Assembly: GCA_905178155.1 (NCBI GenBank)
Contig: CAJINV010000005.1
Span: 9,025,957 to 9,089,956 of the forward strand
Length of the DNA stretch: 64,000 bases
Direction of reading: 5' to 3'
Source of the DNA: Amoebophrya sp. A120
Lineage: Eukaryota > Protista > Dinoflagellata
Shown here: one piece after another, positions 1 through 64,000 of the stretch
Layout of the letters: each line of letters opens with the position of its first letter
Numbering within the stretch: the first letter of the stretch is position 1
Made by a program: the position numbers and the translations under genes
Notes under the pieces: generated by a model
What the model was told of the DNA's origin: nothing
The model's database searches: none
The model's input: only the letters and a program-made list of their open reading frames with translations

Positions 1-85
1 CGAGACTCAACACGAGTGGTCCCGTACTAAGTAGTGTCAAAATAAACCCCTAGCACAGAAACCACAACTTCTTCTCTGAGAAGCA

Positions 86-1666
86 TCAGTACAGCATGTT
101 TGATCGCGTCTGATGTGCGTTGTCAACACTACTGTCGTGAGACTGCTCCGACCGCATGGGGCCACCGCCCGGTGTGAGAAAATTCTCTATCAAATGTAAA
201 AATATCTGGGTCTGGAAGATCATGCAGATGTTACATGACACATGACGTCTGTAATGCATAACCTGGCATCACAGATTTTTAGTGGGCTTTCTGATGCCTA
301 TCTCGCATGAGGAATACCCTCTCCATGTAGCACAAAGTGGACCCCTCTTGCTGGTTATGCAATGCAGTTTTTTTTAGAATGCAGAGACAGCATCACAAGT
401 TGCAATCTTCCAGACCCAGACATATTTGCATTTGATATTTTCCGCAAACTCCCGGTCCTCATCCCGTTGCATGGGAAGTCCCACTATCAAATGCAAAAAT
501 GTCTGGGTCTGGAATGTTGCCGGGTTTGTCATGCATATTCTGCATGACCCAGGATGTCTGTAATGCACGACCTAGCATCACAGATTTTTGGCAGGCTTCC
601 TGATGCCTACCCCGCATGACAAATGCCCTCCCCGCGTAGCCCAAACTAGCCTCCTCCTGCTGGTCATGCAATACAGATTTTTTTAGAGTCGAAAGTTAGC
701 ATCACAAGTTCCAACCTTCCAGACCCGGACATAGTTGCAATGCATACCCACGCTGACCCCTCCGTCCAGGTTGTTGCCCGGCGTTCCGTAAAACTGGTCC
801 CGGGCGGACTGGCCGGTCTGCTATTACAATGAAAAATGCCCCCACCCCCGAACTTGGCAGCATTTGTATTGCAAACCTTGCCAAATGAAACATTCGCCCT
901 CTTGCATCTATCAGCATCACAGGTTTCCAATCGTAAACTATACACAAAAATTTGTATTGCAAAAGATCCCAGCAAGAGCGCCGCTTGTCATGCAAGCGAT
1001 GCGCTACACGCCTAGACTCTGCATCAGAAAGATAGACTCATACTCCTTTCATGCATGACAAAAAGGCTTCTTTTGGAACTTCGCATCACAAATTCTTGCA
1101 ACTTTGGGGGAGGGGGCGTTTTTCCTCTGAATATCTGCCCCAAATTATTCGTGTTTCCTCTTTGTTGCGCCGCGAAGAGGTTTTTCTGCTGATTGGCGTC
1201 AAGGTGGTGCTGGTTCATTCCCTGACCCGCGTTCTGCTGGTGCATGCCGGCTCCGGCCTGGCCCGCGGCGGCTTATCGCAACGAAAAATCCCCCCTCCCC
1301 ATATTGAAGAGGTATGTTCCCGAAAATTTGTCTTGCAAGAAGACAAAGGCAGAAGCTTCCGCCCCATTACGGAAGCGGTTTGTCATGCTGTTGGGCCTAA
1401 AGGGCAGCCGTTTGTAATGCTGAACAACTAGACGCCAACGCCCCTACCTAGTCTGGGGATCTGGCAGCAGTGCCATCCTGCAATACAAAGCTGATTTGTG
1501 TACACAAATCCAGCATCAGAAGTTCCGCTTTGATACGGGGAGGGGGGATTTTTCACTTTGATACGGCCCTGCCGGGCTCGTAAGCGTTCTCTCTCTCGTG
1601 GATCCGGCCATCTTGGTCCCATTTGGGATCGATCCAACATCTGTTAGTTGATTGTTGTCGTATCAT
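86..1666 (-). CDS. Hypothetical Q/N/G-rich protein, 5 exons separated by 4 TAT...ATA TIR introns
   Basis: Removing elements 1274-1563, 822-1133, 485-746 and 188-437, each with one TSD copy, gives one frame: MIRQQSTNRCWIDPKW...AGMHQQNAG...LGQTGQSARDQFYG...VGLPMQRDED...NFLTPGGG...NMLY-stop(86-88). The start is uncertain because a CTAACAG acceptor at 1641 is an alternative. Confidence 0.6.
188..437. mobile_element. TIR introner, family A
   Basis: TATCAAATGTAAAAATATCTGGGTCTGGAAG...CTTCCAGACCCAGACATATTTGCATTTGATA; TSD TTCTC/TTTTC. Confidence 0.9.
485..746. mobile_element. TIR introner, family A
   Basis: GTCTGGGTCTGGAA TIR; TSD CCCAC. Confidence 0.9.
822..1133. mobile_element. TIR introner, family B (AAAATCCCCCTCCCC-type TIR)
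   Basis: TAT...ATA; TSD TCTGC. Confidence 0.85.
1274..1563. mobile_element. TIR introner, family B
   Basis: TSD CGGCT/CGGCC. Confidence 0.85.
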
Positions 1667-1810
1667 GAAAAATAGCATCATGACAAACTTCCTTAGTCCT
1701 CAAAATCAATCTATGAAGTTGCGAAAACCTAAAATTTGAGTTGTACTTCCACCAACACAAGAACTATGCGCAGCACAACATTGATACTACTACAGAATAG
1801 TCATTCATCT

Positions 1811-3241
1811 CTACCTCGTCTCGTTGTATTTTACAGGTCCCAGATCCATCTCGTCTATCGTGGCCAGAGCGTGAAACTTAATAAAGTCCGACTCTTCCGT
1901 ATCCAAGAAAAAAACGCTGTAGGTGTAACTTTTTTGGAGGAACAGCATTGCAAATTTGTCTGGCATGACAGCAAAAACCTGTCATGCGCAGATAGTACGT
2001 GTTGAAAACGCCCTTTAATGGACCCTGCGATGCATGCCAAGCATGACAGACGCAATCATTTTGCATGTTGCGCATCACAAATTTACACTAATAACGTTTT
2101 TTTCTTCGATATTCCGTCCTCACGCCCACGAGCCGGCAGCACAGGAGGGAATTTTCGGCTATTTCGGACTGGTCTTCCTCGTGGATAAATTTTCGCGTCG
2201 CTGGTTCAAACTATCCTGACCAAAAACGTCCCCACACCAGAGTTGTCATGCAAATTTGCATGCCCAAATTATCTCTCATGCGCAGGCCCCACACGGAGCA
2301 TTTTCCCATGCTGTCTGGGCGGGCTTTGTCATGCTCTACTCAGGATGAGGGGCTAGATTTGTGCTGTAACTTTGCTAGCCAAGCACGACTATACTACAGA
2401 CACAAACTTGTCATGCGAAACAGCCAAACCCTGTGGATTTGTGTTGCAAAGTCCCCATCTTGACTCTACTGGGGTGGGGACATTTTTCCTCAGGATACAA
2501 ACTTGTACTTCTTCATCTGTTGACTGCTGATAAATATTCGCACCGGGCCGAAATCAGACAGGATGCCGACCTGTTGTAGTGGTCATTGTGTTATTGTCAG
2601 TTTATTTGGACCACAGGATCTCATGCTCATCTCTACCGGGAACAGCAGCAGCTTTTATTATTGTGCGCATGACAAAACGCGTTGTTTTTTTCCTCCTGTC
2701 CGTGTACGACGAACGGCAGCGCGCATGTCGACAAAGCTGCGACAACAACAAAACTGGAGCGGTTTCATTTTCATTTTTCTTCTGCCTGCTGCCTCCTGCT
2801 CCTGCATGAAAAAAACTTCTCAACTTTCTATTCTCGCATTTATTTTTCGATTTCCGCATGCGCATCCTGTCAAACCATGCTACTAGAAAGGATGTGTAGT
2901 ATCCTATCGAATTTATCATTCTCCAGGAACAAGTATTAGTAAGTACTTACCTCATGCAGCTTGGTCGCGCGGCAATAGACCACTTCGTCCTTGAATGGGC
3001 GGCAACATATGGAGGAAAATGCGACCCGGGCCAGCGCCAGACAGGTTCCGTCCTGAACCACCGGGTTTTCCAACAGCCGCACCGATTCCGTGTCGACGGC
3101 GATACAGTAATGCCCATCGTCCACGTCAATTTTGTTTTCGTACAGCTTCACGACGCGCTCGCGGAGGGAGAAGAGGAAGTTTGGGCCCAGGTCCTCCGGG
3201 GGGATTTCCACCCACTTCCACTGCTGCATCTCCCCGAACAT
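1811..3241 (-). CDS. RPB7: RNA polymerase II subunit RPB7, 4 exons
   Basis: Exon 1 MFGEMQQWKWVEIPPEDLGP...RPFKDEVV; GT-AG intron 2950-2571; exon 2 VGILSDFGPVRIFISS; after removing TIR elements 2212-2497 and 1900-2111 it continues ...CRLVGVRTEESDFIKFHALATIDEMDLGPV...stop. Motifs are collinear with RPB7 (RPFKxEV, GPxxxFIS, RxVGxR, terminal DxLG). Confidence 0.88.
1900..2111. mobile_element. TIR introner, family D (TATCCAAGAAAAAAAC-type TIR), in RPB7
   Basis: TSD TTCCG; removal restores the RPB7 frame. Confidence 0.9.
2212..2497. mobile_element. TIR introner, family C (TATCCTGA..AAAAACGTCCCCAC TIR), in RPB7
   Basis: TSD CAAAC; removal restores the RPB7 frame. Confidence 0.9.
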
Positions 3242-4874
3242 GGTGATAGAGGTATATAATCTTTTGCGCGCTCAACTGTTCTTGACTCGTCGTTCAAATC
3301 TTGTACCAGTTCCGCTTCTACAACTCCTCAAACAAGCGACACATGATTATAATCGGTTGTTGTATAATGGCGGGTTATCTTCACTATCTTGACATCAGTG
3401 GTCTCTACTTCTAGAATGAAACTTTTCTATCACCATGAAAATCTTCACTGCGGTGCTACATCCGAAGATGCTAGTATGATGTCGCTTAATTTTCTTATTC
3501 TTGCCTCCCTGGTACTCTCGCTAGTACTTCTCTCCGTCCGGCATTGACGCTGTGCCACAAATGGATTCAAATCGCAGATTTCATCAGTTCTTCGGTTGTT
3601 GTAAAAACTACACACTGTCAGCACTCGTGGTCGTCGTGTGTGTCATTAGAGCTTGACAAACAAGAAGGATGTATGATTTCAACATCCATGCTTCGTCGAC
3701 GTGGAACGGAGCTTTCTGCGTGCCAGGAACAAGAACTACTTTGTAAAGGAATACTAAATGTGACCCACTTTTTGTCAGATCAGCTTGTTTAGGTGTTCTC
3801 ATCTCAGCTCCTTCGAGCAACCCGTGGTCAGTAGTGATCGTCACACAGCAGGCAAGAAAAGAGAAGTAGATCCTTTTTCTGGTCATGCCGTGATCGTCTT
3901 CGGGTTGTACAACGCGGTCGTCATTTTAGGTTATTTTTTGTCCTTCTTCGAGGATACGAAGCTGGTACAAAAGAGTGAAGATCTTCTAACTACTCGAAAT
4001 CGTGACTGCACCTGCTCAGACCACATTAGCTGCACTCACTCTACAACAACTCTCGGCATATAATTTCTGGGTCCGGGTCGGGCTATGAATAGCGACCTTG
4101 GTGGTCGTTTGATTATGATTACAGTAACAATTCGGTGCTGAACAAGAAGAGGAACGGAAGCGGATTTGATCTTTATCCCCGGGGATATATTTTTTTCAAC
4201 TCCGTCCGGGACTGCAGATCGCATTTAACAAAAAGCACAGAGAGGCAGATGTCTTGTTCGTTATTCTCTCTCAACTAAAACCGTTTCGTATCTATTCTGC
4301 GCGAGACGAGTTGTGCCTCGCCAAAAGCACGCTATTTTCAGCACATCTTGCTGAATGAGAATGAATATGAAAAACGCTAGAACTGCAATCATTTCGTAAC
4401 CTGATCTTTTCGTTTTCTCTCGTCAATTAACATGGACCTGTAATGTAATACTGGAATTCCCAACATCAGCACAACCCCTAGAAGGCTTTGACTGCTATTC
4501 CATCCGCCAACCGCATGACAAACTCCTTCACGACTAGCCACCGCTCTGGTTTATCTCCTCCATTTTCTTCTCCAGCAATGCGAGGAGGTGGTCTGGGGGA
4601 GAAAAATGATTCACATCTTCACTGTGTGATTATTTTATGCATGACAGATTGCGACGCTATGATTCTTCATGCATCACAGATTCCGCCAGTGCTGCACTAA
4701 GTTGTTCTCGTCAAGCACAACTTTGGAGGCACAGAAGCCTGTTATGCTCCAACACAAGAAGAACTCGTTAATTATATGCAAAACATCCAACTACCTAGTA
4801 CCCTGCTGATTTGTACTGTCTTCAGCGTGCGAAAAATCAAATCGGAGTGAGCTAGATCATTTTCTCAACCATCA

Positions 4875-7800
4875 TAACTCGGGATTTCGGAACAGCAAAT
4901 CAATGACCGACCGCTTGTCGTAGGAAGTGAAGTCGGATAGGTATCACGTTGTGGAGAAATTTCTTTTCGTGGAACTTGTCATGCGTCTTTGCATGATAGT
5001 TGAGGTGATTTTTATCTTTTCTTTCTGTTCGGAAAATTGCATGACAAACAATACCAGGCAAGCACACTCTGCATGACAAGCTCCACAGCTCTAAATCGAA
5101 TGATTTTCTTTGTGGATAGAAACTCGATATCGTGGACGGTGGCGGGTCGCATCGTTTTTGAAGATCGAGTATGGAAAGAAAAAAGTCTGTGAATTTGTCA
5201 TGCGAATAACGCCATACCCTTGTCAGGCCTGCACTGCTCGTCGCGCATGACAAACAAAGCCAATTCCTTTCCTTCTCATACACCGTTCTCCGATTCGCGA
5301 CCTCCTCCTTTGCTTCGTCGATACCTTTGATTTTTTTTTGTGAATTCCGCATTACAAATCCACCTTTTCTTCGGGACTTATTTATATTTTTGTGAATCCC
5401 GGATTACAAATATCCTCGTTCTACTTAGTACAACGAGGTTCATCTTGTCCTGTAACTGTCGTGCGTGTACTAGTTCCGCAAATCAGAAGTCGAAAACTTT
5501 CATCTATTCTGCATATCAAAATGATCGCTGTTGACCAACAATCTGAATCAACACTCTGTATACAGTGCACGAAGTATTCCTCTAAAACTTTTGGTGCGGG
5601 TGTGTATCCAAGAAAAAAACACCATCACGATCACACTTAGGAGGTTTTGCATCAGAAATTTGTCTCGCATGACAAATTTTTCTTGTGTTGCAAAAACACA
5701 AAGGGAAATCGCCTATAGCGCTTGACTGTGATGCATTTCTGCGCATGACAAAAGTTTTTGCATTGCAAAAATGTGCAAAAGTGATTGTGATGGTGTTTTT
5801 TTTTTGCATAGTGTGTTCGCCAGTGTTATCTCCAATTTTTGCACTTTTCGCTTCTCCGCTTGGACTAGCTGTATCCTGAGCAAAAACGTCCTCACACCAT
5901 GGTCAAGATGGAGAACCTACTAGACAAATCAGCTAGCTTTGGGCGTTGCCCATGACGAGTTTGGCCTCGTAATGTAGTCTTGTTTAGCTAGTTCAGCAGC
6001 ATCACAGACGTAGCCTATTATGCTGATTGGAGCATCACAAATTTCAAATCACGCTCAGAAAATGCTTCTCATGGGACTACACATGAGAAACGTTTTCAGC
6101 ATGCAGATTTGCATGACAACTATGGGGGGGACGTTTTTAAATAGGATAAGCTGCGTCAAATTCTTGATGGTCTTGCGATACCTTTTGGTTTTTGATGTAG
6201 ACAAAGACGTGCGATCGTCGGAGGGGATGCATGATAGGTCAAACAAGTTCTCAACAACAGCCGTCTATGCAAAATCTCCCATTTACCTCTCCACCATCTT
6301 TTCAGGCATGTTGCTGTGGAGTGGCATTCCCTGCTCCTCTATGGATTGCAAATATGTCTGGGTCTGGAAGGATGCGAACCCGTAATGCTGGTCTTGCACT
6401 CCTGTGAAATCTGTGTTGCATGACCAACAAAAGTGGCAGCCTCGCACGTGGTTATACAAAACGACAACTTCTCATGATGCGGAGTTCGTATGATAAAGCG
6501 CTGTGCAGACTTGTCATGCTTTCCTGCATGATCAGGAAGTGTTTTCATCATGCACATTTTAGCATCACAAATTTCCAGACCCAGACACTTTTGCATTTGA
6601 TATCGTCATATTCTTCTTCCCCCTCCTTCTCTTCGCCAACACCTGCCCCGCCCTGCTCGAGGTTTTATGCATTTTTGCAAAATTTTGATCGCAGTATCTT
6701 AATCTTATCGGTTGCCTTCAACTTGATCTATGAACTGCATTACGAGTTTTGGCAAGGAAAAACAGGCTTGTCCTAAGTAGTTGTCAGTGCCCTCAAGGGA
6801 AGACGACCTTGTGCAAATCCAGAAGGAGAATTCACTAAATCGAAGGGCAAACTAGCATTTTGCAAGTCCTAGATTCTCTAACGCCGCCATCTCCGCTTCC
6901 ATTCCGTTCCCTTCCGCCCCAAGTGTGCCCTGCTCAAATGTTACAATCTCAAGCGTTGCAATAGAATTTGGAAATCTGTGATGCAAGAAGTGCATGATCC
7001 AGCCAAGTCTCATAGGACTGAGCATGACAAGTTCCCGAGTCCCAAACCGCATTACAATCTGCCAAAATTTGCGTTGCAGAAAGTGGAATGGTCTGCGAGT
7101 CTGTCGTGCTCATTATGCAAGACGAAATCCAGATTCTATTGCAACGTTTGAGATTGTAACGTTTGAGCAGGTCATACCCAGGTTCCCCAGCATCTGGCTC
7201 CCGCTGGCGCCGCTCAAATCCTGACTGGTTGAGGTGTTGTTTCCCGCCCCGGCCGCCGACGCTGCCAGCGCTTCGTAGGCGTGCTGCTGCGCTCGCTCCA
7301 CGGAAAGCCGGAGCGACCGGTTTTGTGCCTTGGATTTTTTGATCTGGTCCTCGAGGAAGGATCGGTCGTCATCCAGTTGGTCAGCTAGTCGTTTCCATTT
7401 CTCCAGTTCCGTGAGGTATTTTTTGCACAGCTCGTCTAACCGCAGCGCTTCCTTCATAAACCACCTGATAGCTTCTTTGTTGTTGGACAAGGACAGCCAC
7501 AGCCTAGTAAACCAAAACATAGAATGTCGCTCATTTCAGAAGTTCTTTCACCTGATCTGAAAAAAAACCTGCCTGTGCAAAAAAGAACAAGAAAATTCTT
7601 CCAAGTATGTAAGTACCTCAGCTCCTTTTCCAGACTCTGTATTTTCGCTTGCCTTCTCGATTTCGTCTCGTGCTCATCCGCTTTCAATTTCAGGGAGTCG
7701 AACTCTTTCTGCACTGATATCATATCCACAGTAAATTCCCTGTACACGTACAAATGCATGACAAAACTTGCCTTCAATCCTAGTGTAGCGTGACAAGTTG

Positions 7801-8463
7801 GACACTGCAAGTTAGCGAAATTTGTCATGCATTTTGTACGTGTACAGGAAATTTCCATTGCATATATCATGTGCGTCTTGTACGCCAGGAAAAAATCCCG
7901 CTCGTGCGCTATTGTGAGGAAAAAAGTCCCCACCCCCGCAGTTCAAGAACAGATGGGAACTTTGCATCACAAACCTAGACGTTTTGGGAGTCAGGCATGA
8001 CAAGTTGCGGTCCGTAGTGTACTCAGTGCAGGCTAGCAAGGACAGCCGCATCAGAAATCCATCTGCTTGTCCTGTTGAGAGCATTACAAATGCCAAAACA
8101 CGATTAGAAACAATAACAAATGCCTCTCATGGGGATGCGCACTACAAATGTTCCTGTAGATGCAAACCCGCATGACAACTTTGGGGTGAGGACGCTTTTA
8201 CTCAGAATATGCGCTTCCAGCAGTGCGCCGACCCGGTCATCGAGTGTGTCGGCGAGTTTCTGCAGCTCCGTATGGACGTTTAGAATCTTGCCTCCCGCGT
8301 TGTTCGGGAGAGAGTCTAACAGCTCTTCCCTTGCTTTCGCTTTATTTACCGCTTTGGGGTCGAGGCGGAGGGCGGTCAGGAAAGTTTCATTCGGGTTGTT
8401 TTTCAGCAACGCAGTGACAGAAGCTGCGTCCGGCAGCGGCGCCAGGGCGAAGTTGTCGGACAT
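4875..8463 (-). CDS. Coiled-coil hypothetical protein (multi-exon; 3' end uncertain)
   Basis: Exons such as MSDNFAL...LLEAH|ERDFFLAYKTHM|...EFDSLKLKADEHE...LEKEL|RWFMKEALRLDE...; DFTSYDKRSVIDLLF near 4890-4935; interrupted by TIR elements and GT-AG introns. Confidence 0.6.
5605..5810. mobile_element. TIR introner, family D-like
   Basis: AAAAAAACACCATCAC/GTGATGGTGTTTTTTT; TSD GTGTG. Confidence 0.88.
5872..6148. mobile_element. TIR introner, family C
   Basis: TSD AGCTG. Confidence 0.88.
6340..6602. mobile_element. TIR introner, family A
   Basis: TSD TCCTC/TCGTC; reverse-complement homolog of 48442-48703. Confidence 0.88.
6924..7176. mobile_element. TIR introner, family E (GCTCA..TGTTACAATCTCAAACGTT long TIR)
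   Basis: about 50-bp TIR; TSD CCAAG/CCCAG; left end TGT. Confidence 0.82.
7723..7864. mobile_element. TIR introner, family F (short)
   Basis: CCTGTACACGTACAAATGCATGACAAA inverted; TSD TATCA. Confidence 0.85.
7910..8209. mobile_element. TIR introner, family C
   Basis: TSD TGCGC. Confidence 0.88.
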
Positions 8464-8470
8464 GATTGCA

Positions 8471-8729
8471 TATCAAGTGCAAAAATGTCTGGGTCTGCAA
8501 GATTTATAGATTTGTCATGCTTGTCTAGCATAACCAAAAAGTTTGTGATGCGTGTCCAAGGAGAGATCCTCTTGCCTGTCATGCAAAAACGCAGTTTGTC
8601 ATGCGAAAAACGCAACGCAAAGAAGCGCAGATATTTATTCTCATTCTTGCCTGTGCATTACAGGACATTCACTATTCCCAGCAACGTAGCATTACAAGTT
8701 TCCAGACCCAGACATTTTTGCAGTTGGTA
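8471..8729. mobile_element. TIR introner, family A (probably in a 5' UTR)
   Basis: TSD TTGCA; right end GTA. Confidence 0.85.
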
Positions 8730-9900
8730 TTGCAACTTCGTAACCCGATGCTGCGCGACTCGTTCTCAGGATGAAATCTTATGGTGATTTTTGCGGTATT
8801 TTCCACCGCCCCAGGCGTCGCTCACCGTTCGACCCCTGCGGACATGATTTGATCAACCGAAATGCTTTCTTGTCAAACTGGCGCTTGCTCTTGTTTCAGA
8901 AGTACTTATTCTCGTCTTATGCAGCGCCGCATATTAAGCTCGGACTACGGCGGCACAGATGAAAACCAGAACACGTCGTCCTCTGCTGCGCAAGCACAGT
9001 CTGCTCCGTTTGCGCTCTCCCTCTGTCTCCTCAGCGTGGAGGTCTCTCGTTAGAATAATACAGTTCTGATTGACACGAATAGTTGTACACTCAACTTCTA
9101 AAACTTGTGCTCCACCTGGGCACGTTGCTCTCGGGATATGAACCACTCCTACTCTTGTGGTGTTGCTTCGGACGGCATGCTGGTAGGCCTCCGTACTTCT
9201 TCCAACTTCGTGGTGCAACTGTGACCTCGAGATGCAACTTCTGCGCCTCAGAGTAGAATAAAACGGCCTACATGTCCCAAACGCGACAGGGCAGAGAAGC
9301 CTGTAGGTGATGTGCCAAGGCTTCAAAAGCAACAAAAGCTGTGCTGATTTCGATCCTTTATCTTTGTTCATGGTTGAGTGTCCAAGTCGAATTGTTTCTG
9401 CCCAAGATTTTTCTTTTATAAACTTTCCTATGTAGTACTACTCTTCAAGGTGATACTGAAACTTTTGGCATTTTTCAACGAGAATTATGCAGCTGCCAAT
9501 CAAACTCATCAAAAGCGCGAACATTGGGTATGTAACTAACACTTCGTATGGAAATCTCAAAAACAAAACTTTCAGTCGTTTATGTACACATCGTTCACTT
9601 TTACTCAACAAGCTGTAGTTCTTTTCAACTTCTACTTTAACCATGTCGGAGGAGCGCCGTGGCTCCATTGCATTTCGATGCTGACAATGTTGTACTCATA
9701 ATTTTTCTCACAATACAGTTACAGATAGTTACTGTCAGTGTTCCATGCAAATAAACTTCTGCTGTGTAGATCTTCTTTTCTTCTTTACGTAAAAAGCAGT
9801 ACTAACCCCCGTCGGGTGGTCGGCTGGACCTCGACGTGGTGCCGAGTCTGCATGACAAGTTTTTAACAACAGAAGCCCCGCCGTCGAGTGTAAGTACTTC

Positions 9901-12900
9901 TTAATCCACCCCGTTCTCGTTGCGGCTGCTGTTGGTCGAGCTCCGCTGCTCAGAGGAGAGCAAGAAGCTCAAACTTGTTGGTATGCCTTGCTCAGATGTT
10001 ACTATCTCAAACGTTGCAGTAGAATATGGCCATCTGTGATGCAAGAAGTGCATGATCTAGCCTACTCCCATAGGACTGCGCATGACACGTTCCGGCGTGG
10101 TCCCAAACCGCGCTACACAACTCTGGCGACATTTGTATTGCACAAAGTCGAACACTTTGCGAGTCTGTCATGCTCATTATGCAAGACAGATTCCAGATTC
10201 TAGTGTAACGTTTGAGATTGTAACACCTGAGCGGGTTATAGTCGGCGCCGCGGTGGTCTGGGTCGGGTTATTGTTCATACCAGCATCGTTCTTGAACATG
10301 GACACCGGCGCGTTGGGATTCATCGCGACAAAACCTGGCTGGTACTGCTGCTGTAACTGTTGAAATTGCTGGTGCTGCATCACGCTCGGTGACTGTGGTT
10401 GCGAGTACCTGGGATGAATTAGTTCGCGCAATCGGTTTGACCGACAAGCAGTAACTTCTCCTACCTCGTCCACGCAGCGAGCAAGAGAGCAGTGAACAAC
10501 ATGAGACGAGGGTTGATGTACTTGCTACGCATCATGCCCCGCATCACACGACCAGAAAGGAAGCAGTAAACAGCTTCTTAGGTATGAGTAACTACTTAAC
10601 TACCCGACGGCCTGCTGGGCGGACGAAGAAGCACCCATCATCGGTTGCTGCAAAAACATCGCGTGCTGCTGGTTGTTTCCAGCTGTCCCCGTTACCGGCG
10701 ACTCCACCACAAATCCCGGATTCCTCTGCCGGGTGGGGGTCGTGCCGGCGTTGTTGATCGGTTGCTGTAGCTGCATGTTGGTCGGTTGTGGCATTAGTTG
10801 CTGGTGCTGCGAGTGCTGCATTAAAACGCCGCCCGGATTAGAAGAAGTGTTCATCATGTGCACCATCGCAGCAGGATTACTGTTCATCCCATGAAGTTGT
10901 CCATTCACGCTCGCGGATACGAACTGCTTCTCCAGCCCCTCCATCTGCGCGCCCAACCGGGTCTCCACCTCCGTCAGCTTCGCGGTGAGTTGCAACAGTT
11001 TGCTATCCCCCTTCTCCTGCTTGGTGCCCTGTTTCTTGCTGCTATCTTCAAATTTGGTTTCTATCCTGATTAAAAACGTCCCCACACCAGAGTCAAGATG
11101 GGGATTTTGCAACACAAACCTAGGGGCTTTGGGAGTCACGCATGACAAGTTTCAGTCCGTAAGGTAGTGCAAGTTAGCAAGGAAAGCCGCATCACAAATC
11201 GATCTGCTGGTCCTGTTTACAGCATTACAAGTTCCCAAACATGATTGAAAATGTCTGTCATGGGGTTGCGCATCACAAATGTTCCTGTCATGGCAAATCT
11301 GCATGACAACTCTGGTGTGGGGACGTTTTTACACAGGATAGTTTCCAGTTCCGTGTTTGTCTTTTCGATTTTCTCAAAAATCTCTAGAAGTGCACAAATC
11401 CCCCTCCCCCTCATTTGTATGGCATGAACAGCAATACAAACACCAGCGCACATGGAGCCTATGCATGACAAATCGGAATCTAAGTACTTACCTTATGTAG
11501 TCCTGATTGGGCTCCCGGAATTTGTCATGCATAACAGTGTTACAAGGGAACAACTGGCTTTGGGATTTTGCATGAGAAATGAGAACGAGGGGGAGTTGTG
11601 CACTGTCATAAAATCTGCTCGGAAAATTTTCCAAACACCTCCGGGATGACGTTCATTTCCAGTTTTTCGCACTTCGCGGCCAGAGACTGGATATGCATTG
11701 CAACAGCATCGTAGCCTAATGAAAACTGCAATACAACTTGGCAGCTCAGCATACGAATTTGTAACGCGGATTTACGTTAACAACTAGATTTGTGATGCAA
11801 AACTACAATTAGCAGTTTTTTAGTACGATGCTTTTGTAACGCATACTGTAGTTTGTCAGACAGTTCCTGCTCCTTGAAGAGCCGCAGTTGGTCGTCGACA
11901 AATTTTCGCACCTTGGTGTTATCAAATGCGAAAATGTCTGGGTCTGGAAGACTGCGAGATTTGTCATGCTTGTCTGGCATGACCACGAAGTTTGTGATGC
12001 GTGTCCAAGAAGAGACGCCCTTGCCTGTCATGCAAATAAAACGCAGCTTGTCATGCGAAAAACGCAACACAAAGAAGCGCAGATATTTCTCATGCTTGGC
12101 TGTGCATTACAGAGCATTCACTACTCTCAACGCAGCATTACAAGTTTCCAGACCCAGATCGATATTTGCATTTGATAAGTGTTCATTTCTTGTAAGTTGC
12201 TGTTCAAGTGGGCGATATCCTGGGAAACCGCGATCTCGACCGCTTTTTCCGTGGAAGATTGCCGCTTTTCCATCTGTTTCACCTTGTTCAGGAATTGTTG
12301 TTCCAATTTTGAATCGATCGCTTCGAGTTTCAAACCTTGTTCCTTGCTCGCCTTTTCCAAATTTCGCATATTACAGTGAAACATGCCCCCTCCCCATATC
12401 AAAACGCAAATCTGTGATGCAGATTTGTGGTCACAAATCAGCTTTGTGATGCTGGAAGGCAAAAGATGCGGACTGTAGTGCTGCCTAGCGTGGGGAAGCC
12501 TTGCAGCTCCAGGATGACAGGAGGCAACTGGAAGTGGAAAAAAGCATGACAGATTGCCTGCAATTTGGGGCGCAGCTTCGTCTCTTGGCCTTCTAGCAAT
12601 ACAAGTCGATTTGTGTACTCAAATACAGCATCACAAATTCCGTTTCCGATATGGGGTGGACGCTTTTTTCACTTTGATATCGCAGGTCGTGCTTCTCCAC
12701 TTGCTGGATGGAGTTCTGCAGTTTCTTCACGTTCTGATTCAGGGAATTGCTCAAGTCCGTTTGGTATGCATTGCAAATATGTCTGGGTCTGGAAAAATGC
12801 TAGGTTTGTCATGCCGTGCTAGCAGGACTGTCAAGTCTGTTATGCAAGGTACCCAAAACTGCCACTTTTGTGCCAACATGCAAAAACCAAGTTTCTGATG

Positions 12901-15900
12901 CAGAATAGGCAACACCTAGCGACTCAAAAACCTGTCATGCTGAGCCGTCACTTCTGGCGTTCTCTTGCTTCGCCAACCAGCATCACAAGTTTCCAGACAT
13001 CCAGGAAGAATTGCATTTCATATTTGGTTCTTCGAGATTTCCTCGGCGAACTTCGCCTCGACGTTACTGCCCCAATCCTGGAATTCGTTGGTCATCTGCA
13101 GTTTCACATGCTCAATCGCCTGGTTGATCTCTTCCACAATTTTTTGCCGTATGGGAGTGAAGAATCTGCGAGCAGGTTGAGGGCTTTTAACATCCGTTGC
13201 AGAGTAGTGTGCTGGAACGCGCGCATGACAGAACGGGGCTCTCATGCAAAGGATGCTACACAAAACCTACGACAAAAAACATCTCCATCCCATACGCAGT
13301 TTCGAAGTCTGGTCGGACTGCTTTTCCTCGATCAGATCGGTGATCTCGGCGTTTTATGCATTGCAAATACGTTTCGGTCTGGATTTGTGATGCAGAATTG
13401 CAAAGTTTAGCAGGATCTCTATTGTCGATGAACAGGACTGGCTAGTAGTAGTTTTTTCGTCGTGCTGGAAGGTAGTTTGTAATGCGACTTAGGAAGTAAA
13501 GAACCGTAATATGAAGCTGCCTCGCAAAACTTGTCATGCAGTAGTGAAGTACAAAGCCCCTCAGAAGTCTCATGCAAGACTCAGCAACACAAATTCTTTG
13601 CATCGTTCGAGACAAAGATCGCTATTTGCATTCGATACGTTCAGCTGCAGTGCGTTGGACTCGTGTTGCCGCAGCGAATCTTGCAGCCGGTTCTCGGACA
13701 GTTTGACCTGATAGTGTGTCGTTGTCATGCAGGATGAGCATGAGAAACACCTTTACATTTGCGAATTCAGCATCACAAAGCCTGCTGCGAAGAAATCCGA
13801 CTTTAGCTACTTCCACTATTGTACCTTCTCCATCTCCTCCACCACGGAATCCAATTTGAAGTCGATCTGCTGGTGCAGATTGTTGCTCGATTTCTTCAAT
13901 TCGGAGTAAAACAGCTGTTTGTTTCCCTCCACCGTTTGCTGCGTCTGCTTCCAGCGAGTGTCGTTGTCCGTGTGTGCTTTCGCGATTTTCGCAGTCAAGG
14001 TGTCATTGGTCAGTTGCACCTGGTCGGCCAATTTCCCCTCGATGTGCTTCATGTCTTTCGTCAGGCCCGGTAGGATCTTGTCGAACAACTTCGTTTGCAA
14101 ACTGTCGTGCGTGGTCTTCCAACTCGTGTTAGACGTCTGCAGGTTACTGTCGAAGTTCTGCTTCACCTGCTCCAATTCGCTGCTCACTTTCAGCTGCAAC
14201 TGGTTCATCGATTCCTCCGTGTCTTTCTGCAGCAAGTTGAAGTCCAGTTTGACCGGGTTTACCAAATCGTGCTTCACGAACTCAATACTCCCCTGCACCC
14301 GCTGCTCCGTCCGCTCCCACTGTCTTTCCAGCAGTTCCTTTGCCTCCTTCCCGGCGAGTTCGAACTTGGAAGTGAGCAACGTGTTGTATCATATGCAAAA
14401 ACGTCCCCACGACCCCATAGTCAACATGGGAATCTCGCAACACAGGTCGAGAAGTTTTGGGAGTCACGCATGACAAGTTCGTCTCTGTATTGTAGTGCAG
14501 TTTAGCGAGTGCAGCAGCATCACAAAGCCATCTACTCATCCGGTTTACAGCATTACAAATTCCAAAACGCGGCTGGAAATGCTTCTCATGGGGATGCGCA
14601 CTACAGACATTCCTGCGATTGCAAATCGCCATGACAACTATCGGGTGGGGGCGTTTTTACTCAGGATATGTTGAACTTCTTATTCACCAAATCCTGCTTC
14701 TGCTTAAACTGGTCGAAAGTGGTGAGGATATTCCCGATCTGCTATTGCAAGGAAAAATCCCCCCTCCCTTTATAAAGGCATCCGTCGCGAAATTTGTGAT
14801 GCAGATTTGTGGCCACAAATCATTTTTGTCTTACAGAAAGGCAAGCGGTGAGGGATGCGCCGCATTATGGATGCGGTTTGTCATGCTGCTTGGCCTACGG
14901 GGCAGGCGTTTCCCATGCTAAACAGCTAGACCCTTGCGCACCTAAACAGCCTAAGAATCTGCCCGCAATTCCTTACAGCGAGAGAGACCACATTTGTGTA
15001 CGCAAATCCAGCATCGGAAATTTTCGCTGATTTTCTTTTGATATGGGGAGGGGGATTTTTTCCTTCTGATATCTGCGCTTCGAATTTTTCCTTCAGGATT
15101 TTCATTTCCTCCCGGACGTTTAAATCCAGCAATTTGATATGGATTGTAAAAATGTCTGGGTCTGGAAGAATGCATGTTTGTCATGCTTGTCTGGCATGAC
15201 TCTCAAATCTGTCATGCACGTTACCCAAAAGCGCCATTTTTCTGTCATGCAAGTAGTAGTAGTAGTAGTACCATTTAACTCCTGGCGGGTCGGCGTGTGA
15301 ACAGATTTAGCCTCTGCCAATACCTGGGCGTTAGAACAGATTTAGCCTCTGCCGATACCCCTAGGTGGAGACACGGTCCACATGCAGAAACGCAGTTTGT
15401 CATGCAGAATAGGCAGCACCTAGAAGCTCAGAAACTTGTCATGCTGAGCCAGCACTTGCGGCCTCCTCATGATACGCAGCCCAGCATCACAGGTTTCCAG
15501 ACCCAGACATATTTGCAATTGATATTTGACCTCCTTCAGCAAAAATTCGTTGTTCGATTTCGCGTCCGCCTTCATTTCCACGATAATTTTGTTCTCCAGA
15601 GTCGACAACCGATCGTTCAAATCCTTGAAATCCTGGGACTGCTTCGACTCGTTCTGCTTGGAACTCTCGGTCAGAAAGTTTGTTTTCCGCTCCAGCAAAT
15701 CTTCGATCTCATCCACCACTTTCCGGTCCAACACCCGGTCTTCCTCCATTTTGCGAAAGTTGGCGGTCAGCAGCCGGATTTTCTTCTCCATGCTATCCGT
15801 CAAATCGGTCAATTTCAGTTTGTTCTCCTTCCTCAACTCGTCTTCGGACAGCAAAATCTGCTTTGCCAGTTCTTCTTTCGACACTTGGAGTTTGATCGAC

Positions 15901-18892
15901 AGTTCCTCGGAAAACTTTTCGTTCTTGTCGCACATCAAGTGGATCTCCTCGTCGCATTTGGTCGCCACGTCCTTGCAAAAATCAGCGTTCCACTGGCGCA
16001 GTTCCGCGTTCAGCTTTTCTATCTGGTATGGCTTGCTCAGGTGTTACAATGATTTCAAACGTTACAATAGAGTCGGGATTTTGTATTGCATGACCAGCAT
16101 GACAGACTCGTAGAGCGTTCCATTTATTTTCTGCAATAGAAATTTCAGCAGATGATTCTGGCCGGGTTTCGGACTCGAGAACTTGTCATGCGCAATCCTG
16201 TGTGAGCAGGCTAGATCATGCACTCTTGCATCACAGATTTCCATATTCTATTGTAAGGGTTGAGACTGTAAAACCTGAGCGGGGTATATCTGGATCCCGA
16301 GCTTCTCGCAGGCGGCGTTCCGCTCGTTGGCCTCACTGGAGAGCTGCTTTTTGAGAAGCTCTATCAACTGCAAAAATGTCTGGTGTCTGGAAGAGTCGGG
16401 GCTTCTCATGCACATTTTGCATGACCCGTGAGGTCTGTGATGCTGGTGCCAACTTCTCAGAGCTTCTTGATGCTAATTACGCATGAGAAATGCCCTCTCT
16501 GCGTGCCAAGAACTGACTCCTCTTGCTGCTCATGCAACACAGACATTTTTACTTTTAGAATCCGCAGACAGTATTACAAGTTCCACTCTTCCAGACCCAG
16601 ACATATTTGCAATCCATAAGCTCGAAGTTCGTCAGCATCTTCGACTCGAGGCTGCGCTGCTGATTCGTCAGCTTGGACTTGGCCGTGTGGAGGGGAAGAA
16701 GGGAGTGGGTGGAAGGGTTTTGTCATGGTAGATCTAGAAGATGCAGACGGATCTTCGAGAACTGCAGAATACCGAGGAACACCAGTCTTCACGCATACAT
16801 TATCAACATCATCCTGCTCCCACCCATGCAAATCAGGAAATAAAGCATACATTGTGATTATGCTCGACAAGCGATTCTCGCATGACAAACTCCCACCACG
16901 GTCCTCTCAAGTACATTCGCATACCACGTGTCCTCAACCTCCAGAATCATGTCTCGCATGGCAATCTCCGTTTTCCCGACCCGTTTGTTATCGACAAGAA
17001 AGATTCATGCTTTCAGGTTGTTCCCTCAACTACAAGGTACAGATCTCTATGCAGTCTGCTTCGGTTTTTCAAACGCATTTCTTCAGGTTAGTGCGCAGCG
17101 CATGACAAAGTGAAAGTCAAGATGGGGCGCATGGCAGACTTTTTTGCACAGAAGAAATGAAAATCTAGTACTGCTACCTGAAAACAATCCTTGCTTCCTC
17201 TCATACTCCTGCGTCTCCCGGTATTTTTCCTGAAACTCCTCCTTGCTGCGGAGAACCTTGGTGTTGCAGAGACGTTGTTTTCTTGCATTCACGCATGACA
17301 AACCTCCTTCTTTTTCCCTGTTCCGCGCAACAGACATCAAACCTGACGCACTATCTATCACTTTCCGCATGACAAACAAAGACAAACTCAAAGGTCGTAT
17401 AAGAAAATACGTGGCTCGCGCAGTCCAGCACATCGCGGTAGAGCAGCGAAAATTTCCGCTCCTTCAACGACGCGGCATTTCCACCTCCGATATCAAATGT
17501 AAAAGTGTCTGGGTCTGGAAGATTGCCAAGTTTGGTTGGTTGGTTGGGTAGCGCCTGTCGCCGGTGCAGGTCCCGCCCTCCATCGATTGCGATCCGGAGT
17601 AGCCAGAACACAAGGCCCTAGTGGCACAATCGATCGACGAAGCCCTTTATAACCAGGTCACAGTCATCCGGCTGCCCTGGAGTCATTCGCGGGCCAGGCA
17701 ACGTCTAGGAGCTACGGATTAGGGATCTTGATAGGCGAGACAGGTCACGCATATTTTGAATTGCCCATGATGTCTGTGATGCATGCCCTAGCATCACAGA
17801 TTTTCAGAAGACTTTGTGATGCCTCTACCGCATGAGAAATGCCCTCTCCACGTAGCACAAACTGGAGTGCTTCTGCTTTTGCTGGTCATGCAATACAAAC
17901 TTTTTTAGAATCCAGACACAGCATTACAAGTTTAGAATCTCCCAGACCCAGACATTTTTACATTTGATATCCGACGCTGCTCGCACCGAGGTTCGCACTC
18001 AGGGTCGCGCTGTGCCCCGCGGTTTTGCGAATCGTGGCACTGCTATTCGGGAGGGAAGCCGAATTCGGGCGGTGCATTTTCGACGATAAATCGGTTGGGT
18101 AACTCGGACTGGAAGATTGTTCCCACGACGAACTCGGATTTTTTGTGTTGCTCTGCTCGTTGATAAATTCCGTATGAATTGCAAAAAATGTCTGGGTCTG
18201 GAAACTTGTGATGCTGGTTGGCGAATCAAGAGAACGCCAGAAATGACGGCTCAGCATGACAGGTTTTTGAGTCGCTTGGTGTTGCCTATTCTGCATGAGA
18301 AACTGGGTTTTTGCATGACACAAAAGTGGCGCTTTTGGGTACCTTGCATGACAGACTTGACAGTCATGCTAGCAGAGCATGACAAACCTGGCATTTTCCC
18401 AGACCCAGACACTTTTGCAATCCATATTCCGCGATCTTGATCAATTCACCCGGAGACCGCGAAGGCGTGGCGTTCAGCGGGGACCGGGGATTTGTCTTGC
18501 TGGTTGTACTATCCGTTGCAAACATGTCTGGGTCTGGAAGATTGGGGTGTTTGGTTGGTTGGGTAGCGCCTGTCGCCGGTGCAGGTCCCGCCCTCCATCG
18601 ATTGTGTTTGTCATGCAAATTGTACCTGACCCACGATGCCTGTGAAGCATTCTCTAGCATCCTAGCCCTCGCGAAGGCTTTCTCATGCGTATCCTGCATG
18701 AGAAATGCCCGACCCGGGTGGCAAAAATCTGAGCACCTTGTTTTGGTGGTCATGCAATACAGTTTTTTGTATGATCGAGAGCTAGCATCACAAATCCCAT
18801 TCTTCCGGACCCAGACATATTTGCACTTGATATGTACCTCCGAAAGAAACGGTTTTGCTTGGAGAAGAGATCGGCTGATACCGCGAGGCCAT
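9901..18892 (-). CDS. Large coiled-coil protein with Q/N-rich C-terminus (about 20 exons)
   Basis: Start MASRYQPISSPSK at 18892; frame verified across elements 18510, 18173, 17491 and 9982; long E/K/Q/L-rich exons 15525-16021 and 13819-14381; stop TAA 9901-9903. Internal junctions were not all checked. Confidence 0.6.
9982..10240. mobile_element. TIR introner, family E
   Basis: TSD GTTGG/GTCGG. Confidence 0.88.
11062..11340. mobile_element. TIR introner, family C
   Basis: TSD GTTTC. Confidence 0.9.
11383..11610. mobile_element. Degenerate TIR introner, family B-like
   Basis: AGTGCACAAATCCCCCTC/GAGGGGGAGTTGTGCACT; TSD AAATC. Confidence 0.7.
11692..11845. mobile_element. TIR introner, family G (GCAAAAGYATCGTAC TIR, about 150 bp)
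   Basis: TSD CTGGA/CTGTA. Confidence 0.82.
11920..12177. mobile_element. TIR introner, family A
   Basis: TSD GGTGT/AGTGT; close homolog of 8471-8729. Confidence 0.88.
12369..12679. mobile_element. TIR introner, family B
   Basis: TSD TCGCA. Confidence 0.85.
12765..13022. mobile_element. TIR introner, family A
   Basis: TSD TTTGG; reverse-complement homolog of 18173-18426. Confidence 0.88.
13150..13294. mobile_element. Degenerate TAT...ATA intron
   Basis: TATGGGA/TCCCATA ends; flanks TGCCG/CGCAG. Confidence 0.6.
13355..13637. mobile_element. Degenerate TIR introner, family A-like
   Basis: TSD CGTTT/CGTTC. Confidence 0.75.
14387..14668. mobile_element. TIR introner, family C
   Basis: TSD TGTTG. 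Confidence 0.88.
14743..15071. mobile_element. TIR introner, family B
   Basis: TSD TCTGC. Confidence 0.88.
15138..15524. mobile_element. TIR introner, family A, with nested 129-bp insertion (15252-15380)
   Basis: TSD TTTGA; compare the uninterrupted copy 41086-41337. Confidence 0.88.
16027..16288. mobile_element. TIR introner, family E (opposite orientation to 9982)
   Basis: TSD TCTGG. Confidence 0.88.
16362..16618. mobile_element. TIR introner, family A
   Basis: TSD AGCTC. Confidence 0.88.
17491..17969. mobile_element. TIR introner, family A, with nested about 210-bp (TTGG)n-tailed insertion
   Basis: TSD TCCGA. Confidence 0.88.
18173..18426. mobile_element. TIR introner, family A
   Basis: TSD TTCCG. 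Confidence 0.9.
18510..18832. mobile_element. TIR introner, family A, with nested 54-bp (TTGG)n-tailed insertion
   Basis: TSD TGTAC. Confidence 0.88.
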
Positions 18893-18897
18893 TTAGC

Positions 18898-19110
18898 TAT
18901 CGCAAGAAAAAACTGCTTCACTGACGTGAACTTGTGATGCATAGAATGGAGCACAGAACTATTTGTCTTGCTACACCTGCAAGGTATTGGATTTTTAAGC
19001 GTGTTTTTCCCTTAAAGAGCGCGCATGGCAAATTTTCTGTGTCATGTGTAGCAAACTTGTGAAGCGAATCTTGCAAAACCATCACAGTGAAACAGTTTTT
19101 TCGTGGGATA
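18898..19110. mobile_element. TIR introner, family D-like (probably in a 5' UTR)
   Basis: AAAAAACTGCTTCACTG/CAGTGAAACAGTTTTTT; TSD TTAGC/TTATC. Confidence 0.8.
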
Positions 19111-19757
19111 TTATCGGGATGAACAGTTTTAATCAGTCTTCAAACCTCGTCAATTTTTCCGTCTTACTAGTCAAGTAGATGATAGGAAGGAAAAACTATC
19201 TTCAGCAGGAGTTTCGTGGTTTTGTTGTGAACCGCCTTAAACACACTAGAAGAGCTGAGAAAATACATGGCACTCCCTTGCGCATGCGCGGCACCCGTGA
19301 TCATAGACAGAAAAAAAACAAGTGTGCCGTCTGGATAGATACGCATACTTTTCTGTTTGCTGATAAACCGACAACAGGGACCGAATCCTAACACGTCTTA
19401 GCGAAAGAAAAAAACATTCCAGGTAAGATTGCAAAACCGTCGTCACAACCGATGATATTCAACATTAACACACCGAGTGCGATGTTAATCCATGCACGCG
19501 GCAAGAAGAAAAAACAAGAGCACGACGACACCTGCATTGGCAAAAGATTCTTTCACCTGCATCGACCTGGAGAGGGAAGCATCGAATCGAAATCCGAATC
19601 TCACGTCTGTGCGTGAATGCCGCAGAAGGCTGGACTTTCGTATCTCTGTGCATGTACACTACAAAAGGTCTTGATTTGAACCAGAAACGATAAAGGAAGA
19701 AGCCGAGTTTCAGGAACGAATGCCATGCAGTTACGTACTGAGAGAAAACAACTTTGC

Positions 19758-21630
19758 AAGAAAGACAACCACCGACCCGCGACCGTCTACTTAGTGGGAG
19801 GAGAGAGGAAAAAAAATGTATCAGTAGAACAGCTTCCAGCATCACATATTCTCATTCCGGTAGGATGTCGCTTCTGGGCTCCCGTAGTTCTAATTTCTAG
19901 ATCTTTCAGAAGCGAAGCAGTGGAACACGGTGGTCCCTCCAAGACCAAAAAAGAATCTCCTGACAGTTTACATTATCACAGCCTTGAGCCGAAGCTCGTT
20001 AACACGGGTGGCGCAAGGTGGTTGCTCATGTTCCTTTTTGTGTCGAACAAAGTGCCTCTTCTGCTTGCTTTTCTACTCGCTCTCGATTGCAGTAAAGAAA
20101 CAACAGATTTACAGTACTCGAACTACGATACGATAATCGACAAGGAGTAGCTCGAACAGAAAGTTCCTCTGCGACATGAAAGCAAGGCATAAATCGAAAG
20201 AGCTCTAGAAAAAGAGCTCTGGAGAGCATTTTGTCATTGGTTTGGTACAAAGTGTAGTCTTTCCTAGTCTCACAACAACCATCAGCCATCATCCTGCTCC
20301 ATCATCTTGCTCACGACTTGGGGCACAATTCGCACGACTCGAAGGAGCCGGAGCCGCGGCATATTTCTTCATCCACCGCATATTTTTCTGCTTTCGCTTC
20401 GGCCACGGCTTCGGAGTCGTTGATATGGGTAGAAAAAGTGAAAGGGAGCGCAGCAGCGGAGTTCGTGCATTTGGCAAACGCCGTACGCTCGACCACCAGA
20501 CTCCTTTGTCCGGTGCTGTCTTGATATACAGCGCGCGCAGCGGATGCCCCCGCACCAGCAGCCGTGCCCACCTGTGAAGTTTCCTGTGATCGTGGTGAAC
20601 AACAAATTTGGAAACTTTCATAGAGGTTACGATCCTCAAACGTAGTGGGGTGTTACCAATTGTGAATTGCAGTATTGCGCGTATATTGGGTTCACAAACA
20701 AACCTGACATCGTGCAATCAAAAGTCCATCATCATTCCAGCATCGGTGTTCTTGTTTCCTTCATCGTGTTTACGTTCTCATGATGTAGCTGCTTACTTTT
20801 AGTTTTTGTGCGTACGATGCTATTGCGCTACTACGAGAAATGTACGATGTTCCGACTAAAATTGCTCTGCACGAATACCGATAGTATGATTGCATTTTTG
20901 CACTCAAACAGAAATCAGCTGAACGTCAATACCGATGACATTCCCCCGTCTCCGTATGAAATAGCATGTAAAATATAGTAAAAATAGTAATCCTAGTAAA
21001 TATTTTAGGTGCTATTCCGAAAATGAAAGTGAAAATCCTAATGGGATATACCGCACCCCCGGCAGCCGTCGCGCACATCGCCGCAGAGGCATACGCCAAG
21101 GTTACAAGAGCCTTCTCCTTTTCCACCATTCCGACTGCAGCGGCTCCGTCACTGCCGACGACGGCTTGCAGGTCCCCGGACGACGTGCTCTCCGTTGCAA
21201 TGCGGGAGGCACTAGCGCCTTCATCGGAAAACTCCGTCTCCGTGGGGGGGGTGGGGGGGGCACGAGCCCGTGCACAGACGACGCGGGAAGAGCCGCGAGC
21301 GAAAACAGCGACTTCTTGACGATGCCGAAAGCCATCTTGTTGAGAGAAGATTGCGTTGTAGTTTTTTCACTCAACAGATAATCTCTTGGAGAGCAAGAGC
21401 AAGAGCCACATAGCTGTAGTATGAATATCTTTGGAAGGACGACGAAAGCCAACCCGCGACCGCGTGTACTTATTCGGAAAAAAAAATGCGCCGGTAGAAC
21501 ACCAGTTTTCGGTATAACGTACTGTTACTCTGGTAGGAGAAATTCGACGCAGAGCTCCCTCCGCGTAAATCAAAAAAGCTCTGGAGAGCATTCTATCATT
21601 GGTTTGGTACAAAGTGTAGTCTTTCCTAGT
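19758..21630. repeat. Two copies (19758-20268, 21433-21630) of a structured element of unknown class
   Basis: Shared about 55-nt block GCTCTGGAGAGCATT..TCATTGGTTTGGTACAAAGTGTAGTCTTTCCTAGT plus blocks ACCCGCGACCG, TACTTA and GGAAAAAAAATG..GTAGAACA; ends are complementary. Confidence 0.6.
20311..21335 (-). CDS. Possible secreted Ala-rich hypothetical protein
   Basis: Signal-peptide-like MAFGIVKKSLFSLAALPASSVHG; needs a frameshift in the G-run at about 21244-21260 to join the downstream GC-rich frames. Confidence 0.25.
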
Positions 21631-21921
21631 TCAACATTGTGCATTATTTGCGCATTTTTCTTCAATGCGCGCACTGCTTTTGCCTTCTGCACTTATCTTT
21701 TGCAGAATTTGCAAAAATCTTTCCTGTGTGTCATCAGCACCAGATCGTCATCGTATAAATCAACTTTAAATTCGCATCAACTTTTTTTGAGTATGAAAGA
21801 GCATCAACTTGTCTCGTAAACATCGTCAACTTATTCGCATCGTTACACAGCAGGATGTAGTCACCACAACTTCCCATAGTTCGCCGTCGTACTAGTCCAT
21901 CCGCATGAGAAGTTTTTTCCT

Positions 21922-24900
21922 TTACCTCTTCGCCGTCACCAGCCCCGCCGGCATTTCGCTGACCACCCCAAGACTCCCGACCTGTTTCTCCAGTATGCAT
22001 TGCAAAAGCATCGCACTAGTAGAAATCGCATTACAAATTCGGTCAGCATGACAAATGTAATTTGTTATGCTGTTTGACCTTGGGATGGAAGTTTGTAATG
22101 CATGATTGCGATTACTACGAGTACGATACTTTTGCACAGGATATCCAGCGGCTCCACCCCAATCTCCTCCACGGGCACCCCGAAGTCGACTAACCGTTTT
22201 TCGAACACATGGAGAGAATCGTTGTACTGCTTGGTCGCGAGGGCAATTTGGTACTCCAGGTCCTTGCACAGCGTGTTTTTCTGCAGCAACACAGATTCCA
22301 ATTTCTGCGTTACATTCTGCACCACCATGGGGTCGAGTTTGGCGGACGCTAAAACTTCGGAAAGCTGGACCTGCTTCTGCTGGAATTCGTGCTGGAGAAG
22401 CTCGAGCTTGCGCTCCAGAACCTGACGGGGTTGTTTTTTACACGTGTTGAATGCATTCGCATTGCAAAGTGCGGAAATTTGACAGAAGTCTGTCATGCGT
22501 GAAATCAAGCAAAAGCTCGAGTTTGTCATGCGCGACATGCAAAATGAAGTAACACAACATATGCCAACTTCTATTATACAACGTTCTTGTATTCGCTCCT
22601 CTTCTTCACGTCTGCTACGCCCTTGGCAAATTCGTGGTAGAGCTCGTCCCTTTCCCTTTCCACTTTCGTGAATTTTTCGTTTGCCATCCTCCAATTGCCC
22701 CCTGCTTCCTTCAGCTCGTTTTCCAGCGATTGTGCTCGCGCGATCAAGTTCTTCAGGGCCAGTTTGTCTTTGCCGTAGCTGAAAGTAGGAGGTGATTTGT
22801 CATGCACAGTATACAACAGGGGCTACAGGAATTATAAAAGATGTTTCTCATGCGCGAAACACCACAGGAATCATGTTTCTCATGCGCGAAACTACACTCA
22901 CATCGCTAAATAAATAACTACGATTTCAGTTGCGACTGCAGCTCCTGCCTCATTTGCTCCTTCTGCTTCAGTATGCAGTGCAGAAGCATCGTACTCGTAT
23001 AAATGCATCACAAATTTCCTCAGCATGAGAAATGACATTTGTAATGCTAAGCTGCCTTAAGAACAAGATTTGTAATACGTGACTGCAATACGAGTACGAT
23101 ACTTTTGCACAGGATATTCAGTGGCTCCGCAAGGTTTTGGTTTCCGAGTGTTAATGACTTCATTCTCTGAAGGTTGGTCCTCTCCTGGTCTTTCATTTCG
23201 GCGATCTCATCCTTCAAAGACTTTATGAGCTGCAGGTTGTCGTGAGTAATATCTGATAGAATTTCGATTTCCCGCTGTTGAAAAGTCAGAACAATGTCAT
23301 GCAGAACTTCGCATCACAGACTCTGTTTCTCATGCGTGTAGTCCCCATGATGACATCAAAATATCTTCCTTCTGCTATACCGTTGTAGTAGCCCTTTATC
23401 TGGTCAAAGGCCTCCTGGTGGTTGAACAGCAGGTCGTTTTATCCTGAGTAAAAACGTCCCCACCTCAAGTTGCGAACTCTCTGTGCAACACAAATTCAGG
23501 ACTTTTGGGAGCCACGCATGACAAGCTTTTTCTGCACGGTGGTGCAAGTTAGCAAGGACAGCCGCATCACAGAGCCCTCTCCTTATCCTGTTCCCAGCAT
23601 TACAAATTCTAAAACACGACGGGAAATTATGCCTCTCATAGGTAAATGCGCATTGAAAAGTGGTCCTGTAATGGCAAATCTGCATCACAACTAATGTGGC
23701 GTGGGAACGTTTTTTTCCTCAGGATACGTTTATGTGCTGGTTTTTCCTCTCTTCTATCTCGTGAATTTCGCACTTTCGCTTCAATTCCAGGTCCCTCTGT
23801 AGCTCTTCTATCTGCTCCTCGTAGTTCTTCTCGAGTGTCCCGTGGTTCACCTCGAAGGTTTCTCGCAGCTTTTTCAGGTTTCCTGACAGAAATTAGCAGT
23901 TGGCTTGTTGAGTCAGTAATTTCATCCCGGCAGCCCTAAGGTGTACTTCTACAGCTACATCACAAGACGTCGAAAATTCAGCACTTAGAAAAGTTCAAAA
24001 AACCATCGCACAACACAACTTAGCTCTGTGAATCAAGACTTGCCATGCACTTCCGCTATGAGAGATATCTCTTCCTTCCAACCGCTAAAATGGTGCTAAC
24101 CTTGGACATCGAGAGGAAAAACTGATTATTTTGCTACTTGCCCAGACGAAAGTTTGTCATGCGGATGAAAGGGAGCAGAGAAAGGGTTTGTCGAGCAGAA
24201 ACTGCATAGAAAAACTATCAGCCAAACAAAAGATTCCGGTGGTTGCTTTGCCTCGCGCGTTGGAACAACGACAGTGTGTAAAACCAACATCGGGAGAGAG
24301 AGCCATTGATTGCATCATAGTGAAAATTATACCTCGAATTCCTCATGCGCTAGGTCCCCTAGGTGGCGCGGCGGCCACACGAAACCACAATTTTACCCTG
24401 CACATGAACTACTTCTACACTACAAGTTGTATCAGCCAAACAAAAGATTCCGGTGGTGTTTGTGCCTCAGAAGAAAATCTACTGGTGTGCAGAAAATCAT
24501 CCTCGGGAGAGAGAGCCATTGACTGCATCTTCATGATAGTTGTTCTTTGTCATGCGGGAAAGAAAAAGAGAAGAAATTTGTCGTGCACAAACAGAAACAA
24601 GCACTGCATAAAAATTATCAGCCAAACAAAAGATTCCGGTGGTGTTTGTGCCTCAGAAGAGAGTCTGCTGGTGTGCAGATAATCATCCTCGGGAGAGAGA
24701 GCCATTGATTGCATCATGATAGTAGACTGTCATGCAGAATATAAACGGGAGTGGGAAAGAAGATTTTGTCGTGCATCAAGAAGCTGCGGATACTGTCCGA
24801 AACTCGGTAAGGCGACCACTTTCATTCCAATTCGAAAGGGACTCCAGCTAGAATCGGTATTCGTGTTCCTCTCGGATTCCAATCCGCAACAGCATGACAA

Positions 24901-27900
24901 ATTAGCTGTTGCAGTCTGATACTTCGGAGGAAAGGAAACTTGTCATGCAAGGTGGAATACAAGTGTAAAAACAACTTTTCAACATGCGGAAGAAACACGA
25001 CCGTAGGAACAGCTTGTCAGGTGAGAAACAGGACGGTAAGACGGGACCATGGCGTGGCCTCGCTTCTATCGTGGGTGAGAGAGAACACCAGCAGTCCGGC
25101 CGGGATGAGATGAGAATGCTGGAGAGCGATAAAGAAGACTCAAGATCCGGAGATGCGCGACAAGGCAAGTAGGAGCCGAATTATAGGAAGGGAGGCAAGG
25201 GTGAGAGAGAGATGCAGAAAGCGGCGAGCAGCGAGCGGTTTCTTCAGCGGGGACTATGTTTTCCTCGGGTCAGCGGTCCCGGCGGAAGAATTGAAAAACC
25301 CCGACGGAAGGAGCGGAGAAAAGCGAACTTGTGTTGCAGAAGCTACAGCAGAACAAATTGTCAGAAACTCGGTAAGGTGACCACTTTCATCGGTACGCGA
25401 TTTTGAAATCGCGATCGAAAGGGACTCCAGCTAGAATCTTGATTTTTTTTCCTCTCACATTCCAATCTGCAACAGCATGGAAAATAATTTCTAGCCGCTA
25501 CAGTCTGATACTTCGGAGGATGGGCGGGGGGAAAAAACTTGTCATGCGGCGATCGCTACGGAAGGGCTTTGTAGTTCCGCGTCGAAATGATCATGTTGCT
25601 CGGTCAAAATGCGGTGGCGATGCGGAAAACGAAAGCGCCCGGAAAACAAGCAAGCTGTGATGCGGAAAACTGCGTACAGGAAAAGCAATTTGTCATGCGG
25701 AAAGCGTAGACCAAATTGTCAGAAGCTCGGTAAGGTGACCACTTTCATCCGTACGCACCAGAAGGCACGAGCGAAAGGGACTCCAGCTAGAATCTTAAAT
25801 TTCATTTCCCTCTCGCATTCCAATCCACAACAGCATGAGAAATCAGCTGTTGCAGTCTGATACTTCGGAGGGTTGATACAAGAGTCTTCCCATGCAGGGA
25901 ATAGTCCAGGAAACCTTGTTGTAGTGCGACAAAAGGCAAAAATGCTTGCTTGTCTGTAACTCGGTAAGGCGACCACTCTCATCGGTACGCACCGGAAGGC
26001 ACGATCGAGAGGGACTCCAGCTAGAAACAGATTTTTAGTTTCCCTCTTCTAACTCCAATCTGACGGGACACAGAAACCAGTCCAGCCAGTCTGATACGTC
26101 GGAGGATAAGATTAAGATCTTTTCGTTTGTTTCACATGCGACTTCATCATGCATAAAAGAACCAGTTTGTCATGCTTCTTCAGTCACGACACGTATTCAA
26201 AACCATTTTCGTGAATCAGTAGTGTTTTTAGGAATTGATTAGAGGTTGACTTCAGCGGTAAGAAAACCTCAGTGGAAGGGCACCGGACATCTATGACCGG
26301 CGTGAGCATCATTGTATGGCTTTGACGTGGTCGCACTTCTGTATGACAAACAAGGTTCCAGATCCCGTTCTACGCATCACAGACTCTACTCAAGATCCAC
26401 TTGTCAGACCGTTTTTTTTATCAAGGGCAATATGCATCACAAACTCTACTGCTGTCAGAAGGTTTTAAGGAATTGATTAGAGGTTGACTTCATCGGAATC
26501 TACCTCAGCGGAAGGGCACCAGGTAAAGAAAACCCGGTGTAAGCATCATGATAAGCAGCTTGGTTTTTGATTTATCTTTTTCTCAACCTTCTCGATGGCA
26601 ATCTGCCTGGCAAGTCTTGATTCTGATTCTGAACTGATTTCGGTATGACACAAAAAATCGCTTATATATACTTTCAAACCCCACTTTCAGCATTCTCAGA
26701 TCCTCCTGGTCCGCCAATTTTCTTGACTGTCCGTCCTGCTTCAGGCCGTCTTTTGCGGTATCTGTAATATGTGCGGATTTTGCGTAAAAAAAGTGGTTAC
26801 TTGTCATGCGAAACTATACCGTGGATCTCCGGTGATTTGAGAACTGAGAATCTGTCGCTGCAAGTGCATCATGCGCGGCAGTAGTAAGCAGAGAAACCTT
26901 TATCAGAGTGAGCTGGGTTTACGGATTGGACTCATGGGCTCTCGCCTCATATGACCATCGTGAGAAACATCGCTTTTTCTCATCACATAAAGTCTCACGC
27001 TGTGCTGGCAAGACAGATCACTGACAAATTGTAACATTTGCAATAGAAATTATCAGAGTGAGCTGGGTTTACGGATTGGACTCATGGGCTCTCGCCTCAT
27101 ATGACCATCGTGAGAAACATCGCTTTTTCTCATCACATAGAATTTGTGCCGGTCTGGCAAGACAGATCCAGGTCTACTTGTAACATTTGCAATAGAAATT
27201 GTCAGAGTGAGCTGGGTTTTACGATAATGGACTCAGAGGCTCTCGCCTCATATGACCATCGTGAGAAACTTCGCTTTTTCTCATCATGAGTACATCGGTT
27301 TTGAAAGATGCAGCGCAGCATCACATAACAAACGCAAATTCTTTTGAAAACAGTCGACACAAGCAAAAAACTCCTATACTCATTCCCGCTATCTTCGTTT
27401 TGTGGACCTCCTTTATCCCACGAAAAAAGTGTTACAGTTACACACTTGTTGAAGTTTCTGCATCACAAAGTTGCTCGACATGGCAAAGAAAACCTGTGAT
27501 GCACAGGCTATAAGGGAAAACATAGAATGACATGAAACTGGCAAGCATTTCGTGCATGACAAAGGTTGCCTGTCTAGCTTGTTTCGCACTACAATGTGTA
27601 ACTGTAACACTTTTTTCTTCGCATATCCTTCTCCGCCGCTATACTCTCCTCCCCGTCCGCCACGACTAGTCTTCGGTTGTTTTTGTGCTCGTATCCAAGT
27701 GAAAAAAGCCCCTACCCCATACTCAAAACACAATTTGTGTTGCTGGATTTGTGTACACAAATGAGCTCTGTATTGCAGCGAGAGCTTGTCGGCATATTCT
27801 AAGCCCATTCGGATGCGCATCCGGCTAGCAGCTGGGCATGAGCAACGAGGCTGCGATAGGCGAAAACGCATGACAGACTGGCTACACAATGCGCCACATG

Positions 27901-28737
27901 GGTGCCGCTTGCCCTGTACGCAAGGCAGAGCTGATTTGTGGCCACGCATCAGCATCACAAGTTTCCTTTTCGATATGGGGAGGGGGGATTTTTCCTCACA
28001 ATAGCTCGTATTCCAGGTTCAAAACCTTCTGCTCGTGCACCTTCAAGTGCGTCCTATGATCCCGTTCTATCATTTCCATTTTCGAGCACTTGTTTGCGAT
28101 TTCGGACTCGCATTGCTTGACCTCGTGCTTAGTAATGTCGTAGAACCGGTGAACCTGATAAAGAGAACGATTCTTGGTAAAATTCACATTTTGCCCCATG
28201 CAAGAAGCCGTATGGTAGAGGCGATTTGTCATGCGGCATGCTCATTCAAACACAAAGTGGAACTGCGGTCGAAATTATTTCTGTTTTTATACCATGTCAT
28301 TCTCCAGCTGCATGTAATTCCTTTCCTTTGCCACCTTGACTAGCCTGTACTGCAGGCCCTGAATCTTCTCTGTGAGCATTGGTATTGACAAATCCCTGAC
28401 TTTATGCATTGCAAAAGTACCGCGCAAGTAGTGGGAATTGCATGGCAGATTCTACTGATAGAAGGAGCAACCAACTTTGCCATGCGGATTCAGGTTCACA
28501 AAGCACATCTGTCATGCGAGCTTGCAATGAACTACAATTACGGTGAAGCTTTAGAGCAGGATAAAACTCCTCCGGTATCTCCTCCTCCGGTTCCTCCTCT
28601 TGCTTCTTCTTGCCTGATAATGGTTCGGAAATAATGATGAAGCCACTTTTGTCATGCGAAAAACATATCCGCACGTTGATCGTTCATGCACGCACTGCAT
28701 CACAACGACCTGCTCAATATCTACCTTTTTTCCCCAT
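21922..28737 (-). CDS. GAS8: Growth arrest-specific 8 / dynein regulatory complex subunit 4
   Basis: Exons MGKK, KERNYMQLE, HRFYDITK...HLKVHEQKVLNLEYE, LELKRKVEIHEIEERKNQHIN, DITHDNLQLIKSLKDE, VERERDELY, NVVLERKL...LDP, C-terminal PAGLV; collinear with GAS8/DRC4. Confidence 0.92.
21994..22143. mobile_element. TIR introner, family G, in GAS8
   Basis: TSD TCCAG; removal joins EPL to EKQ...PAGLV. Confidence 0.9.
22972..23116. mobile_element. TIR introner, family G, in GAS8
   Basis: TSD TTCAG. Confidence 0.88.
23440..23726. mobile_element. TIR introner, family C, in GAS8
   Basis: TSD CGTTT. Confidence 0.88.
24218..24717 (-). ncRNA. Three tandem box C/D snoRNAs (24218-24318, 24432-24534, 24618-24717), predicted guides for the 18S Gm436-equivalent (SNORD100-like)
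   Basis: Minus strand ATGATGC/ATGAAGA...CTGA; guide GGCTCTCTCTC before D' CCGA pairs with the conserved 18S GAGAGGGAGCC; the D+5 rule gives the first G of GGG. Confidence 0.75.
24791..26106 (-). ncRNA. Four tandem H/ACA-type snoRNAs (about 24791-24931, 25356-25520, 25714-25872, 25948-26106)
   Basis: Hairpin-ANANNA-hairpin-ACA; compensatory changes CTTTC/GAAAG to CTCTC/GAGAG and CCGA/TCGG to TCTGT/ACAGA; pocket AGCTGG + TTACCG complementary to 18S CGGUAA-UU-CCAGCU, 14 nt from ACA. Confidence 0.7.
26216..26549 (-). ncRNA. Two box C/D snoRNAs (26216-26312, 26455-26549) complementary to 18S AGGAAUUGA and GGAAGGGCACC
   Basis: ATGATGC...GGTGCCCTTCCR-CTGA(D')...TCAATTCCT...CTGA. Confidence 0.7.
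26903..27287 (-). ncRNA. Three tandem double-guide C/D snoRNAs (26903-26986, 27053-27136, 27202-27287) for LSU Am2946 and Cm2959 equivalents (yeast numbering; snR71/U29 and snR73/U35 sites)
   Basis: Perfect RTGATGA and CTGA boxes; guides AAACCCAGCTCAC and TCTCACGATGGTC complementary to LSU GUGAGCUGGGUUU-A-GACCGUCGUGAGA; about 150-bp period. Confidence 0.92.
27414..27625. mobile_element. TIR introner, family D-like, in GAS8
   Basis: AAAAAAGTGTTACAGTTACAC inverted; TSD TCCTT. Confidence 0.88.
27692..28003. mobile_element. TIR introner, family B, in GAS8
   Basis: TSD GCTCG. Confidence 0.88.
28403..28563. mobile_element. Degenerate TIR introner, family G-like, in GAS8
   Basis: TAT...ATA retained, flanks GACTT/AAACT; removing element plus 5 nt gives EEF-RDLSIPML. 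Confidence 0.7.
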
Positions 28738-29805
28738 CTTGGCTTACGATTGGCCGACGAGCCTCACGAAGGTGGCTACGTAGCAGACGGCTGTTTTGAT
28801 GATCAAGCGTCCGCGAAAAGACGCAAGACCTGCAGCTTGAGCGGTTTAGGAGTCGACGCTCCGATGTGTGGCTCGGTTTCGGTATTAGTCGCGTGCTGCC
28901 GAAAGCCAATCCCGAAGAATCTGGGAGCTGCGATTGCGCCGTCTGAAACTCGCGGAGCCACTATCTCGTCCCTGCGCAACTGCAACTTCTGATTCCCGGA
29001 GAGCGGCAACACATGTTTTGGTCTACTTCGCAGGTGCTCGTGAGCTAGGTTCTGTGCAGTGAAATGCTGTTAGACCCTCCTGAACGCACTTTCCGCTTTC
29101 TTCTACGAGATATGCTCTACTTTGTGCGGAGGATGTAGTAGAGAGGTTTCTGACTCGCATGATTAGCAAAGCAACTCCACAAGAGTACAAAGAATTCTCC
29201 CTATAGCTTCTGTACATTCACAACGCGATTTTGAGGTTGCACTCGCTGAAGAAACGGCTAACAAAAATGTCATCCTCTCTCGCATGAATTTTCGCAAAAC
29301 GATCACGCTCTCTCTCGTCTCCCTCAAACTGGTCTTAAAATGCTGCATTTTGTCACGCACAAACGGAAACGAATGCATGATCGTATCGAGCGAACAGTCT
29401 ATTATTTCCCTGCATCAAACGAAAAACACGAGCCTGAGCGCTGTGTCACAACCAAGTCGGCTTTTTTTTCGTCGGGGTTTGAAAAAGAAGTAAACTTACA
29501 AGTTGCGGATTGAAATCATGGCTTTGTCGGTTCTTTTACACTAGAGCTAAAATCTGCTTTACATTTCAGACAGAAACGCGTTTCACAGATTTCGCTTCGT
29601 TTTATCTCGTCTAAAACGCACCACAATTACTCCGACTCGCGCTTCTTGTGCATACCTGATTTCATTTAGAGTGATAGCTTGGTTTTGGTATGCGGAATTA
29701 TCGGTTGATAAGCTGCAACTACTATTACGAACCTCTATAACACAAGAATCTGCATGAGAAAACCCAGGTCCATTACAGGTCTATGCAAGACAAAAAAAAC
29801 CTATA

Positions 29806-29951
29806 CCCATCTTGCAGTGACGCTGGTTGCGCAGGAACTTGGCGTCCATACCCTTGGTGGACATCTTCTTCGGGGTGCGGGTCTTCTTGATCCCGTTACG
29901 GTGGGCCTTGCGACCCTGGTTGTGGTTGGTGTGGTTCTTGGACTTGGCCAT
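29806..29951 (-). CDS. RPL29: 60S ribosomal protein L29 (eL29), main exon; short 3' exon unresolved
   Basis: [23 protein letters not shown]...[13 protein letters not shown]. Confidence 0.95.
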
Positions 29952-30420
29952 TTTGTGAGTTCAATCCTTCAACTAGGCTACTAACCCGTTTGAAGTCCCT
30001 GATAGAATGGTGGAAAAAATTAAGATACACAACGGAGAGAATGGAAGATGACAGTGGGAGTGACACCGACACGACCAAGTCAGTGTGCATACGGATCAAC
30101 TGATCACATTCCGTCTTTTCTAGAAAAATCAGGATCTCTTGCTTGATTTGGTGAAGAGGAACTTTGCGATGTAGTAGTTGCACTCAGTTTTTGCAGTGCT
30201 GGAGGTGGAACTTTCCCTTTCAGATCTTCGCAAAAGATTTTCGATCTTGTGATCTTGTGTCCCCTAAGCGACCTTTAGATTTTCTCACAGATCTTTAGAT
30301 TTCGATGGAATACCATGCAGAGCTCGTTGATGTGGTGCTCAGTCATGATCATCATCTTCGACAATTTTTACATCGAAATTGAAAGACTCCTAGCTTGTTT
30401 TCGAAGTTGAAAGGAAATCA

Positions 30421-31385
30421 TCAGCCAAATGCCTCGTAAAAGTTCATCAGAAGGCGCACACAGCGCGCACGTGAAAATCCGAAACCCAAGTAGCCAAAAC
30501 CACAGAACGTGGAAATAGCTGGTAGAGAAAAGAAAATTCGCGCACCGCGTGCAAAAGTCTGACATCTAATTAGTATGGATTGTGTAGTTTGGTCATCATA
30601 GCGGAGTTGTACTTTCTGTACTTTTTCATCATAGAGCATTGCCAAAACAGACAGCTCGAAGTAGTCGTGAAAAACTGTATGCAAGGCGACTGACGTCTGC
30701 TACTAGTGGGCCAGAAGAGAGCAAAACAAATCCAAAACGGACCTGCCACTCGAGAGAGCCAAGTAGAAACGCTAATTAAACCGCATAATGGATCTGTGTC
30801 GCCACGATACCAGAAAGTCGAGTGTTTTTATGAACTAAGTTTGAGAAAAACCTCGAGGCAAAGGGTGGCAGAATGAGCAGAACGGATCTTTTTCAACGTG
30901 TCTGAAGTAGATCTGCGGGATCATTTTGTCTCATGAAAACTACCAGCGAATTTTTCGAATTCCATCAGACAAATGCCTCGTTTGTAGAATGTCGTCAAAG
31001 CGCCACTACACCCGTGCGATTCAAATCCCGCCTGACAAACAGGAAAACCCATCCCGAACGTTAGGCAAAAGTCAAAAAGCGCAAGTACAACGTAACTTCG
31101 GACATCTAATTAGTAATGGATTCGGTAAAAACAGTCATCCTTGTTGGGATCTTCGCGAGAGTCACTTCTGGAAAAAGATAATTCATCTCTATGAAGAATT
31201 TCTACCGCACGAAAACTTTTTGATCCGCGTATGATGCAGCTGTTTACGCAAAATACAAACCATCAGACAAATGCCTCGATTTTCGTCATGACGTGTGGGC
31301 GCGAAAAGGAAAAAACGCAGAACGCGTCTTCTCCAAGTCGCTTGTTGAATGGTCCGACTCGTCATCTAAAAATTTGTCTCATCAC
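30421..31385 (-). ncRNA. Three U15/snR13-like C/D snoRNAs (30421-30599, 30965-31141, 31263-31385)
   Basis: Guide CGAGGCATTTG before CTGA pairs with LSU CAAAUGCCUCG (Am2281 by D+5); D' guides ACTAATTAGATG (copies 1-2) or TAGATGACGAG (copy 3, Gm2288); C boxes ATGATGA, AGGATGA, GTGATGA. Confidence 0.85.
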
Positions 31386-32433
31386 AAATTGTGTATTTTT
31401 GCAGATCACGCATGAGAAACTTGATCTTTTCAATCGGATCGCGCCTGGCAAATTCACCATGAGCTGCCCTTGGATCTGTTGTTTCTACTACAGGATCGTT
31501 GTATTGGTACCGAAAAAAAGCCATGGCGTTACTTTGCTGCACACTAGCGATAGAGGAGATCCGTTTACAACTTCTTGAACTTACCACATTTGATCTTTCA
31601 TCTCAAGGGCCGTCGACCTGTATGATCTCATTGCAAACTTGTGCAGTCCGGAGCTAGTACTTCAGATTCCAACATTGGGAGAATCACAATTTATCTCAGG
31701 GCTTTTCCAGGCCAATCCTACTAGCTACCACTCAAAGATGAAAAAACAACTCCAAACACATTGCATCCAGGCTTCTGCTTACGCAAACCAATTCCAACAC
31801 AGCTGTAGTTGTTGTGGTGATTTTGTCAGACTGCTTCTCTCGAGAGAGAAATGTGTGAAAAGGTCGTCACTGAAAACGAAAAGCCGAATAGCCCCCACTG
31901 TGTTAGCGAAAGAACAGTGGCAAAAGCAAAACCGAGCTTCAGCACAAGTTCTTCTCTAGCACAAAGAAACTACTCGAGCGATTTCCGACTCTCAGCATCT
32001 ACTATCCAGATTTACAATGCGCGTCATCATCTCGAACCTTTATTCTGTTTTCGGTTGGGTAAAGCTAAAGCAGGTCGAAGGAAGTAGTGGATGAACTGGG
32101 GAAAGAATAGATCTCGCCACACCTCAAACCAAGGTATCAGTAGAGGGAGTAGCAGAGATACTGTTTCCTACTTTTTGGGTTCCTTTGTTGGGGTAGTTCT
32201 GCAATTCAGAAAGAGGTATTGGTGGTTCCAGCGTGCGAATTTCGTGTGTGCGCCTTTTTTAAGTACAGCACTGTGCTCGTCGTAGAACCATGTAGAGAGT
32301 GGCAGCTCAAGGTCGTTTTGTAACGACCATTTGCTAGTACTTGTGTCGCTGCAAAGGGGATACTGTTAAACAAAGGATCTGGCTGCGCAGCTGCCCCTCT
32401 ACTTCCGCGCCACCAGAGAAATCAGTACAGCTC

Positions 32434-34145
32434 TTACCACAAAGAAATCGGTTGCACGGTCTGCACTGTTGGTTTTCCCATCTGCGGCTTCCCACCGCCC
32501 TTGGTCGTGCCACCACCGCCCTTCGCCGTGCCAGCACTGTAGGCGTGGTCATCATGGCCGTAGCCCTCGTCGTGGCCGTAACCGTCATCGTGGCCGTAAC
32601 CGTCATCGTGCTCGTAGCCGTCATCCTGGCCGTAGCCATCATCGTTCCCGTAGCCATCATCATGACCGTAATCCTCGTCGTAAGCGTAGGGATCGGGCTT
32701 CCCGCCTCCTTTCTTCCCGCCTTTCCCTGCTTTCCCCTTTTTGCCGCCTTTTCCGCCCTTGCCACCTTTCCCGCCCTTGCCACCCTTTCCTTTGCCACCC
32801 TTTCCTTTCCCGCCCTTGCCTTTCTTCCCACCCTTCCCGTGGTCATCGTAATGCCCGTAGTCATCCTCGTACCCGCCGTAGTGGTCCCCGTAGTACTCGT
32901 CAAATCCACCCCCATGCACTTGCCCGGCCCGGTAGTTCAGGTAATAAAACGCCAATCCGAACAGGATGAGGATGTATCAAAAGTAAAAATGTCTGGGTCT
33001 GGGAACTTGTGATGCTGGGTGGCGTCTCATGCTAGGGTGCAAATGCTGACTCAGCATGAGAAGTTTCTCAGCTCCCAGGTGTTGCCTATTCTGCATGACA
33101 AACTGCGCTTTTGCATCACAGAAAAACGGGGCTCTTGGGTAACGTGCATGACAGATTTAAGAGTCATGCCAGACAAGCATGACAAACATGAATTTTTCCA
33201 GACCCAGACATTTTTACAGTTGATAGGATGAAGAGCGCGACGACCACGTACACAGTCGTCCAATCTTCTTGCTCAGTCGTGGTCGTGGTGGAGACGAGAG
33301 TATGGAAGTGTAACACTACTGGTCCCGCTTTACAAAACAGCTTCCGCTCTAGCAATATGTCACTTCCTTTTTTTTGCCTAGAACAACGCGCTGCGCTTTT
33401 TGTCGCGCACAGGCTTGCTTGACAACCTTGACCTTGCCTTTTCCGAGCAGGCCTGCCGAATTTAAGTAGATTCGTCCTTGCTACAGGCCTACCGGCTGCA
33501 CACTTGCTTTCTATATCCAGCTGGAGTTTATTTGTCTCCACCTTCGTGTACTATGCAAGGGCAGATGAACAGCGGAGATCCATAAAAAAAAGTAGGACCG
33601 TGTGAAACACCCAGGATACGTGGCGCTCGACGCATCGCCAGTCGTCGTAGTAGTGGTCGTAGTAGTCGTACTCGGGCATGCACCATCGCAAGTAGTTGTC
33701 GTGGTAGTGCTGGTCGTCGTACTAGTGGTAGTAGTCGTACTAGTGGTCGTAGTAGTGGTCGTAGTAGTTGTGTCTTGAGCAGAAACAAGAAGAACCGCGT
33801 CCTCAGGCCCAGTATGCATTGCCAATATGTCTGGTTGTCTGGAGGTGGATTCCAAGACTCGTGGTCATCTTCCCTGTCTTTATACACCACTCAGGACTCT
33901 GTCGTGCGTAGGTGCAAAAAAATCGTCTTGTCGAGGGTATAAAACCGTAGTCTGCCAACATGCAAAATACGCAACACATAGCACCTCAAAAACTTGCCAT
34001 GCTTGGCCACGTGCTGGTACAGTGCACGCATTATTCATCTCTGGCTTGCATCACAAGTGTCCCCGCCCAGACACATTTGCATTTGATACCAAATCTCCTG
34101 TCTCAGCACCGCCGACAGGACTAGCCAAGCGGCCCGCTGCATCAT
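32434..34145 (-). CDS. Type I membrane mucin-like protein: signal peptide, poly-Thr ectodomain, TM helix, G/K-rich and YGHDD-repeat tail
   Basis: MMQRAAWLVLSAV...VLLVSA|QDTTTT; TM helix VYVVVALFILILFGLAFYYL is rebuilt across element 32975-33225; then GGKKGKGGKG and (DDGYGH)n. Confidence 0.65.
32975..33225. mobile_element. TIR introner, family A
   Basis: TSD GGATG. Confidence 0.9.
33301..33515. mobile_element. Degenerate TAT...ATA intron
   Basis: TATGGAAG/CTTTCTATA ends; flanks share only AG. Confidence 0.45.
33813..34088. mobile_element. Degenerate TIR introner, family A-like
   Basis: flanks CCCAG/CCAAA; frame restored. Confidence 0.72.
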
Positions 34146-35851
34146 GTTTCGGTGGCGATTCGATCAGTTAACTAGCAGCCGTGTATGTGGAAATTAAGTG
34201 CTTTAGCAATATTATTTCCGTCCCTTAAAAATCGAAGCTACGGAGGGACGTGCAACACCTGCTGCTGCTGCTACGGTGGTCCCTGCGAGTCGTCCATAGG
34301 TCACTAACGCAGATGAAACTGCATGGATTATTTCTCGTAAAGGGAGTGAATAATGAAGAGGAGTGTACAACTGCTTAACCTGGTGTAGTTTCTCAGTGGG
34401 CACGTCATTCAAGCTAGATTGTGACCGAAACTGATGATGAAAGTACCTTGCAGACTTAGACGTAAGTCGGACGGAAGTGGACGTTTTTATCTTAAGCACG
34501 AAATGTCTAAAGGTTGTACGAGAAAATGCTTTAGCACGCGATGAAGTGGACGATGACTTTGCCTTTGTTCCGACTTTGGCTTTGCGACTCTAGGTGTATC
34601 ATAATTGTTACCGAAATGAAATAATAAGCGGCCAAGAACGAAACGCCGAACAAGGAATAGTGTGAAATAAAACCGACGGGTTAACTGTTTTGGTCCAAAA
34701 CAAACCGAATGCTCCTTCACGCCTGAACGGCTGGTAGGTGAGACGTCGGAGTACCGAAGTTTTTCTGCGAGCCGACGAGGAAAATAAACCGACCACTTTT
34801 CGCAGCAAGAATTTCCGACAAAAACCGACCGCCGCTGTCATGGCATCAGGGAGGACAAAAAAACCGAATTGCATCACTGCACTTTCTTGTACGACGATAT
34901 TTTTGAATTGGAAATGGGGCCGAAGCAGACTGTTGTTACACACAATCAAGTCATGCACAGCCTGACGCGTTCCCTTTTTCTGATCTGCGTTTTCCCAAAA
35001 CAAAAAGTTTTTTGTTCCAAATGTTGTCAAGGCAGGTGGAATTGGGGTCGACGTGTGGGCGGAGTCTCAGGCTATGAGCGGAAAAAACTATTGGGTTATG
35101 CTGAAAGAGGATTTTAGGGAATTGGTGCTTTTTCTACTACTACTTCCAAAAAGTTTTGTATAGAGAACATGCTAAGAATGATTTCGAGATACAGAAGATT
35201 TTCAACGTGGATAAAACCTATATTTTCTGGTGTACTTTATGCTAATAAAAAAGAACGGTCGGTCAAGTAGAACTTTTCGTATTGTCAAAAAATAAAAAAG
35301 CCTGCTATTGTACATGAAATAAACTGTCTGTTGAAACTGAAAACTTTCTTCCGAATTGAATCTATCTAGGGCGAGGCGGAACTAGAGCTGTGCTATGCTT
35401 TACAGTTTTACTGCACCGGGGAACGATAGAGAACGACTTGCTTGTTTTCGTGCAAAAAACAACGTCACAAGGGTAGCATTGAGTTTTGAAATTCTACAAA
35501 TGCAAAAGCGATAAAATTGTGTCTGATTTTTCAAAAAGATGCTATTTTGGATGATTTTGAATACTGGTAAAACTAGGTTATGCTAAAACAAATCTGATAC
35601 AAGAACGAAAATTTGTAACTTCAAAAAGATTCACGCGTCTGATACTGTGTTTTTCGTAAAATCTGATCTAAAACAATTTGGCATGCGGACTCAGCGCCGG
35701 AAAGCCTTGAGCTGACGTTCTGCGAGAAAAGATTGTTTCCTGTAAAGAACCAACTTCAAAAAGATTCACGGTTATCAAAAATATTCTTGGTTGCGAGAGC
35801 TTCTTTCTTCATCTCCTGCTAGACTTACTTCACCCCTGATTTCATCTCCAC

Positions 35852-38800
35852 TCATGAAATCTGATACGGAACCGCGTCAATTTGTCCCGCGTTGGTAAAA
35901 TAAGCCCCGTCCGGCCTGTATGCATTGCAAATATGTTTGGGTCCGGAAACCTGTGATGCAAGGAAGGGAATAGTGAGCACACTGTGATGCGCTCCCCAGC
36001 ATGACAAGTTTTTCGGTGCTTCTGAGTTGCGTACTCCGCATGAGAAACAAACCGCGTTTTTGCATGACAGAAAAGCAGACCTCTTCGGGGGCACGCGATA
36101 CAGAGTTCAGAGTCATGCCAGACTAGCATGACATGGCGCAGAATCTTCCAGACCCAGACATATTTGCATTTGATAGACTCCCGCCCACCTGCGTTTGCGG
36201 GCCGAGGTTGAAGTTTTGCAAGGTTGTGTCGTTCACGTTCCGCCGGTTCTTGATCCGATCCCCCATGCTCTTCCGCACCCGGCCGCCCCCCGCCCGGTCG
36301 GACGGCATGGAATCGTAGCCCTGCAGTTCCAGATCCCGACTCCGCATTTCGTTCTCGATCCCGTGGGCCGTCGCGCCGGTGGTCGGCGCCCGCGGCATGG
36401 ACGCGTTGGGATTTCCTTGTTTCATATTCCGCGACGCCCGTTTCGATTGCAGCATGTCCTGAATCGAACTGGCCCCGAACCCGGCGGTGCCGTATCAACT
36501 GCAAATATGTGTGGGTCCTCTGGAAGGTTGCAAGACTTGTCATGCACATTTTCCACGACCACCCATGAGGTCTGGAGTGGGGGACCGAGCATGACAGATT
36601 CTACTTTGAGGTCTCTATCATGCCTATACTGCATGAGAAACTCGTCCCCCTCAACCTGGTCAAAAGAGGACAGCGGTTCTTGGCCCTCATGCAAGACAGA
36701 TTTTTCCATGATTCAGATTGAGCATGACAAGTTGCAATCTTCCAAACTATCCAGACAAAGTTGCAATGCATATGCCCGGCTTCGCGACGATGTGGCCGGC
36801 GGCCTCGTCCGGCGTGATCCCGGTGGCGGACGACACTTGGAAATTCTTCACCGCTTTTGGTTTTTGCAATCTGTCCTTCGGCCGGTCCTCAACGAGAGCG
36901 TTTTCTAATAGCAGGAACAAGTCTTTCTCCATGGCGTCGATAAACTCCAAAATTTTCTCGTTGCTGATCCCCAAATCTAGTAATTCGTCCATCTTATCCG
37001 CGATTTTCTTCGCGAGAACCTGTGTTTCCACAAAGATCAGCTCGTACGCGTCCATTTGCGCAATTCTGTCCAAATGCTGCAACACGAAGTGCTTCAACTG
37101 CTCAAACAATTTCGTCGCGGCCTGCATGGTTCTGTGTTGCGGTTTCAAACTCTGCATGTTGCCGCGCATCGACAACCGGTTGATCACTTCATCCCTTAAA
37201 TTCACCCGACGAATTTCCCGCATGGTTAAATTTTCCGTTAATCTATCCTGAGTAAAAACATCCCCACACCAGAGTCAAGATGAGGATTTTGCAACACAAA
37301 CCTAGAACTTTTGGGGGTCACGCATCACAAGTTGCAGTCCGTAGTGTAGTGCAGCTTCGCAAGGCCAGCTGCATCAGAAATCCACCTGCTCATCCTGTTT
37401 ACGGCATTACAAATTCCAAAACACGACTAAAAATGCCTCTCCTGGTGATGCGCATTACAAATGTTCCTGTCATTGCAAATCTGCATGACAACTCTGGTGT
37501 GGGGACGTTTTTACTCAGGATATAATCTTCTCCCCACCGTGTCGACGAAGTGCTGCTTGACCAACGCTATGGATTGCAAAAGTGTCTGGGTCTGGAAGAT
37601 TGTCAGATTTGTCATGCAGCTTTTCCATGACCCATGAGGTCTGGAATGCAGGACCTAGCATGACAGATTCTGCGCGATCTCTCTCATGCCTATCCTGCAT
37701 GAGAAACTTCCTTCCGACTTGATCAAAACTGGACGACTTTTGGTAATCATGCAACACAGATTTTTGCATGCTTCAGATTTAGCATGACGCGCTGCATTCT
37801 TCCAGACCCAGACACTTTTACAGTTGATAAGCGCTTCAATCTGGTCGGTTTCAATCACGTCCTCGGTTAACAGGGAATACTCCTCAAACACGTCGACCTG
37901 GTCGACGACAAACATCTGCCTATTCGCCACGTTCGCGTGCGTGAGCTCCTTGTTTACGTGGTGGGAATGGAGGAGAAGTGCTTCCTCAATCGTTTCTCCG
38001 GAATGGTACGCCGGGCCGTCGGAGTTCGCCTCCTTCTCCATCATTTCGACGATGCGCTCGCAGAAGTCCGTGATTAACTGCCCGTCATACGCGGAAACGG
38101 ACTTCAGCTCCTTCACGATCAACTGCATTAAATTCTTCCTCCCCAGCTGTCGGTTCCGGAGCCACATCGACTATCCTGAGTAAAAACGTCCCCACCCCAG
38201 AGTTGTGATGCAGATCTGCAAGCACAAGAGCGCTTGTAATGCGCGATCCCATGAGGGGCATTATCAATCGTGTTTTGGAACTTGTAATGCTGTAAACAGC
38301 ATAAGGAGATCGATTTGCTATGCGGCTTCCCTTGCTAAACTGCACTACACTACAGTCTGCAATTTGTCATGCGTGGTTCCCAAAACTTCAAGGTTTGTGT
38401 TGCAAAATCCCCATCTTGACTCTGGGGTGGGGACGTTTTTACATAGGATATCGACTCTTCGGCGTTCATCGGCTTCATGAACTTGGTCTGCGCGCAGCGG
38501 TTATGCATTGCAAATATGTCTGGGTCGGGAAAAACATTGTGATGCAAATCTACGAATTGTGGGCGCACTGCAGTATACCGCCTAGCATGACAAGTTTTTG
38601 CGCTGCTGTGTGTTTCGTTTTTCGCATGACAAACTGCGTTTTTGCATGACAGGCAAGAGGCCCTTGTTTTCCTGTTCATGCATCACAGATTTAAGAGTCA
38701 TGCCAGACAAGCATGACAACCTTGCATTCTTCCAGACCCAGACACATTTGCAATGCGCAGCGATTGGACACGTGGCCGATGAAGTGGCAAACGACTTCCG

Positions 38801-41800
38801 CGATCTCTTGATCCCGAGAATTGATCACCATTCCGTCGGTGAGAATTCCGACCAACTCGTAGATCACTTTCCGGAACTGTTGCTCGGTTCCAAACTCGTG
38901 CTCAATTTGCTGTAAAACCCGCTGCGCTAAGAAGTCACAAGTGTCGAAAAGCGCTTTGCCCGCCAAATCCTTCTTCGGGTTTTTCCGCGACTCGATCTTT
39001 GCCAGTTCCAAAGTCTTCAGCAAGAAATTCGCCAAAACCGTGACGTCGTTCGGAAGGGCGTCGGGTGTGTGTGGCTTCAATTCCGGCTTGCACAGCTCCT
39101 GCTTCAGTTTCTCCTTCAGCTCATTGTCCAGTTTCGTCGCAAGCTTCTCCAAGAAATCCTGCACCAAGCCGGCGTCGATATCGGAGGTTGGTTGCCGGGT
39201 GAGATTCGCGGACAGATTCTGCAGAAAAGTTTCACACCTCCTGTCAATCACGTCCTTGATGACATCATTCAACACCCGGATGGCGTCGTTCTCTGGGTAG
39301 GATTCCAGCCCCGCTAACTCCTCCACACTGATGTTATCCGGGTGGCTCGCCTATCAAGTGTAAAAGTGTCTGGGTCTGGAAGATTGGAAGATTTGTCATG
39401 CACATCTGACATGACCCATGACGGCTGTGATCTATGCCCTAGCATCACAGATTTTCTGAGTGCGTCTTGATGCATATCCTGCATGAGAAATGCCCTCTCG
39501 TCCACGTGGCAAGGACTGGACTCCTATTGCCTGTCATGCAACACAGATTTTTTTAGAATCCAAAAATAGCATTACAAGTTGCATCCTTCCAGACCCAGAC
39601 ATTTTTACATTTGATATCGCCATCAGTTCGATCTGATCACCCACGTTGCAAACCAATTTCACCGGCGCGTACCGCCACCGGGCGTTCAAGGCCCGCTGCA
39701 TTAATTCGATTTCTGAAGATCGGTGGACTTCTAGCGCCAAAGCGTTCATGGCCTCGGCGACCAGCACGTCGACAGAGGCGAGTTTGGCCTTCATCAACTT
39801 GTGCGAATTCATCCCCCCTAAGATCGTGTTCTCTTTCGCGACTTTCACACCCACTTCCACCTTCCGGAGTAGTTCTAAATCCACGTTTTCCAACTTCGTC
39901 CGTTTAATAATGTCGCACTGGCCCTCGACGAAGGCCTGCACGTAGCGACAGGCTTGCAATAAAGACATTTCGTCGACGACATTGGCGTTCAACGAGTCCT
40001 GGAAATCCTCTAGGACCTCCCCATCCACGGAATTCGTCCTCTCAATCAACGTGATGACCGTATTCGCCAACGATTGACTCGTTTGGACCGCCTCGCGGGA
40101 TAAGGGGAATTGGCAGTAAGCCAACCCCCTGCCGATGATGGACGACGCGCATCCAGCCGCCATGTCGTGGATCGCACCTAACGCGTCGATTTCCGTTTCC
40201 ACTATTGGTAACAATCTCGACGGAATATCCGCGATCTGCCGGACCGCGACTGTCACTTTAGGGACGGCCAGCCACTTGCTGTCATCCGGCCCCGGTTGGG
40301 TGACAACGACGTTGAGACCGTATAATGTTTTGGAAGTGGCGATTAAGGAAATGTTTCGCTCCACCAAATCTGGCGGGACGAACTGGGTCACGACTTTGTG
40401 GACGGAGGAAACCAGATGTCGCGCCAACGCGTCGAAATCCGCGCACTGGATGTGGAGACGGTCGTGGTCTAAATATTTCGCGACGTCGACAACCTCATGG
40501 ACTAATTGTTGGCAGTCCTTGGCGTTGCACTTTAGCATGCCGTGGGTGGTGGTGCCAAAGCCTGGGCGTAAGACGTCCATGTGGTCACCCAGTTTGAAAT
40601 TGCGAACCAGCATGTCGGAGGTGATCGGATCTTTGTGCATGCCAACCCGGTGGAGGCGGCGGTTTCCCGCGTTCATGTCCCGGAGAACGGCGATTCCGCG
40701 GTAGTCGCGACGGGAGAGGCCCTGATAGTTGTAGAGGTTTTTTGAATATCATCCCTTGGCTTTGATGCATGACAAGTTCTCGGAGGACTTTCATTTTGAT
40801 CATGAAACTTCTGTTGCAGGAAATTCCGAAAAAACTCAAACTTTGTGATGCAAAAACCACACTATCAATACCGATTTCAACGTCTTCAACTCGTCCTCTT
40901 CAATTCCCTCCGTCCAGCTCTGCAGCATGTTCCGCCTGAACATCCCGTGCATGTCATGCCTTTTATTCGCCAAAAACTCCGTCCTCTGCCGCAGCCGCTG
41001 CTCGCCCCGCCAGTACATGCGGCGGACGACCGCTTTCATGGCGGCACGTTGTAAAATTTCTTCCAACAGCCCGACATCCCCCTCATATCAACTGCAAAAA
41101 TGTCTGGGTCTGGAAGAATGGAAGTTTGTTATGCTTGTCTCACATGACTCTTAAATTTGTCATGCACATTACCCAAGAGCCCCATTTTGCTGTCATGCAG
41201 AAACGCAGTTTGTCATGCAGAATAGGCAACACCTCTAAGCTCAAAAGCTTGTCATGCTGAGCCAGCATTTGTGGCCTCTTCATGATACGCCACCCAGCAT
41301 CACAACTTTCCAGACCCAGACATTTTTACAATCCATACCTCAGAAGCGGTTGCAATGGTACTGCCCATAAACTCCTGCAGCGCCGCGCGGCCGAAGAGAG
41401 CGACGATCCAATATCGCAATGACAAATCCCCCCTCCCCATATTGACGCGGTAGGTTTTCGCAAATTTGCGTTGCTGATATGTGACCACAAATCGTGTCTG
41501 TGTTGCAAGACGGCAACTCCACCGGCTCCGCTGCATTATGCAGGCGGTTTGTCAACATGCTGTTAAGCGCTACAGCACGGACGTTTTTCATGCTAAAAAG
41601 CGCCTAGATTAAAGCCTCTCTACTCAGGCTTGATATGGGTCATCTGCAGTCCTGTCCAGCAAGACAAATCTGACTTGTGTACTCAAATCCAGCATCAGAA
41701 ACTTCGTTTTCATATGGGGAGAAGGGATTTTTCCTTTTGATATCAAAGCCTTGACCGCCACGCCGGTTTCGTGTTCCAATAAATCCGCGACGCCGAGCGC

Positions 41801-44800
41801 CCGGAGGTGTTCCGCGGTTCCGCCGAGAAATTTGCTGGCCCCGACCCGGGCGTGAATAATCAGCGCCTCCGCGACGGTGTGGAGGTTCAGATTGGCCTTC
41901 GCCTTGTCAATCGCGCCGGAGTACAGGGCTTGTCGTGCCGCGAACCGACCGATTTCTTCCAAAACGGTAATGTTCGCGTCGGGCGTGACCTGTTTGTCAT
42001 CGGCAATACCGTCCTTCGGAAACATCGGGTCCGTCCCCTGCACCTGCGCGGCACCTTCGGCCGCCGCGACAACCGACGCGGCGCCGGACCGGGATAGTAA
42101 GTCCGCAAGCCTTTCGTGCGTTTGGAACTTCTCACCAAGAACTCCCGCGATGCAGTGCTCCGCGATCCCCTCGGAGGCGAGGCGGAAATCCGGTTTGGAA
42201 GCCATGTCCTTGGTCCGCAGAGCCTTGGACAGCTTGAAGTTCGTCACATTGTTGGAGGTGGTCGGCTTCATGACCTTACAATGCCGGGCGATGTCCGTGT
42301 CTTCCAACGGCGTTTTGTACTGCAACTTGCTCAACCCGGCGCCGGTTAAACCCGCGCCCAGAATCTGCTCATTGGACATTCCCATCGACTCCATCGCGTT
42401 TTCAATATTTTCCTGCTCCTCCCCCCGCAGCTGCGCCATCCGTTCCGGCTCGATCAAACGAAAGCTCGCGTCGGGCACGTAGGTCACGTCCGCCGCTTGG
42501 TACAGTGCGGATAGCTTTTATGCAATACAAATATGCCCCCACACGACCCAGTTTTTGTCATGCAAGAAGTACTTCAGCATTGTCTCCTCTGATGCGAAAT
42601 TTGCAAGGCTGCCTTCGCTGAGACCAAGACGCACTATCAAAATCTTGAATCAATTTGTCTTGCGACCCGTGCATCTGCTTATCCTTTCCAGAGGCTGCTT
42701 TTTGCAATACAAATTTCTGAGTCAGAAGGCATAATTGCTTTGCATAACTTCCCGTCCCCGAAGACATCAGAAGAACGACTCGGCTTGTAGAAGTTATCGA
42801 TGGAATTGTCCTATGCATTGCAAAAGTATCGTACTCGTACTACTTGCGTTTCTGCATTACAAATCTTTTTATCAAGGCAAATCCGCATTACAGCTTCAGT
42901 TTGTAGTGCTAGGTGAATTTGTAATGCATTTATACGAGTACGATGCTTTTGCAGTTCATATGTCCTGGGCGTGTTTGTCCTTTTCGGTCAAAAACGCAAC
43001 TTCGTCCCGGGAGTGGTCGGACTCGATCACCATCACGTCGCCGAGTTCCGGGTCGACAATCATGTGGCAGAGGCACTCTAAAAGCCTATCATCCCGGTCC
43101 ATCTCGTGCTCCATCACGAGCAGTTGCTCCGCATCTTTTAGGAATCCGGTGCAGCATAAAATGTCGACAATCCCACCCTCATCAAGTGTCATGATATCGT
43201 CCATGTGGATCATCACGATTTTCATCTGCTCGTGAATCGTCCCATCGTTATCTTTCTCCGGGCCCAGTAAGTCCAACGCGTCCTCAATGTCGCAGAACGA
43301 GGAAAACATTTCCAACAAATCCCTCGTTTTACTAACTTTCGTCTCGTCCGGGATCACCATGACAATGTCCCGTCGCGTCCGGTGCGGCTCCGTCCCGGGG
43401 ACCCGGGGCAAATGCCGGTCCTGACTCATGCCGACCACTTCTAACAACTGTGTCCGATCCCCCGCCACCTGCACGATCGTGTGGTTGTCGCGAGATTGCA
43501 AGATCGAGACCTTCGCGGGGGGGGAGTTCTGCTCCTTCTCCATGTCCCCCATGTTGTCCGCGCCGATTTCTCCGGTGGCGAGATATCGCGCTTCCGCGGG
43601 TAGTTTATCCCCACGCGTGCACGAAATGTCGGTTTGCGACTGCTTGGCCGCGCGGCCCATGAGGTCTTGCAACAAGGCGGAGTCTTGTGGTTGCCCGGAC
43701 AGGTTGTCGTTTTTCATTTTTTCGTCCCTTTTCCTCCTTTGCTCCGGGTCGATGTCCATCTCGACCCCCGGCATGAGTTCGATCGACCCCCAGAGTTGCG
43801 CCCCTTTTACCCGCAGTTGCATCCCCAACTCCTGCACGAACTCGTTCTGCCAGGAACTGTTCAACAATAACGCGTCGCGGATGTGCAACCGTCTCACTCT
43901 TTCCTCCAGCATGTTGCCGAAATGCATCAGGATTCATCAAATGCAAAAGTGTCTGGGTCTGGAAACTTGTGATGCTGGGTGGCGTCTCATGATGAGGCCA
44001 CAAATGCTGGCTTAGCATGACAAGTTTCTGAGTTTCTAGGTGTTGCCTATTCTGCATGACAAACTGCGTTTCTGCATCACAGAAAAATGGAGCTCTTGGG
44101 TAACGTGCATGACAGATTTAAGAGCCATGCCAGACAAGCATGACAAATCTCGCAATCTTCCAGACCCAGACATTTTTACAGTTGATAGGATTTCGCTCGC
44201 CACAATCTCCGGGTTGGGGACCAGTTGCATTTGCGGCTGCTCTATCAAATGCAAAAATGTCTGGGTCTGGAAAGTTGTAATGCTAAAAGTGGATGATAGC
44301 CGGACTGCAATACGCAGCCAAGCATGACAAATTTTTGAGCGGCTACGTGTTGCGTATTCCGCATGAGAAACTGCGTTTTTGCATGACAGATAGGAGAGCC
44401 GGTTCGTTCCCACGCATTACAGATTCTCGTGTCATGTCAGACATGCATGACAAGTCGCAGAATCTTCCAGACCCAGACATTTTTACATTTGATATGCTCT
44501 AAAATTCCGATTTCCAGCGCGTCGAGGAGATCGGAATGGAGTTTCCACACGAGGAATTTCAATAAGTGTTCCGCCCGTTCGTACGCCAGATCCGCGTTGT
44601 CTTTGATCTCTTCCTGTTTCAGAATCTCCTCCTCGATCATCTTCTTATTCTCCGCATTGGTCTCCATAGATTCAACCAAATCCCGGATTAATTTGCTCAT
44701 CACCGCGACTAGAGTATCTAGTGTCGCCAACCGGCAATGCTCATACCGATTCGTCCAGGTGACCCGATCGACTAAGTCCACATTCGGGCTCTGCATCCGC

Positions 44801-47800
44801 TCCAAGTACTGCGCATGGTGCACGCAGAGGGTGGCAAGAGTGACGGAAGCAATCGCTTTGGCGTGGTGGGGCATCAGCTCGATGTTCAATTTCTTCACAA
44901 GTGCATCTAATTCCGGGCGGTAGCCAACCCCGGCTTCGACGTAGAAGCAGGGCTTTTCGCAGACCGAGCGGTGGGCGAGGGAAGAGACGACCTTTGATAA
45001 AGTTTTTTTTTTTTCGTAGGTAGCTTTGCATATGACAAATAGTATTTGGATTTTCAGCATCAGAAACTTTGGCCATGCAGAAAAAAAGCAAAATTTGTCA
45101 TGCAAAACCCACTAAAAAGCCCTATACCTTCTCAAACTCCGCCACGACGTTGCTTTTCCGGGCTTTGTCATCCCAAATCCGCTTTTCAATTTGGTACAAA
45201 ACCGCCTCCACCAAAATGTCTACGTCAGATTGAAACCGCCAGGAAATCGGGGTATGCATTGCAAACATGTCTGGGTCTGGAAACTTGTGATGCTAAAGTG
45301 TGAATGATGGAAGCAATTCCGAATGCAGCCAAGCATGACAACTTTCCACTAAGCTTTCTGATGCGTAGCCCGCATGAGAAGCTGCGTTTTCGTATAGACA
45401 AAAGGGGCTGCGCATTTTGTTGGTCATGCAACACAAATTTTACAAGAATGTGAGACCTGCATTACAAGTTCGAACTTTCCAGACCCAGACGCATTTGCGG
45501 TTGATACGGGGTTCTGTCTTCCAACTTTTCCACCTGCATGGGTAGCTGCGTGTTCTCCGTCGTGACCTGGTATAGCAAAAATACCGCGTCGTTGATTTCC
45601 AAATACAATTTCTCCCGGATGGGGTCGAAAAGCGACTCATCCAAATCCATTTGGTTAAAAGTGTTCCGGAAAACGTTCAACAGATCGGTCGCACGCTTCC
45701 GAGAAGATTCGAGAATCTGGTCATGGAACTTCGCCCGCGGATCCGTGTATTCGTCGTGCTTGATCGCGTCGTAGTGTTCAAAAGCGGCGACGACGACCAG
45801 TTTCAACGTCACGTGCGCCAGAACCGCTTCTAAGAATTCTCTCTCGCTTGTTCTCGTGTGCCGCCCGATTTTCCGCTCGTCGATCATGAGTTGCACGATT
45901 TTCACTGCCGACTCGCAGATGTATTGGAAGGCGACTTCGGCCTTGGAGAGAACATCCTCCCGGCCCCCCTTGATCCCGAGCTTGACGACCACTTCGGTCA
46001 GATCTTGGTGGTAGACCGCGATCCGATCGAGTTTTTCGTCGATCGGCACGTGTATCAACTTGAAAAGTGCCCCGCTGCCCCAGAAGTGCAAACAATTTCT
46101 GATGCGAAATTCCCGAATGGAAATCAGTTTTGTCTTGCATGAAACGACCACGAGTGAGTCTCGTCCCCGATCTAGATTCTAGTCCTGTAGAGCATCTCTC
46201 GCATGACAAGCCCCACTGTTGCTGGGCCTTTTTGCAACACAGATTTTTGTGCTAGAATTCCTCAATGAAATACTTAAATCTGTGTTGCGGGAATATGCAA
46301 GATGGAGAGTTTTTCCATTCGCAACCTTTGCAATACAAACACTTTCCCTTTCTGGGGTGGGAGCTGCACTTTTCATTTTGATAACGTGCTCTACGTCTTC
46401 ATCTTCCACATCGGACATTTCCGCGCGGTCCGCCGCCGCTTCCGTCTCCACCCGCGTGATCTCGTTTTCGGATTGTTTCAGGGTATAATCCAACGCGTTG
46501 GAAATATCTTCGACTAAGCATTTCGGGTGCTCGCGACAGAGATTGTACAGATTTTCACCACAACTGTACAATTCCGAATAATCGTATTCCCCCTCGTCGA
46601 TCGCGGCGATCATTTTCTTCATGGTCCCGTCGGTTTTCAACAAATGGATCACATCATCGGCGATCTCCTGCTTCACCAATTCGGGGTGACTTAACGGCAA
46701 CGTCGAGTCAAAGTGCGGCGGGTGCTGCATGAGCTTAGCCACCTGCTCGATGACCAGTTGTCGCCTCACGTCGTCGAGGAAATATCGGTTGGTCGCTTCT
46801 AGGAACATGTTGGCAAGTTGTGTCCTTCGTTGGAATATCAAATGCAAATATGTCTGGGTCTGGATGAAACTTGTGATGCTAAAACATGGATGAGCCTGGT
46901 GCTTTCAAGTCCAGCCAAGCATGACAGGTTTATTTGGCGCCGACTGATGCGTATGACGCATGACAAACTGCGTCTTTGCATCACAAAAAGGCAAAACTTT
47001 TGCTGGCTATGCAACACAAATTTTTCAGGAATGCTAGACCCGCGACACAAGCTCCACTTTTCCAGACCCAGACATATTTGCAATGCATATGGAAAGTCGC
47101 AACACAAACGCCCTGCTGGTCCTCCGTTTCCTTGTTGAAAAAGTCGCGGATTTGCAAACCCGGCTGGCGCTCGTAGGCGGACTGATATTGATTTGGAATT
47201 GGTGCATGACAAAAACAGGGTAATGTGCGGATTGTCCTGCATGACACATTTCGAAATTTTTGGAAACCAAAACAACCTCTACTCGGCATTTCTGCATCAC
47301 AAAAGCGAATAAAACTACTCATGATTCATGGAGCAGATTACGCATGACAAATAACCCATAGTACCTTCCCCATGCTGCCCCGGGAATTTTCGCTGATCGC
47401 TAAACCGCCACCCTGCGTCGCGTACACCGTCGCGCCATCACCGATTTTTCTATGCATTGCAAAAGTATCGCTCTAGTAGAAATAGCAGCACAAATTTTTC
47501 CTGAAGGAAAAATGGAATTTGTAATGCTGAATGAGCTCAGGAACCAGGTTTGTCATGCACGACTGCAATTTCTACGAGTGCGATACTTTTGCCTTTGATA
47601 TTTCCGACCGCGGAGCGATTTTTTCGGTTTGCCCTTCCCCGGCACTTGGTTCAGTTTCTCCGCTTGTTTGAAGTATTTGATCCGAGAAAACCGTTCTTTC
47701 GGGTTTTTGTACAGAAAATCCCCGCCGTCCCCGACCGCGGCCTTCCAATCCACCTCGTCGTACAACCAGGACAACGACCCCGCGTTTTTGTCCTTCACGC

Positions 47801-49703
47801 CAAACATGTTCATGTCCTTCCGAGCGCCGTAGATATCCACGCCGAGGTTGTTCGTCTCGTCAAACAACTTCGGGTCCACATCGATCAGGACTTTCTGGTT
47901 CTGACGAAGCTTCTCCGCTTCCTGATTGATGATCGCGGAGGAATCCCCCGCGGAAGTGTCATCCACGACGGAGTCCGCGTCCTTCGCATTTGCCATGTAG
48001 TCCCACTGGCGGACTAATTCCGATGGCTTCCCATCCTGCAAATAGCTCAAGGTCAACTCGGCCGGGTGCTTTAACGGTAACTCCTGGGCCTGCTCCGTGT
48101 GGTCGGTGAAGACCCAGTGGGTGCCGTCCTCGGATTTTTTGATCGTTTGCTGGATGTAGGGGGAGATCTTCGTCGCGGAGTCACTCGCGCGTTTGATGTC
48201 GGACCGTAAGTCGGAATCGTCGAAGAGACCTTTCACCCCGCTTTTCGGATCGGTGACAACAGACGAGGAACTGTCGTCGGTGATAGAGCCCAACGCGTTC
48301 TTCCCGTACGGCACGATTTGGAACGTCCCCTGCTCGTTCTTGTGGATCTCCTCCGATTGGAGTAACGACGTTTCGAGCGAAACGACATCCAAAGTCGCGA
48401 GTCTCTGCACCAGCTCCGGTTCGAGAAAGGCTAAAGGGCCTTATCAAGTGCAAATATCTCTGGGTCTGGAAATTTCAATTTGTGATGCTAAAATGTGCAT
48501 GATGAAAACGCTTCCTCATGCAGGAAAGCATGACAAGTCATCTGCGCAACGCTTTATCATACACAGTTCGCATGACAAACTCCGTTTTTGTATGACGTGA
48601 GAGGCTGCCACTTTTGTTGGTCATGCAATACAGATTTCACAGGAATGCAAGACCAGCATTACAAGTTCCAACTTTCCCGACACAGACATTTTTGCATTTG
48701 ATAGGCCCTTCACCGTGACAAACTTTTTCCCAGTAGAATCCGGCTCGGTCATGTGCTCCTTGTCCTTTCTTAACAACACCGCAATCGAGGCTTTCACCGC
48801 CTGGATGCTGTTCTGGTACTCGAATTTGTCCGCGATTTTCGGGTGCTGCCGCGCGATCTCGTCGTAGATTTGCTTCACCAAAGTTTGCAGAAACGGGTTG
48901 GCTTTTTTGAAAGCCGAGTCCCGATCTTTGTACTGGGGCTTCGTGCCTTCCGGGACGAACCCGAGTGGGCCGAAGAGCATCATGTGCCACAAGCGGGAGG
49001 CGAGCGTCGCCAAGGCCATTTCCAAATCCTTCAGCTCCGAGTAGAGCAACAGCAAAATCCTCGCCGTGGCGGAGATCGCCTCCTTCCGGTCGGACTCGAT
49101 GTCGTCTAATAGAGTAACCGTCATGGCCAACGGTAATTCCAGCAGGTGTTGCGACTTTGCCGAGTCGAAGGGGTGGAGATTTTCATTGGACTGTAAAAAG
49201 CCGTGGATCGTCTGCACCCTCGCGTAAAACATCCCCGTTTGCGGGTCCACTGGGTTGACCTCGACGACTTCCCCAGGCTCGATCACATCAATGACCTGCT
49301 TCGCGGTGTCGACATCATACAAATCGAGCTTTGTCGTCGCCAAACGCGGTTCGACCTGTTGTAAGTAAAACCGCATCATCGAAGTTTTCGTCTTCTTAAT
49401 TTCCGAGGACTTCAAGCCCTGATCGGTTGGCCTGCGGAGTCTTCCCTCTTTATCCGCGGTGGAGCTGTGGCGGGATTTGCGCTCCGCCGGTTCGCTTGCT
49501 TCCGCAGCGGAACCGCGAGTAGCGCCGAGCGTCGCAAACCCGCCTGCCATGGTGCCGGGTTCGTTGCTCTGCGCCGGCCCGGCGGAGGAGTAGCGGGGCG
49601 AGTCTTTCTTACTGGAATCGCTGGACTGCTTGGATTTCTTCTTCGACGAGCCGCTGCTGGAGGAGCTGCTGCTCGACGAAGAGGACGAGGAAGAAGATGA
49701 CAT
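35852..49703 (-). CDS. Very large hypothetical protein (about 22 exons, mostly TIR introns)
   Basis: Starts with poly-Ser ORF 48704-49703; long GC-rich open exons (47601-48436, 42961-43929, 41743-42513, 39617-40690, 38760-39346) each end at a TAT...ATA element; could be more than one gene. Confidence 0.6.
35919..36175. mobile_element. TIR introner, family A
   Basis: flanks GCCTG/GACTC. Confidence 0.82.
36493..36772. mobile_element. TIR introner, family A
   Basis: TSD TGCCG/TGCCC. Confidence 0.85.
37244..37522. mobile_element. TIR introner, family C
   Basis: TSD TAATC. Confidence 0.9.
37568..37829. mobile_element. TIR introner, family A
   Basis: TSD AACGC/AGCGC. Confidence 0.88.
38172..38450. 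mobile_element. TIR introner, family C (opposite orientation to 37244)
   Basis: TSD TCGAC. Confidence 0.9.
38502..38759. mobile_element. TIR introner, family A
   Basis: TSD GCGGT/GCGAT; right end GCA instead of ATA. Confidence 0.8.
39352..39616. mobile_element. TIR introner, family A
   Basis: TSD TCGCC. Confidence 0.9.
41086..41337. mobile_element. TIR introner, family A
   Basis: TSD CCTCA. Confidence 0.9.
41412..41742. mobile_element. TIR introner, family B
   Basis: TSD TCCAA/TCAAA. Confidence 0.88.
42519..42746. mobile_element. Degenerate TAT...ATA intron, family B-like
   Basis: TATGCAA/TTGCATA; flanks GCTTT/ACTTC. Confidence 0.6.
42812..42960. mobile_element. TIR introner, family G
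   Basis: TSD TGTCC. Confidence 0.88.
43935..44187. mobile_element. TIR introner, family A
   Basis: TSD GGATT; left end CAT. Confidence 0.88.
44243..44494. mobile_element. TIR introner, family A
   Basis: TSD TGCTC. Confidence 0.9.
45253..45506. mobile_element. TIR introner, family A
   Basis: TSD CGGGG. Confidence 0.9.
46053..46383. mobile_element. TIR introner, family B
   Basis: TSD ACGTG. Confidence 0.85.
46836..47089. mobile_element. TIR introner, family A
   Basis: TSD TGGAA. Confidence 0.9.
47451..47600. mobile_element. TIR introner, family G
   Basis: TSD TTTTC/TTTCC. Confidence 0.85.
48442..48703. mobile_element. TIR introner, family A
   Basis: TSD GGCCT/GGCCC. Confidence 0.88.
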
Positions 49704-50566
49704 TTTCTTATGGTGTAAAAGCTAAATTTTGGAATGTAAATTTATTTTCAGCAAGAGAAATAGTAGAATCAAATTTTTTTTCAAAAAGCAAAAAGCGTGC
49801 AGGCCAGCTGCAGCTTTAGCTCTATTAAGAGGGGAGACAAGAATGCGGTGAACTCTGACTCTGTGGTATCGAATTTTTGAAAAAAAAAGAACGTTCTGTC
49901 TGCTTGATTCCACTGATAGTTTTAAGTAATAGGGACAGTGCGACGTGTCATGGGTGCACGAAGATGTTAGCTTTGGACGAATCGGTGTTACGATTAAAAG
50001 CACGAATTGACGTTGATCTTGCAACCAGCACGAGAAAGGATGAAGTTCACGTACGTAAAAGTCACGATAGAAAAGCTGAACAACGTCTGCTGTGCACGAG
50101 AGAATTCTTTCTTGACGATTGTTTTTTGTTGTTGTCGAAAACCAAGTGGATGACAGCACGACTTTGACATCTTAGATGCATCACTTTGCGTTCCACGATG
50201 TACACAGGAATGTACGAAGTTCTTCTTCATAACGACGAGACGGCAAGAGATATAAAGCGTCAGAGAAGAATCTGCACGCGCAGGCGGGACAGAGAAGTCG
50301 TGACAACGCTACACTTTGCCAGGTGGTCTTCGAACATTTACTTTCTTACCCGCGAGGCAGAGATCATTACCGCGATCGATACCCACCACAAACTTTTGTC
50401 ACGGTGTCGGATAATTCACAACTTTGTCTCGCGTAGGACGAAGTACAGCTTTGTCTTGCCCCCCAGAGAAGCGACGCTTTCATACAGACGAGACGCCTAC
50501 GGCTGCATAGCGCATTTACTAATCTATGATACGTGGAGCGTGCGCGATGGAGGGTAGGTAGAGCCT

Positions 50567-51500
50567 TGTCGAAAAACAACATACTTCACGACGCGCCGCC
50601 CTTTTCACGTTCCCGCTCCGTGCGGCAGGCGCGGGCGAAAAGCGAAATTTTTCACCGCCGAAGACGAAAACAGTGTGGCTACCGCGCTCGCGCGGGAGGG
50701 AAGCGGAAGAGCCGCTTACCGGATCAAGCCCGCGGCGAAGATCTCGCAATCCGGTGCGGAACACCGCCGCGCGGCGATCTGCGTACGGTCTTGCGCCTTT
50801 TTTTGGATTTGTGGAGCGCAGTCAGTGCGGCACCGTAGCAGGAGCCGGCGTTTCGAAATTTCCAAAAATCGAAATGGCCGTCCGCCTTGGGTTGCAGTGG
50901 CTCCAAGCCGCAATCTGGAGCGGAGAGCGATTGCGCGGCGCTTTCCTTATTTTCCCCACGCTCTGAAAGGGGTCGAAACGCAGAGGGGGGCGGGGGCCAA
51001 AGTTTCGCACTTTTCAAAAATCCGAAGAATCGGGGCTCTACTTGCAAGGGGCCGCAGTGGTTTTCTGTCTTACGACGAGGTGGGAGCCCCACAGGCAAAA
51101 CGCTTGGTATGGCAATGCAAGATAGATGCACCGCCCTCGCGCGTGCGTCTGCGCCTGTCCTTAAAGGTGGCCCAACTATGCTCACCCGCTTGCGCCTCTG
51201 GTGTTCACCATTTGCCATCGGTCCGCTGCATCGCGCACCGCCCGGGAGCGGTCCGCACCCTGATTGGCTCCGTTACCCGGACAGGCCGCCTGTGTACCGA
51301 CGGCCCGGGCCCGCGCCGAAGCGCGCCCCCAAGCTAGGGACGTGGGGTGTTCTACCGCGGGGCGGCAGCGTCCGCGATCGTTGCCAGATCTGCGGGCGGA
51401 CAACGATAGGCAGGGCGCCTTGGACCGGTAGCCCGCACCCGATTCCGGAGCGGGGCCACCATCGTCTGGGGGTGACGAAGGGGGAGGGGGGGGGCTGACA
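50567..51500. mobile_element. Candidate solo LTR (934 bp, GC-rich)
   Basis: TGTC...GACA termini, flanks AGCCT/AGCCG, abrupt GC rise relative to the flanks, no convincing ORF. Confidence 0.55.
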
Positions 51501-52084
51501 AGCCGGATTTTTCACATTTTCCCAAATTCAAAGAGCAACTGCAGGGGCGGAGTTGATCGCATTCAGCCAAGTAAAACCACGAGCAATAGTATGCAGATGG
51601 TGACCCTTCCTGGTATGCTTTCCACATACCTGAAGGGTAGAGATTAGGCTACTGTAGTTTTGGATTTTTTTCGAAAACCAAGAAAACGCAGCAACGGCAG
51701 ATCCACCAAATCTGCATCAGTGAAAAAAGCAAGCAATCCACCACAAAGAGCATATTGCCCTGGTCGTTTCCCAAGGGTTGTCTCATGTAGGGCATTTTTC
51801 CCCAAAAAGGTGCGCATTCATTTTTTTTCTATTTTTGCAATTTTCAAAAGTAACTCACTAAAGAGTATGTAGCTTAATTCTTCTGATTGATAAAATCACT
51901 CAGATTATCAAGATAACATCCACGAGACTGGATCTGGAGCATATTTCTGGCATCTTTGAAGCCCCGTGGAAATTTTTTAAAATTTTTGATCTTTCTAGTG
52001 TGCTAAAAAATTTACGAAATTGGAGCCTATCACCTGGAAGCGACACAACAAAAGAGCCAGAATCACAGTTCTTCCATTATTATA

Positions 52085-53126
52085 TATTAGAAATCCTAAA
52101 CTGTTTTCTTTCAGCGATCGATCAAAACGAGATGCTTTTCTTTTCCAAAACCGACTTCAAATGTACACTGATTTTTGCTTCAACCGATTCGCTTTTCGTC
52201 TTTTCCTTTCAGTCTAGAACCCGCGTTCGTTGTTTCCCTTAACAACAAAAAAGTTTCTTCAGCCTGCTATCGTTGGTTTTAATTCTTCGCCTCGGAAGGT
52301 CAAGAGTAATCTTGAGCCAACCTCGGCGCACATAAACAAAGGGCAAAATCATCGTTAGTTTGTGAGTTTTTCTCTCAGCTTTCCTTCGCTTTTCCTGCTA
52401 AGTGACAAGCAACAAAAAGTCTCTCTTTCCCGTGTTTTCTAGTAGTGTTTGTTGGTTGTCTACGATCAAAAACAACTAAGAAAAGGTCCGAATTCTTGCG
52501 TTCTGCTCGCTCTTTTGCATGGTAAGTTCGAAGAAAGTAGACCGAAATACTTAACTTGTTCGCTCAAAAAACGATGGCATTCTACTTTTGCAACGTCGTA
52601 TTTGTTCGGTCAAAGCCTATTGAAACACAGTGCGACAAGAGATAGAAAAAGCCTGTTTTCCTTGCGAGTAGTGCATTTTTCAGTGCGAAACAAAGATCGA
52701 AACGTAGTGCGAAACGACCTACAAATAGTGCGAAACCAAAACTGTAGAAATGCAATAAAACTAGTTCTAAAATAGCAGCAGTTCCTTTGCCTTGCTTCTT
52801 CCGCCTTCTTACAACCTTCTACTGCGGTGCAAAAGCAACGCAAACTTCCCCGGAAAAGCTTGGACTGGTTCCACCACCTCGCTTTCACTGCATATTCCCG
52901 CGCGACCAGGAACATACCGCAAAATCCCAGAATGACCGCCGCCAAACTGTTCCCAACCGCAACCGCCAAATTCAATTCCACCAGGAAAAACACAAAGCAC
53001 CAGCACCGCGCCGGTAAGGGGTAGTTGTTGATCTGACTCCATAAAATTCCCGTTTGGTGGTTTATTTGTGGTAGAAATTTGCGCAGCACCCGCATCACCA
53101 TCGAAATATCCTACATTTCTGTTACA
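52085..53126 (-). repeat. 3' LTR (about 1.04 kb, TG...TA termini)
   Basis: Begins TGTAAC directly after purine tract GAAAAAAAGAGG (53138-53127); the last 263 bp match 63738-64000 with 2 substitutions seen. Confidence 0.8.
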
Positions 53127-53223
53127 CCTCTTTTTTTCGTCGATGGTGATCCGGGGCTACTCGTGAAACACAAGATATTTCCAAAAATCGTTCTGAAACT
53201 GGTAGTACTTGAAAATCCCGTCA

Positions 53224-56200
53224 CTACTGCTGTTCTCCCGCGGAAAAGAAGCCCACACGTCGCTTGTAGAAGATTGTCTTTACCGCCCAGAAGGGTCTTC
53301 CGTCGATGAAAAACGAGGTCTTCGGTCCATCCCAGACGTCGTGGTGCTGTATCTCCTTCCCGTGCAGCGTGATCTTGAAGTGGGTAGTGCGTTGTGGTAA
53401 AAGGTTCTTGCTAACTGGTCCGTACTTCAGGTCGAGATTGGATAGTTGTACTGCTTTCGGCACCTTGAAGAAAATGGTGCAGATAGGTAAAAACTTGCTG
53501 TGCAGAAGTTCATCTAGTTCTCCGCGGTTTTTCGTACCGCATTGCTGCCAGGTATCGACGCAGCTCCGGATTTCAGTTTTTGTACTGGTAGTTCTTGATA
53601 AAAACGTCTGCCTTTCTCCGCGTAGCAAAATGCCGGCGCTGAGAAGGTATTGCTGCGGTGGGGAAAAGCTGGAGCACTGCATCATGTCGTTATGCCAGAA
53701 GACAACATAATCTTCTCCCTCGTCCCACTTTCCGCTACTCTTCCTTACTGGTGGAATTTCATTCAAAAATTTCACATCTTGTTTTTCTTCCTGAGGATGT
53801 AACAGGTGACGTCGCGGCTCACTTCCATGGTGATAAATCCACTGCTCCGCTGTTTCCGTCCATCCTACCGCTGACGCTGCCGTAACATACGACAACGCAG
53901 CCTGCGTAGCTGCTGGCTCCTGCAAGAGGTCTTCTTGTTCCGGATTCAAATCCATTTCCTCTTCCTCCACGTCCATACCAGTAGCGGGCAGCTCTCCTGC
54001 TTCAAAATTCGCACACTTGGTTGCGAATCGCTTCTGTTCTTCGGCGATAAATTTTCGAATCACCTTCATCACAGACTCGTCCGCAACACCCCACACGGAG
54101 AGGAGCAGCAACAGTGCGTCGGCGACGAGGCGAACTTCCTTGGTGAGCGCGTCTGTCCAGTTTTTCTTTCCCGCTATGTGTGCGATGGACATGACCTTGC
54201 CTTCTTGAAGTTGTAAAATGTTCATGTAGTCACTGCGCAGATTTTTCTCTTTTGGTTCTGCAAGACAGTTGCGACTGTCGGTGAGCTGGAGGAGCACGTT
54301 GCCCAACCTGGTAAGGTGCAAGTCCAGCGCGAGTTGTGTCAGATACAAACTTTCTGAACACAGCAGTCGTTGTCCCAGTAGTTCAATACCCGTAGAACTA
54401 TGGAACACTCTTTTCGGGCTTTTTGAAAAAGCAAGAAGAGTTGTGATAAAATCGGACTCCGGGCCGACTAGGTTCACCGTGCCGCCGACCCGCGACATAG
54501 ATGCGTCCGCACATCCGATGACAAAGTGCTGGAGGAGGTCGCCAATCCGCATTACTCTCCGGCTAGCGCAGTCCATTTCGTTCGCGTACCAAATCAGGTT
54601 GTTCATGTCGCAGACATAATCTGCAACCTGTTCGTAGCTGTTTGCTTGTTCCGCTGGGATGAGTTGGCTTGCCAGCATGCTCGTCAGGCACAGGATGAGA
54701 GCTGCGGTTTTGGTGCTCCACAACAGTTCACCTATGCGTCCTCGAAACGGATTCTGTACTGCCTTCTTTTGCATTTTCGTGCGTGCAGTGTCGCGGTCGT
54801 GAAAAAACTGCAACACTTCAGCCTTCTCAATCGGTACCACTTTGGAGAGGTAGTTGGACTGGGACACCACGTAGACTACATCCTCGTGCTGTTCACACCA
54901 GTCGACTAGTTGCTTTGCGTCGAACTTCAGCGCTTCGACGTTGTTGTATGTGGTTGGACCTTGATCGCGGGTGATATCATACTCGCGCTCCAGTCCGGAA
55001 ATTTTGCTTTCATCCACCGGCCGTAGGAATTCCGCCGGGGTTTCAAATTCCATCTTTTCAAGCTCCGTTTTGTGCTTTTTCAGAGCTTGTTGTGTTTGGT
55101 AGCGGTGGATCTCGGTGGGAACCACGGAAATTTGCCGCCCGATAAAAGCATCTTTCCTCCCTGGCCGCAAGCAACTCCAGCTTCCTAATTCATATCGCCG
55201 AAAAAGCGCAAAATTTCGGAGCTGGTACAGCAACGTGCCACCGGAGAGGGTGTCATCAACATGACTTCCCAGCGCTCCGAGCAAAGTGCCGCGGAGCTGA
55301 ACATGCGAGGTCAGGGAGTTCAAGATTTTCTCACTTTCGATGTTCGCAAACGACCCACCGGGCTTCAGCGGAGCAGGATCCACGACGTTGTCTTTCTTGG
55401 CGCCGTAGATGACCCTTGCACACTGTTCCAAGTTTTCGGAGTCGACTGCTAGCAGTTGTTCTAATTTTTCGTCGAAGTAGGCGCGGACAGCGTCCGGACC
55501 CCGTGCTAGTACTTCTTCTTCTTCCGGCGTCGCAGTACACACCCACAACGTCGGGTCGAGTTTGCTTTGCTGGTATCCAAGCGTGGTGAGCGAGGCGAAC
55601 AGCGTCTTCATCCAATTGTACGGAGCATCCTTGCATCCGTAAATTGCTGCGATGAGTTCCACCAGATCCGAGAAGCCGTAATCCTTCATGTTCTTGATCG
55701 TGTCCGGCACGGTCATCCAGATCTTGGAAGCAGAATCTTTGTAGTAGTCATCATTTTCGCCGTGCGCCGCGTCGAAGCTGAAACCCTTGAGGAAGGCTTC
55801 TTTAAAATCCCCGATCCAGGGCGACGTCTTTGTGGCCTGGAAAAACTGGAGAAGCGCAATCAGCGTCGTGTCGTGCATGGTGAAGCTGCGACAAGAAAGC
55901 GTCACGGAGGACTTCGGGCCAAACCTCTTGTCCAAAAATCCCCTGCTCACCCATCGGCTCTTTACTTTCGTAACCCGCCCGCCTGGCTCGACCTTCACGG
56001 TTACCACCAAGCGACTAGTAAGCAGATTCATCTTCTTTTTCTCCGCCGGAGTTACACTGCTCCACGAGCGATGTTCCCCGAAGATCTTGTGGTCGATGAT
56101 CGCTTGTACTTCTCCTTTTACCGAGGGGATGAACAGCGATTCGAACCCGAGCTGGTACGCGGTTGCTTCATCTATCACAAGCGCGCTTGCTTTCGTTCCG

Positions 56201-59200
56201 TTTGCATGCTTCTGCAGGTTCTCTTTCACGGTGCGAGTGACTTCAAAATAAATCCGCGCGTACCATGCATCGGATTCTTTGCTCCACTCTTCTGGCTTTT
56301 CTTCATCCAGAAATTCCGGCGCACACGTCGGTCCCCAGCGAAGAAGAATACTATTTCCGCGGAACTGTTTCTCCGCAGGTTTGTTTTTCTTTATTTCGGT
56401 AGCTGTACACACGTAGCGGATGTCTTTCGAGTTGTCCTTCGCGTTGATCAGCTTTTTTATGCATTTGCCGTTCATCAACTGGCTCCACAACCAGCACACG
56501 TTGTCCGACGTCATGAGTCTGCCCATGTGCTGTTCTTTCTTGTGTAGATGTTGTTCCACCGCGGGGATGACAGAAAAGTCATACGCCCGCTCCACATTGG
56601 CGCCGCCATCATCTGGTTCTGCCACGGTGAGAAAAATCTTACCCTGCTGGACCTCGAGTTGCATGGCGCTGACGCAGTTACGAAGTTGCTTTTGTATTTT
56701 CGGATTAAGCTGGTAGATGTCAACTACAAGCTCGCCTGGTTCTAGCTTGATTCCTGCTTGATCGTACAGGAATTCCGGCTCGGGGCGCGTGTTGAATGTC
56801 CAGAAAGACGAAGCAGGAGCCACCACCTTTTGTGCTCGCCGCGGAGGTGCAGGTTGATTATTTGCCGCTGCGCCGCGGGTTTTCCTCATGAGCTCTCGCT
56901 GCGAAACACGAGCTGCTCTTTCCACTGCTTCAAACTTTTCGCGAAAGTATGCATGTTTTTCTGCAGCGGCCATTTTTCCGAGAGATACAACTTCAGCTCG
57001 GAACGACGGTATCACGCCGATCACCGGCGCGTCCTCCTTTTTCTTGAAGGTGGTAGTCCCCACCCATTCCTGATATCCCGCAAGCCGGGTGCGTCCTTTG
57101 CTGGTCTTGGGCTTCTTGATGTTGTCACTCAACACACGCACTGCTTCTTTTGGGAAGTTGAGGAGGCCGTATTCGGTTCTTCTCTCCCCGGTCAGGAACT
57201 CCCAGTTGATTCCTTCGCCCCGGTTCGGCAAAAACGCGCGCGTCCGAGGCTGAACGTGATATCGGATAATTTCTGTTTCGGTTTCCACCCACTCGTCGTC
57301 TCGCCCAGCCGCAGAAGCGACGGATGGCAGTGCTGGCGCTACACCCTCGTCGGAAGACTCCAGCAAATTTTGCGCCACGCTGTCATCCCTGTTGCGTTGG
57401 ATGTGGAACAGAGGATTGTCGTCGCGGCTTTCTTCTTCTTGTACCGGTGCAGCATCGCTGTCCGGCGTATCTTCATCGTCATCTTCTGAGTCCGATTCCT
57501 CGTCCTCGTTTAACGCAATCCGCCTTCGTTTTCCGGTCTTGTACTGGACTGGAAGCTCCGGGCGGACTTCTGGATTGTCAGCGACATCTGCACTCCCATC
57601 TCCATGCACCAGTGCAGTATGTTGCAAGAGACGATTTCGGCTAGTGAAATTTCGATGACAAATTTTGCATGTGTGTCCTAGCTCTTCCGCACCTAGGGCT
57701 TCGCCGCGTAGCGTGCTGCGCGTGCCTTGTACAGCTGTGAGAGGATCTTGAAATATTGGATCTCCATCTTCATCACGATGGGAGTGCAAGCGTTCCTGAA
57801 TTTCCATCGCGGTGGACTCGTCGGGGTAGGATTCCAACGCAACTTTCATCGGGTCCTCCACCTGTATTAGCGCAATGTCCGTGGGCTGGTAAAACGAAGT
57901 TCCCTGGCCCACCTGCACGTCGGCGCCGTGATCAAACACTGTTCGTACTGTTCCTGTTTCCCAGGAGCGAAAAGAGCCGTCGGGTCGTCGTACTAGTACT
58001 TCCATGTTGGGAGAGAGAAGAGACGAATCCAGGCAGCGTTTGTATGAACGTCCCACCAGCTCACGGCGTTGTAGTAACTGCTGCACGTCGAGGCGGGTGA
58101 TCGCTTTTCGCACCGCGGACTGGATCTTCGCTTTGGTTTTGAACCAGTCATCCAAGTCGGCACTGAATTCCGGATCGTGATGCAGGTCAGCAGCGAGCCG
58201 CTCCCAGTCATGCGCTCCGGCATAGAAACTCCCGCTCGACAACGCAAACGGAGTGAGGCAGGTGGTGAGGATCGGCACGGAATTTATTTGGAAAACGTGC
58301 TCCCTCACTAATTCGTGCTTCAACGCGATCGAAACGTCGTTCTCGTCTGCGTCTGCTTCTTGTTTTAGCAATTCATCGAGTGCTTCCTCCATTGAAGAAG
58401 ACAGCACTTCATGCGACGCTCGGCTCCACAGCAAAATTTCAAGCGAAGGGTCGAACGGCGTGGTGGTGTATTTCCAAACATTGGAGCGGTGTACACCATT
58501 CATTCTTTCTATTTTGGATATGCGGTTGGCTGCTTTGTACCCCGCGCGGACGAGGCGGATGTTCAGAGAGTTGCACACCTTGCGAAAAAGCTCGTTGCAA
58601 AACTCGACGCCCTCGCCCACCACAATTCGTTGTGGCGATCCTCCCGATAGCATTCGCAGCATCATCACGCCACGCACTGCTGCTGCGGTAAGACCACCAG
58701 TTGTTTCTTCGGATAATTCACAGGAGCGGAGCCGTGTGCAGGTGTCCAAAACGTACACACACTTCCCCAGCCTGCTCTTCATGCTGTCCGCCACCCAGCA
58801 CACGTTTTTGTTCGGCGAAAATTGGAGGAGCGAACCGCGCTCCATTATTCGCTTCGCATCATCCAGCGAGCGACATTTTGAACAGAAGCTTCTAATGCGC
58901 TTCATCGCCTTTTTCGCCGCGCCGCGGAAAAGATGCTCGAGCGCAGCTGAGTGTCCGAGCTGCTCGTGTTGTTTCTTCAACCACTGCAGTTCGCCCCGGG
59001 AAAGTGTTGGAAATTCCTGCTCCAGTTGGTCAATGCTGATTGAACTGGGGCGGGATTCTTCATTGCTGTTTTCGGCTGACTCCAGAAAGTTTTCCTCGTC
59101 TGAAGCTGCTTCTTCTTCCTCGCTCTGCACATCAGGATGTGAATCAAGATCGAGGCCAAGTTCGTTTCCGGAGAGAAAGCAGCACGCCACCCACTCCGTG

Positions 59201-62001
59201 TCTTCATCGTTTAGTCCCGGACACTTTTCCTGGACAATTTGCAGCAGTTCCTCCTTGGTTTTGTTCTTGAGCGACTGCTGCACTTCTTGTTGTTTTTGCT
59301 GTTGTGCCTGCGCCAGGAACGACATGGATGTCATGTACTCCATCGCCATTCTCCCGCGCGCCTCATCATCAAGTTTTTCGTAATATGGCGTTCCCGTGAC
59401 CTTCTTCTTGACCTTGCTCACTTTGTTCGGCATGGTTAGAAGAGCACGCGCACCAAGTACATTTTCTTCCCCGTCAGAATCAGAAGCGTCTTCTCCAGAA
59501 GCAGTAGACGGCGTAGTTGTCCGTTGCTGTTTCTTCCGAATCCTCTTCCTTGGTGTTCTGCGGGTTTTCTGCGGAGCAGCGGCAGGATTCGGCTCTACGT
59601 ACCCCGCCTGGACAGCTTCGCGATTGGAGACAAACTCGATGTCCAGCATAGCAATGCCTGCGTTGGGATCGAGGTCAATACACTTGCCTGCCAACATGCA
59701 GTAGGCAGGGTTGCTATCATAACAGATGCATCCTTGGTAGTCCACCAGCGTGGGGTTACCTAAGAGCACTGGCATGCTGGACACCGTGGAGTTGTCAACA
59801 ATCTCGAAGATGCCCGTGTAAATTCTTGGCTCAGGTTCATTTTTTATCCGATAGAAGAGCCGCGCCCGCTCGTTCGCTGTTGGTGCGGAGCTTCCATCCG
59901 GGTCGTTGTTCATGGTTCCAAACTGCACCGGATCTTCTGGTTGGTAGATCCCGCCGTTCGTTAGTTCTTGTAAAATCGGGCGCAAGGATGAAGGGACGGT
60001 GTTATGACTGCAGTCGGAATCTAATCCTGCAAGTCCCCCTGCGCGCCGCTTTAAAAACTCCTTCTTCCTGTTGTGGAGTATTTCGCCGTACTTCCGGACT
60101 TTCTTCGAGAAGAAACCCCGCGCAAATTTTCGCTTCTTGTCTCCGAATCGCGACTCGTCTCGACTTGTAAGTAGATTCGGAGACTGTTCTTGCTTTTCTT
60201 CCTGGTCTGACGCGGGCTTCGGCCGCTTGTTACTCAGAACAGGAGAAACTTGACTGCGAGCTGTCGCCGTTTCCGGGTTTGGCTCGTTGTTACTTTCTGG
60301 CTGGGACAGCTGGTTCTCCGATGATGCAGAACTGCCGCTCGTCGCCTGGTTTGAATTCGATTTTACTGCGGTGATGTCCGAAACTAAGTTGTCAAAGTCG
60401 GACGAGCGCGCCGCAAGCTCCAGATTACTTTCTCCTGGAAGTACGCGACTACTAGCCGCGGGAGCTTCAGCAGGAGGTCTTGGCTGTGGCGGCAGTGTTT
60501 TCGTAAATGTTGCCGCTTTATTTTTAGTTGCAGGACTGCGGGAAGAGGCTTTTCCATATGGTCCTTTTCCAGCACCCTTGTTGTTGTTTTTCTTCCTGCG
60601 AGGCGCAGGACGATACTGATTTGCAGACGAAGTGGTTGTCTCCTTTTCCGAACTCGACATGGGCGCGGAGGAGTTAGAAACTGTTGTGCCGGCTATTTCT
60701 TCGCTGCTACTTTCCAAAACGGGCACCAACGTGGGCTCGTTCGGGATTATTGTTGGTTTTAAACTGTAGCGGATGTCACTTGAAGGGTCGCAAAAGTTGG
60801 TTGAAGGAGCTACACCTTCAAGCCACCGCTTGTGCTGTTTGCTACCCGGGCGTGGAGTTGGAGTGCGCACTCCCGAACCACTGCTCCCAGAATTTGTATG
60901 GCGCGACGCGCGCGAGCTACCACTAGCACTAGACAAAGTGGAGCGCAGCACAGCATCACCTGGCTCCCGATCACGGGTTGGCTCATCCATGACAACGTCA
61001 CTGGACAAATTTTCATCTTTGATTTGGATACTCCCGTCGCTAGGTTCCTGCTTTACGACGGCATCTTCTTCCTCCGCTGGATCGTCACCTGCAAGCGCCG
61101 CAAATCGACTGGAGAGCGTGAGCTCACGCTTCTTCGCCGTTCCGCGGATACTTGTTCTCACCGTTTTCCGCGGTGATCGAAACTGGGAGGGCAGCGCAAT
61201 GCGGTCCGCAGAAACCGAGGAGTCGCTGTTACGCATCACATGGTCCCCATCCGACGTAGCGTCTTCGGACTTCCCGACGATGTTGGACTCGCGGGACAGT
61301 TCAGGATAGGAAGGCATGGAGGGCTGTTTAATTTTTGATGCAAGATCGGTAGGATCAGTTGCATGCGGGGGCTCATCTAAAACAAAGGACCTGTGAGAGT
61401 CCCCTCGACTCGCGCCGCATGGCAATGCTTGACTCTGGTCTGACTGAACAGAAACTTGTGACGGCTCCGACTTGGACACGATGGAAATTTTGTTCGAGTC
61501 CGAGGTAGAGGAGACCGTGGGAATGCGTAGTGTAGGATCCACCGCGGACGCGTCTGAGGAAGAAAACTGCAGAGGCGGAATCCGGGGTGGTAAGTTCTCG
61601 TGTGGCTCCACATGGGGAGCAGAAACCGGCTGCTGGATTTTGAATTGTTGTTCAGCAGCAGGGGAAGGTGAATTTTTGTCATGCGAAGTTTGCTGCTCCG
61701 CGGAAAATTGAGATTGTTCGTTCGCCGAGTTCGATTCTTCAGAGGACGACGAACAGGTAGGTGGTCGTTGTTTTCCGTGCTCGCACGGCAAAGAAAGTTC
61801 AACATTTACTTGCACAATCGGCGCGCTTCTCCCGTGGGAACACAGAGAAGCTCCGGTGGTGCTGGAGGGTTTATTTTTCAATGCGGATAGTTTGTTTTTC
61901 CAGAAATTGTTGGTTGTTTTTCTACTACTGTTTTCCTCTCCCGACGCAAAGTCAGTAGCCACTCCTGAATCCGAAGATCCGTGCGTCGGAGGTGTGACAA
62001 T
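53224..62001 (-). CDS. pol: Copia-type Pol (protease-like, HHCC/integrase, C2H2 finger, reverse transcriptase, RNase H)
   Basis: LDSDCSH...PVLLG; HEQLGH..CSKC; WVAD..GEGVEF..IERMNG; KSRWVSRGF, DFKEAFLKG, IYGCKDAPYNW, HVDD; CADAS, SSTGIE, TDS, HIAGKKNWTDALTK; open and in frame from the gag TGA. Confidence 0.93.
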   Translation of the reverse strand: MVTPPTHGSSDSGVATDFASGEENSSRKTTNNFWKNKLSALKNKPSSTTGASLCSHGRSAPIVQVNVELSLPCEHGKQRPPTCSSSSEESNSANEQSQFSAEQQTSHDKNSPSPAAEQQFKIQQPVSAPHVEPHENLPPRIPPLQFSSSDASAVDPTLRIPTVSSTSDSNKISIVSKSEPSQVSVQSDQSQALPCGASRGDSHRSFVLDEPPHATDPTDLASKIKQPSMPSYPELSRESNIVGKSEDATSDGDHVMRNSDSSVSADRIALPSQFRSPRKTVRTSIRGTAKKRELTLSSRFAALAGDDPAEEEDAVVKQEPSDGSIQIKDENLSSDVVMDEPTRDREPGDAVLRSTLSSASGSSRASRHTNSGSSGSGVRTPTPRPGSKQHKRWLEGVAPSTNFCDPSSDIRYSLKPTIIPNEPTLVPVLESSSEEIAGTTVSNSSAPMSSSEKETTTSSANQYRPAPRRKKNNNKGAGKGPYGKASSRSPATKNKAATFTKTLPPQPRPPAEAPAASSRVLPGESNLELAARSSDFDNLVSDITAVKSNSNQATSGSSASSENQLSQPESNNEPNPETATARSQVSPVLSNKRPKPASDQEEKQEQSPNLLTSRDESRFGDKKRKFARGFFSKKVRKYGEILHNRKKEFLKRRAGGLAGLDSDCSHNTVPSSLRPILQELTNGGIYQPEDPVQFGTMNNDPDGSSAPTANERARLFYRIKNEPEPRIYTGIFEIVDNSTVSSMPVLLGNPTLVDYQGCICYDSNPAYCMLAGKCIDLDPNAGIAMLDIEFVSNREAVQAGYVEPNPAAAPQKTRRTPRKRIRKKQQRTTTPSTASGEDASDSDGEENVLGARALLTMPNKVSKVKKKVTGTPYYEKLDDEARGRMAMEYMTSMSFLAQAQQQKQQEVQQSLKNKTKEELLQIVQEKCPGLNDEDTEWVACCFLSGNELGLDLDSHPDVQSEEEEAASDEENFLESAENSNEESRPSSISIDQLEQEFPTLSRGELQWLKKQHEQLGHSAALEHLFRGAAKKAMKRIRSFCSKCRSLDDAKRIMERGSLLQFSPNKNVCWVADSMKSRLGKCVYVLDTCTRLRSCELSEETTGGLTAAAVRGVMMLRMLSGGSPQRIVVGEGVEFCNELFRKVCNSLNIRLVRAGYKAANRISKIERMNGVHRSNVWKYTTTPFDPSLEILLWSRASHEVLSSSMEEALDELLKQEADADENDVSIALKHELVREHVFQINSVPILTTCLTPFALSSGSFYAGAHDWERLAADLHHDPEFSADLDDWFKTKAKIQSAVRKAITRLDVQQLLQRRELVGRSYKRCLDSSLLSPNMEVLVRRPDGSFRSWETGTVRTVFDHGADVQVGQGTSFYQPTDIALIQVEDPMKVALESYPDESTAMEIQERLHSHRDEDGDPIFQDPLTAVQGTRSTLRGEALGAEELGHTCKICHRNFTSRNRLLQHTALVHGDGSADVADNPEVRPELPVQYKTGKRRRIALNEDEESDSEDDDEDTPDSDAAPVQEEESRDDNPLFHIQRNRDDSVAQNLLESSDEGVAPALPSVASAAGRDDEWVETETEIIRYHVQPRTRAFLPNRGEGINWEFLTGERRTEYGLLNFPKEAVRVLSDNIKKPKTSKGRTRLAGYQEWVGTTTFKKKEDAPVIGVIPSFRAEVVSLGKMAAAEKHAYFREKFEAVERAARVSQRELMRKTRGAAANNQPAPPRRAQKVVAPASSFWTFNTRPEPEFLYDQAGIKLEPGELVVDIYQLNPKIQKQLRNCVSAMQLEVQQGKIFLTVAEPDDGGANVERAYDFSVIPAVEQHLHKKEQHMGRLMTSDNVCWLWSQLMNGKCIKKLINAKDNSKDIRYVCTATEIKKNKPAEKQFRGNSILLRWGPTCAPEFLDEEKPEEWSKESDAWYARIYFEVTRTVKENLQKHANGTKASALVIDEATAYQLGFESLFIPSVKGEVQAIIDHKIFGEHRSWSSVTPAEKKKMNLLTSRLVVTVKVEPGGRVTKVKSRWVSRGFLDKRFGPKSSVTLSCRSFTMHDTTLIALLQFFQATKTSPWIGDFKEAFLKGFSFDAAHGENDDYYKDSASKIWMTVPDTIKNMKDYGFSDLVELIAAIYGCKDAPYNWMKTLFASLTTLGYQQSKLDPTLWVCTATPEEEEVLARGPDAVRAYFDEKLEQLLAVDSENLEQCARVIYGAKKDNVVDPAPLKPGGSFANIESEKILNSLTSHVQLRGTLLGALGSHVDDTLSGGTLLYQLRNFALFRRYELGSWSCLRPGRKDAFIGRQISVVPTEIHRYQTQQALKKHKTELEKMEFETPAEFLRPVDESKISGLEREYDITRDQGPTTYNNVEALKFDAKQLVDWCEQHEDVVYVVSQSNYLSKVVPIEKAEVLQFFHDRDTARTKMQKKAVQNPFRGRIGELLWSTKTAALILCLTSMLASQLIPAEQANSYEQVADYVCDMNNLIWYANEMDCASRRVMRIGDLLQHFVIGCADASMSRVGGTVNLVGPESDFITTLLAFSKSPKRVFHSSTGIELLGQRLLCSESLYLTQLALDLHLTRLGNVLLQLTDSRNCLAEPKEKNLRSDYMNILQLQEGKVMSIAHIAGKKNWTDALTKEVRLVADALLLLLSVWGVADESVMKVIRKFIAEEQKRFATKCANFEAGELPATGMDVEEEEMDLNPEQEDLLQEPAATQAALSYVTAASAVGWTETAEQWIYHHGSEPRRHLLHPQEEKQDVKFLNEIPPVRKSSGKWDEGEDYVVFWHNDMMQCSSFSPPQQYLLSAGILLRGERQTFLSRTTSTKTEIRSCVDTWQQCGTKNRGELDELLHSKFLPICTIFFKVPKAVQLSNLDLKYGPVSKNLLPQRTTHFKITLHGKEIQHHDVWDGPKTSFFIDGRPFWAVKTIFYKRRVGFFSAGEQQ

Positions 62002-63531
62002 TCACGGATTGATCGTCGAACCGGCGGCCTCGCCGGCGGGCTTCTTCTCACCCTCGATCTTCTTCATCTTGTTCACATATTCCTCGCGCGCCGCAGCTTC
62101 CTCCGGGAAGTTTTTCTTCCACAGCGACATCAAGGCCATGCGTTCCTTCTTCGGGTGGTTAAACCGGCACGCTCCGCGCTTCAGCAAGTTCTGGCACTTG
62201 TCACCAAACTTGCATTCGCTCTTCATCCCGGGTCCACCGTTTCCGCCCGGCGGATTGGTATTTCCACCGTTACCGCCGTTTCCCCCTTCTCCGTTTCCGG
62301 TGTCAGTCAGAAATCCCTTTCCTCCCCCGGTTTTCTTCGGGTTCACAGTACCACCGCCGTTTGGGTTTCCACCACCACCGGTTCCTCTCGGGATGGTGGA
62401 GGAGCTGGTCGACTCTCCCTTGACCGCGGCCATCAGAACATCCATCAAGTCCCTCTCGCCGACGTCGTTCTTCCAGTGGGTGTCGTCCAGCGGGTTGTAG
62501 CGGCAGTTGTCATCACTGGCGATGCGGTCGGTCTCGTCGAGCAGTGTTTCCATGCAGTACTCGCGACCGTCCGTGTCGATCAAAGTCCGCAACGTGGTGC
62601 GGGTGGATTCCTTGATCAAAAGCGATTTCAACGCCTGGTCGACGCGGTCCGTCTCCGGGCGCTTCTCCGGGCGGATCTCATCTTCCAGTTCATAAAATTT
62701 CTTCAGCTTGGAGAGGAAGTCGTGCGGACTGATGCCGTCCATGCGTTTCAACATGGGCAAGTTGTCCGTGATGATCGAAGAGACCTTGCGGGCATACGGC
62801 GCCAAGCGCTGCTCGACCGTAGTCATCATTTTCACGATATCGGTGGTATCCGCGCCTTCCGCATGACCGCGCTCCGGATCTTTTTCCTTGAGCGCGTAGT
62901 CCAACACGGCCTGACCGATGTCTTCATTCGTTTGTCCCACCTTGCGCTGGTTCTTCGCCCAGCTGTGCACGGAACGGAACCAGCTGCGCCGGGACATCTC
63001 CGCTCGCTTCGGCGGGAACTTTAACAGGTCGATCTTCTTCTCATCCAGCTTGGTTAACTCCTTGGCGGGGATCGGGATCACCTCGTTAATCTCCTGCCAG
63101 TCCATCCGGGTAATGCGCTGTCCCGCACGGGGCGCGATCTTCTTGTTCTGCTCCGCCGGAGTTGCTTCTTTGATCTTTTCCTCCATCATGGTGACAAAAG
63201 CGTCATGCTTGTTCTGCAGCGCTTCAAACTTGTCCAGCAAGTTGGAGTACTTGTCCAGCAATTCCACATCGCACGAAGAACACGCGGGAGCGGGAATTTC
63301 GAGACGCGATAAAATGTCGTCATCGACATCCTCGCACACGGGGCTGTTGTCCGGGGTGGAGTTCTTCATTTTGTTTTCCATTTCCTGCAGTTTCTGCTTG
63401 GTCTCGCGGTTGTCGTCGCGGGCCAAGATCAACTCCTGGCGCAAGCACGCGAGCTCCGTCAACGCGCCGTTCTCCAGGAGCGTCATCTTCGCCTTGTCCG
63501 ACGCACCGCAGAGGAAGTCCAGGCAGCCCAT
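62002..63531 (-). CDS. gag: Gag-like protein with C-terminal CCCH finger
   Basis: 509-aa ORF after the PBS; coiled coil, helical core, G-rich linker, CKFGDKC...CRFNH; N-terminal MGC. Confidence 0.8.
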   Translation of the reverse strand: MGCLDFLCGASDKAKMTLLENGALTELACLRQELILARDDNRETKQKLQEMENKMKNSTPDNSPVCEDVDDDILSRLEIPAPACSSCDVELLDKYSNLLDKFEALQNKHDAFVTMMEEKIKEATPAEQNKKIAPRAGQRITRMDWQEINEVIPIPAKELTKLDEKKIDLLKFPPKRAEMSRRSWFRSVHSWAKNQRKVGQTNEDIGQAVLDYALKEKDPERGHAEGADTTDIVKMMTTVEQRLAPYARKVSSIITDNLPMLKRMDGISPHDFLSKLKKFYELEDEIRPEKRPETDRVDQALKSLLIKESTRTTLRTLIDTDGREYCMETLLDETDRIASDDNCRYNPLDDTHWKNDVGERDLMDVLMAAVKGESTSSSTIPRGTGGGGNPNGGGTVNPKKTGGGKGFLTDTGNGEGGNGGNGGNTNPPGGNGGPGMKSECKFGDKCQNLLKRGACRFNHPKKERMALMSLWKKNFPEEAAAREEYVNKMKKIEGEKKPAGEAAGSTINP

Positions 63532-63719
63532 GGCTATGCTGCCAGGTGTAGTAGTGTTTCAACGCGTCGCAAAATGCGGGCTAAAACACGTCGTAGTTCA
63601 GAAAGTTCGAGTAGAGGTGCGAAAAACCTTCGCACCGTGTTGTTGATTGTTCGAAGCGACGGAATCGTCGATAGAGGTGAAGTCGTCTTCTGCTGCGTGT
63701 AGTAACGGTTACACCGAGC

Positions 63720-63737
63720 CGCTCTGCGTCCTCACCA
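63720..63737 (-). promoter_or_regulatory. Primer-binding site candidate TGGTGAGGACGCAGAGCG
   Basis: TGG immediately internal to the 5' LTR; cognate tRNA not identified. Confidence 0.65.
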
Positions 63738-64000
63738 TATTAGAAATCCTAAACTGTTTTCTTTCAGCGATCGATCAAAGCGAGATGCTTTTTTTTTCCA
63801 AAACCGACTTCAAATGTACACTGATTTTTGCTTCAACCGATTCGCTTTTCGTCTTTTCCTTTCAGTCTAGAACCCGCGTTCGTTGTTTCCCTTAACAACA
63901 AAAAAGTTTCTTCAGCCTGCTATCGTTGGTTTTAATTCTTCGCCTCGGAAGGTCAAGAGTAATCTTGAGCCAACCTCGGCGCACATAAACAAAGGGCAAA
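63738..64000 (-). repeat. 5' LTR (partial)
   Basis: Near-identical to 52085-52347. Confidence 0.92.

Follow-up and report, generated by a model that had tools for sequence, protein, structure and literature searches.

How a gene can carry transposon-like insertions within its coding exons and still yield an intact protein, and at which base these insertions leave the message, are the questions raised by the window analyzed here, a stretch of 64,000 nucleotides that almost certainly stems from the genome of the plankton parasite Amoebophrya sp. A120 itself. This assignment is based on sequence matches, since a GAS8 exon of the window is 100% identical to the A120 protein and the whole protein P0001 maps onto the window. 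Introner elements of A120 are already in print and those of the window are nothing new in kind. Their inverted repeats have been described to start with TAT, followed by 7 variable bases and then at least 3 As (Farhat 2021, PMC7789003 section 11). The same work reported direct repeats of 3-5 nt including a 5-bp example, a length of about 240 nt, non-GT-AG borders and many families, published a hairpin model, termed the intron border "unknown" and the repeats variable, and backed the introns by RNA-seq against the genome (PMC7789003). All these traits, i.e. the same organism, repeats of TAT, 7 nt and AAA, direct repeats in the 3-5 nt range and non-GT-AG borders, recur in the window. Furthermore, the entries used here from the supplement of Gozashti 2025 (PMC12130899) include an A120 introner family 38 with a 5-bp target site duplication (TSD), TA/TA termini, a Ginger label and integrase-like homology; for 40 of the 58 A120 rows, the automated TSD calls are absent in some cases and otherwise span 2 to 6. 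Hence, the novelty claimed in the earlier note on this DNA was overstated. As candidate additions to the literature, our analysis offers a duplication with the same length of 5 bp throughout, once it is counted from the ends of the element, and the proposal of one splice register.

Hand curation of three scans yielded 54 elements between positions 188 and 48703. Two decayed elements (28403-28563 and 13355-13637) and one doubtful one (5170-5515) come on top, which gives a total of about 56 where about 60 had been claimed. Together, the curated 54 make up 14,074 bp (29%) of positions 1-48,703; they are 142-479 bp long and non-coding. Exact TAT and ATA ends were found in 49 of 54, and the 5-bp duplication is perfect in 37, has one mismatch in 14 and two mismatches in three. 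The terminal positions 1-3 are T in 54/54, A in 53/54 and T in 52/54 elements, and A occurs in 49-51 of 54 at positions 11-13, resulting in the end profile TAT..G.AAA with free border bases. When exact TAT...ATA pairs 90-500 bp apart were combined with a k-bp direct repeat, 38 cases were obtained at k=5 compared with 0, 1 and 0 at k=6, 7 and 8. In a related assembly serving as an independent control, 418 elements were chosen by their ends alone; the identity at k=5 was 5/5 in 307 and 4/5 in 59 of them, and a perfect duplication was seen at k=4 in only 2 and at k=6 in none. The shared ends and the 5-bp duplication thus stand as proposed, and the sizes and lengths of families A-G broadly match the earlier description. 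Eight families have at least four copies, every one of them in both orientations, with a skew of 97:62 in family A, for which some assignments are inconsistent. Empty paralogous sites hold one copy of the duplication (twice in locus L010, nested in L018), as expected from the claimed origin. The elements are insertions of transposon origin that make a 5-bp duplication, and their inverted repeats, fixed-length TSD, one-copy empty sites and missing coding capacity are traits of MITEs, i.e. of non-autonomous DNA transposons with terminal inverted repeats (TIRs).

In the following, duplications are given as plus-strand letters (left/right where the copies differ), and the strand is minus unless stated otherwise. 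Family A elements lie at 188..437 (TTCTC/TTTTC), 485..746 (CCCAC), 11920..12177 (GGTGT/AGTGT), 12765..13022 (TTTGG), 16362..16618 (AGCTC), 17491..17969 (479 bp with an internal insertion of about 220 bp; TCCGA), 18510..18832 (323 bp; TGTAC), 32975..33225 (GGATG), 35919..36175 (GCCTG/GACTC), 36493..36772 (TGCCG/TGCCC), 37568..37829 (AACGC/AGCGC), 38502..38759 (plus-strand end GCA; GCGGT/GCGAT), 39352..39616 (TCGCC), 41086..41337 (CCTCA), 43935..44187 (plus-strand start CAT; GGATT), 44243..44494 (TGCTC), 45253..45506 (CGGGG), 46836..47089 (TGGAA) and 48442..48703 (GGCCT/GGCCC). B-type elements were located at 822..1133 (312 bp; TCTGC), 1274..1563 (CGGCT/CGGCC), 12369..12679 (TCGCA), 14743..15071 (TCTGC), 41412..41742 (TCCAA/TCAAA, where the register decides between Leu and Trp) and 46053..46383 (ACGTG), and C-type elements at 7910..8209 (TGCGC), 11062..11340 (GTTTC), 14387..14668 (TGTTG), 37244..37522 (TAATC) and 38172..38450 (TCGAC). 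The E type is represented at 6924..7176 (plus-strand end TGT replacing TAT; CCAAG/CCCAG), 16027..16288 (TCTGG) and, with a frame call under the margin and no strand assigned, 9982..10240 (GTTGG/GTCGG), and the F/G type at 11692..11845 (CTGGA/CTGTA), 42812..42960 (TGTCC) and 47451..47600 (TTTTC/TTTCC). Further elements are found at 7723..7864 (142 bp; TATCA), 11383..11610 (228 bp, plus-strand start TCT; AAATC), 15138..15524 (387 bp, A ends and an internal insertion; TTTGA) and 42519..42746 (228 bp; GCTTT/ACTTC). No strand was assigned to elements with uncalled frame at 5605..5810 (D-like ends; GTGTG), 5872..6148 (C-like ends; AGCTG), 6340..6602 (A-like ends; TCCTC/TCGTC), 8471..8729 (A-like ends, plus-strand end GTA; TTGCA) and 33813..34088 (A-like ends; CCCAG/CCAAA). 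The same applies to 18173..18426 (A-like ends, frame call under the margin; TTCCG), 18898..19110 (D-like ends, probably 5' of the start codon; TTAGC/TTATC) and the decayed A-like element at 13355..13637 outside the curated set (CGTTT/CGTTC).

The remaining elements interrupt two genes on the minus strand. The RPB7-like gene (1811..3241) contains one GT-AG intron and two elements, of D type at 1900..2111 (212 bp; TTCCG) and of C type at 2212..2497 (CAAAC); its identity is weakly supported by PDB RPB7 (E=0.0014) and by Pfam SHS2_Rpb7-N under the cut-off. The GAS8/DRC4 gene (21925..28737; A120 protein P0001) has 13 introns, six of which are TAT...ATA elements: F/G type at 21994..22143 (TCCAG) and 22972..23116 (TTCAG), C type at 23440..23726 (CGTTT), D type at 27414..27625 (TCCTT), B type at 27692..28003 (GCTCG) and an old element at 28403..28563 with a duplication decayed to 2/5 (AGTTT/AAGTC in the transcript). 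The other seven are GT-AG introns with the donors GTAGAT, GTATAA (twice), GTATAG (twice), GTATAT and GTAGTT, i.e. GTA in 7/7 and GTAT in 5/7. Across the window, removal of the element plus k nt opened long frames only at k=2, 5 and 8, where ORFs of at least 150 aa span 44 of the 54 junctions compared with 32-37 at other values of k. Retention of the element leads to an in-frame stop in 294 of 308 cases. The earlier statement that removal of the element plus 5 nt restores the frame was confirmed for GAS8, where the homologue alignment favors k=5 at four of five junctions; at the fifth, in an indel-rich tail, k=8 was scored above k=5 by four homologues. In the RPB7-like gene the frame is restored at both elements, with k=2, 5 and 8 not resolved from one another.

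Removal very probably takes place at the RNA level, because an RNA-like contig lacks the elements and DNA-like contigs retain them. Contig 10 of run X5, whose RNA type is a guess, is without the element plus 5 nt at four junctions. Its pieces are contiguous across gaps of 262 nt (35919), 285 nt (36493) and 591 nt, the latter comprising the elements at 37244 and 37568 with a 40-nt exon inside, and exactly element plus 5 nt is missing each time. In the DNA-like run X1, exon-to-element contigs occur at a unique depth of 40-49 for every listed piece, and no skip of element plus 5 nt was found among the 15 joints listed. Alternatively, the elements could be excised from the DNA like the internal eliminated sequences of ciliates, in a somatic or stage-specific genome copy. 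The transposon-like ends, the precise loss of one duplication copy, the guessed RNA label of X5 and the restriction of the X1 evidence to listed joints would all be compatible with it. However, X1 joins exons to elements at full depth, leaving room for a minority of excised molecules at most, a second assembly also has elements within coding exons, and the comparison of RNA-seq with the genome supports these introns (PMC7789003), which makes DNA excision very improbable. Of the two routes initially considered, removal from the RNA is therefore supported and excision from the DNA disfavored. A hairpin combined with a direct repeat is also a substrate for template-switch artefacts of reverse transcriptase, and the RNA evidence is entirely cDNA-derived, hence the gaps might reflect such switches over elements that in fact stay unspliced. 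This explanation is even harder to believe given the in-frame stops upon retention, also in genes such as GAS8, given that four homologues can be aligned to the spliced GAS8 product with no gaps, and given that the frame-restoring length is under selection.

The imperfect duplications permit the cut to be placed within the five bases. Judging from two sites read in RNA and from a handful of residues compared between strains, it probably falls after the fourth duplicated base (register 4), which would make the intron N-TAT...ATA-NNNN. TAT and ATA would hence be the ends of the element, as the earlier note had it, but probably not the intron borders. A register of at least 4 is indicated by the RNA-like contig, in which position 4 has the letter of the upstream copy at both 35919 (GACTC kept) and 37568 (AGCGC kept), and by A120 protein P0006, which compared with the related-strain locus L031 has Asn and not His at 3773. 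In the old GAS8 element at 28403-28563, a conserved aromatic residue requires at least three bases of the upstream copy. A register of at most 4 is suggested by Ile instead of Val (2086) and Ser instead of Pro (4882) in the same comparison of P0006 with L031 and, weakly, by Glu of an A25 homologue opposite the Ala/Thr site of L050 at 6619, one change from Ala. This upper limit assumes that the conserved residue represents the exonic copy; the RNA sites read allow register 4 or 5, and the two cross-strain residues of L031 come from one gene and an annotated protein. All six informative sites are consistent with one register. The first T of the element on its 5' side in transcript sense is invariant (0/308 changed compared with 6/308 at the mirror base, p=0.03). 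Splicing at register 5 (TAT...ATA-NNNNN), with the cut at the first base of the element and no donor mimicry, would agree with the RNA contig and would make the cut coincide with the base of the predicted stem. It appears improbable, however, because it demands two independent changes in L031 (Ile to Val and Ser to Pro), each exactly at the fifth duplicated base and one of them in a stretch where 114 residues are otherwise the same in both strains. Against any strict single register, including the favored register 4, counts the bias of duplication mismatches to third codon positions (53/552 vs 26/988; p=0.007 when tested against a 2-fold excess, the maximum to be expected with one copy made up of free intron letters), as if both copies were coding; by coding effect, 44 mismatches are synonymous and 36 non-synonymous.

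Removal does not depend on GT-AG or on the orientation of the element. GT/GC-AG borders are possible in only 23 of 309 elements in any of six registers and in none of the other 286, which, together with the four junctions of the RNA-like contig, bears out the claimed non-GT-AG removal of exactly element plus 5 nt. We lean slightly towards the view that a relaxed spliceosome cuts these known A120 introners out of the pre-mRNA, always at the same register, 1 base before TAT and 4 after ATA. The first T of the element would represent the +2 U of the GTAT donor usual in this host, with +1 and the 3' AG set free, and the terminal hairpin, predicted by folding with a paired inner stem in 50 and paired terminal TAT/ATA in 44 of 54 elements, would join the ends and serve as ruler for the acceptor. 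At the positions corresponding to donor +5/+6, the element ends have C/G and then A/C in place of the A or R typical of canonical donors, and a branch-point motif showed no sense-strand enrichment. The catalyst would be a U2/U5/U6 spliceosome, which we regard as moderately likely; most spliceosomal proteins as well as U2, U4, U5 and U6 have been reported for A120, with U1 undetected (PMC7789003 section 10). It might also be possible, though we judge it rather unlikely, that a spliceosome-independent cut-and-join reaction, of the kind suggested for the nonconventional introns of euglenids, reads the terminal RNA hairpin and releases circular RNA, whereby the cut may slide in the duplication and both copies appear in some mRNAs. 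The scarcity of GT/GC-AG borders, the orientation independence, the long predicted stem, the branch motif without strand bias, the third-position bias and the undetected U1 can all be read in its favor, as can the release as circles of those introns in euglenids that have TIRs and TSD-like repeats (PMC11282704). On the other hand, the RNA contig keeps the upstream copy at 4/4 mismatched positions, the six informative sites share one register, the invariant base is exactly the would-be donor +2, a near-complete spliceosome is present and handles the GT-AG introns of the same genes, and according to the portion of PMC13326754 cited here, the U2 spliceosome of Fritillaria is able to adapt to such introns.

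More generally, we slightly favor a second, AG-independent splicing mode in A120, by which any TAT...ATA hairpin and five flanking bases are removed regardless of orientation or border, either by a spliceosome lacking U1 that recognizes nothing but N-U-A-U and finds the acceptor by its distance from the stem, or by a nuclease-ligase unrelated to the spliceosome, with a cut that may shift inside the duplication. If this is true, one transposase family would be free to insert anywhere in coding DNA with the protein unharmed. The uniform duplication and the candidate register reduce the choice to a one-base question at 11920 and 42519, where the copies differ at the base telling register 4 from 5, and which can be answered from existing RNA-seq. 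A mixed register would indicate a non-spliceosomal route. Register 4 would mean that the A120 spliceosome no longer needs G at +1 or AG at the 3' end but has kept the +2 U, which bears on the flexibility of the universal GT-AG chemistry and on how transposons turn into harmless introns. The candidate splice point would also supply a testable rule for the splicing machinery of this parasite, and the element plus 5 nt rule can be used to re-annotate A120 introns in the tens of thousands, for which alignment tools currently decide the ends.

Regarding the spread of the elements, the enzyme responsible might be a DDE transposase of the integrase type (Ginger-like) with its gene at another place in the genome. 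No autonomous transposase was detected by Pfam in 22 long-element ORFs from about 0.8 Mb of loci (overlaps included) or in 38 ORF pieces of the window, in agreement with the earlier assumption that it is not encoded there. Family 38 and other TIR families in the entries used from PMC12130899 are likewise TIR DNA elements, with family 38 sharing the 5-bp TSD and TA/TA; yet it is about 808 bp long with ORFs, in contrast to the short non-coding elements of the window. The cited part of PMC2836005 gives TGTNR termini for Ginger1/Ginger2, whereas the window elements have TAT, and a TSD of 4 bp, with 5 bp in TDD-4/TDD-5, so that the duplication fits only this subgroup. The introns of euglenids (PMC11282704) and hemistasiid diplonemids (PMC12621601), as described in the sections consulted, share non-GT-AG ends, terminal pairing, TSD-like repeats and a likely MITE origin. 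The euglenid terminal stem has a counterpart here by prediction. Euglenids are another lineage, with a CAG/CTG stem and pyrimidine|purine borders that differ from the A120 end motifs, and their full-length circles have been shown. Fritillaria borealis introns are also transposon-derived with TIR and TSD, alongside an adapted U2 spliceosome; the portion of PMC13326754 cited above gives AG-AC and AG-AT dinucleotides, a retained U1 and a duplicated U2AF, whereas the terminal dinucleotides are largely free in A120. Canonical U2 (GT-AG) and U12 introns differ by their GT/GC donor and AG acceptor. Finally, the introners of Micromonas and Aureococcus and MITEs are likewise non-autonomous DNA transposons that become precise introns by insertion with a TSD, but the splice sites of these introners are canonical, either carried or co-opted (PMC7789003 section 16), while the A120 elements do without them.

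Three scans of the window yielded 54 hand-curated introners between 188 and 48703, here named by their start coordinates; 5 or 6 weak candidates without duplication were excluded, and two decayed elements stand outside the curated list, one at 28403-28563 revealed by mapping of the GAS8 protein and one at 13355-13637 recovered after curation. Exact TAT and ATA ends are present in 49/54 elements, and the flanking 5-bp repeat is perfect in 37/54, with one mismatch in 14 and two mismatches in 3. When the window was scanned for exact direct repeats flanking TAT...ATA pairs, 38 were found at 5 bp versus 0-1 at 6-8 bp. The inverted repeats pair at positions 1-3 and 11-13 in 49-53 of the 54 copies and at positions 4, 5 and 7 in merely 25-31; an inner stem is predicted in 50/54 folds and pairing of the terminal TAT/ATA in 44. 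A coding frame could be assigned confidently to 46 elements, and every one of these sits in a gene on the minus strand. The 54 copies sum up to 14,074 bp, which is 29% of the first 48.7 kb. The window is free of elements in its terminal 15 kb, where an unbroken ORF of 2,925 codons without Pfam match or elements is situated on the minus strand (53227-62001).

One GAS8 exon is 100% identical to a protein of Amoebophrya sp. A120, and the full protein maps to 21925-28737. According to the available portions of Farhat et al. (2021, PMC7789003), the inverted repeats of A120 introners consist of TAT, 7 variable bases and then at least 3 As, their direct repeats comprise 3-5 nt with a 5-bp example in Fig. 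S19, and a hairpin model was presented; the border position was given as unknown, and U1 snRNA was reported as not detected in A120. In the consulted parts of Gozashti et al. (2025, PMC12130899), most A120 introner families are treated as TIR DNA elements of unassigned superfamily, and family 38 is entered in the A120 dataset rows as Ginger with '5-bp TSD, TA/TA Termini'. The window elements are these A120 introners, therefore the feature was already known: the elements, the TAT ends and the 5-bp duplication are in print. The count of about 60 TAT...ATA elements with 5-bp duplication in the earlier note is close to the one obtained here (54 curated plus 2 decayed), but these were no new discovery. 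A fixed register, orientation independence or third-position bias was not found mentioned in the literature consulted, though Fig. 3 and S19-S25 of PMC7789003, some supplements and subscription papers may contain them.

A larger sample was obtained with the family-A end pattern, which matched 179 stretches in metagenome_contigs; a TIR pattern gave no match in viral_contigs. The 168 loci retrieved all belong to one assembly (JACKZZ01 contigs), which represents a related strain, because one of its genes shows many residue differences to the A120 protein. Among 418 elements selected by their ends alone, the 5-bp repeat is perfect in 307 and matches at 4/5 in 59; perfect repeats of 4 bp and 6 bp were found in 2 and 0 of them, respectively. 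Element-free internal paralogous repeats hold the five bases only once (L010 10579, L010 15756 and L018 1636 in this assembly), hence the repeat represents a true target duplication. With at least 3/5 duplication identity, 451 elements were collected including those of the window, of which 309 passed and 142 failed the coding-frame filter; after removal of L095, a duplicate of another locus, 308 coding elements entered the later counts. GT/GC-AG borders are available in any of six registers in only 23/309 elements, and both orientations occur in all 8 families with at least 4 copies. For family A the orientations are skewed 97:62, with 104/3,069 edges inconsistent.

Some loci of the related strain show more complex arrangements. 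At L018 1598-2029, an element with its own 5-bp duplication is nested in an element of another family, other copies of which are empty. Two elements stand head to tail at L031 3773-4348, with nothing but a single set of the five duplicated bases between them; the second one entered exactly the duplication of the first, which implies back-to-back splicing around a zero-length exon. The 1,104-bp TAT...ATA element at L021 505-1608 contains a GC-rich ORF of 238 codons without Pfam match and is probably a nested insertion. In the window, two family-A elements carry foreign inserts of about 220 bp (17491-17969) and about 130 bp (15138-15524); their removal still restores the frame, which indicates that the interior length is free.

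The removal length was analyzed by deleting the element plus k nt at the 54 window junctions. Long frames appeared only at k=2, 5 and 8, where 44/54 junctions fell inside ORFs of at least 150 aa versus 32-37 at other k. The GAS8 homologues favour k=5 at 4/5 junctions; for the remaining one, situated in an indel-rich tail, k=5 is chosen by the A120 annotation only. A contig of 2,233 nt from run X5, which the tool guessed to be RNA, maps in four pieces separated by gaps of 262, 285 and 591 nt, corresponding to element+5, element+5 and two times element+5 flanking a 40-nt exon. The notion that removal of the element and exactly 5 nt restores the frame is thus supported by protein homology and by these gaps. 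The frame is also restored at both elements of the gene previously named RPB7, the identity of which is weakly supported. Contigs of the DNA-like run X1 cross from exons into elements at a depth of 40-49, and no element+5 skip occurs among the 15 joints listed, beside which there are 916 others. Hence, of the two modes considered before, removal at the RNA level is favoured by the RNA-like contig, and DNA excision is disfavoured by the elements present in X1. The raw RNA runs X9 and X10 gave 5 and 4 matching reads of more than 3 million each and, therefore, stem from another strain or species and are uninformative. An artefact of reverse transcription alone could not account for the genes, because element retention leads to an in-frame stop in 294/308 cases. 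At 36926, the RNA-like contig differs from the window and from run X1 by one T-to-C change, reflecting a strain difference or editing. Collectively, the elements insert with a 5-bp duplication, element+5 nt is missing from RNA-like sequence, and neither GT-AG borders nor a set orientation are needed.

The position of the cut is described by a register j, which counts the bases retained from the upstream duplication copy. At 4/4 mismatched positions crossed by the RNA-like contig the upstream letter is present, and two of these mismatches concern position 4 (35919 and 37568), hence j is 4 or 5. The comparison of the A120 protein P0006 with L031 of the related strain covered 7 junctions, 3 of them informative: the junction at 3773 demands j of at least 4, those at 2086 and 4882 j of at most 4. 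Moreover, the old GAS8 element (28403) requires j of at least 3, and a weak preference for j of at most 4 comes from an A25 homologue at L050 6619; the representatives search for L050 returned one fragment of the same contig and this one distant homologue. A homologue search with the gene at 41412 gave no match. Since all these constraints agree on j=4, corresponding to an intron N-TAT...ATA-NNNN, we regard this register as probable, with its preference over j=5 depending on two cross-strain residues. It would place the first T of the element at donor +2. This T is unchanged in 308/308 coding elements, and the mirror base is changed in 6 (p=0.03); in the 142 elements without called frame, the first T is changed in 2 and the mirror base in 1. 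The canonical GAS8 donors start with GTA in 7/7 and GTAT in 5/7 cases. The register adds a one-base prediction that can be checked in existing reads; in the window, 11920 and 42519 are the elements whose duplication copies differ at the base distinguishing j=4 from j=5.

The mismatches between the duplication copies speak against j=4, and so does the lack of a strand-biased branch motif in the elements. If one copy carried a free intron letter, the excess at third codon positions should be at most about 2-fold over first and second positions; 53/552 versus 26/988 were found (p=0.007). The changes comprise 44 synonymous ones on 418 sites and 36 non-synonymous ones on 1,127 sites, and the mismatch rate rises from 2.6 over 3.8 to 6.8% by tercile of distance to the nearest relative. 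Either both copies reach part of the mRNAs, or coding polymorphism was moved into either copy by recombination with element-free alleles. The latter is plausible, because two versions of one large gene (L035 3735-11227 and L026 1-7489), about 6% diverged, form a mosaic of 0-20% per 250 bp, in which the common element (268/268 identical) lies within a block of about 500 bp without differences. This 7.5-kb match was rejected as an autonomous element; it represents a host gene in two diverged forms, either alleles or paralogues.

Several signals were set aside. The A excess at duplication position 5 dropped from 29/54 in the window to 99/309 (1.29-fold) and is mirrored by T at position 1, hence it was not taken as splice signal. 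The phase bias (157/309 in phase 0 if the register is 4 or 1) fits j=4 but was discounted, because 44% is already expected from a strand-symmetric target model that was trained on these sites. Nine non-canonical A120 pairs are listed in the available Table S4 of PMC7789003, of which 9/9 start with N-T, fitting j=4, and 8/9 end with A-N; these and the splice-site counts accessible in PMC12130899 were excluded, because the cut can be shifted inside the repeat by aligners that favour GT or AG.

Regarding the removing machinery, a spliceosome of U2/U5/U6 that has lost U1 might accept an N-U-A-U donor and define the acceptor by its set spacing to the terminal stem. We lean moderately towards this possibility. 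The available parts of the Fritillaria report state that an adapted spliceosome can process such introns (PMC13326754). The main rival is a cut-and-join reaction without spliceosome, such as the one proposed for euglenids, the introns of which leave as circles according to the portions consulted (PMC11282704); diplonemid introns, as described in the accessible text, resemble the A120 elements in having a stem without GT-AG (PMC12621601). For other Amoebophrya, GT-AG introns and U1 are reported as retained in the sections at hand (PMC12005148). Rfam gave no match in the window.

An integrase-type DDE transposase would be the simplest explanation for the spread of the elements. As stated in the earlier note, it is apparently not encoded in the window; no Pfam match to a transposase or integrase was obtained for 60 ORF pieces, 38 of them from the window and 22 from long elements. 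Membership in Ginger was rejected on the termini described in the available part of PMC2836005. Within GAS8, two long GT-AG introns measuring about 2.8 kb and 0.62 kb (23881-27380) contain local direct repeats, 110-200 bp long and present in 2-3 copies, that are unrelated to the TAT...ATA families. Finally, the octamer GCAT[GC]ACA occurs in window 1-49000 on either strand 148 times within elements (14,074 bp; 10.5 per kb) and 51 times in 34,926 bp outside, and 2 times in the terminal 10-kb coding stretch; it is possibly a binding site for a transposase or a chromatin protein.

Follow-up and report, generated by a model that had tools for sequence, protein, structure and literature searches.

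The 64,000 nucleotides of Amoebophrya sp. A120 DNA analysed here (the window) raise the question why one short word recurs, in both orientations, inside intron-like elements of many families. The introners of A120 were described as elements of about 250 nt with inverted-repeat ends (TAT, seven variable bases, AAA), direct repeats of 3-5 nt at their borders and insertion in genes, belonging to many families, of which 1,954 were reported (Farhat et al. 2021, PMC7789003). In the same source, an organisation of inverted and direct repeats (IR/DR) was reported for 15% of the canonical introns, putative transposases for A25 and not for A120, and no U1 snRNA. For strain AT5, canonical introns are reported at 99.98% (PMC11453091), and A120 is reported to have long TIR elements with integrase-like ORFs (family 38, PMC12130899). 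In the available text of that paper, the U1-less removal of tens of thousands of non-GT-AG introns and the mobilisation of introners are left open.

Distribution of the word in elements, exons and intergenic DNA

The strict form, GCAWNACAA, occurs 199 times in the window (109 copies on the plus and 90 on the minus strand), whereas 100 dinucleotide shuffles gave 6.89 matches on average and at most 12; this confirmed the recurrence reported in the preliminary description of this DNA. From the window and 469 kb of related sequence the consensus H-GCAT-B-A-S-A-R-R-Y was derived, with GCATBASAR as the core word, read in either orientation. Element DNA (14.5 kb of the window) contains 152 strict copies, non-coding DNA outside elements (21.0 kb) 40, and predicted exon (28.5 kb) 7, of which two belong to a snoRNA cluster where exon was mis-called. 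In the window and the related loci together, elements had a site density of 18.4 per kb, GT-AG introns one of 3.5 and exons one of 0.4, and the excess in introns survives the masking of elements. Short intragenic gaps contain 1.8 sites per kb and gaps between opposite-strand exons 0.46; from the long intergenic stretches of the window, with 0, 2, 0 and 1 copies, the word is nearly absent. An LTR retrotransposon serves as an internal negative control; its ORFs (53224-63558, 10 kb) contain a single copy at 61676, the one that had been noticed in gag-pol at about 61677. The word had also been called rare in exons. This is correct as a count, but the level is that of the background and not a depletion, with 15 sites observed in predicted exons and 11.5 obtained by codon resampling; a single site thus does not cause harmful splicing. 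Triple motifs in viral contigs (19 distinct loci) were judged unrelated, being mostly of low GC content, with simple tandem repeats as the printed matches. No description of the motif was found in literature searches.

The elements carrying the word match the published A120-type introners, with which they share TAT/AAA inverted-repeat ends (TAT…ATA), 5-bp direct repeats as target duplications, a length of about 250 nt, a multitude of families, genic insertion and the existence of canonical introns organised alike (PMC7789003, as far as its available text describes them). From 471 candidates, 450 were kept at a score of at least 18, including a few likely foldbacks or satellites. Family 0 accounts for 221 of the 450, because the related loci were found by means of the family-0 end sequence, and spacing tests were therefore run per family. 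A site at a position weight matrix (PWM) score of at least 10 was present in 444 of the 450 elements, covering 14 families, generally in several copies and usually on both strands; three of the six motif-less elements are also without a target duplication. The 5-bp duplication is perfect in 323 of 420 elements and agrees at 4 of 5 positions in 69. The family-weighted end profile is T98 A98 T99, where TAT was selected for by the finder, with A at 69-89% at positions 11-14; this A-tract (end positions 11-15) is found in most families and is absent from three. Predicted exons are interrupted by 306 of 349 placeable elements, and in a frame test at the sequence level, the frame stayed open in 67 of 104 cases on removal of the element plus 5 bp (55 with 4 bp, 49 with 3 bp).

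The families had been described as having no other similarity. For the interiors this was substantiated, since none of the 91 family pairs gave a match once motifs and ends were masked (41 of 91 unmasked), yet 357 of 430 masked copies find their own family; the ends, the duplication length and mostly the A-tract, however, are shared. No autonomous element was found in the related loci, and no transposase or integrase domain was detected among their 139 long ORFs (Pfam, E<=1e-5; the longest 139 of 188). A Pfam search of the window ORFs gave no useful family. The window holds a eukaryotic L29e gene, and for an SNF2 protein from a related locus the best named match was to the dinoflagellate Effrenium voratum (34%).

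Table 1. Features of the window that contain or delimit the word (site offsets are counted within the element)
Feature	Position	Strand	Remarks
Introner-type span	188..48703	.	52 full-length TIR elements (TAT…ATA, 5-bp target duplication); 197 of 199 strict copies
Family-12 element	5605..5810	.	sites 44+, 62+, 78-, 121-, 138+; 16-18-bp steps
Family-10 element	9982..10240	.	ends without A-tract; 4 sites
Predicted GT-AG intron	13708..13824	-	2 antisense and 1 sense site, spacing 32 and 16 bp
Family-4 element	14743..15071	.	ATCCCCCCTCCCC ends
Family-1 short element	21994..22143	.	inward-pointing sites 34+, 52+, 68-, 99-
Predicted GT-AG intron	22422..22582	-	two sense sites, 22490 and 22523, 33 bp apart
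Predicted GT-AG intron	22779..22921	-	three sense sites, spaced 32 and 48 bp
Predicted GT-AG intron	23253..23380	-	inverted pair, spacing 16 bp
Tandem C/D-box-like RNA cluster	23900..27400	-	four kinds of copies
Spacer pair	24547..24586	-	GCACGACAA … GCATGACAA, spacing 31 bp; flanked on each side by a D-family RNA copy
GCACGACAA site	24766..24774	-	about 22 nt behind D-box position of RNA copy C1
GCAACACAA site	25329..25337	-	behind RNA copy C2
GCATGACAA site	25690..25698	-	behind RNA copy C3
GCACTACAA site	25919..25927	-	behind RNA copy C4
Family-2 element	27414..27625	.	
Family-3 element	37244..37522	.	six sites, one strand: 47, 78, 127, 160, 208, 239 (steps 31, 49, 33, 48, 31)
Predicted GT-AG intron	40722..40871	-	2 sense and 1 antisense site
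Family-0 element	44243..44494	.	…ATGTCTGGGTCTGGAA ends; perfect 5-bp duplication; sites 32-, 79+, 118+, 138+, 171+, 202+
Predicted GT-AG intron	44992..45127	-	1 sense and 1 antisense site
Predicted GT-AG intron	47182..47364	-	three sites, each antisense to transcript; ab initio HMM
LTR retrotransposon	52084..64000	-	LTRs 52084-52347 and 63737-64000, 99.2% identical; integrase E 0.001

Conservation, strand neutrality and spacing

The word is conserved in the 14 families. Private substitutions, counted in 254 copies, affect 2.1% of the core positions, 3.6% of the terminal repeats and 5.9% of the interiors, and this rate of about one third of the interior implies that the core is selected, whatever its origin. 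Within the word, private change reaches 6.5% at position 5, which is free (5.9% in element interiors), 3.0% at position 4, which is constrained, and about 4.2% at positions 7 (C/G) and 9 (A/G), which are half-free. The earlier proposal that substitutions cluster at the two central bases thus applies to only one of the two. Core change was 2.3% in 13 elements located in non-coding DNA versus 2.5% in exonic elements, so that both are equally conserved. In copies with mismatched target duplications, which are older on average, the added change was +0.9 points for the core and +0.9 for the interior (error about 0.5), and an equal increment is the prediction of neutral decay after insertion. Shared-flank insertions yielded a single pair of 100% identity, which is uninformative on this decay.

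The word is strand-neutral, exonic elements containing 655 sense versus 727 antisense sites. Strong sites on one strand only were identified in 51 of 306 exonic elements, 26 being sense-only and 25 antisense-only. The sites are spaced on a lattice of about 16 bp (16, 32, 48…), in either orientation. Of the 14 family representatives, 13 contain two sites on the same strand 31-33 bp apart (null mean 2.2, maximum 7). With one typical copy per family drawn at random, 19 of 20 draws gave a best period of 14-18 bp, and p<=0.05 was obtained in all of them. Outside the elements and the snoRNA cluster, the 59 remaining pairs gave R=0.42 at 16.25 bp, a value reached by 0 of 2000 jitter controls; this period was first picked post hoc, and the test was then repeated with a period scan. 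In the same DNA, 13 of 44 same-strand pairs are 31-34 bp apart (p=5e-9). This orientation-free lattice, which elements share with non-mobile non-coding DNA, is new in this analysis. Helical phasing (10.5 bp) was also considered, and was significant in elements (R=0.35) but absent outside (R=0.07); for this reason it was attributed to the 16/32 lattice as a secondary effect.

The word in GT-AG introns and snoRNA spacers

All intron and exon calls were made ab initio by a self-trained HMM. In a first pass, false introns were placed inside the retrotransposon ORF, and filters that demanded an in-frame stop, a score of at least 12 for each flanking exon and a length of 60-600 nt then reduced 148 introns to 75, some of which may still be false or paralogous. 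A site at PWM>=10 was identified in 24 of these 75 predicted introns (shuffle mean 3.7), namely in 9 of 11 in the window and in 15 of 64 in the related loci, while 51 contain no site. The word was originally thought to mark all intron types; this holds nearly without exception for the elements and not for the GT-AG introns, and a universal role in intron definition is thus not supported. The 15 individual sites checked from the preliminary description, all outside element-masked DNA, were present within a few bases, with '22494-22530' representing two sites. Of those assigned to canonical introns, however, 2667, 28226 and 28649 are non-coding but outside HMM-called introns, and 17293 and 17367 are inside a predicted GT-AG intron (17257-17410) which is weakly supported. 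The sites in GT-AG introns have no preferred orientation (19 sense versus 25 antisense), and their distance to the 3' splice site is scattered from 12 to 317 nt. Element-like 3' ends were found in 13 of 24 motif-bearing versus 11 of 51 motif-less introns (p=0.008), so that the motif-bearing ones are possibly old introners.

The word also persists in the spacers of a tandem cluster of C/D-box-like RNAs. These RNAs resemble snoZ161/Z228 with E values of 0.0085-0.11, under the gathering score, and Rfam at the gathering threshold gave 0 matches. The cluster contains 10 strict copies, all in spacers except the one at 24892, and most spacer copies read in the sense of the RNA; as tandem duplicates, they are not independent. 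In all four C-family RNA copies, GCA..ACAA is kept 20-25 nt behind the D box with different central bases in each, while the flanks have a pairwise identity of 32% with 2 of 42 columns invariant and match no element. For the D-family RNA copies, the site was lost in one of three.

Candidate functions of the word

The reading that we prefer, tentatively and at slightly less than an even chance, is that GCATBASAR is recognised by a protein of the host, possibly a domesticated one, which binds double-stranded DNA, loads side by side, and is exploited by introners. A protein-binding site, one of the functions originally proposed, is supported by the invariant flanks around a free base, the conservation above that of the terminal repeats, the lattice, and the persistence in non-mobile DNA. 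The protein, which from the sequence is likely, would coat introners and some other transcribed segments that are removed; its likely footprint, with the free base in the middle, would cover about 16 bp, T-N-A being a pseudo-dyad. Its likely purpose would be that a bound array marks a segment whichever way it is inserted, and the family-specific terminal repeats, folding back in the RNA, would define the two cut points. The 2-6 sites per element lineage might be kept through the purging of unmarked exon insertions, or through a contribution of this protein to mobilisation. The case for host use comes from one snoRNA cluster, and two-thirds of the predicted GT-AG introns are without a site. The undepleted exons, the equal decay increments of core and interior, the equal core conservation of elements in non-coding DNA and the element-like ends of motif-bearing introns also count against this reading.

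The strongest rival, not considered in the preliminary description, is that the word is a subterminal or internal site of the transposase that moves all TAT…ATA elements with 5-bp duplications, the other copies being relics, some perhaps co-opted. We regard this as a serious possibility, though on balance a doubtful one. The site is near-universal in elements, is reiterated inside their ends in both orientations, and is first encountered 30-52 bp inward at 729 of 888 ends (nearer at only 6); the common end sequence is short and variable past TAT, so that specificity must lie elsewhere. The equal decay increments of core and interior also agree with a transposase, as do the element-like ends of motif-bearing GT-AG introns, consistent with the IR/DR organisation of 15% of canonical introns (PMC7789003). 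A precedent is provided by the Lemi1 proteins, which bind cooperatively to the subterminal repeats, in direct and reverse arrangement, of the Emigrant MITE (PMC1636448); Sleeping Beauty, pogo, CACTA and hAT are among the transposons cited there. The likeness extends to short direct and inverted repeats inside the ends, whose arrangement matters and which are common to non-autonomous elements. However, the Emigrant repeat resembles half of the TIR, which is the main determinant, whereas the motif of the window only weakly resembles the element end (at offset 3, agreement at 5.2 of 10 positions, and the same at offset 4), for which reason the end was rejected as a degenerate motif. Unlike the Emigrant repeat, it is spread over the full length of the element, recurs in 14 families whose TIRs differ, and is also retained in non-mobile DNA. 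A transposase would also leave the position-specific core in four snoRNA spacers with dissimilar flanks unexplained, and the related-locus ORFs gave no such domain in the Pfam search.

A further reading, which we consider unlikely, is an orientation-free intron code at the DNA level, in which the host protein polymerises on the 16-bp GCATBASAR lattice and directs U1-less splicing cotranscriptionally. The array and a fold-back end would turn any insert into an intron, with border dinucleotides irrelevant, which would account for the thousands of unrelated introner families.

That the word acts in RNA, either as protein-bound stems of inverted copies (the multivalent pairing unit proposed earlier) or as the site of an RNA-binding protein, is improbable. 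Inverted pairs with a spacing of 15-18 bp occur frequently and are able to fold, and in the predicted folds of 150 exonic elements 75% of the motif bases were paired, 37% to another motif. Agreement of divergent pairs at positions 4, 7 and 9 exceeds that in within-family shuffles, but it is gone among homologous sites (p 0.25-0.60). At position 5, agreement within homologous sites was 69 of 183 versus 60 (p=0.001), but 114 of the 183 pairs (62%) are still mismatched, and in the outermost inverted pairs and in convergent pairs the central bases are without excess agreement. The RNA sense of most snoRNA-spacer copies would fit, but these are duplicates of each other. Since the one-strand elements are evenly split, either word would have to work; on these elements and on the mismatches at the free base, the pairing unit was mostly rejected.

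A neutral trace of common ancestry, in which all families and the motif-bearing introns derive from one internally repetitive ancestor with a 16- or 32-bp unit, would explain the ends and duplication length common to all families, and also the degenerate opposite-strand copies midway in 31-bp spacers; it is very improbable, since no common ancestry was detected in the masked interiors and the core changes far more slowly than these. Neither of the two refuting outcomes named in the preliminary description, loss of the intron enrichment on masking and a common ancestry of the families, was thus obtained. The branch-point sequence of the organism, present on both strands so that elements splice either way round, was rejected on strand and distance: the T-N-A-C pattern resembles the branch-point consensus yUnAy, sense copies at 12-36 nt from the AG occur in a few introns, and the 3'-most site is sense in 206 of 302 exonic elements, but the GT-AG introns show neither a sense bias nor a fixed splice-site distance, mostly lack the word, and 25 exonic elements have antisense sites only.

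The intronic (U)GCAUG elements of RBFOX and the branch point are likewise short intron-enriched words, and GCATG and T-N-A-C are contained in the word described here; both are strand-specific, whereas this word is not and has a free position 5. In apicomplexans, a sister lineage, ApiAP2-bound TGCATGCA-type motifs have a GCATG core and non-coding enrichment as well, but they are described as upstream regulatory, whereas the word of the window is asymmetric and nearly absent from its long intergenic stretches. The nonconventional introns of euglenids are similar in their MITE-like origin, non-canonical junctions and terminal base pairing that joins the ends; they differ by conserved CAG/CTG at the ends with pairing, and an internal strand-independent array is not described in the available part of that source (PMC11282704). 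For the A120 introners, the available description covers terminal IR and DR motifs and does not mention an internal word, a lattice or snoRNA-spacer copies; the strings GCATG and CATGAC have 0 occurrences in its main and supplement text as available (PMC7789003).

As an internal word of fixed spacing in 14 of 14 families examined, GCATBASAR offers a specific pulldown bait and mutation target, and with it a testable lead on the splicing or spread of introners. It would be either the recognition code of the missing transposase or the mark of a host factor that labels introns on DNA. The word may also flag introner-derived canonical introns and serve as a simple annotation feature for such genomes; the inner TAT…ATA symmetry of the predicted intron at 40722..40871, read by eye, suggests that this intron is an old element.

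Elements and distribution of the motif

A total of 199 copies of the motif GCAWNACAA were counted in the window, where 6.9 would be expected, and 197 of these lie upstream of position 48,700. By the window annotation, 152 strict copies are located in 14.5 kb of element DNA, 40 in 21.0 kb of other non-coding DNA and 7 in 28.5 kb of predicted exon; the retrotransposon reading frames contain 1, the snoRNA cluster 10, and four long intergenic stretches 0, 2, 0 and 1. Of the coordinates in the preliminary description, 15 were checked and all 15 carry the motif.

The 52 full-length elements of the window (142-479 bp) have terminal inverted repeats beginning with TAT and 5-bp target duplications, the same organisation as is described for the A120 introners by Farhat et al. 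2021 (PMC7789003). A further element, 42519-42749, was missed by the element finder, and its four strict copies are tallied as non-coding; read by eye, it has a perfect motif copy right after the terminal TAT and a 3/5 duplication. Also by eye, two family-0 elements were seen to share a ~60-bp foreign insert (17526-17590 and 18545-18605), which is longer (~220 bp) in element 17491-17969.

For the statistics that follow, the window was pooled with related loci, obtained by a metagenome scan with a family-0 element end (170 loci, 469 kb non-redundant, GC 0.489). Loci and window have element families in common (76-96% identity) but no unique sequence; an SNF2 protein from one locus has a dinoflagellate as its best named match. 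Exons and GT-AG introns are predictions of a self-trained HMM on element-excised DNA, with gene models built on 61 sequences of at least 1.5 kb. Sites in elements, introns and exons were called at a PWM score of 10.

The extended consensus is H-G-C-A-T-B-A-S-A-R-R-Y, and GCATGACAA was found 650 times exactly, against 8.7 expected. It had been claimed that the motif marks all intron types. This holds for the elements, 444 of 450 of which contain a site (18.4 per kb; 1.9-5.9 sites per copy in all 14 families with at least three copies), but not for predicted GT-AG introns, where only 24 of 75 do (3.5 per kb; on average 3.7 introns in shuffles). The density in exons is 0.4 per kb. Among 349 placeable elements, 306 lie inside exons predicted to be coding and just 15 in non-coding DNA, although exons make up ~60% of the cleaned sequence; the target duplications show no sequence preference. 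One TIR element of a related locus (L046:1761-2028; TAT-type ends, 4/5 duplication) has no motif and is a natural test case for the splicing of a motif-less insert.

The elements are already known; the word common to their interiors, and the lattice it forms, appear to be undescribed. No description of the word was found in the literature searched; one may stand in figures (including the Fig. 3 and S25 logos), in the other two supplement files, in bioRxiv supplements or in subscription papers. By term search, 'GCATG' is absent from the text and supplement text of Farhat et al. 2021, and neither motif 9-mer is present in 12 of the 14 supplement files of Gozashti 2025. The closest known kind of arrangement is the subterminal binding array.

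Conservation and spacing of the sites

Private changes were scored for 254 copies, each against its three nearest neighbours. The rate was 2.1% at motif positions 1, 2, 3, 6 and 8 and 4.2% at positions 7 and 9, compared with 3.6% for terminal repeats and 5.9% for element interiors. The proposed concentration of changes in the two central bases was borne out at position 5 (6.5%) but not at position 4 (3.0%).

A ~16-bp lattice of sites was absent from the preliminary description. Of the 14 family representatives, 13 have same-strand pairs 31-33 bp apart (2.2 on average under the null), and opposite-strand distances peak at 15-17, 33-34, 46-50 and 65 bp. A 16.25-bp period suits all three orientation classes at a phase of ~0 (R=0.43 vs 0.14), and in a period scan of randomly drawn typical copies, 19 of 20 draws peaked at 14-18 bp, with p<=0.05 throughout. 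Weak sites occupy the lattice positions +/-16 and +/-32. The lattice is kept in non-coding DNA outside elements and snoRNAs (59 pairs, R=0.42, 0/2000 controls), where a 10.5-bp signal is absent.

Possible functions of the motif

Invariant bases around a free centre, strand independence and a rigid lattice are the pattern expected of a protein which would load side by side on double-stranded DNA, with the motif as its predicted site. We tentatively regard this protein as a host factor, a reading for which the copies in snoRNA spacers, the lattice outside elements and the higher site density in intragenic than in intergenic non-coding DNA (1.8 vs 0.46 per kb) are listed. Also counted in its favour is the lack of transposases and U1 that Farhat et al. 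(PMC7789003) report for A120.

That the motif is instead a transposase binding site, with the copies elsewhere being relics, is a somewhat doubtful but serious possibility. It is favoured by the near-universal presence in elements, the subterminal onset (first site 30-52 bp from the end at 729 of 888 ends), the two-thirds of predicted GT-AG introns without a site, and the lack of depletion in exons, which are at null level (15 sites vs 11.5 under codon resampling). In copies with mismatched target duplications, core and interior changes increase equally (2.2 to 3.1% and 6.4 to 7.4%), and a precedent is given by Emigrant/Lemi1 (PMC1636448). For A120, TIR elements with integrase-like ORFs are described by Gozashti et al. 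2025 (PMC12130899).

Readings at the RNA level are unlikely. The 306 exonic elements contain 655 sense and 727 antisense sites, with 26 sense-only and 25 antisense-only elements, and predicted GT-AG introns contain 19 and 25. This balance, together with motif-to-acceptor distances scattered over 12-317 nt, rules out a branch point; on the same grounds, a word acting in single-stranded RNA is unlikely. Of the suggested 'protein-binding site or multivalent pairing unit', the first part agrees with the features of a protein site and the second found little support: the agreement of divergent pairs seen at positions 4, 7 and 9 was lost when homologous sites were compared. At position 5, homologous sites agreed in 69 of 183 pairs vs 60 (p=0.001), with 62% of pairs mismatched, an excess which is probably subfamily structure. 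The central dinucleotides of inverted partners are 27-32% identical, not above within-family shuffles, and in predicted folds terminal repeats pair mutually at 81% of bases, motifs with motifs at 37%. In the predicted GT-AG introns, CACGAC is sense-enriched (11 of 75 introns vs 1.6 in shuffles), with 12 copies sense and 4 antisense, and five copies lie 66-72 nt from the acceptor. As a branch point or splicing signal it is a stronger candidate than the motif.

With motifs and the outer 16 bp masked, BLAST gave no match for any of 91 family pairs, against 41 pairs without masking; of 430 masked copies, 357 still matched their own family. Neutral ancestry of the motif copies is highly improbable.

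Copies in non-mobile DNA and other features

The minus-strand cluster at 23.9-27.4 kb contains C/D-box-like RNAs, assigned by three sub-threshold snoZ161/Z228 matches and otherwise from boxes read by eye. In its C family, all four copies retain GCA..ACAA at a distance of 20-25 nt behind the D box; the central dinucleotide differs in each, and the flanks are only 32% identical. Two of three D-family copies retain a site pair 31-34 bp apart, and one B-family spacer has antisense sites. These retained spacer sites are the strongest hint that selection acts on the motif in place, though they come from one cluster. Motif-bearing GT-AG introns end in AT[AC]…AG in 13 of 24 cases vs 11 of 51 others (p=0.008) and start with GTAT in 13 of 24 vs 16 of 51 (p=0.08), and may be old introners; terminal repeats were not measurable in them.

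Further features of the window
Feature	Position	Strand	Remarks
C/D-box-like RNA cluster, second	30400-31370	minus	one SNORD15-like, E 0.014
RNA copies, four of ~170 nt	24790-26100	minus	D box present, clear 5' C box absent
Ribosomal protein L29e coding stretch, uninterrupted	29811-29951	minus	
LTR retrotransposon, young	52084-64000		LTRs 99.2% identical; weak integrase match

The second cluster has almost no strict motif copy. The ~170-nt copies have no Rfam match at E<=1 and are worth checking as divergent small nuclear or nucleolar RNA. The retrotransposon has a 2,925-codon open frame and no introner insertions. In a motif-free intergenic region, a ~60-bp block read by eye is duplicated (20210-20270 and 21575-21630) and is possibly a small RNA gene.

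What the first reader, a model, noticed from the sequence alone, without database searches (positions are those of the whole stretch)
6340..48703. The introns work in either orientation within same-strand genes
Seen: all host genes are on the minus strand, yet homologous elements occur as reverse complements of each other: 6340 vs 48442, 12765 vs 18173, 41086/15138 vs 32975/43935 (family A), 37244 vs 38172 inside one gene (family C), 9982 vs 16027 inside one gene (family E). Established: spliceosomal introns are polar (5' site, branch point, 3' site). Inference: all information needed for removal is symmetric, so it is end- or structure-based, or it acts on double-stranded DNA.
Basis: partly seen in the sequence, partly recalled or inferred. 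Interest (0 to 1): 0.85.

Follow-up and report, generated by a model that had tools for sequence, protein, structure and literature searches.

The report
Reversible transposon-derived introns, no GT-AG
Short transposon-like inserts with mirror-image ends interrupt the genes of what is likely an Amoebophrya algal parasite, facing either way about equally often, and are likely cut out of the RNA by their ends; this intron type is already described, but the machine that removes it is still unidentified.

Summary
The window has 55 elements (142-479 nt) with TAT-N7-AAA inverted ends and a 5-bp target duplication. All eight named pairs are reverse complements, 53 of 55 elements lie in minus-strand coding frames, and removing element plus 5 nt restores frames of up to 993 codons. 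In 164 strand-called elements from a related assembly, orientation is near 50:50 (p=0.51), including inside KIN17 and SNF2 genes. GT/GC-AG occurs at chance level, and the two ends show no 5'/3' difference, branch-point bias or G-U bias. They match the published Amoebophrya A120 introners (PMC7789003), and two-way introners are known elsewhere (Polarella, Aureococcus). The upstream duplication copy seems to be the one kept (32:17, p=0.044), which points to RNA. No RNA reads were examined, so splicing is inferred here. Not found in print by my searches: the lack of orientation bias and a one-sided target motif.

The parts
188..437 (.). TIR element, family A2, orientation 1
   Evidence: TSD 4/5
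485..746 (.). TIR element, family A2, orientation 1
822..1133 (.). TIR element, opposite in orientation to 46053
1274..1563 (.). TIR element, family D (CCCCCT-type ends), orientation 1
1900..2111 (.). TIR element, no relative in the window; 94% opposite-orientation relative in L075
2212..2497 (.). TIR element, family C, orientation 1
5605..5810 (.). TIR element, unassigned
5872..6148 (.). TIR element, family C, orientation 2
6340..6602 (.).
6924..7176 (.). TIR element, family E, orientation 1
7723..7864 (.). short TIR element, unassigned
7910..8209 (.). TIR element, family C, orientation 2
8471..8729 (.). TIR element, family A1, orientation 1
9982..10240 (.).
11062..11340 (.). TIR element, family C, orientation 2
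11383..11610 (.). TIR element, unassigned
11692..11845 (.). short TIR element, unassigned
11920..12177 (.). TIR element, family A1, orientation 1
12369..12679 (.). TIR element, family D, orientation 1
12765..13022 (.).
13355..13637 (.). TIR element, unassigned
14387..14668 (.). TIR element, family C, orientation 2
14743..15071 (.). TIR element, family D, orientation 1
15138..15524 (.).
16027..16288 (.).
16362..16618 (.). TIR element, family A2, orientation 1
17491..17969 (.). TIR element, family A2, with a nested insert of about 220 nt
18173..18426 (.).
18510..18832 (.). TIR element, family A2; shares 54 nt with the insert in 17491; host strand unclear
18898..19110 (.). TIR element; host strand unclear, possibly outside coding sequence
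21994..22143 (.). short TIR element
22972..23116 (.). short TIR element
23440..23726 (.). TIR element, family C, orientation 2
27414..27625 (.). TIR element, unassigned
27692..28003 (.). TIR element, family D, orientation 2
32975..33225 (.).
33813..34088 (.). TIR element, family A1, orientation 1; TSD 3/5; weak coding support
35919..36175 (.). TIR element, family A1, orientation 2; TSD 3/5
36493..36772 (.). TIR element, family A2
37244..37522 (.).
37568..37829 (.). TIR element, family A2; 95% opposite-orientation relative in L081
38172..38450 (.).
38502..38759 (.). TIR element, family A1, orientation 2; added by hand (one end diverged)
39352..39616 (.). TIR element, family A2; junction lies inside the alignment to homologue P0001
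41086..41337 (.).
41412..41742 (.). TIR element, family D; its TSD copies differ at position 3 and the homologue has the residue of the upstream copy
42519..42746 (.). TIR element, unassigned; TSD 3/5
42812..42960 (.). short TIR element
43935..44187 (.).
44243..44494 (.). TIR element, family A1, orientation 2
45253..45506 (.). TIR element, family A1, orientation 2
46053..46383 (.). TIR element, opposite in orientation to 822
46836..47089 (.). TIR element, family A1, orientation 2
47451..47600 (.). short TIR element
48442..48703 (.).
35855..49708 (-). predicted single long host gene with 18 TIR elements and 3 GT-AG introns; no Pfam family above cut-off in the exons scanned; part is homologous to P0001 (32-38% identity)
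9904..16722 (-). predicted host gene with families A, C, D and E elements in mixed orientations (frames of 454, 382 and 119 codons joined by predicted GT-AG introns)
40722..40871 (-). predicted canonical GT-AG intron without TIRs; P0001 aligns on both sides of it
44992..45127 (-). predicted canonical GT-AG intron
47182..47364 (-). predicted canonical GT-AG intron
13708..13824 (-). predicted canonical GT-AG intron

Best explanation
These are miniature inverted-repeat elements with a 5-bp target duplication that sit in exons in either orientation about equally often and are likely removed from the pre-mRNA, together with one duplication copy, by a modified U2-type spliceosome that likely reads only their orientation-invariant ends. 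Shown: the anatomy; gain with a 5-bp duplication (an empty paralogous site); near 50:50 orientation; frame restoration by removing element + 5 nt; chance-level GT/GC-AG. Inferred: insertion by an unidentified transposase acting in trans; removal at the RNA level; the terminal repeats bringing the two ends together; a fixed cut late in the duplication. The most likely cut is one base before TAT and four bases after the closing ATA, so that the intron starts N-TAT, like the GTAT/GTAC donors of this genome's ordinary introns but with the +1 G and the final AG no longer required. The ends are symmetric on DNA and can still be read as polar on RNA.
For: Ends identical in both directions: 5' and reverse-complemented 3' logos do not differ at any of 24 positions in 203 elements (lowest p 0.08); departures from family consensus 173 vs 174. 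Orientation chi-square 7.2, 8 df, p=0.51 in related loci; best hits 88 same and 87 opposite. Same-family elements in opposite orientation split a KIN17 gene (one inside the WH domain, at profile positions 25/29) and a SNF2 gene (806 codons, collinear with homologues at three junctions). An empty paralogous site carries one TSD copy. Predicted GT-AG introns lie in the same genes; GTAT and GTAC are the commonest donors (20 + 20 of 117). Upstream copy kept: homologue residues at 2 of 2 informative sites (41412; L020 element 3809) and codon usage 32:17. Farhat et al. (PMC7789003, sections 10-12 and 16, supplement parts 2-3) report RNA-seq-supported removal of this element type and a nearly complete spliceosome. 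Their Table S4 lists only NT-xx as predominant A120 sites; 44 of 203 elements give a motif from that list (nine predominant motifs plus GT-TG) at the one-base-before-TAT register, against 0-15 at the other five.
Against: No trace of preference for spliceosomal dinucleotides: G at +1 65 vs 65.7 expected, AG 23 vs 21.7, GY-AG in any register 18 vs 16.6 of 203. No branch-point or polypyrimidine bias. Neither end is more conserved than the other. U1 snRNA was not detected in A25 or A120, and A25 repeats start TTA rather than TAT (PMC7789003), so the GTAT likeness may be coincidence. Table S4 is weak support, because annotated A120 families show mixed GT/AT/GC/GA and AG/AC ends, as an aligner choosing among equivalent registers would give. 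At TSD position 5 codon usage favours the upstream copy 7:4, not the downstream copy that this register predicts. The GT-AG intron set is a noisy prediction. No RNA was examined.
Confidence: 0.5

Rival explanations
1. Removal is at the RNA level but non-spliceosomal: a dedicated nuclease/ligase recognises the terminal stem and cuts at fixed distances from it, as proposed for Euglena nonconventional introns.
For: 198 of 201 sense RNAs are predicted to form at least 10 terminal pairs, z about -9 in both orientations. Complete indifference to G and AG. U1 not detected (PMC7789003). Euglena introns with inverted ends are thought to use separate factors (PMC12501133 passages; PMC11282704 section 6).
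Against: No sign of selection on an RNA helix: G-U vs A-C mismatches on the sense strand 117 vs 119 and 36 vs 41. The two ends of one element pair no better than ends of different family members in 11 of 12 groups. Antisense strands fold about as well. Pairing is expected from the transposon origin alone.
Confidence: 0.35
2. RNA polymerase skips the element: it meets a DNA hairpin or cruciform formed by the repeats and re-anneals its 3' end at the second duplication copy.
For: Explains the indifference to orientation and dinucleotides, and the apparent retention of the upstream copy. In the window, TSD mismatches fall off toward the 3' positions (7,4,6,2,2).
Against: That gradient did not repeat in the related loci (15,6,9,11,9). 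Elements with only 2-3 of 5 matching bases sit in open frames, one of them (3/5) in the conserved SNF2 gene. I know of no precedent at this scale (own knowledge).
Confidence: 0.07
3. The elements are excised from double-stranded DNA before expression, like ciliate internal eliminated sequences.
For: Perfect sequence symmetry and transposon-like ends are compatible with it.
Against: Elements are present in two DNA assemblies. Only 1 of 369 junctions was found element-free among the DNA held, and that one is a diverged paralogue; this covers only about 0.5 Mb. The duplication has an arbitrary 5-bp sequence and exactly one copy must go. Retention seems tied to transcription direction. No germline/soma nuclear dimorphism is known in Amoebophrya (own knowledge).
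Confidence: 0.04
4. Only one orientation is removed; copies in the other lie in dead genes or opposite-strand transcripts.
For: One window family is 8:0 in one orientation. Most window proteins have no recognisable family. One 4-mer (TGTG vs CACA, 54:20, best of 116 tested) is strand-skewed inside elements.
Against: The 8:0 family is 29:20 in related loci. 0 of 55 elements are in plus-strand frames. Both orientations lie in intact KIN17 and SNF2 frames and in frames of 926 and 993 codons.
Confidence: 0.04

Closest known systems
Amoebophrya sp. A120 introner elements (Farhat et al. 2021, PMC7789003; also catalogued as TIR DNA introners in PMC12130899)
   Same: Ends start TAT, then seven variable bases, then AAA; direct repeats at the borders (5 bp in the Fig. 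S19 legend); about 240-260 nt; many families; non-canonical sites; co-oriented host genes. The best named protein hit of a related locus is Amoebophrya sp. A25 at 67%.
   Different: No difference in kind found. The parts of that paper I read do not state orientation relative to the host gene, a fixed cut register or a target motif.
Polarella glacialis and Aureococcus anophagefferens introners (bioRxiv 2020.10.14.339549; Huff et al. 2016 seen only through PMC10228655 and that preprint)
   Same: TIR/TSD transposons that become introns, several classes in either orientation.
   Different: There the sites are GT/GC/GA-AG, carried by the element or recruited from the TSD, and one orientation is favoured. 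Here GY-AG is at chance level and no orientation bias is detected.
Euglena nonconventional introns (PMC12501133 passages; PMC11282704 section 6)
   Same: Inverted ends, direct repeats at the junctions, likely MITE origin, coexistence with GT-AG introns, unknown machine.
   Different: Different end motif (CAG/CTG and pyrimidine|purine junctions, as the review gives them); excised as circles there, unknown here.
Fritillaria borealis non-canonical introns (PMC11282704 section 6; PMC13326754 passages)
   Same: MITE-derived introns with TIR and TSD handled by an altered U2 spliceosome.
   Different: They keep preferred sites (AG-AC, AG-AT) and U1; here the terminal dinucleotides appear free.
Ciliate internal eliminated sequences (recalled, no call)
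   Same: Symmetric transposon-like ends inside genes.
   Different: Those are removed from somatic DNA at TA; here the duplication is an arbitrary 5-mer and the elements stay in the assembled DNA.

Membership tests
Amoebophrya A120-type introner | inverted repeats starting TAT, seven variable bases, then AAA | tested here: met
   T/A/T at end positions 1-3 in 53-55 of 55 elements and A at 11-13 in 49-53 of 55; same in 203 elements
Amoebophrya A120-type introner | direct repeat of 3-5 nt at the exon/intron border | tested here: met
   5-bp repeat perfect in 37 of 55 and in 247 of 319 found without using the TSD; no other length from 3 to 8 fits
Amoebophrya A120-type introner | repeated families interrupting coding sequence, non GT-AG | tested here: met
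   six window families; GY-AG possible in 3 of 55; frames restored
Amoebophrya A120-type introner | junction supported by RNA-seq reads | not tested
Amoebophrya A120-type introner | host is Amoebophrya | tested here: inconclusive
MITE / non-autonomous TIR DNA transposon | TIRs, constant-length TSD, short length, empty homologous site | tested here: met
   empty paralogue with one TSD copy
MITE / non-autonomous TIR DNA transposon | cognate autonomous transposase with the same ends | not tested
   no whole genome is held; elements longer than 800 nt were not sought
Canonical U2 spliceosomal intron | GT/GC...AG ends | tested here: not met
   18 of 203 vs 16.6 expected by chance
Canonical U2 spliceosomal intron | strand-specific branch point and pyrimidine tract | tested here: not met
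   YTRAY 33 sense vs 37 antisense; pyrimidine runs 14 vs 20 of 203
Polarella/Aureococcus two-orientation introners | G[TCA]-AG sites from element or TSD, with orientation bias | tested here: not met
Euglena-type nonconventional intron | terminal RNA stem | tested here: inconclusive
   predicted in 198 of 201 but no selection signature
Euglena-type nonconventional intron | excised as full-length circle without lariat | not testable with these tools
   needs RNA experiments
Ciliate-type internal eliminated sequence | absent from the expressed DNA copy | tested here: inconclusive
   1 of 369 junctions element-free in about 0.5 Mb of held DNA, and that one a paralogue; no DNA reads examined

The most novel reading that the evidence does not exclude
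This lineage has a splicing route that removes any insert bounded by the TAT-N7-AAA inverted ends, whichever way it faces and whatever its terminal dinucleotides. It cuts at a fixed distance from the paired ends, without a branch point in the interior and without U1: a second, non-spliceosomal or deeply rebuilt machine that makes transposon insertion into exons almost free.
Probability: 0.4. Interest if true: 0.8.

Novelty: already known. Interest (0 to 1): 0.42.

Why it matters
How Amoebophrya removes tens of thousands of non-GT-AG introns is an open question in the papers I read (PMC7789003, PMC11282704). The lack of orientation bias, and of any G or AG preference, narrows the answer: the signal must lie within about 25 nt of each end and read the same both ways, and the interior is dispensable. 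That gives cheap, sharp tests (junctions at imperfect duplications, lariat versus circle, end-swap reporters). If the route is portable, it would be a scarless, direction-independent intron cassette. The element class itself and two-way introners in general are already published, which caps the interest.

Tried and rejected
(1) Orientation bias: family A2 is 8:0 in the window but 29:20 in related loci; rejected. (2) Polar TSD: A at sense position 5 in 29 of 55 did not repeat (46 of 164); rejected. (3) Sliding junction with both TSD copies translated: differences were synonymous in 13 of 15 window cases but 18 of 50 in loci (neutral expectation 0.27-0.28); not replicated, and the window excess is unexplained. 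(4) Hidden GT/GC/GA-AG sites within the duplication: chance level. A wider search within 12 nt found frame-compatible GY-AG in 32 of 55 on the sense strand vs 22 antisense, but using such sites would add or delete residues, and homologues align without such changes at the junctions checked. (5) Exon-exon pairing of the flank motif: flanks pair less than shuffled partners (1.74 vs 1.89); rejected. (6) A shared TA at -6/-5 of ordinary acceptors, seen in a few window introns, was not enriched in 117 predicted introns. (7) Homologue searches with two window exons found nothing; Pfam gave no hit above cut-off for 14 window pieces; Rfam gave nothing; viral contigs hold no match to the end pattern. 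(8) PDB searches for KIN17 and cyclin junction residues were uninformative. (9) The first gene parse chained through intergenic DNA and was discarded. (10) Earlier findings of this scan: none returned.

Full report
What is in the window. A scan for inverted ends with a flanking 5-bp repeat gave 55 candidates. I dropped two (10003-10219, mis-bounded and replaced by 9982-10240; 17002-17401, spurious) and added 38502-38759, leaving 55 elements of 142-479 nt between 188 and 48703, 14,357 nt in all. A second search that ignored the repeat found 51 of these 55 and nothing new. Both ends read TAT, seven variable bases, AAA. The 5-bp repeat is perfect in 37, 4/5 in 15 and 3/5 in 3. Element length plus 5 is evenly spread over the three frames (19/17/19), and 45 of 55 elements have stops in all three sense frames, so they cannot be read through.

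The observation. Removing element plus 5 nt gives minus-strand frames of 993 codons (7 elements), 926 (6), 653 (2), 454 (5), 449 (3) and 382 (6). For elements inside these frames, removal lengths of another frame give a much shorter open stretch on at least one side of the junction, except near the ends of a frame. A codon model trained on other loci places 53 of 55 elements in minus-strand frames, none in plus, two unclear. An unnamed homologue, P0001, aligns across the junctions at 41412, 41086 and 39352 and on both sides of a predicted GT-AG intron at 40722-40871. The 9982/16027 'one gene' claim rests on a model only.

A larger sample. They hold 319 distinct elements, 247 with a perfect 5-bp repeat. 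A coding strand could be called for 164 of 319; the sample is enriched for family A by the pattern. Orientation relative to transcription was 29:20, 11:15, 7:7, 5:9, 4:4, 4:1, 1:4 and 3:2 (chi-square 7.2, 8 df, p=0.51). In the 83 most confident calls the two largest families were 14:11 and 2:7. A bias milder than about 60:40 would not be seen. Same-family elements in opposite orientation interrupt a KIN17 gene (L047) and a SNF2 gene (L020), with Pfam domains continuing across junctions and homologues collinear. A tandem paralogue without the element carries one copy of the 5-mer, showing gain with duplication.

Is there hidden polarity? In 203 elements (39 window, 164 loci) the 5' end and the reverse-complemented 3' end have the same composition at all 24 positions and the same number of departures from family consensus (173 vs 174 in 155 elements). 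GY-AG in any of six registers occurs 18 times against 16.6 expected. Branch-point-like words and pyrimidine runs are not strand-biased. One 4-mer is skewed (TGTG vs CACA 54:20, best of 116), which I cannot separate from small family imbalances. Both strands fold into terminal stems (198 vs 196 of 201), but G-U and A-C mismatches are equal (117 vs 119) and ends do not covary within families (11 of 12 groups), so there is no signature of selection on an RNA helix. The one polar hint is which repeat copy is kept. Homologues match the upstream copy at both informative sites, and codon usage favours it in 32 of 49 imperfect repeats (p=0.044), in both orientation classes.

Mechanism. Symmetry on DNA does not mean symmetric recognition: either way round, the RNA begins TAT-N7-AAA and ends TTT-N7-ATA. 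What the data do require is that the interior is not needed in a fixed direction; nested inserts in 15138 and 17491 agree. The host genes also carry predicted GT-AG introns whose commonest donors are GTAT and GTAC, so a spliceosome likely works on the same transcripts. A cut one base before TAT would make the element look like such a donor without the G. Farhat's Table S4 lists only NT-xx motifs as predominant for A120, and 44 of 203 elements give a listed motif at that register against 0-15 at the others. Annotated families show mixed ends, however, so aligner choice may explain this. I put a modified spliceosome at 0.5, a separate stem-guided RNA enzyme at 0.35, polymerase skipping at 0.07, and DNA excision and one-orientation-dead at 0.04 each. 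RNA reads were not examined, so all of this is inference.

What is known. Farhat et al. 2021 (PMC7789003; I read the abstract, sections 10, 11, 12 and 16, search passages and supplement parts 2 and 3; figures not seen) describe A120 introners with exactly this end motif, direct repeats, RNA-seq support and no detected U1. 'Strand' does not occur in the main text or supplement text, and the 'orientation' passages shown concern genes. Gozashti et al. 2025 (PMC12130899; passages, supplement rows; files 13 and 14 not searched) class A120 families as TIR DNA introners. Gozashti 2022 (PMC9860276; passages) allows opposite-orientation insertion in its method. The Polarella preprint (section 5 read) reports intron creation in either orientation, with bias and G[TCA]-AG sites; its journal version was not seen. 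Huff et al. 2016 was not held and is cited through PMC10228655 (passage). Euglena and Fritillaria are from PMC11282704 section 6, PMC12501133 and PMC13326754 (passages). PMC11453091 and PMC12005148 were seen as passages. Nine searches turned up no statement of orientation neutrality or of a target motif for Amoebophrya introners; subscription papers and unseen figures (Farhat Figs S19-S25) could hold one. The organism is inferred from the motif match and from a related-locus protein whose best named hit is Amoebophrya sp. A25; I did not establish the strain.

Side result. Empty sites carry a motif centred on C at +13 and A at +15 from the middle of the duplication: 282 and 304 of 556 half-sites in loci, 45 and 42 of 104 in the window. 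It sits on one side per site (both 34, downstream only 68, upstream only 68, neither 33; p=1.5e-6) and shows no link to transcription or element direction. It most likely reflects target choice by the transposase.

Verdict. A real feature of a known element class. Interest 0.42.

Noticed in passing
flanks of all elements, window 188-48703 and loci L001-L173: One-sided target motif, C at +13 and A at +15 from the TSD centre (about 31% of half-sites vs 7.8% background; both sides in only 8 of 203), independent of transcription and element direction.
   Followed up: partly
element interiors; also predicted GT-AG introns 40722-40871, 44992-45127, 47182-47364, 13708-13824: A repeated 8-mer, GCA(T/A)(G/C/T)A(C/G)A, at about 18 per kb in elements vs 1 per kb in exons, in both directions, with a 31-33 nt spacing peak; 50 of 117 predicted ordinary introns carry it too, so they may be old introners or share a protein-binding signal.
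   Followed up: partly
203 strand-called elements: Insertion phase is skewed: the TSD starts at the third codon position in 106 of 203 (p=5e-8); the skew persists without the flank C/G (23 of 47), so it is not fully explained.
   Followed up: partly
window 15251-15385 and 17534-17755 (54 nt also at 18551-18604): Nested inserts inside elements, with short tandem tails (GTA and TTGG repeats on the plus strand) that recall retroelement 3' ends (recalled, untested); no match in the fetched loci.
   Followed up: partly
window elements with imperfect TSDs: 13 of 15 differences between the two TSD copies are synonymous in the window but only 18 of 50 in related loci; unexplained.
   Followed up: yes
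window 53227-62001 and 62005-63558 (minus): Open frames of 2925 and 518 codons with no element and no Pfam match; no TIR element was found from 48704 to 64000.
   Followed up: no
window 28403 onward: A lone left end of the TATGCATTGCAAAAG type with no matching right end or TSD within 700 nt, possibly a decayed element.
   Followed up: partly
L009 near 2721 vs L011 3481-3742: Tandem paralogues differ in element content: one has an empty site with a single TSD copy, and what looks like the end of another element about 45 nt upstream.
   Followed up: partly
adjacent elements, window and loci: Exons between neighbouring elements are rarely under 32 nt (3 of 232 gaps), close to twice the distance of the flank motif.
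   Followed up: no
largest family (family A2 of the window): Imperfect TSDs occur in 10 of 35 copies of one orientation but 1 of 20 of the other; small numbers, untested.
   Followed up: no
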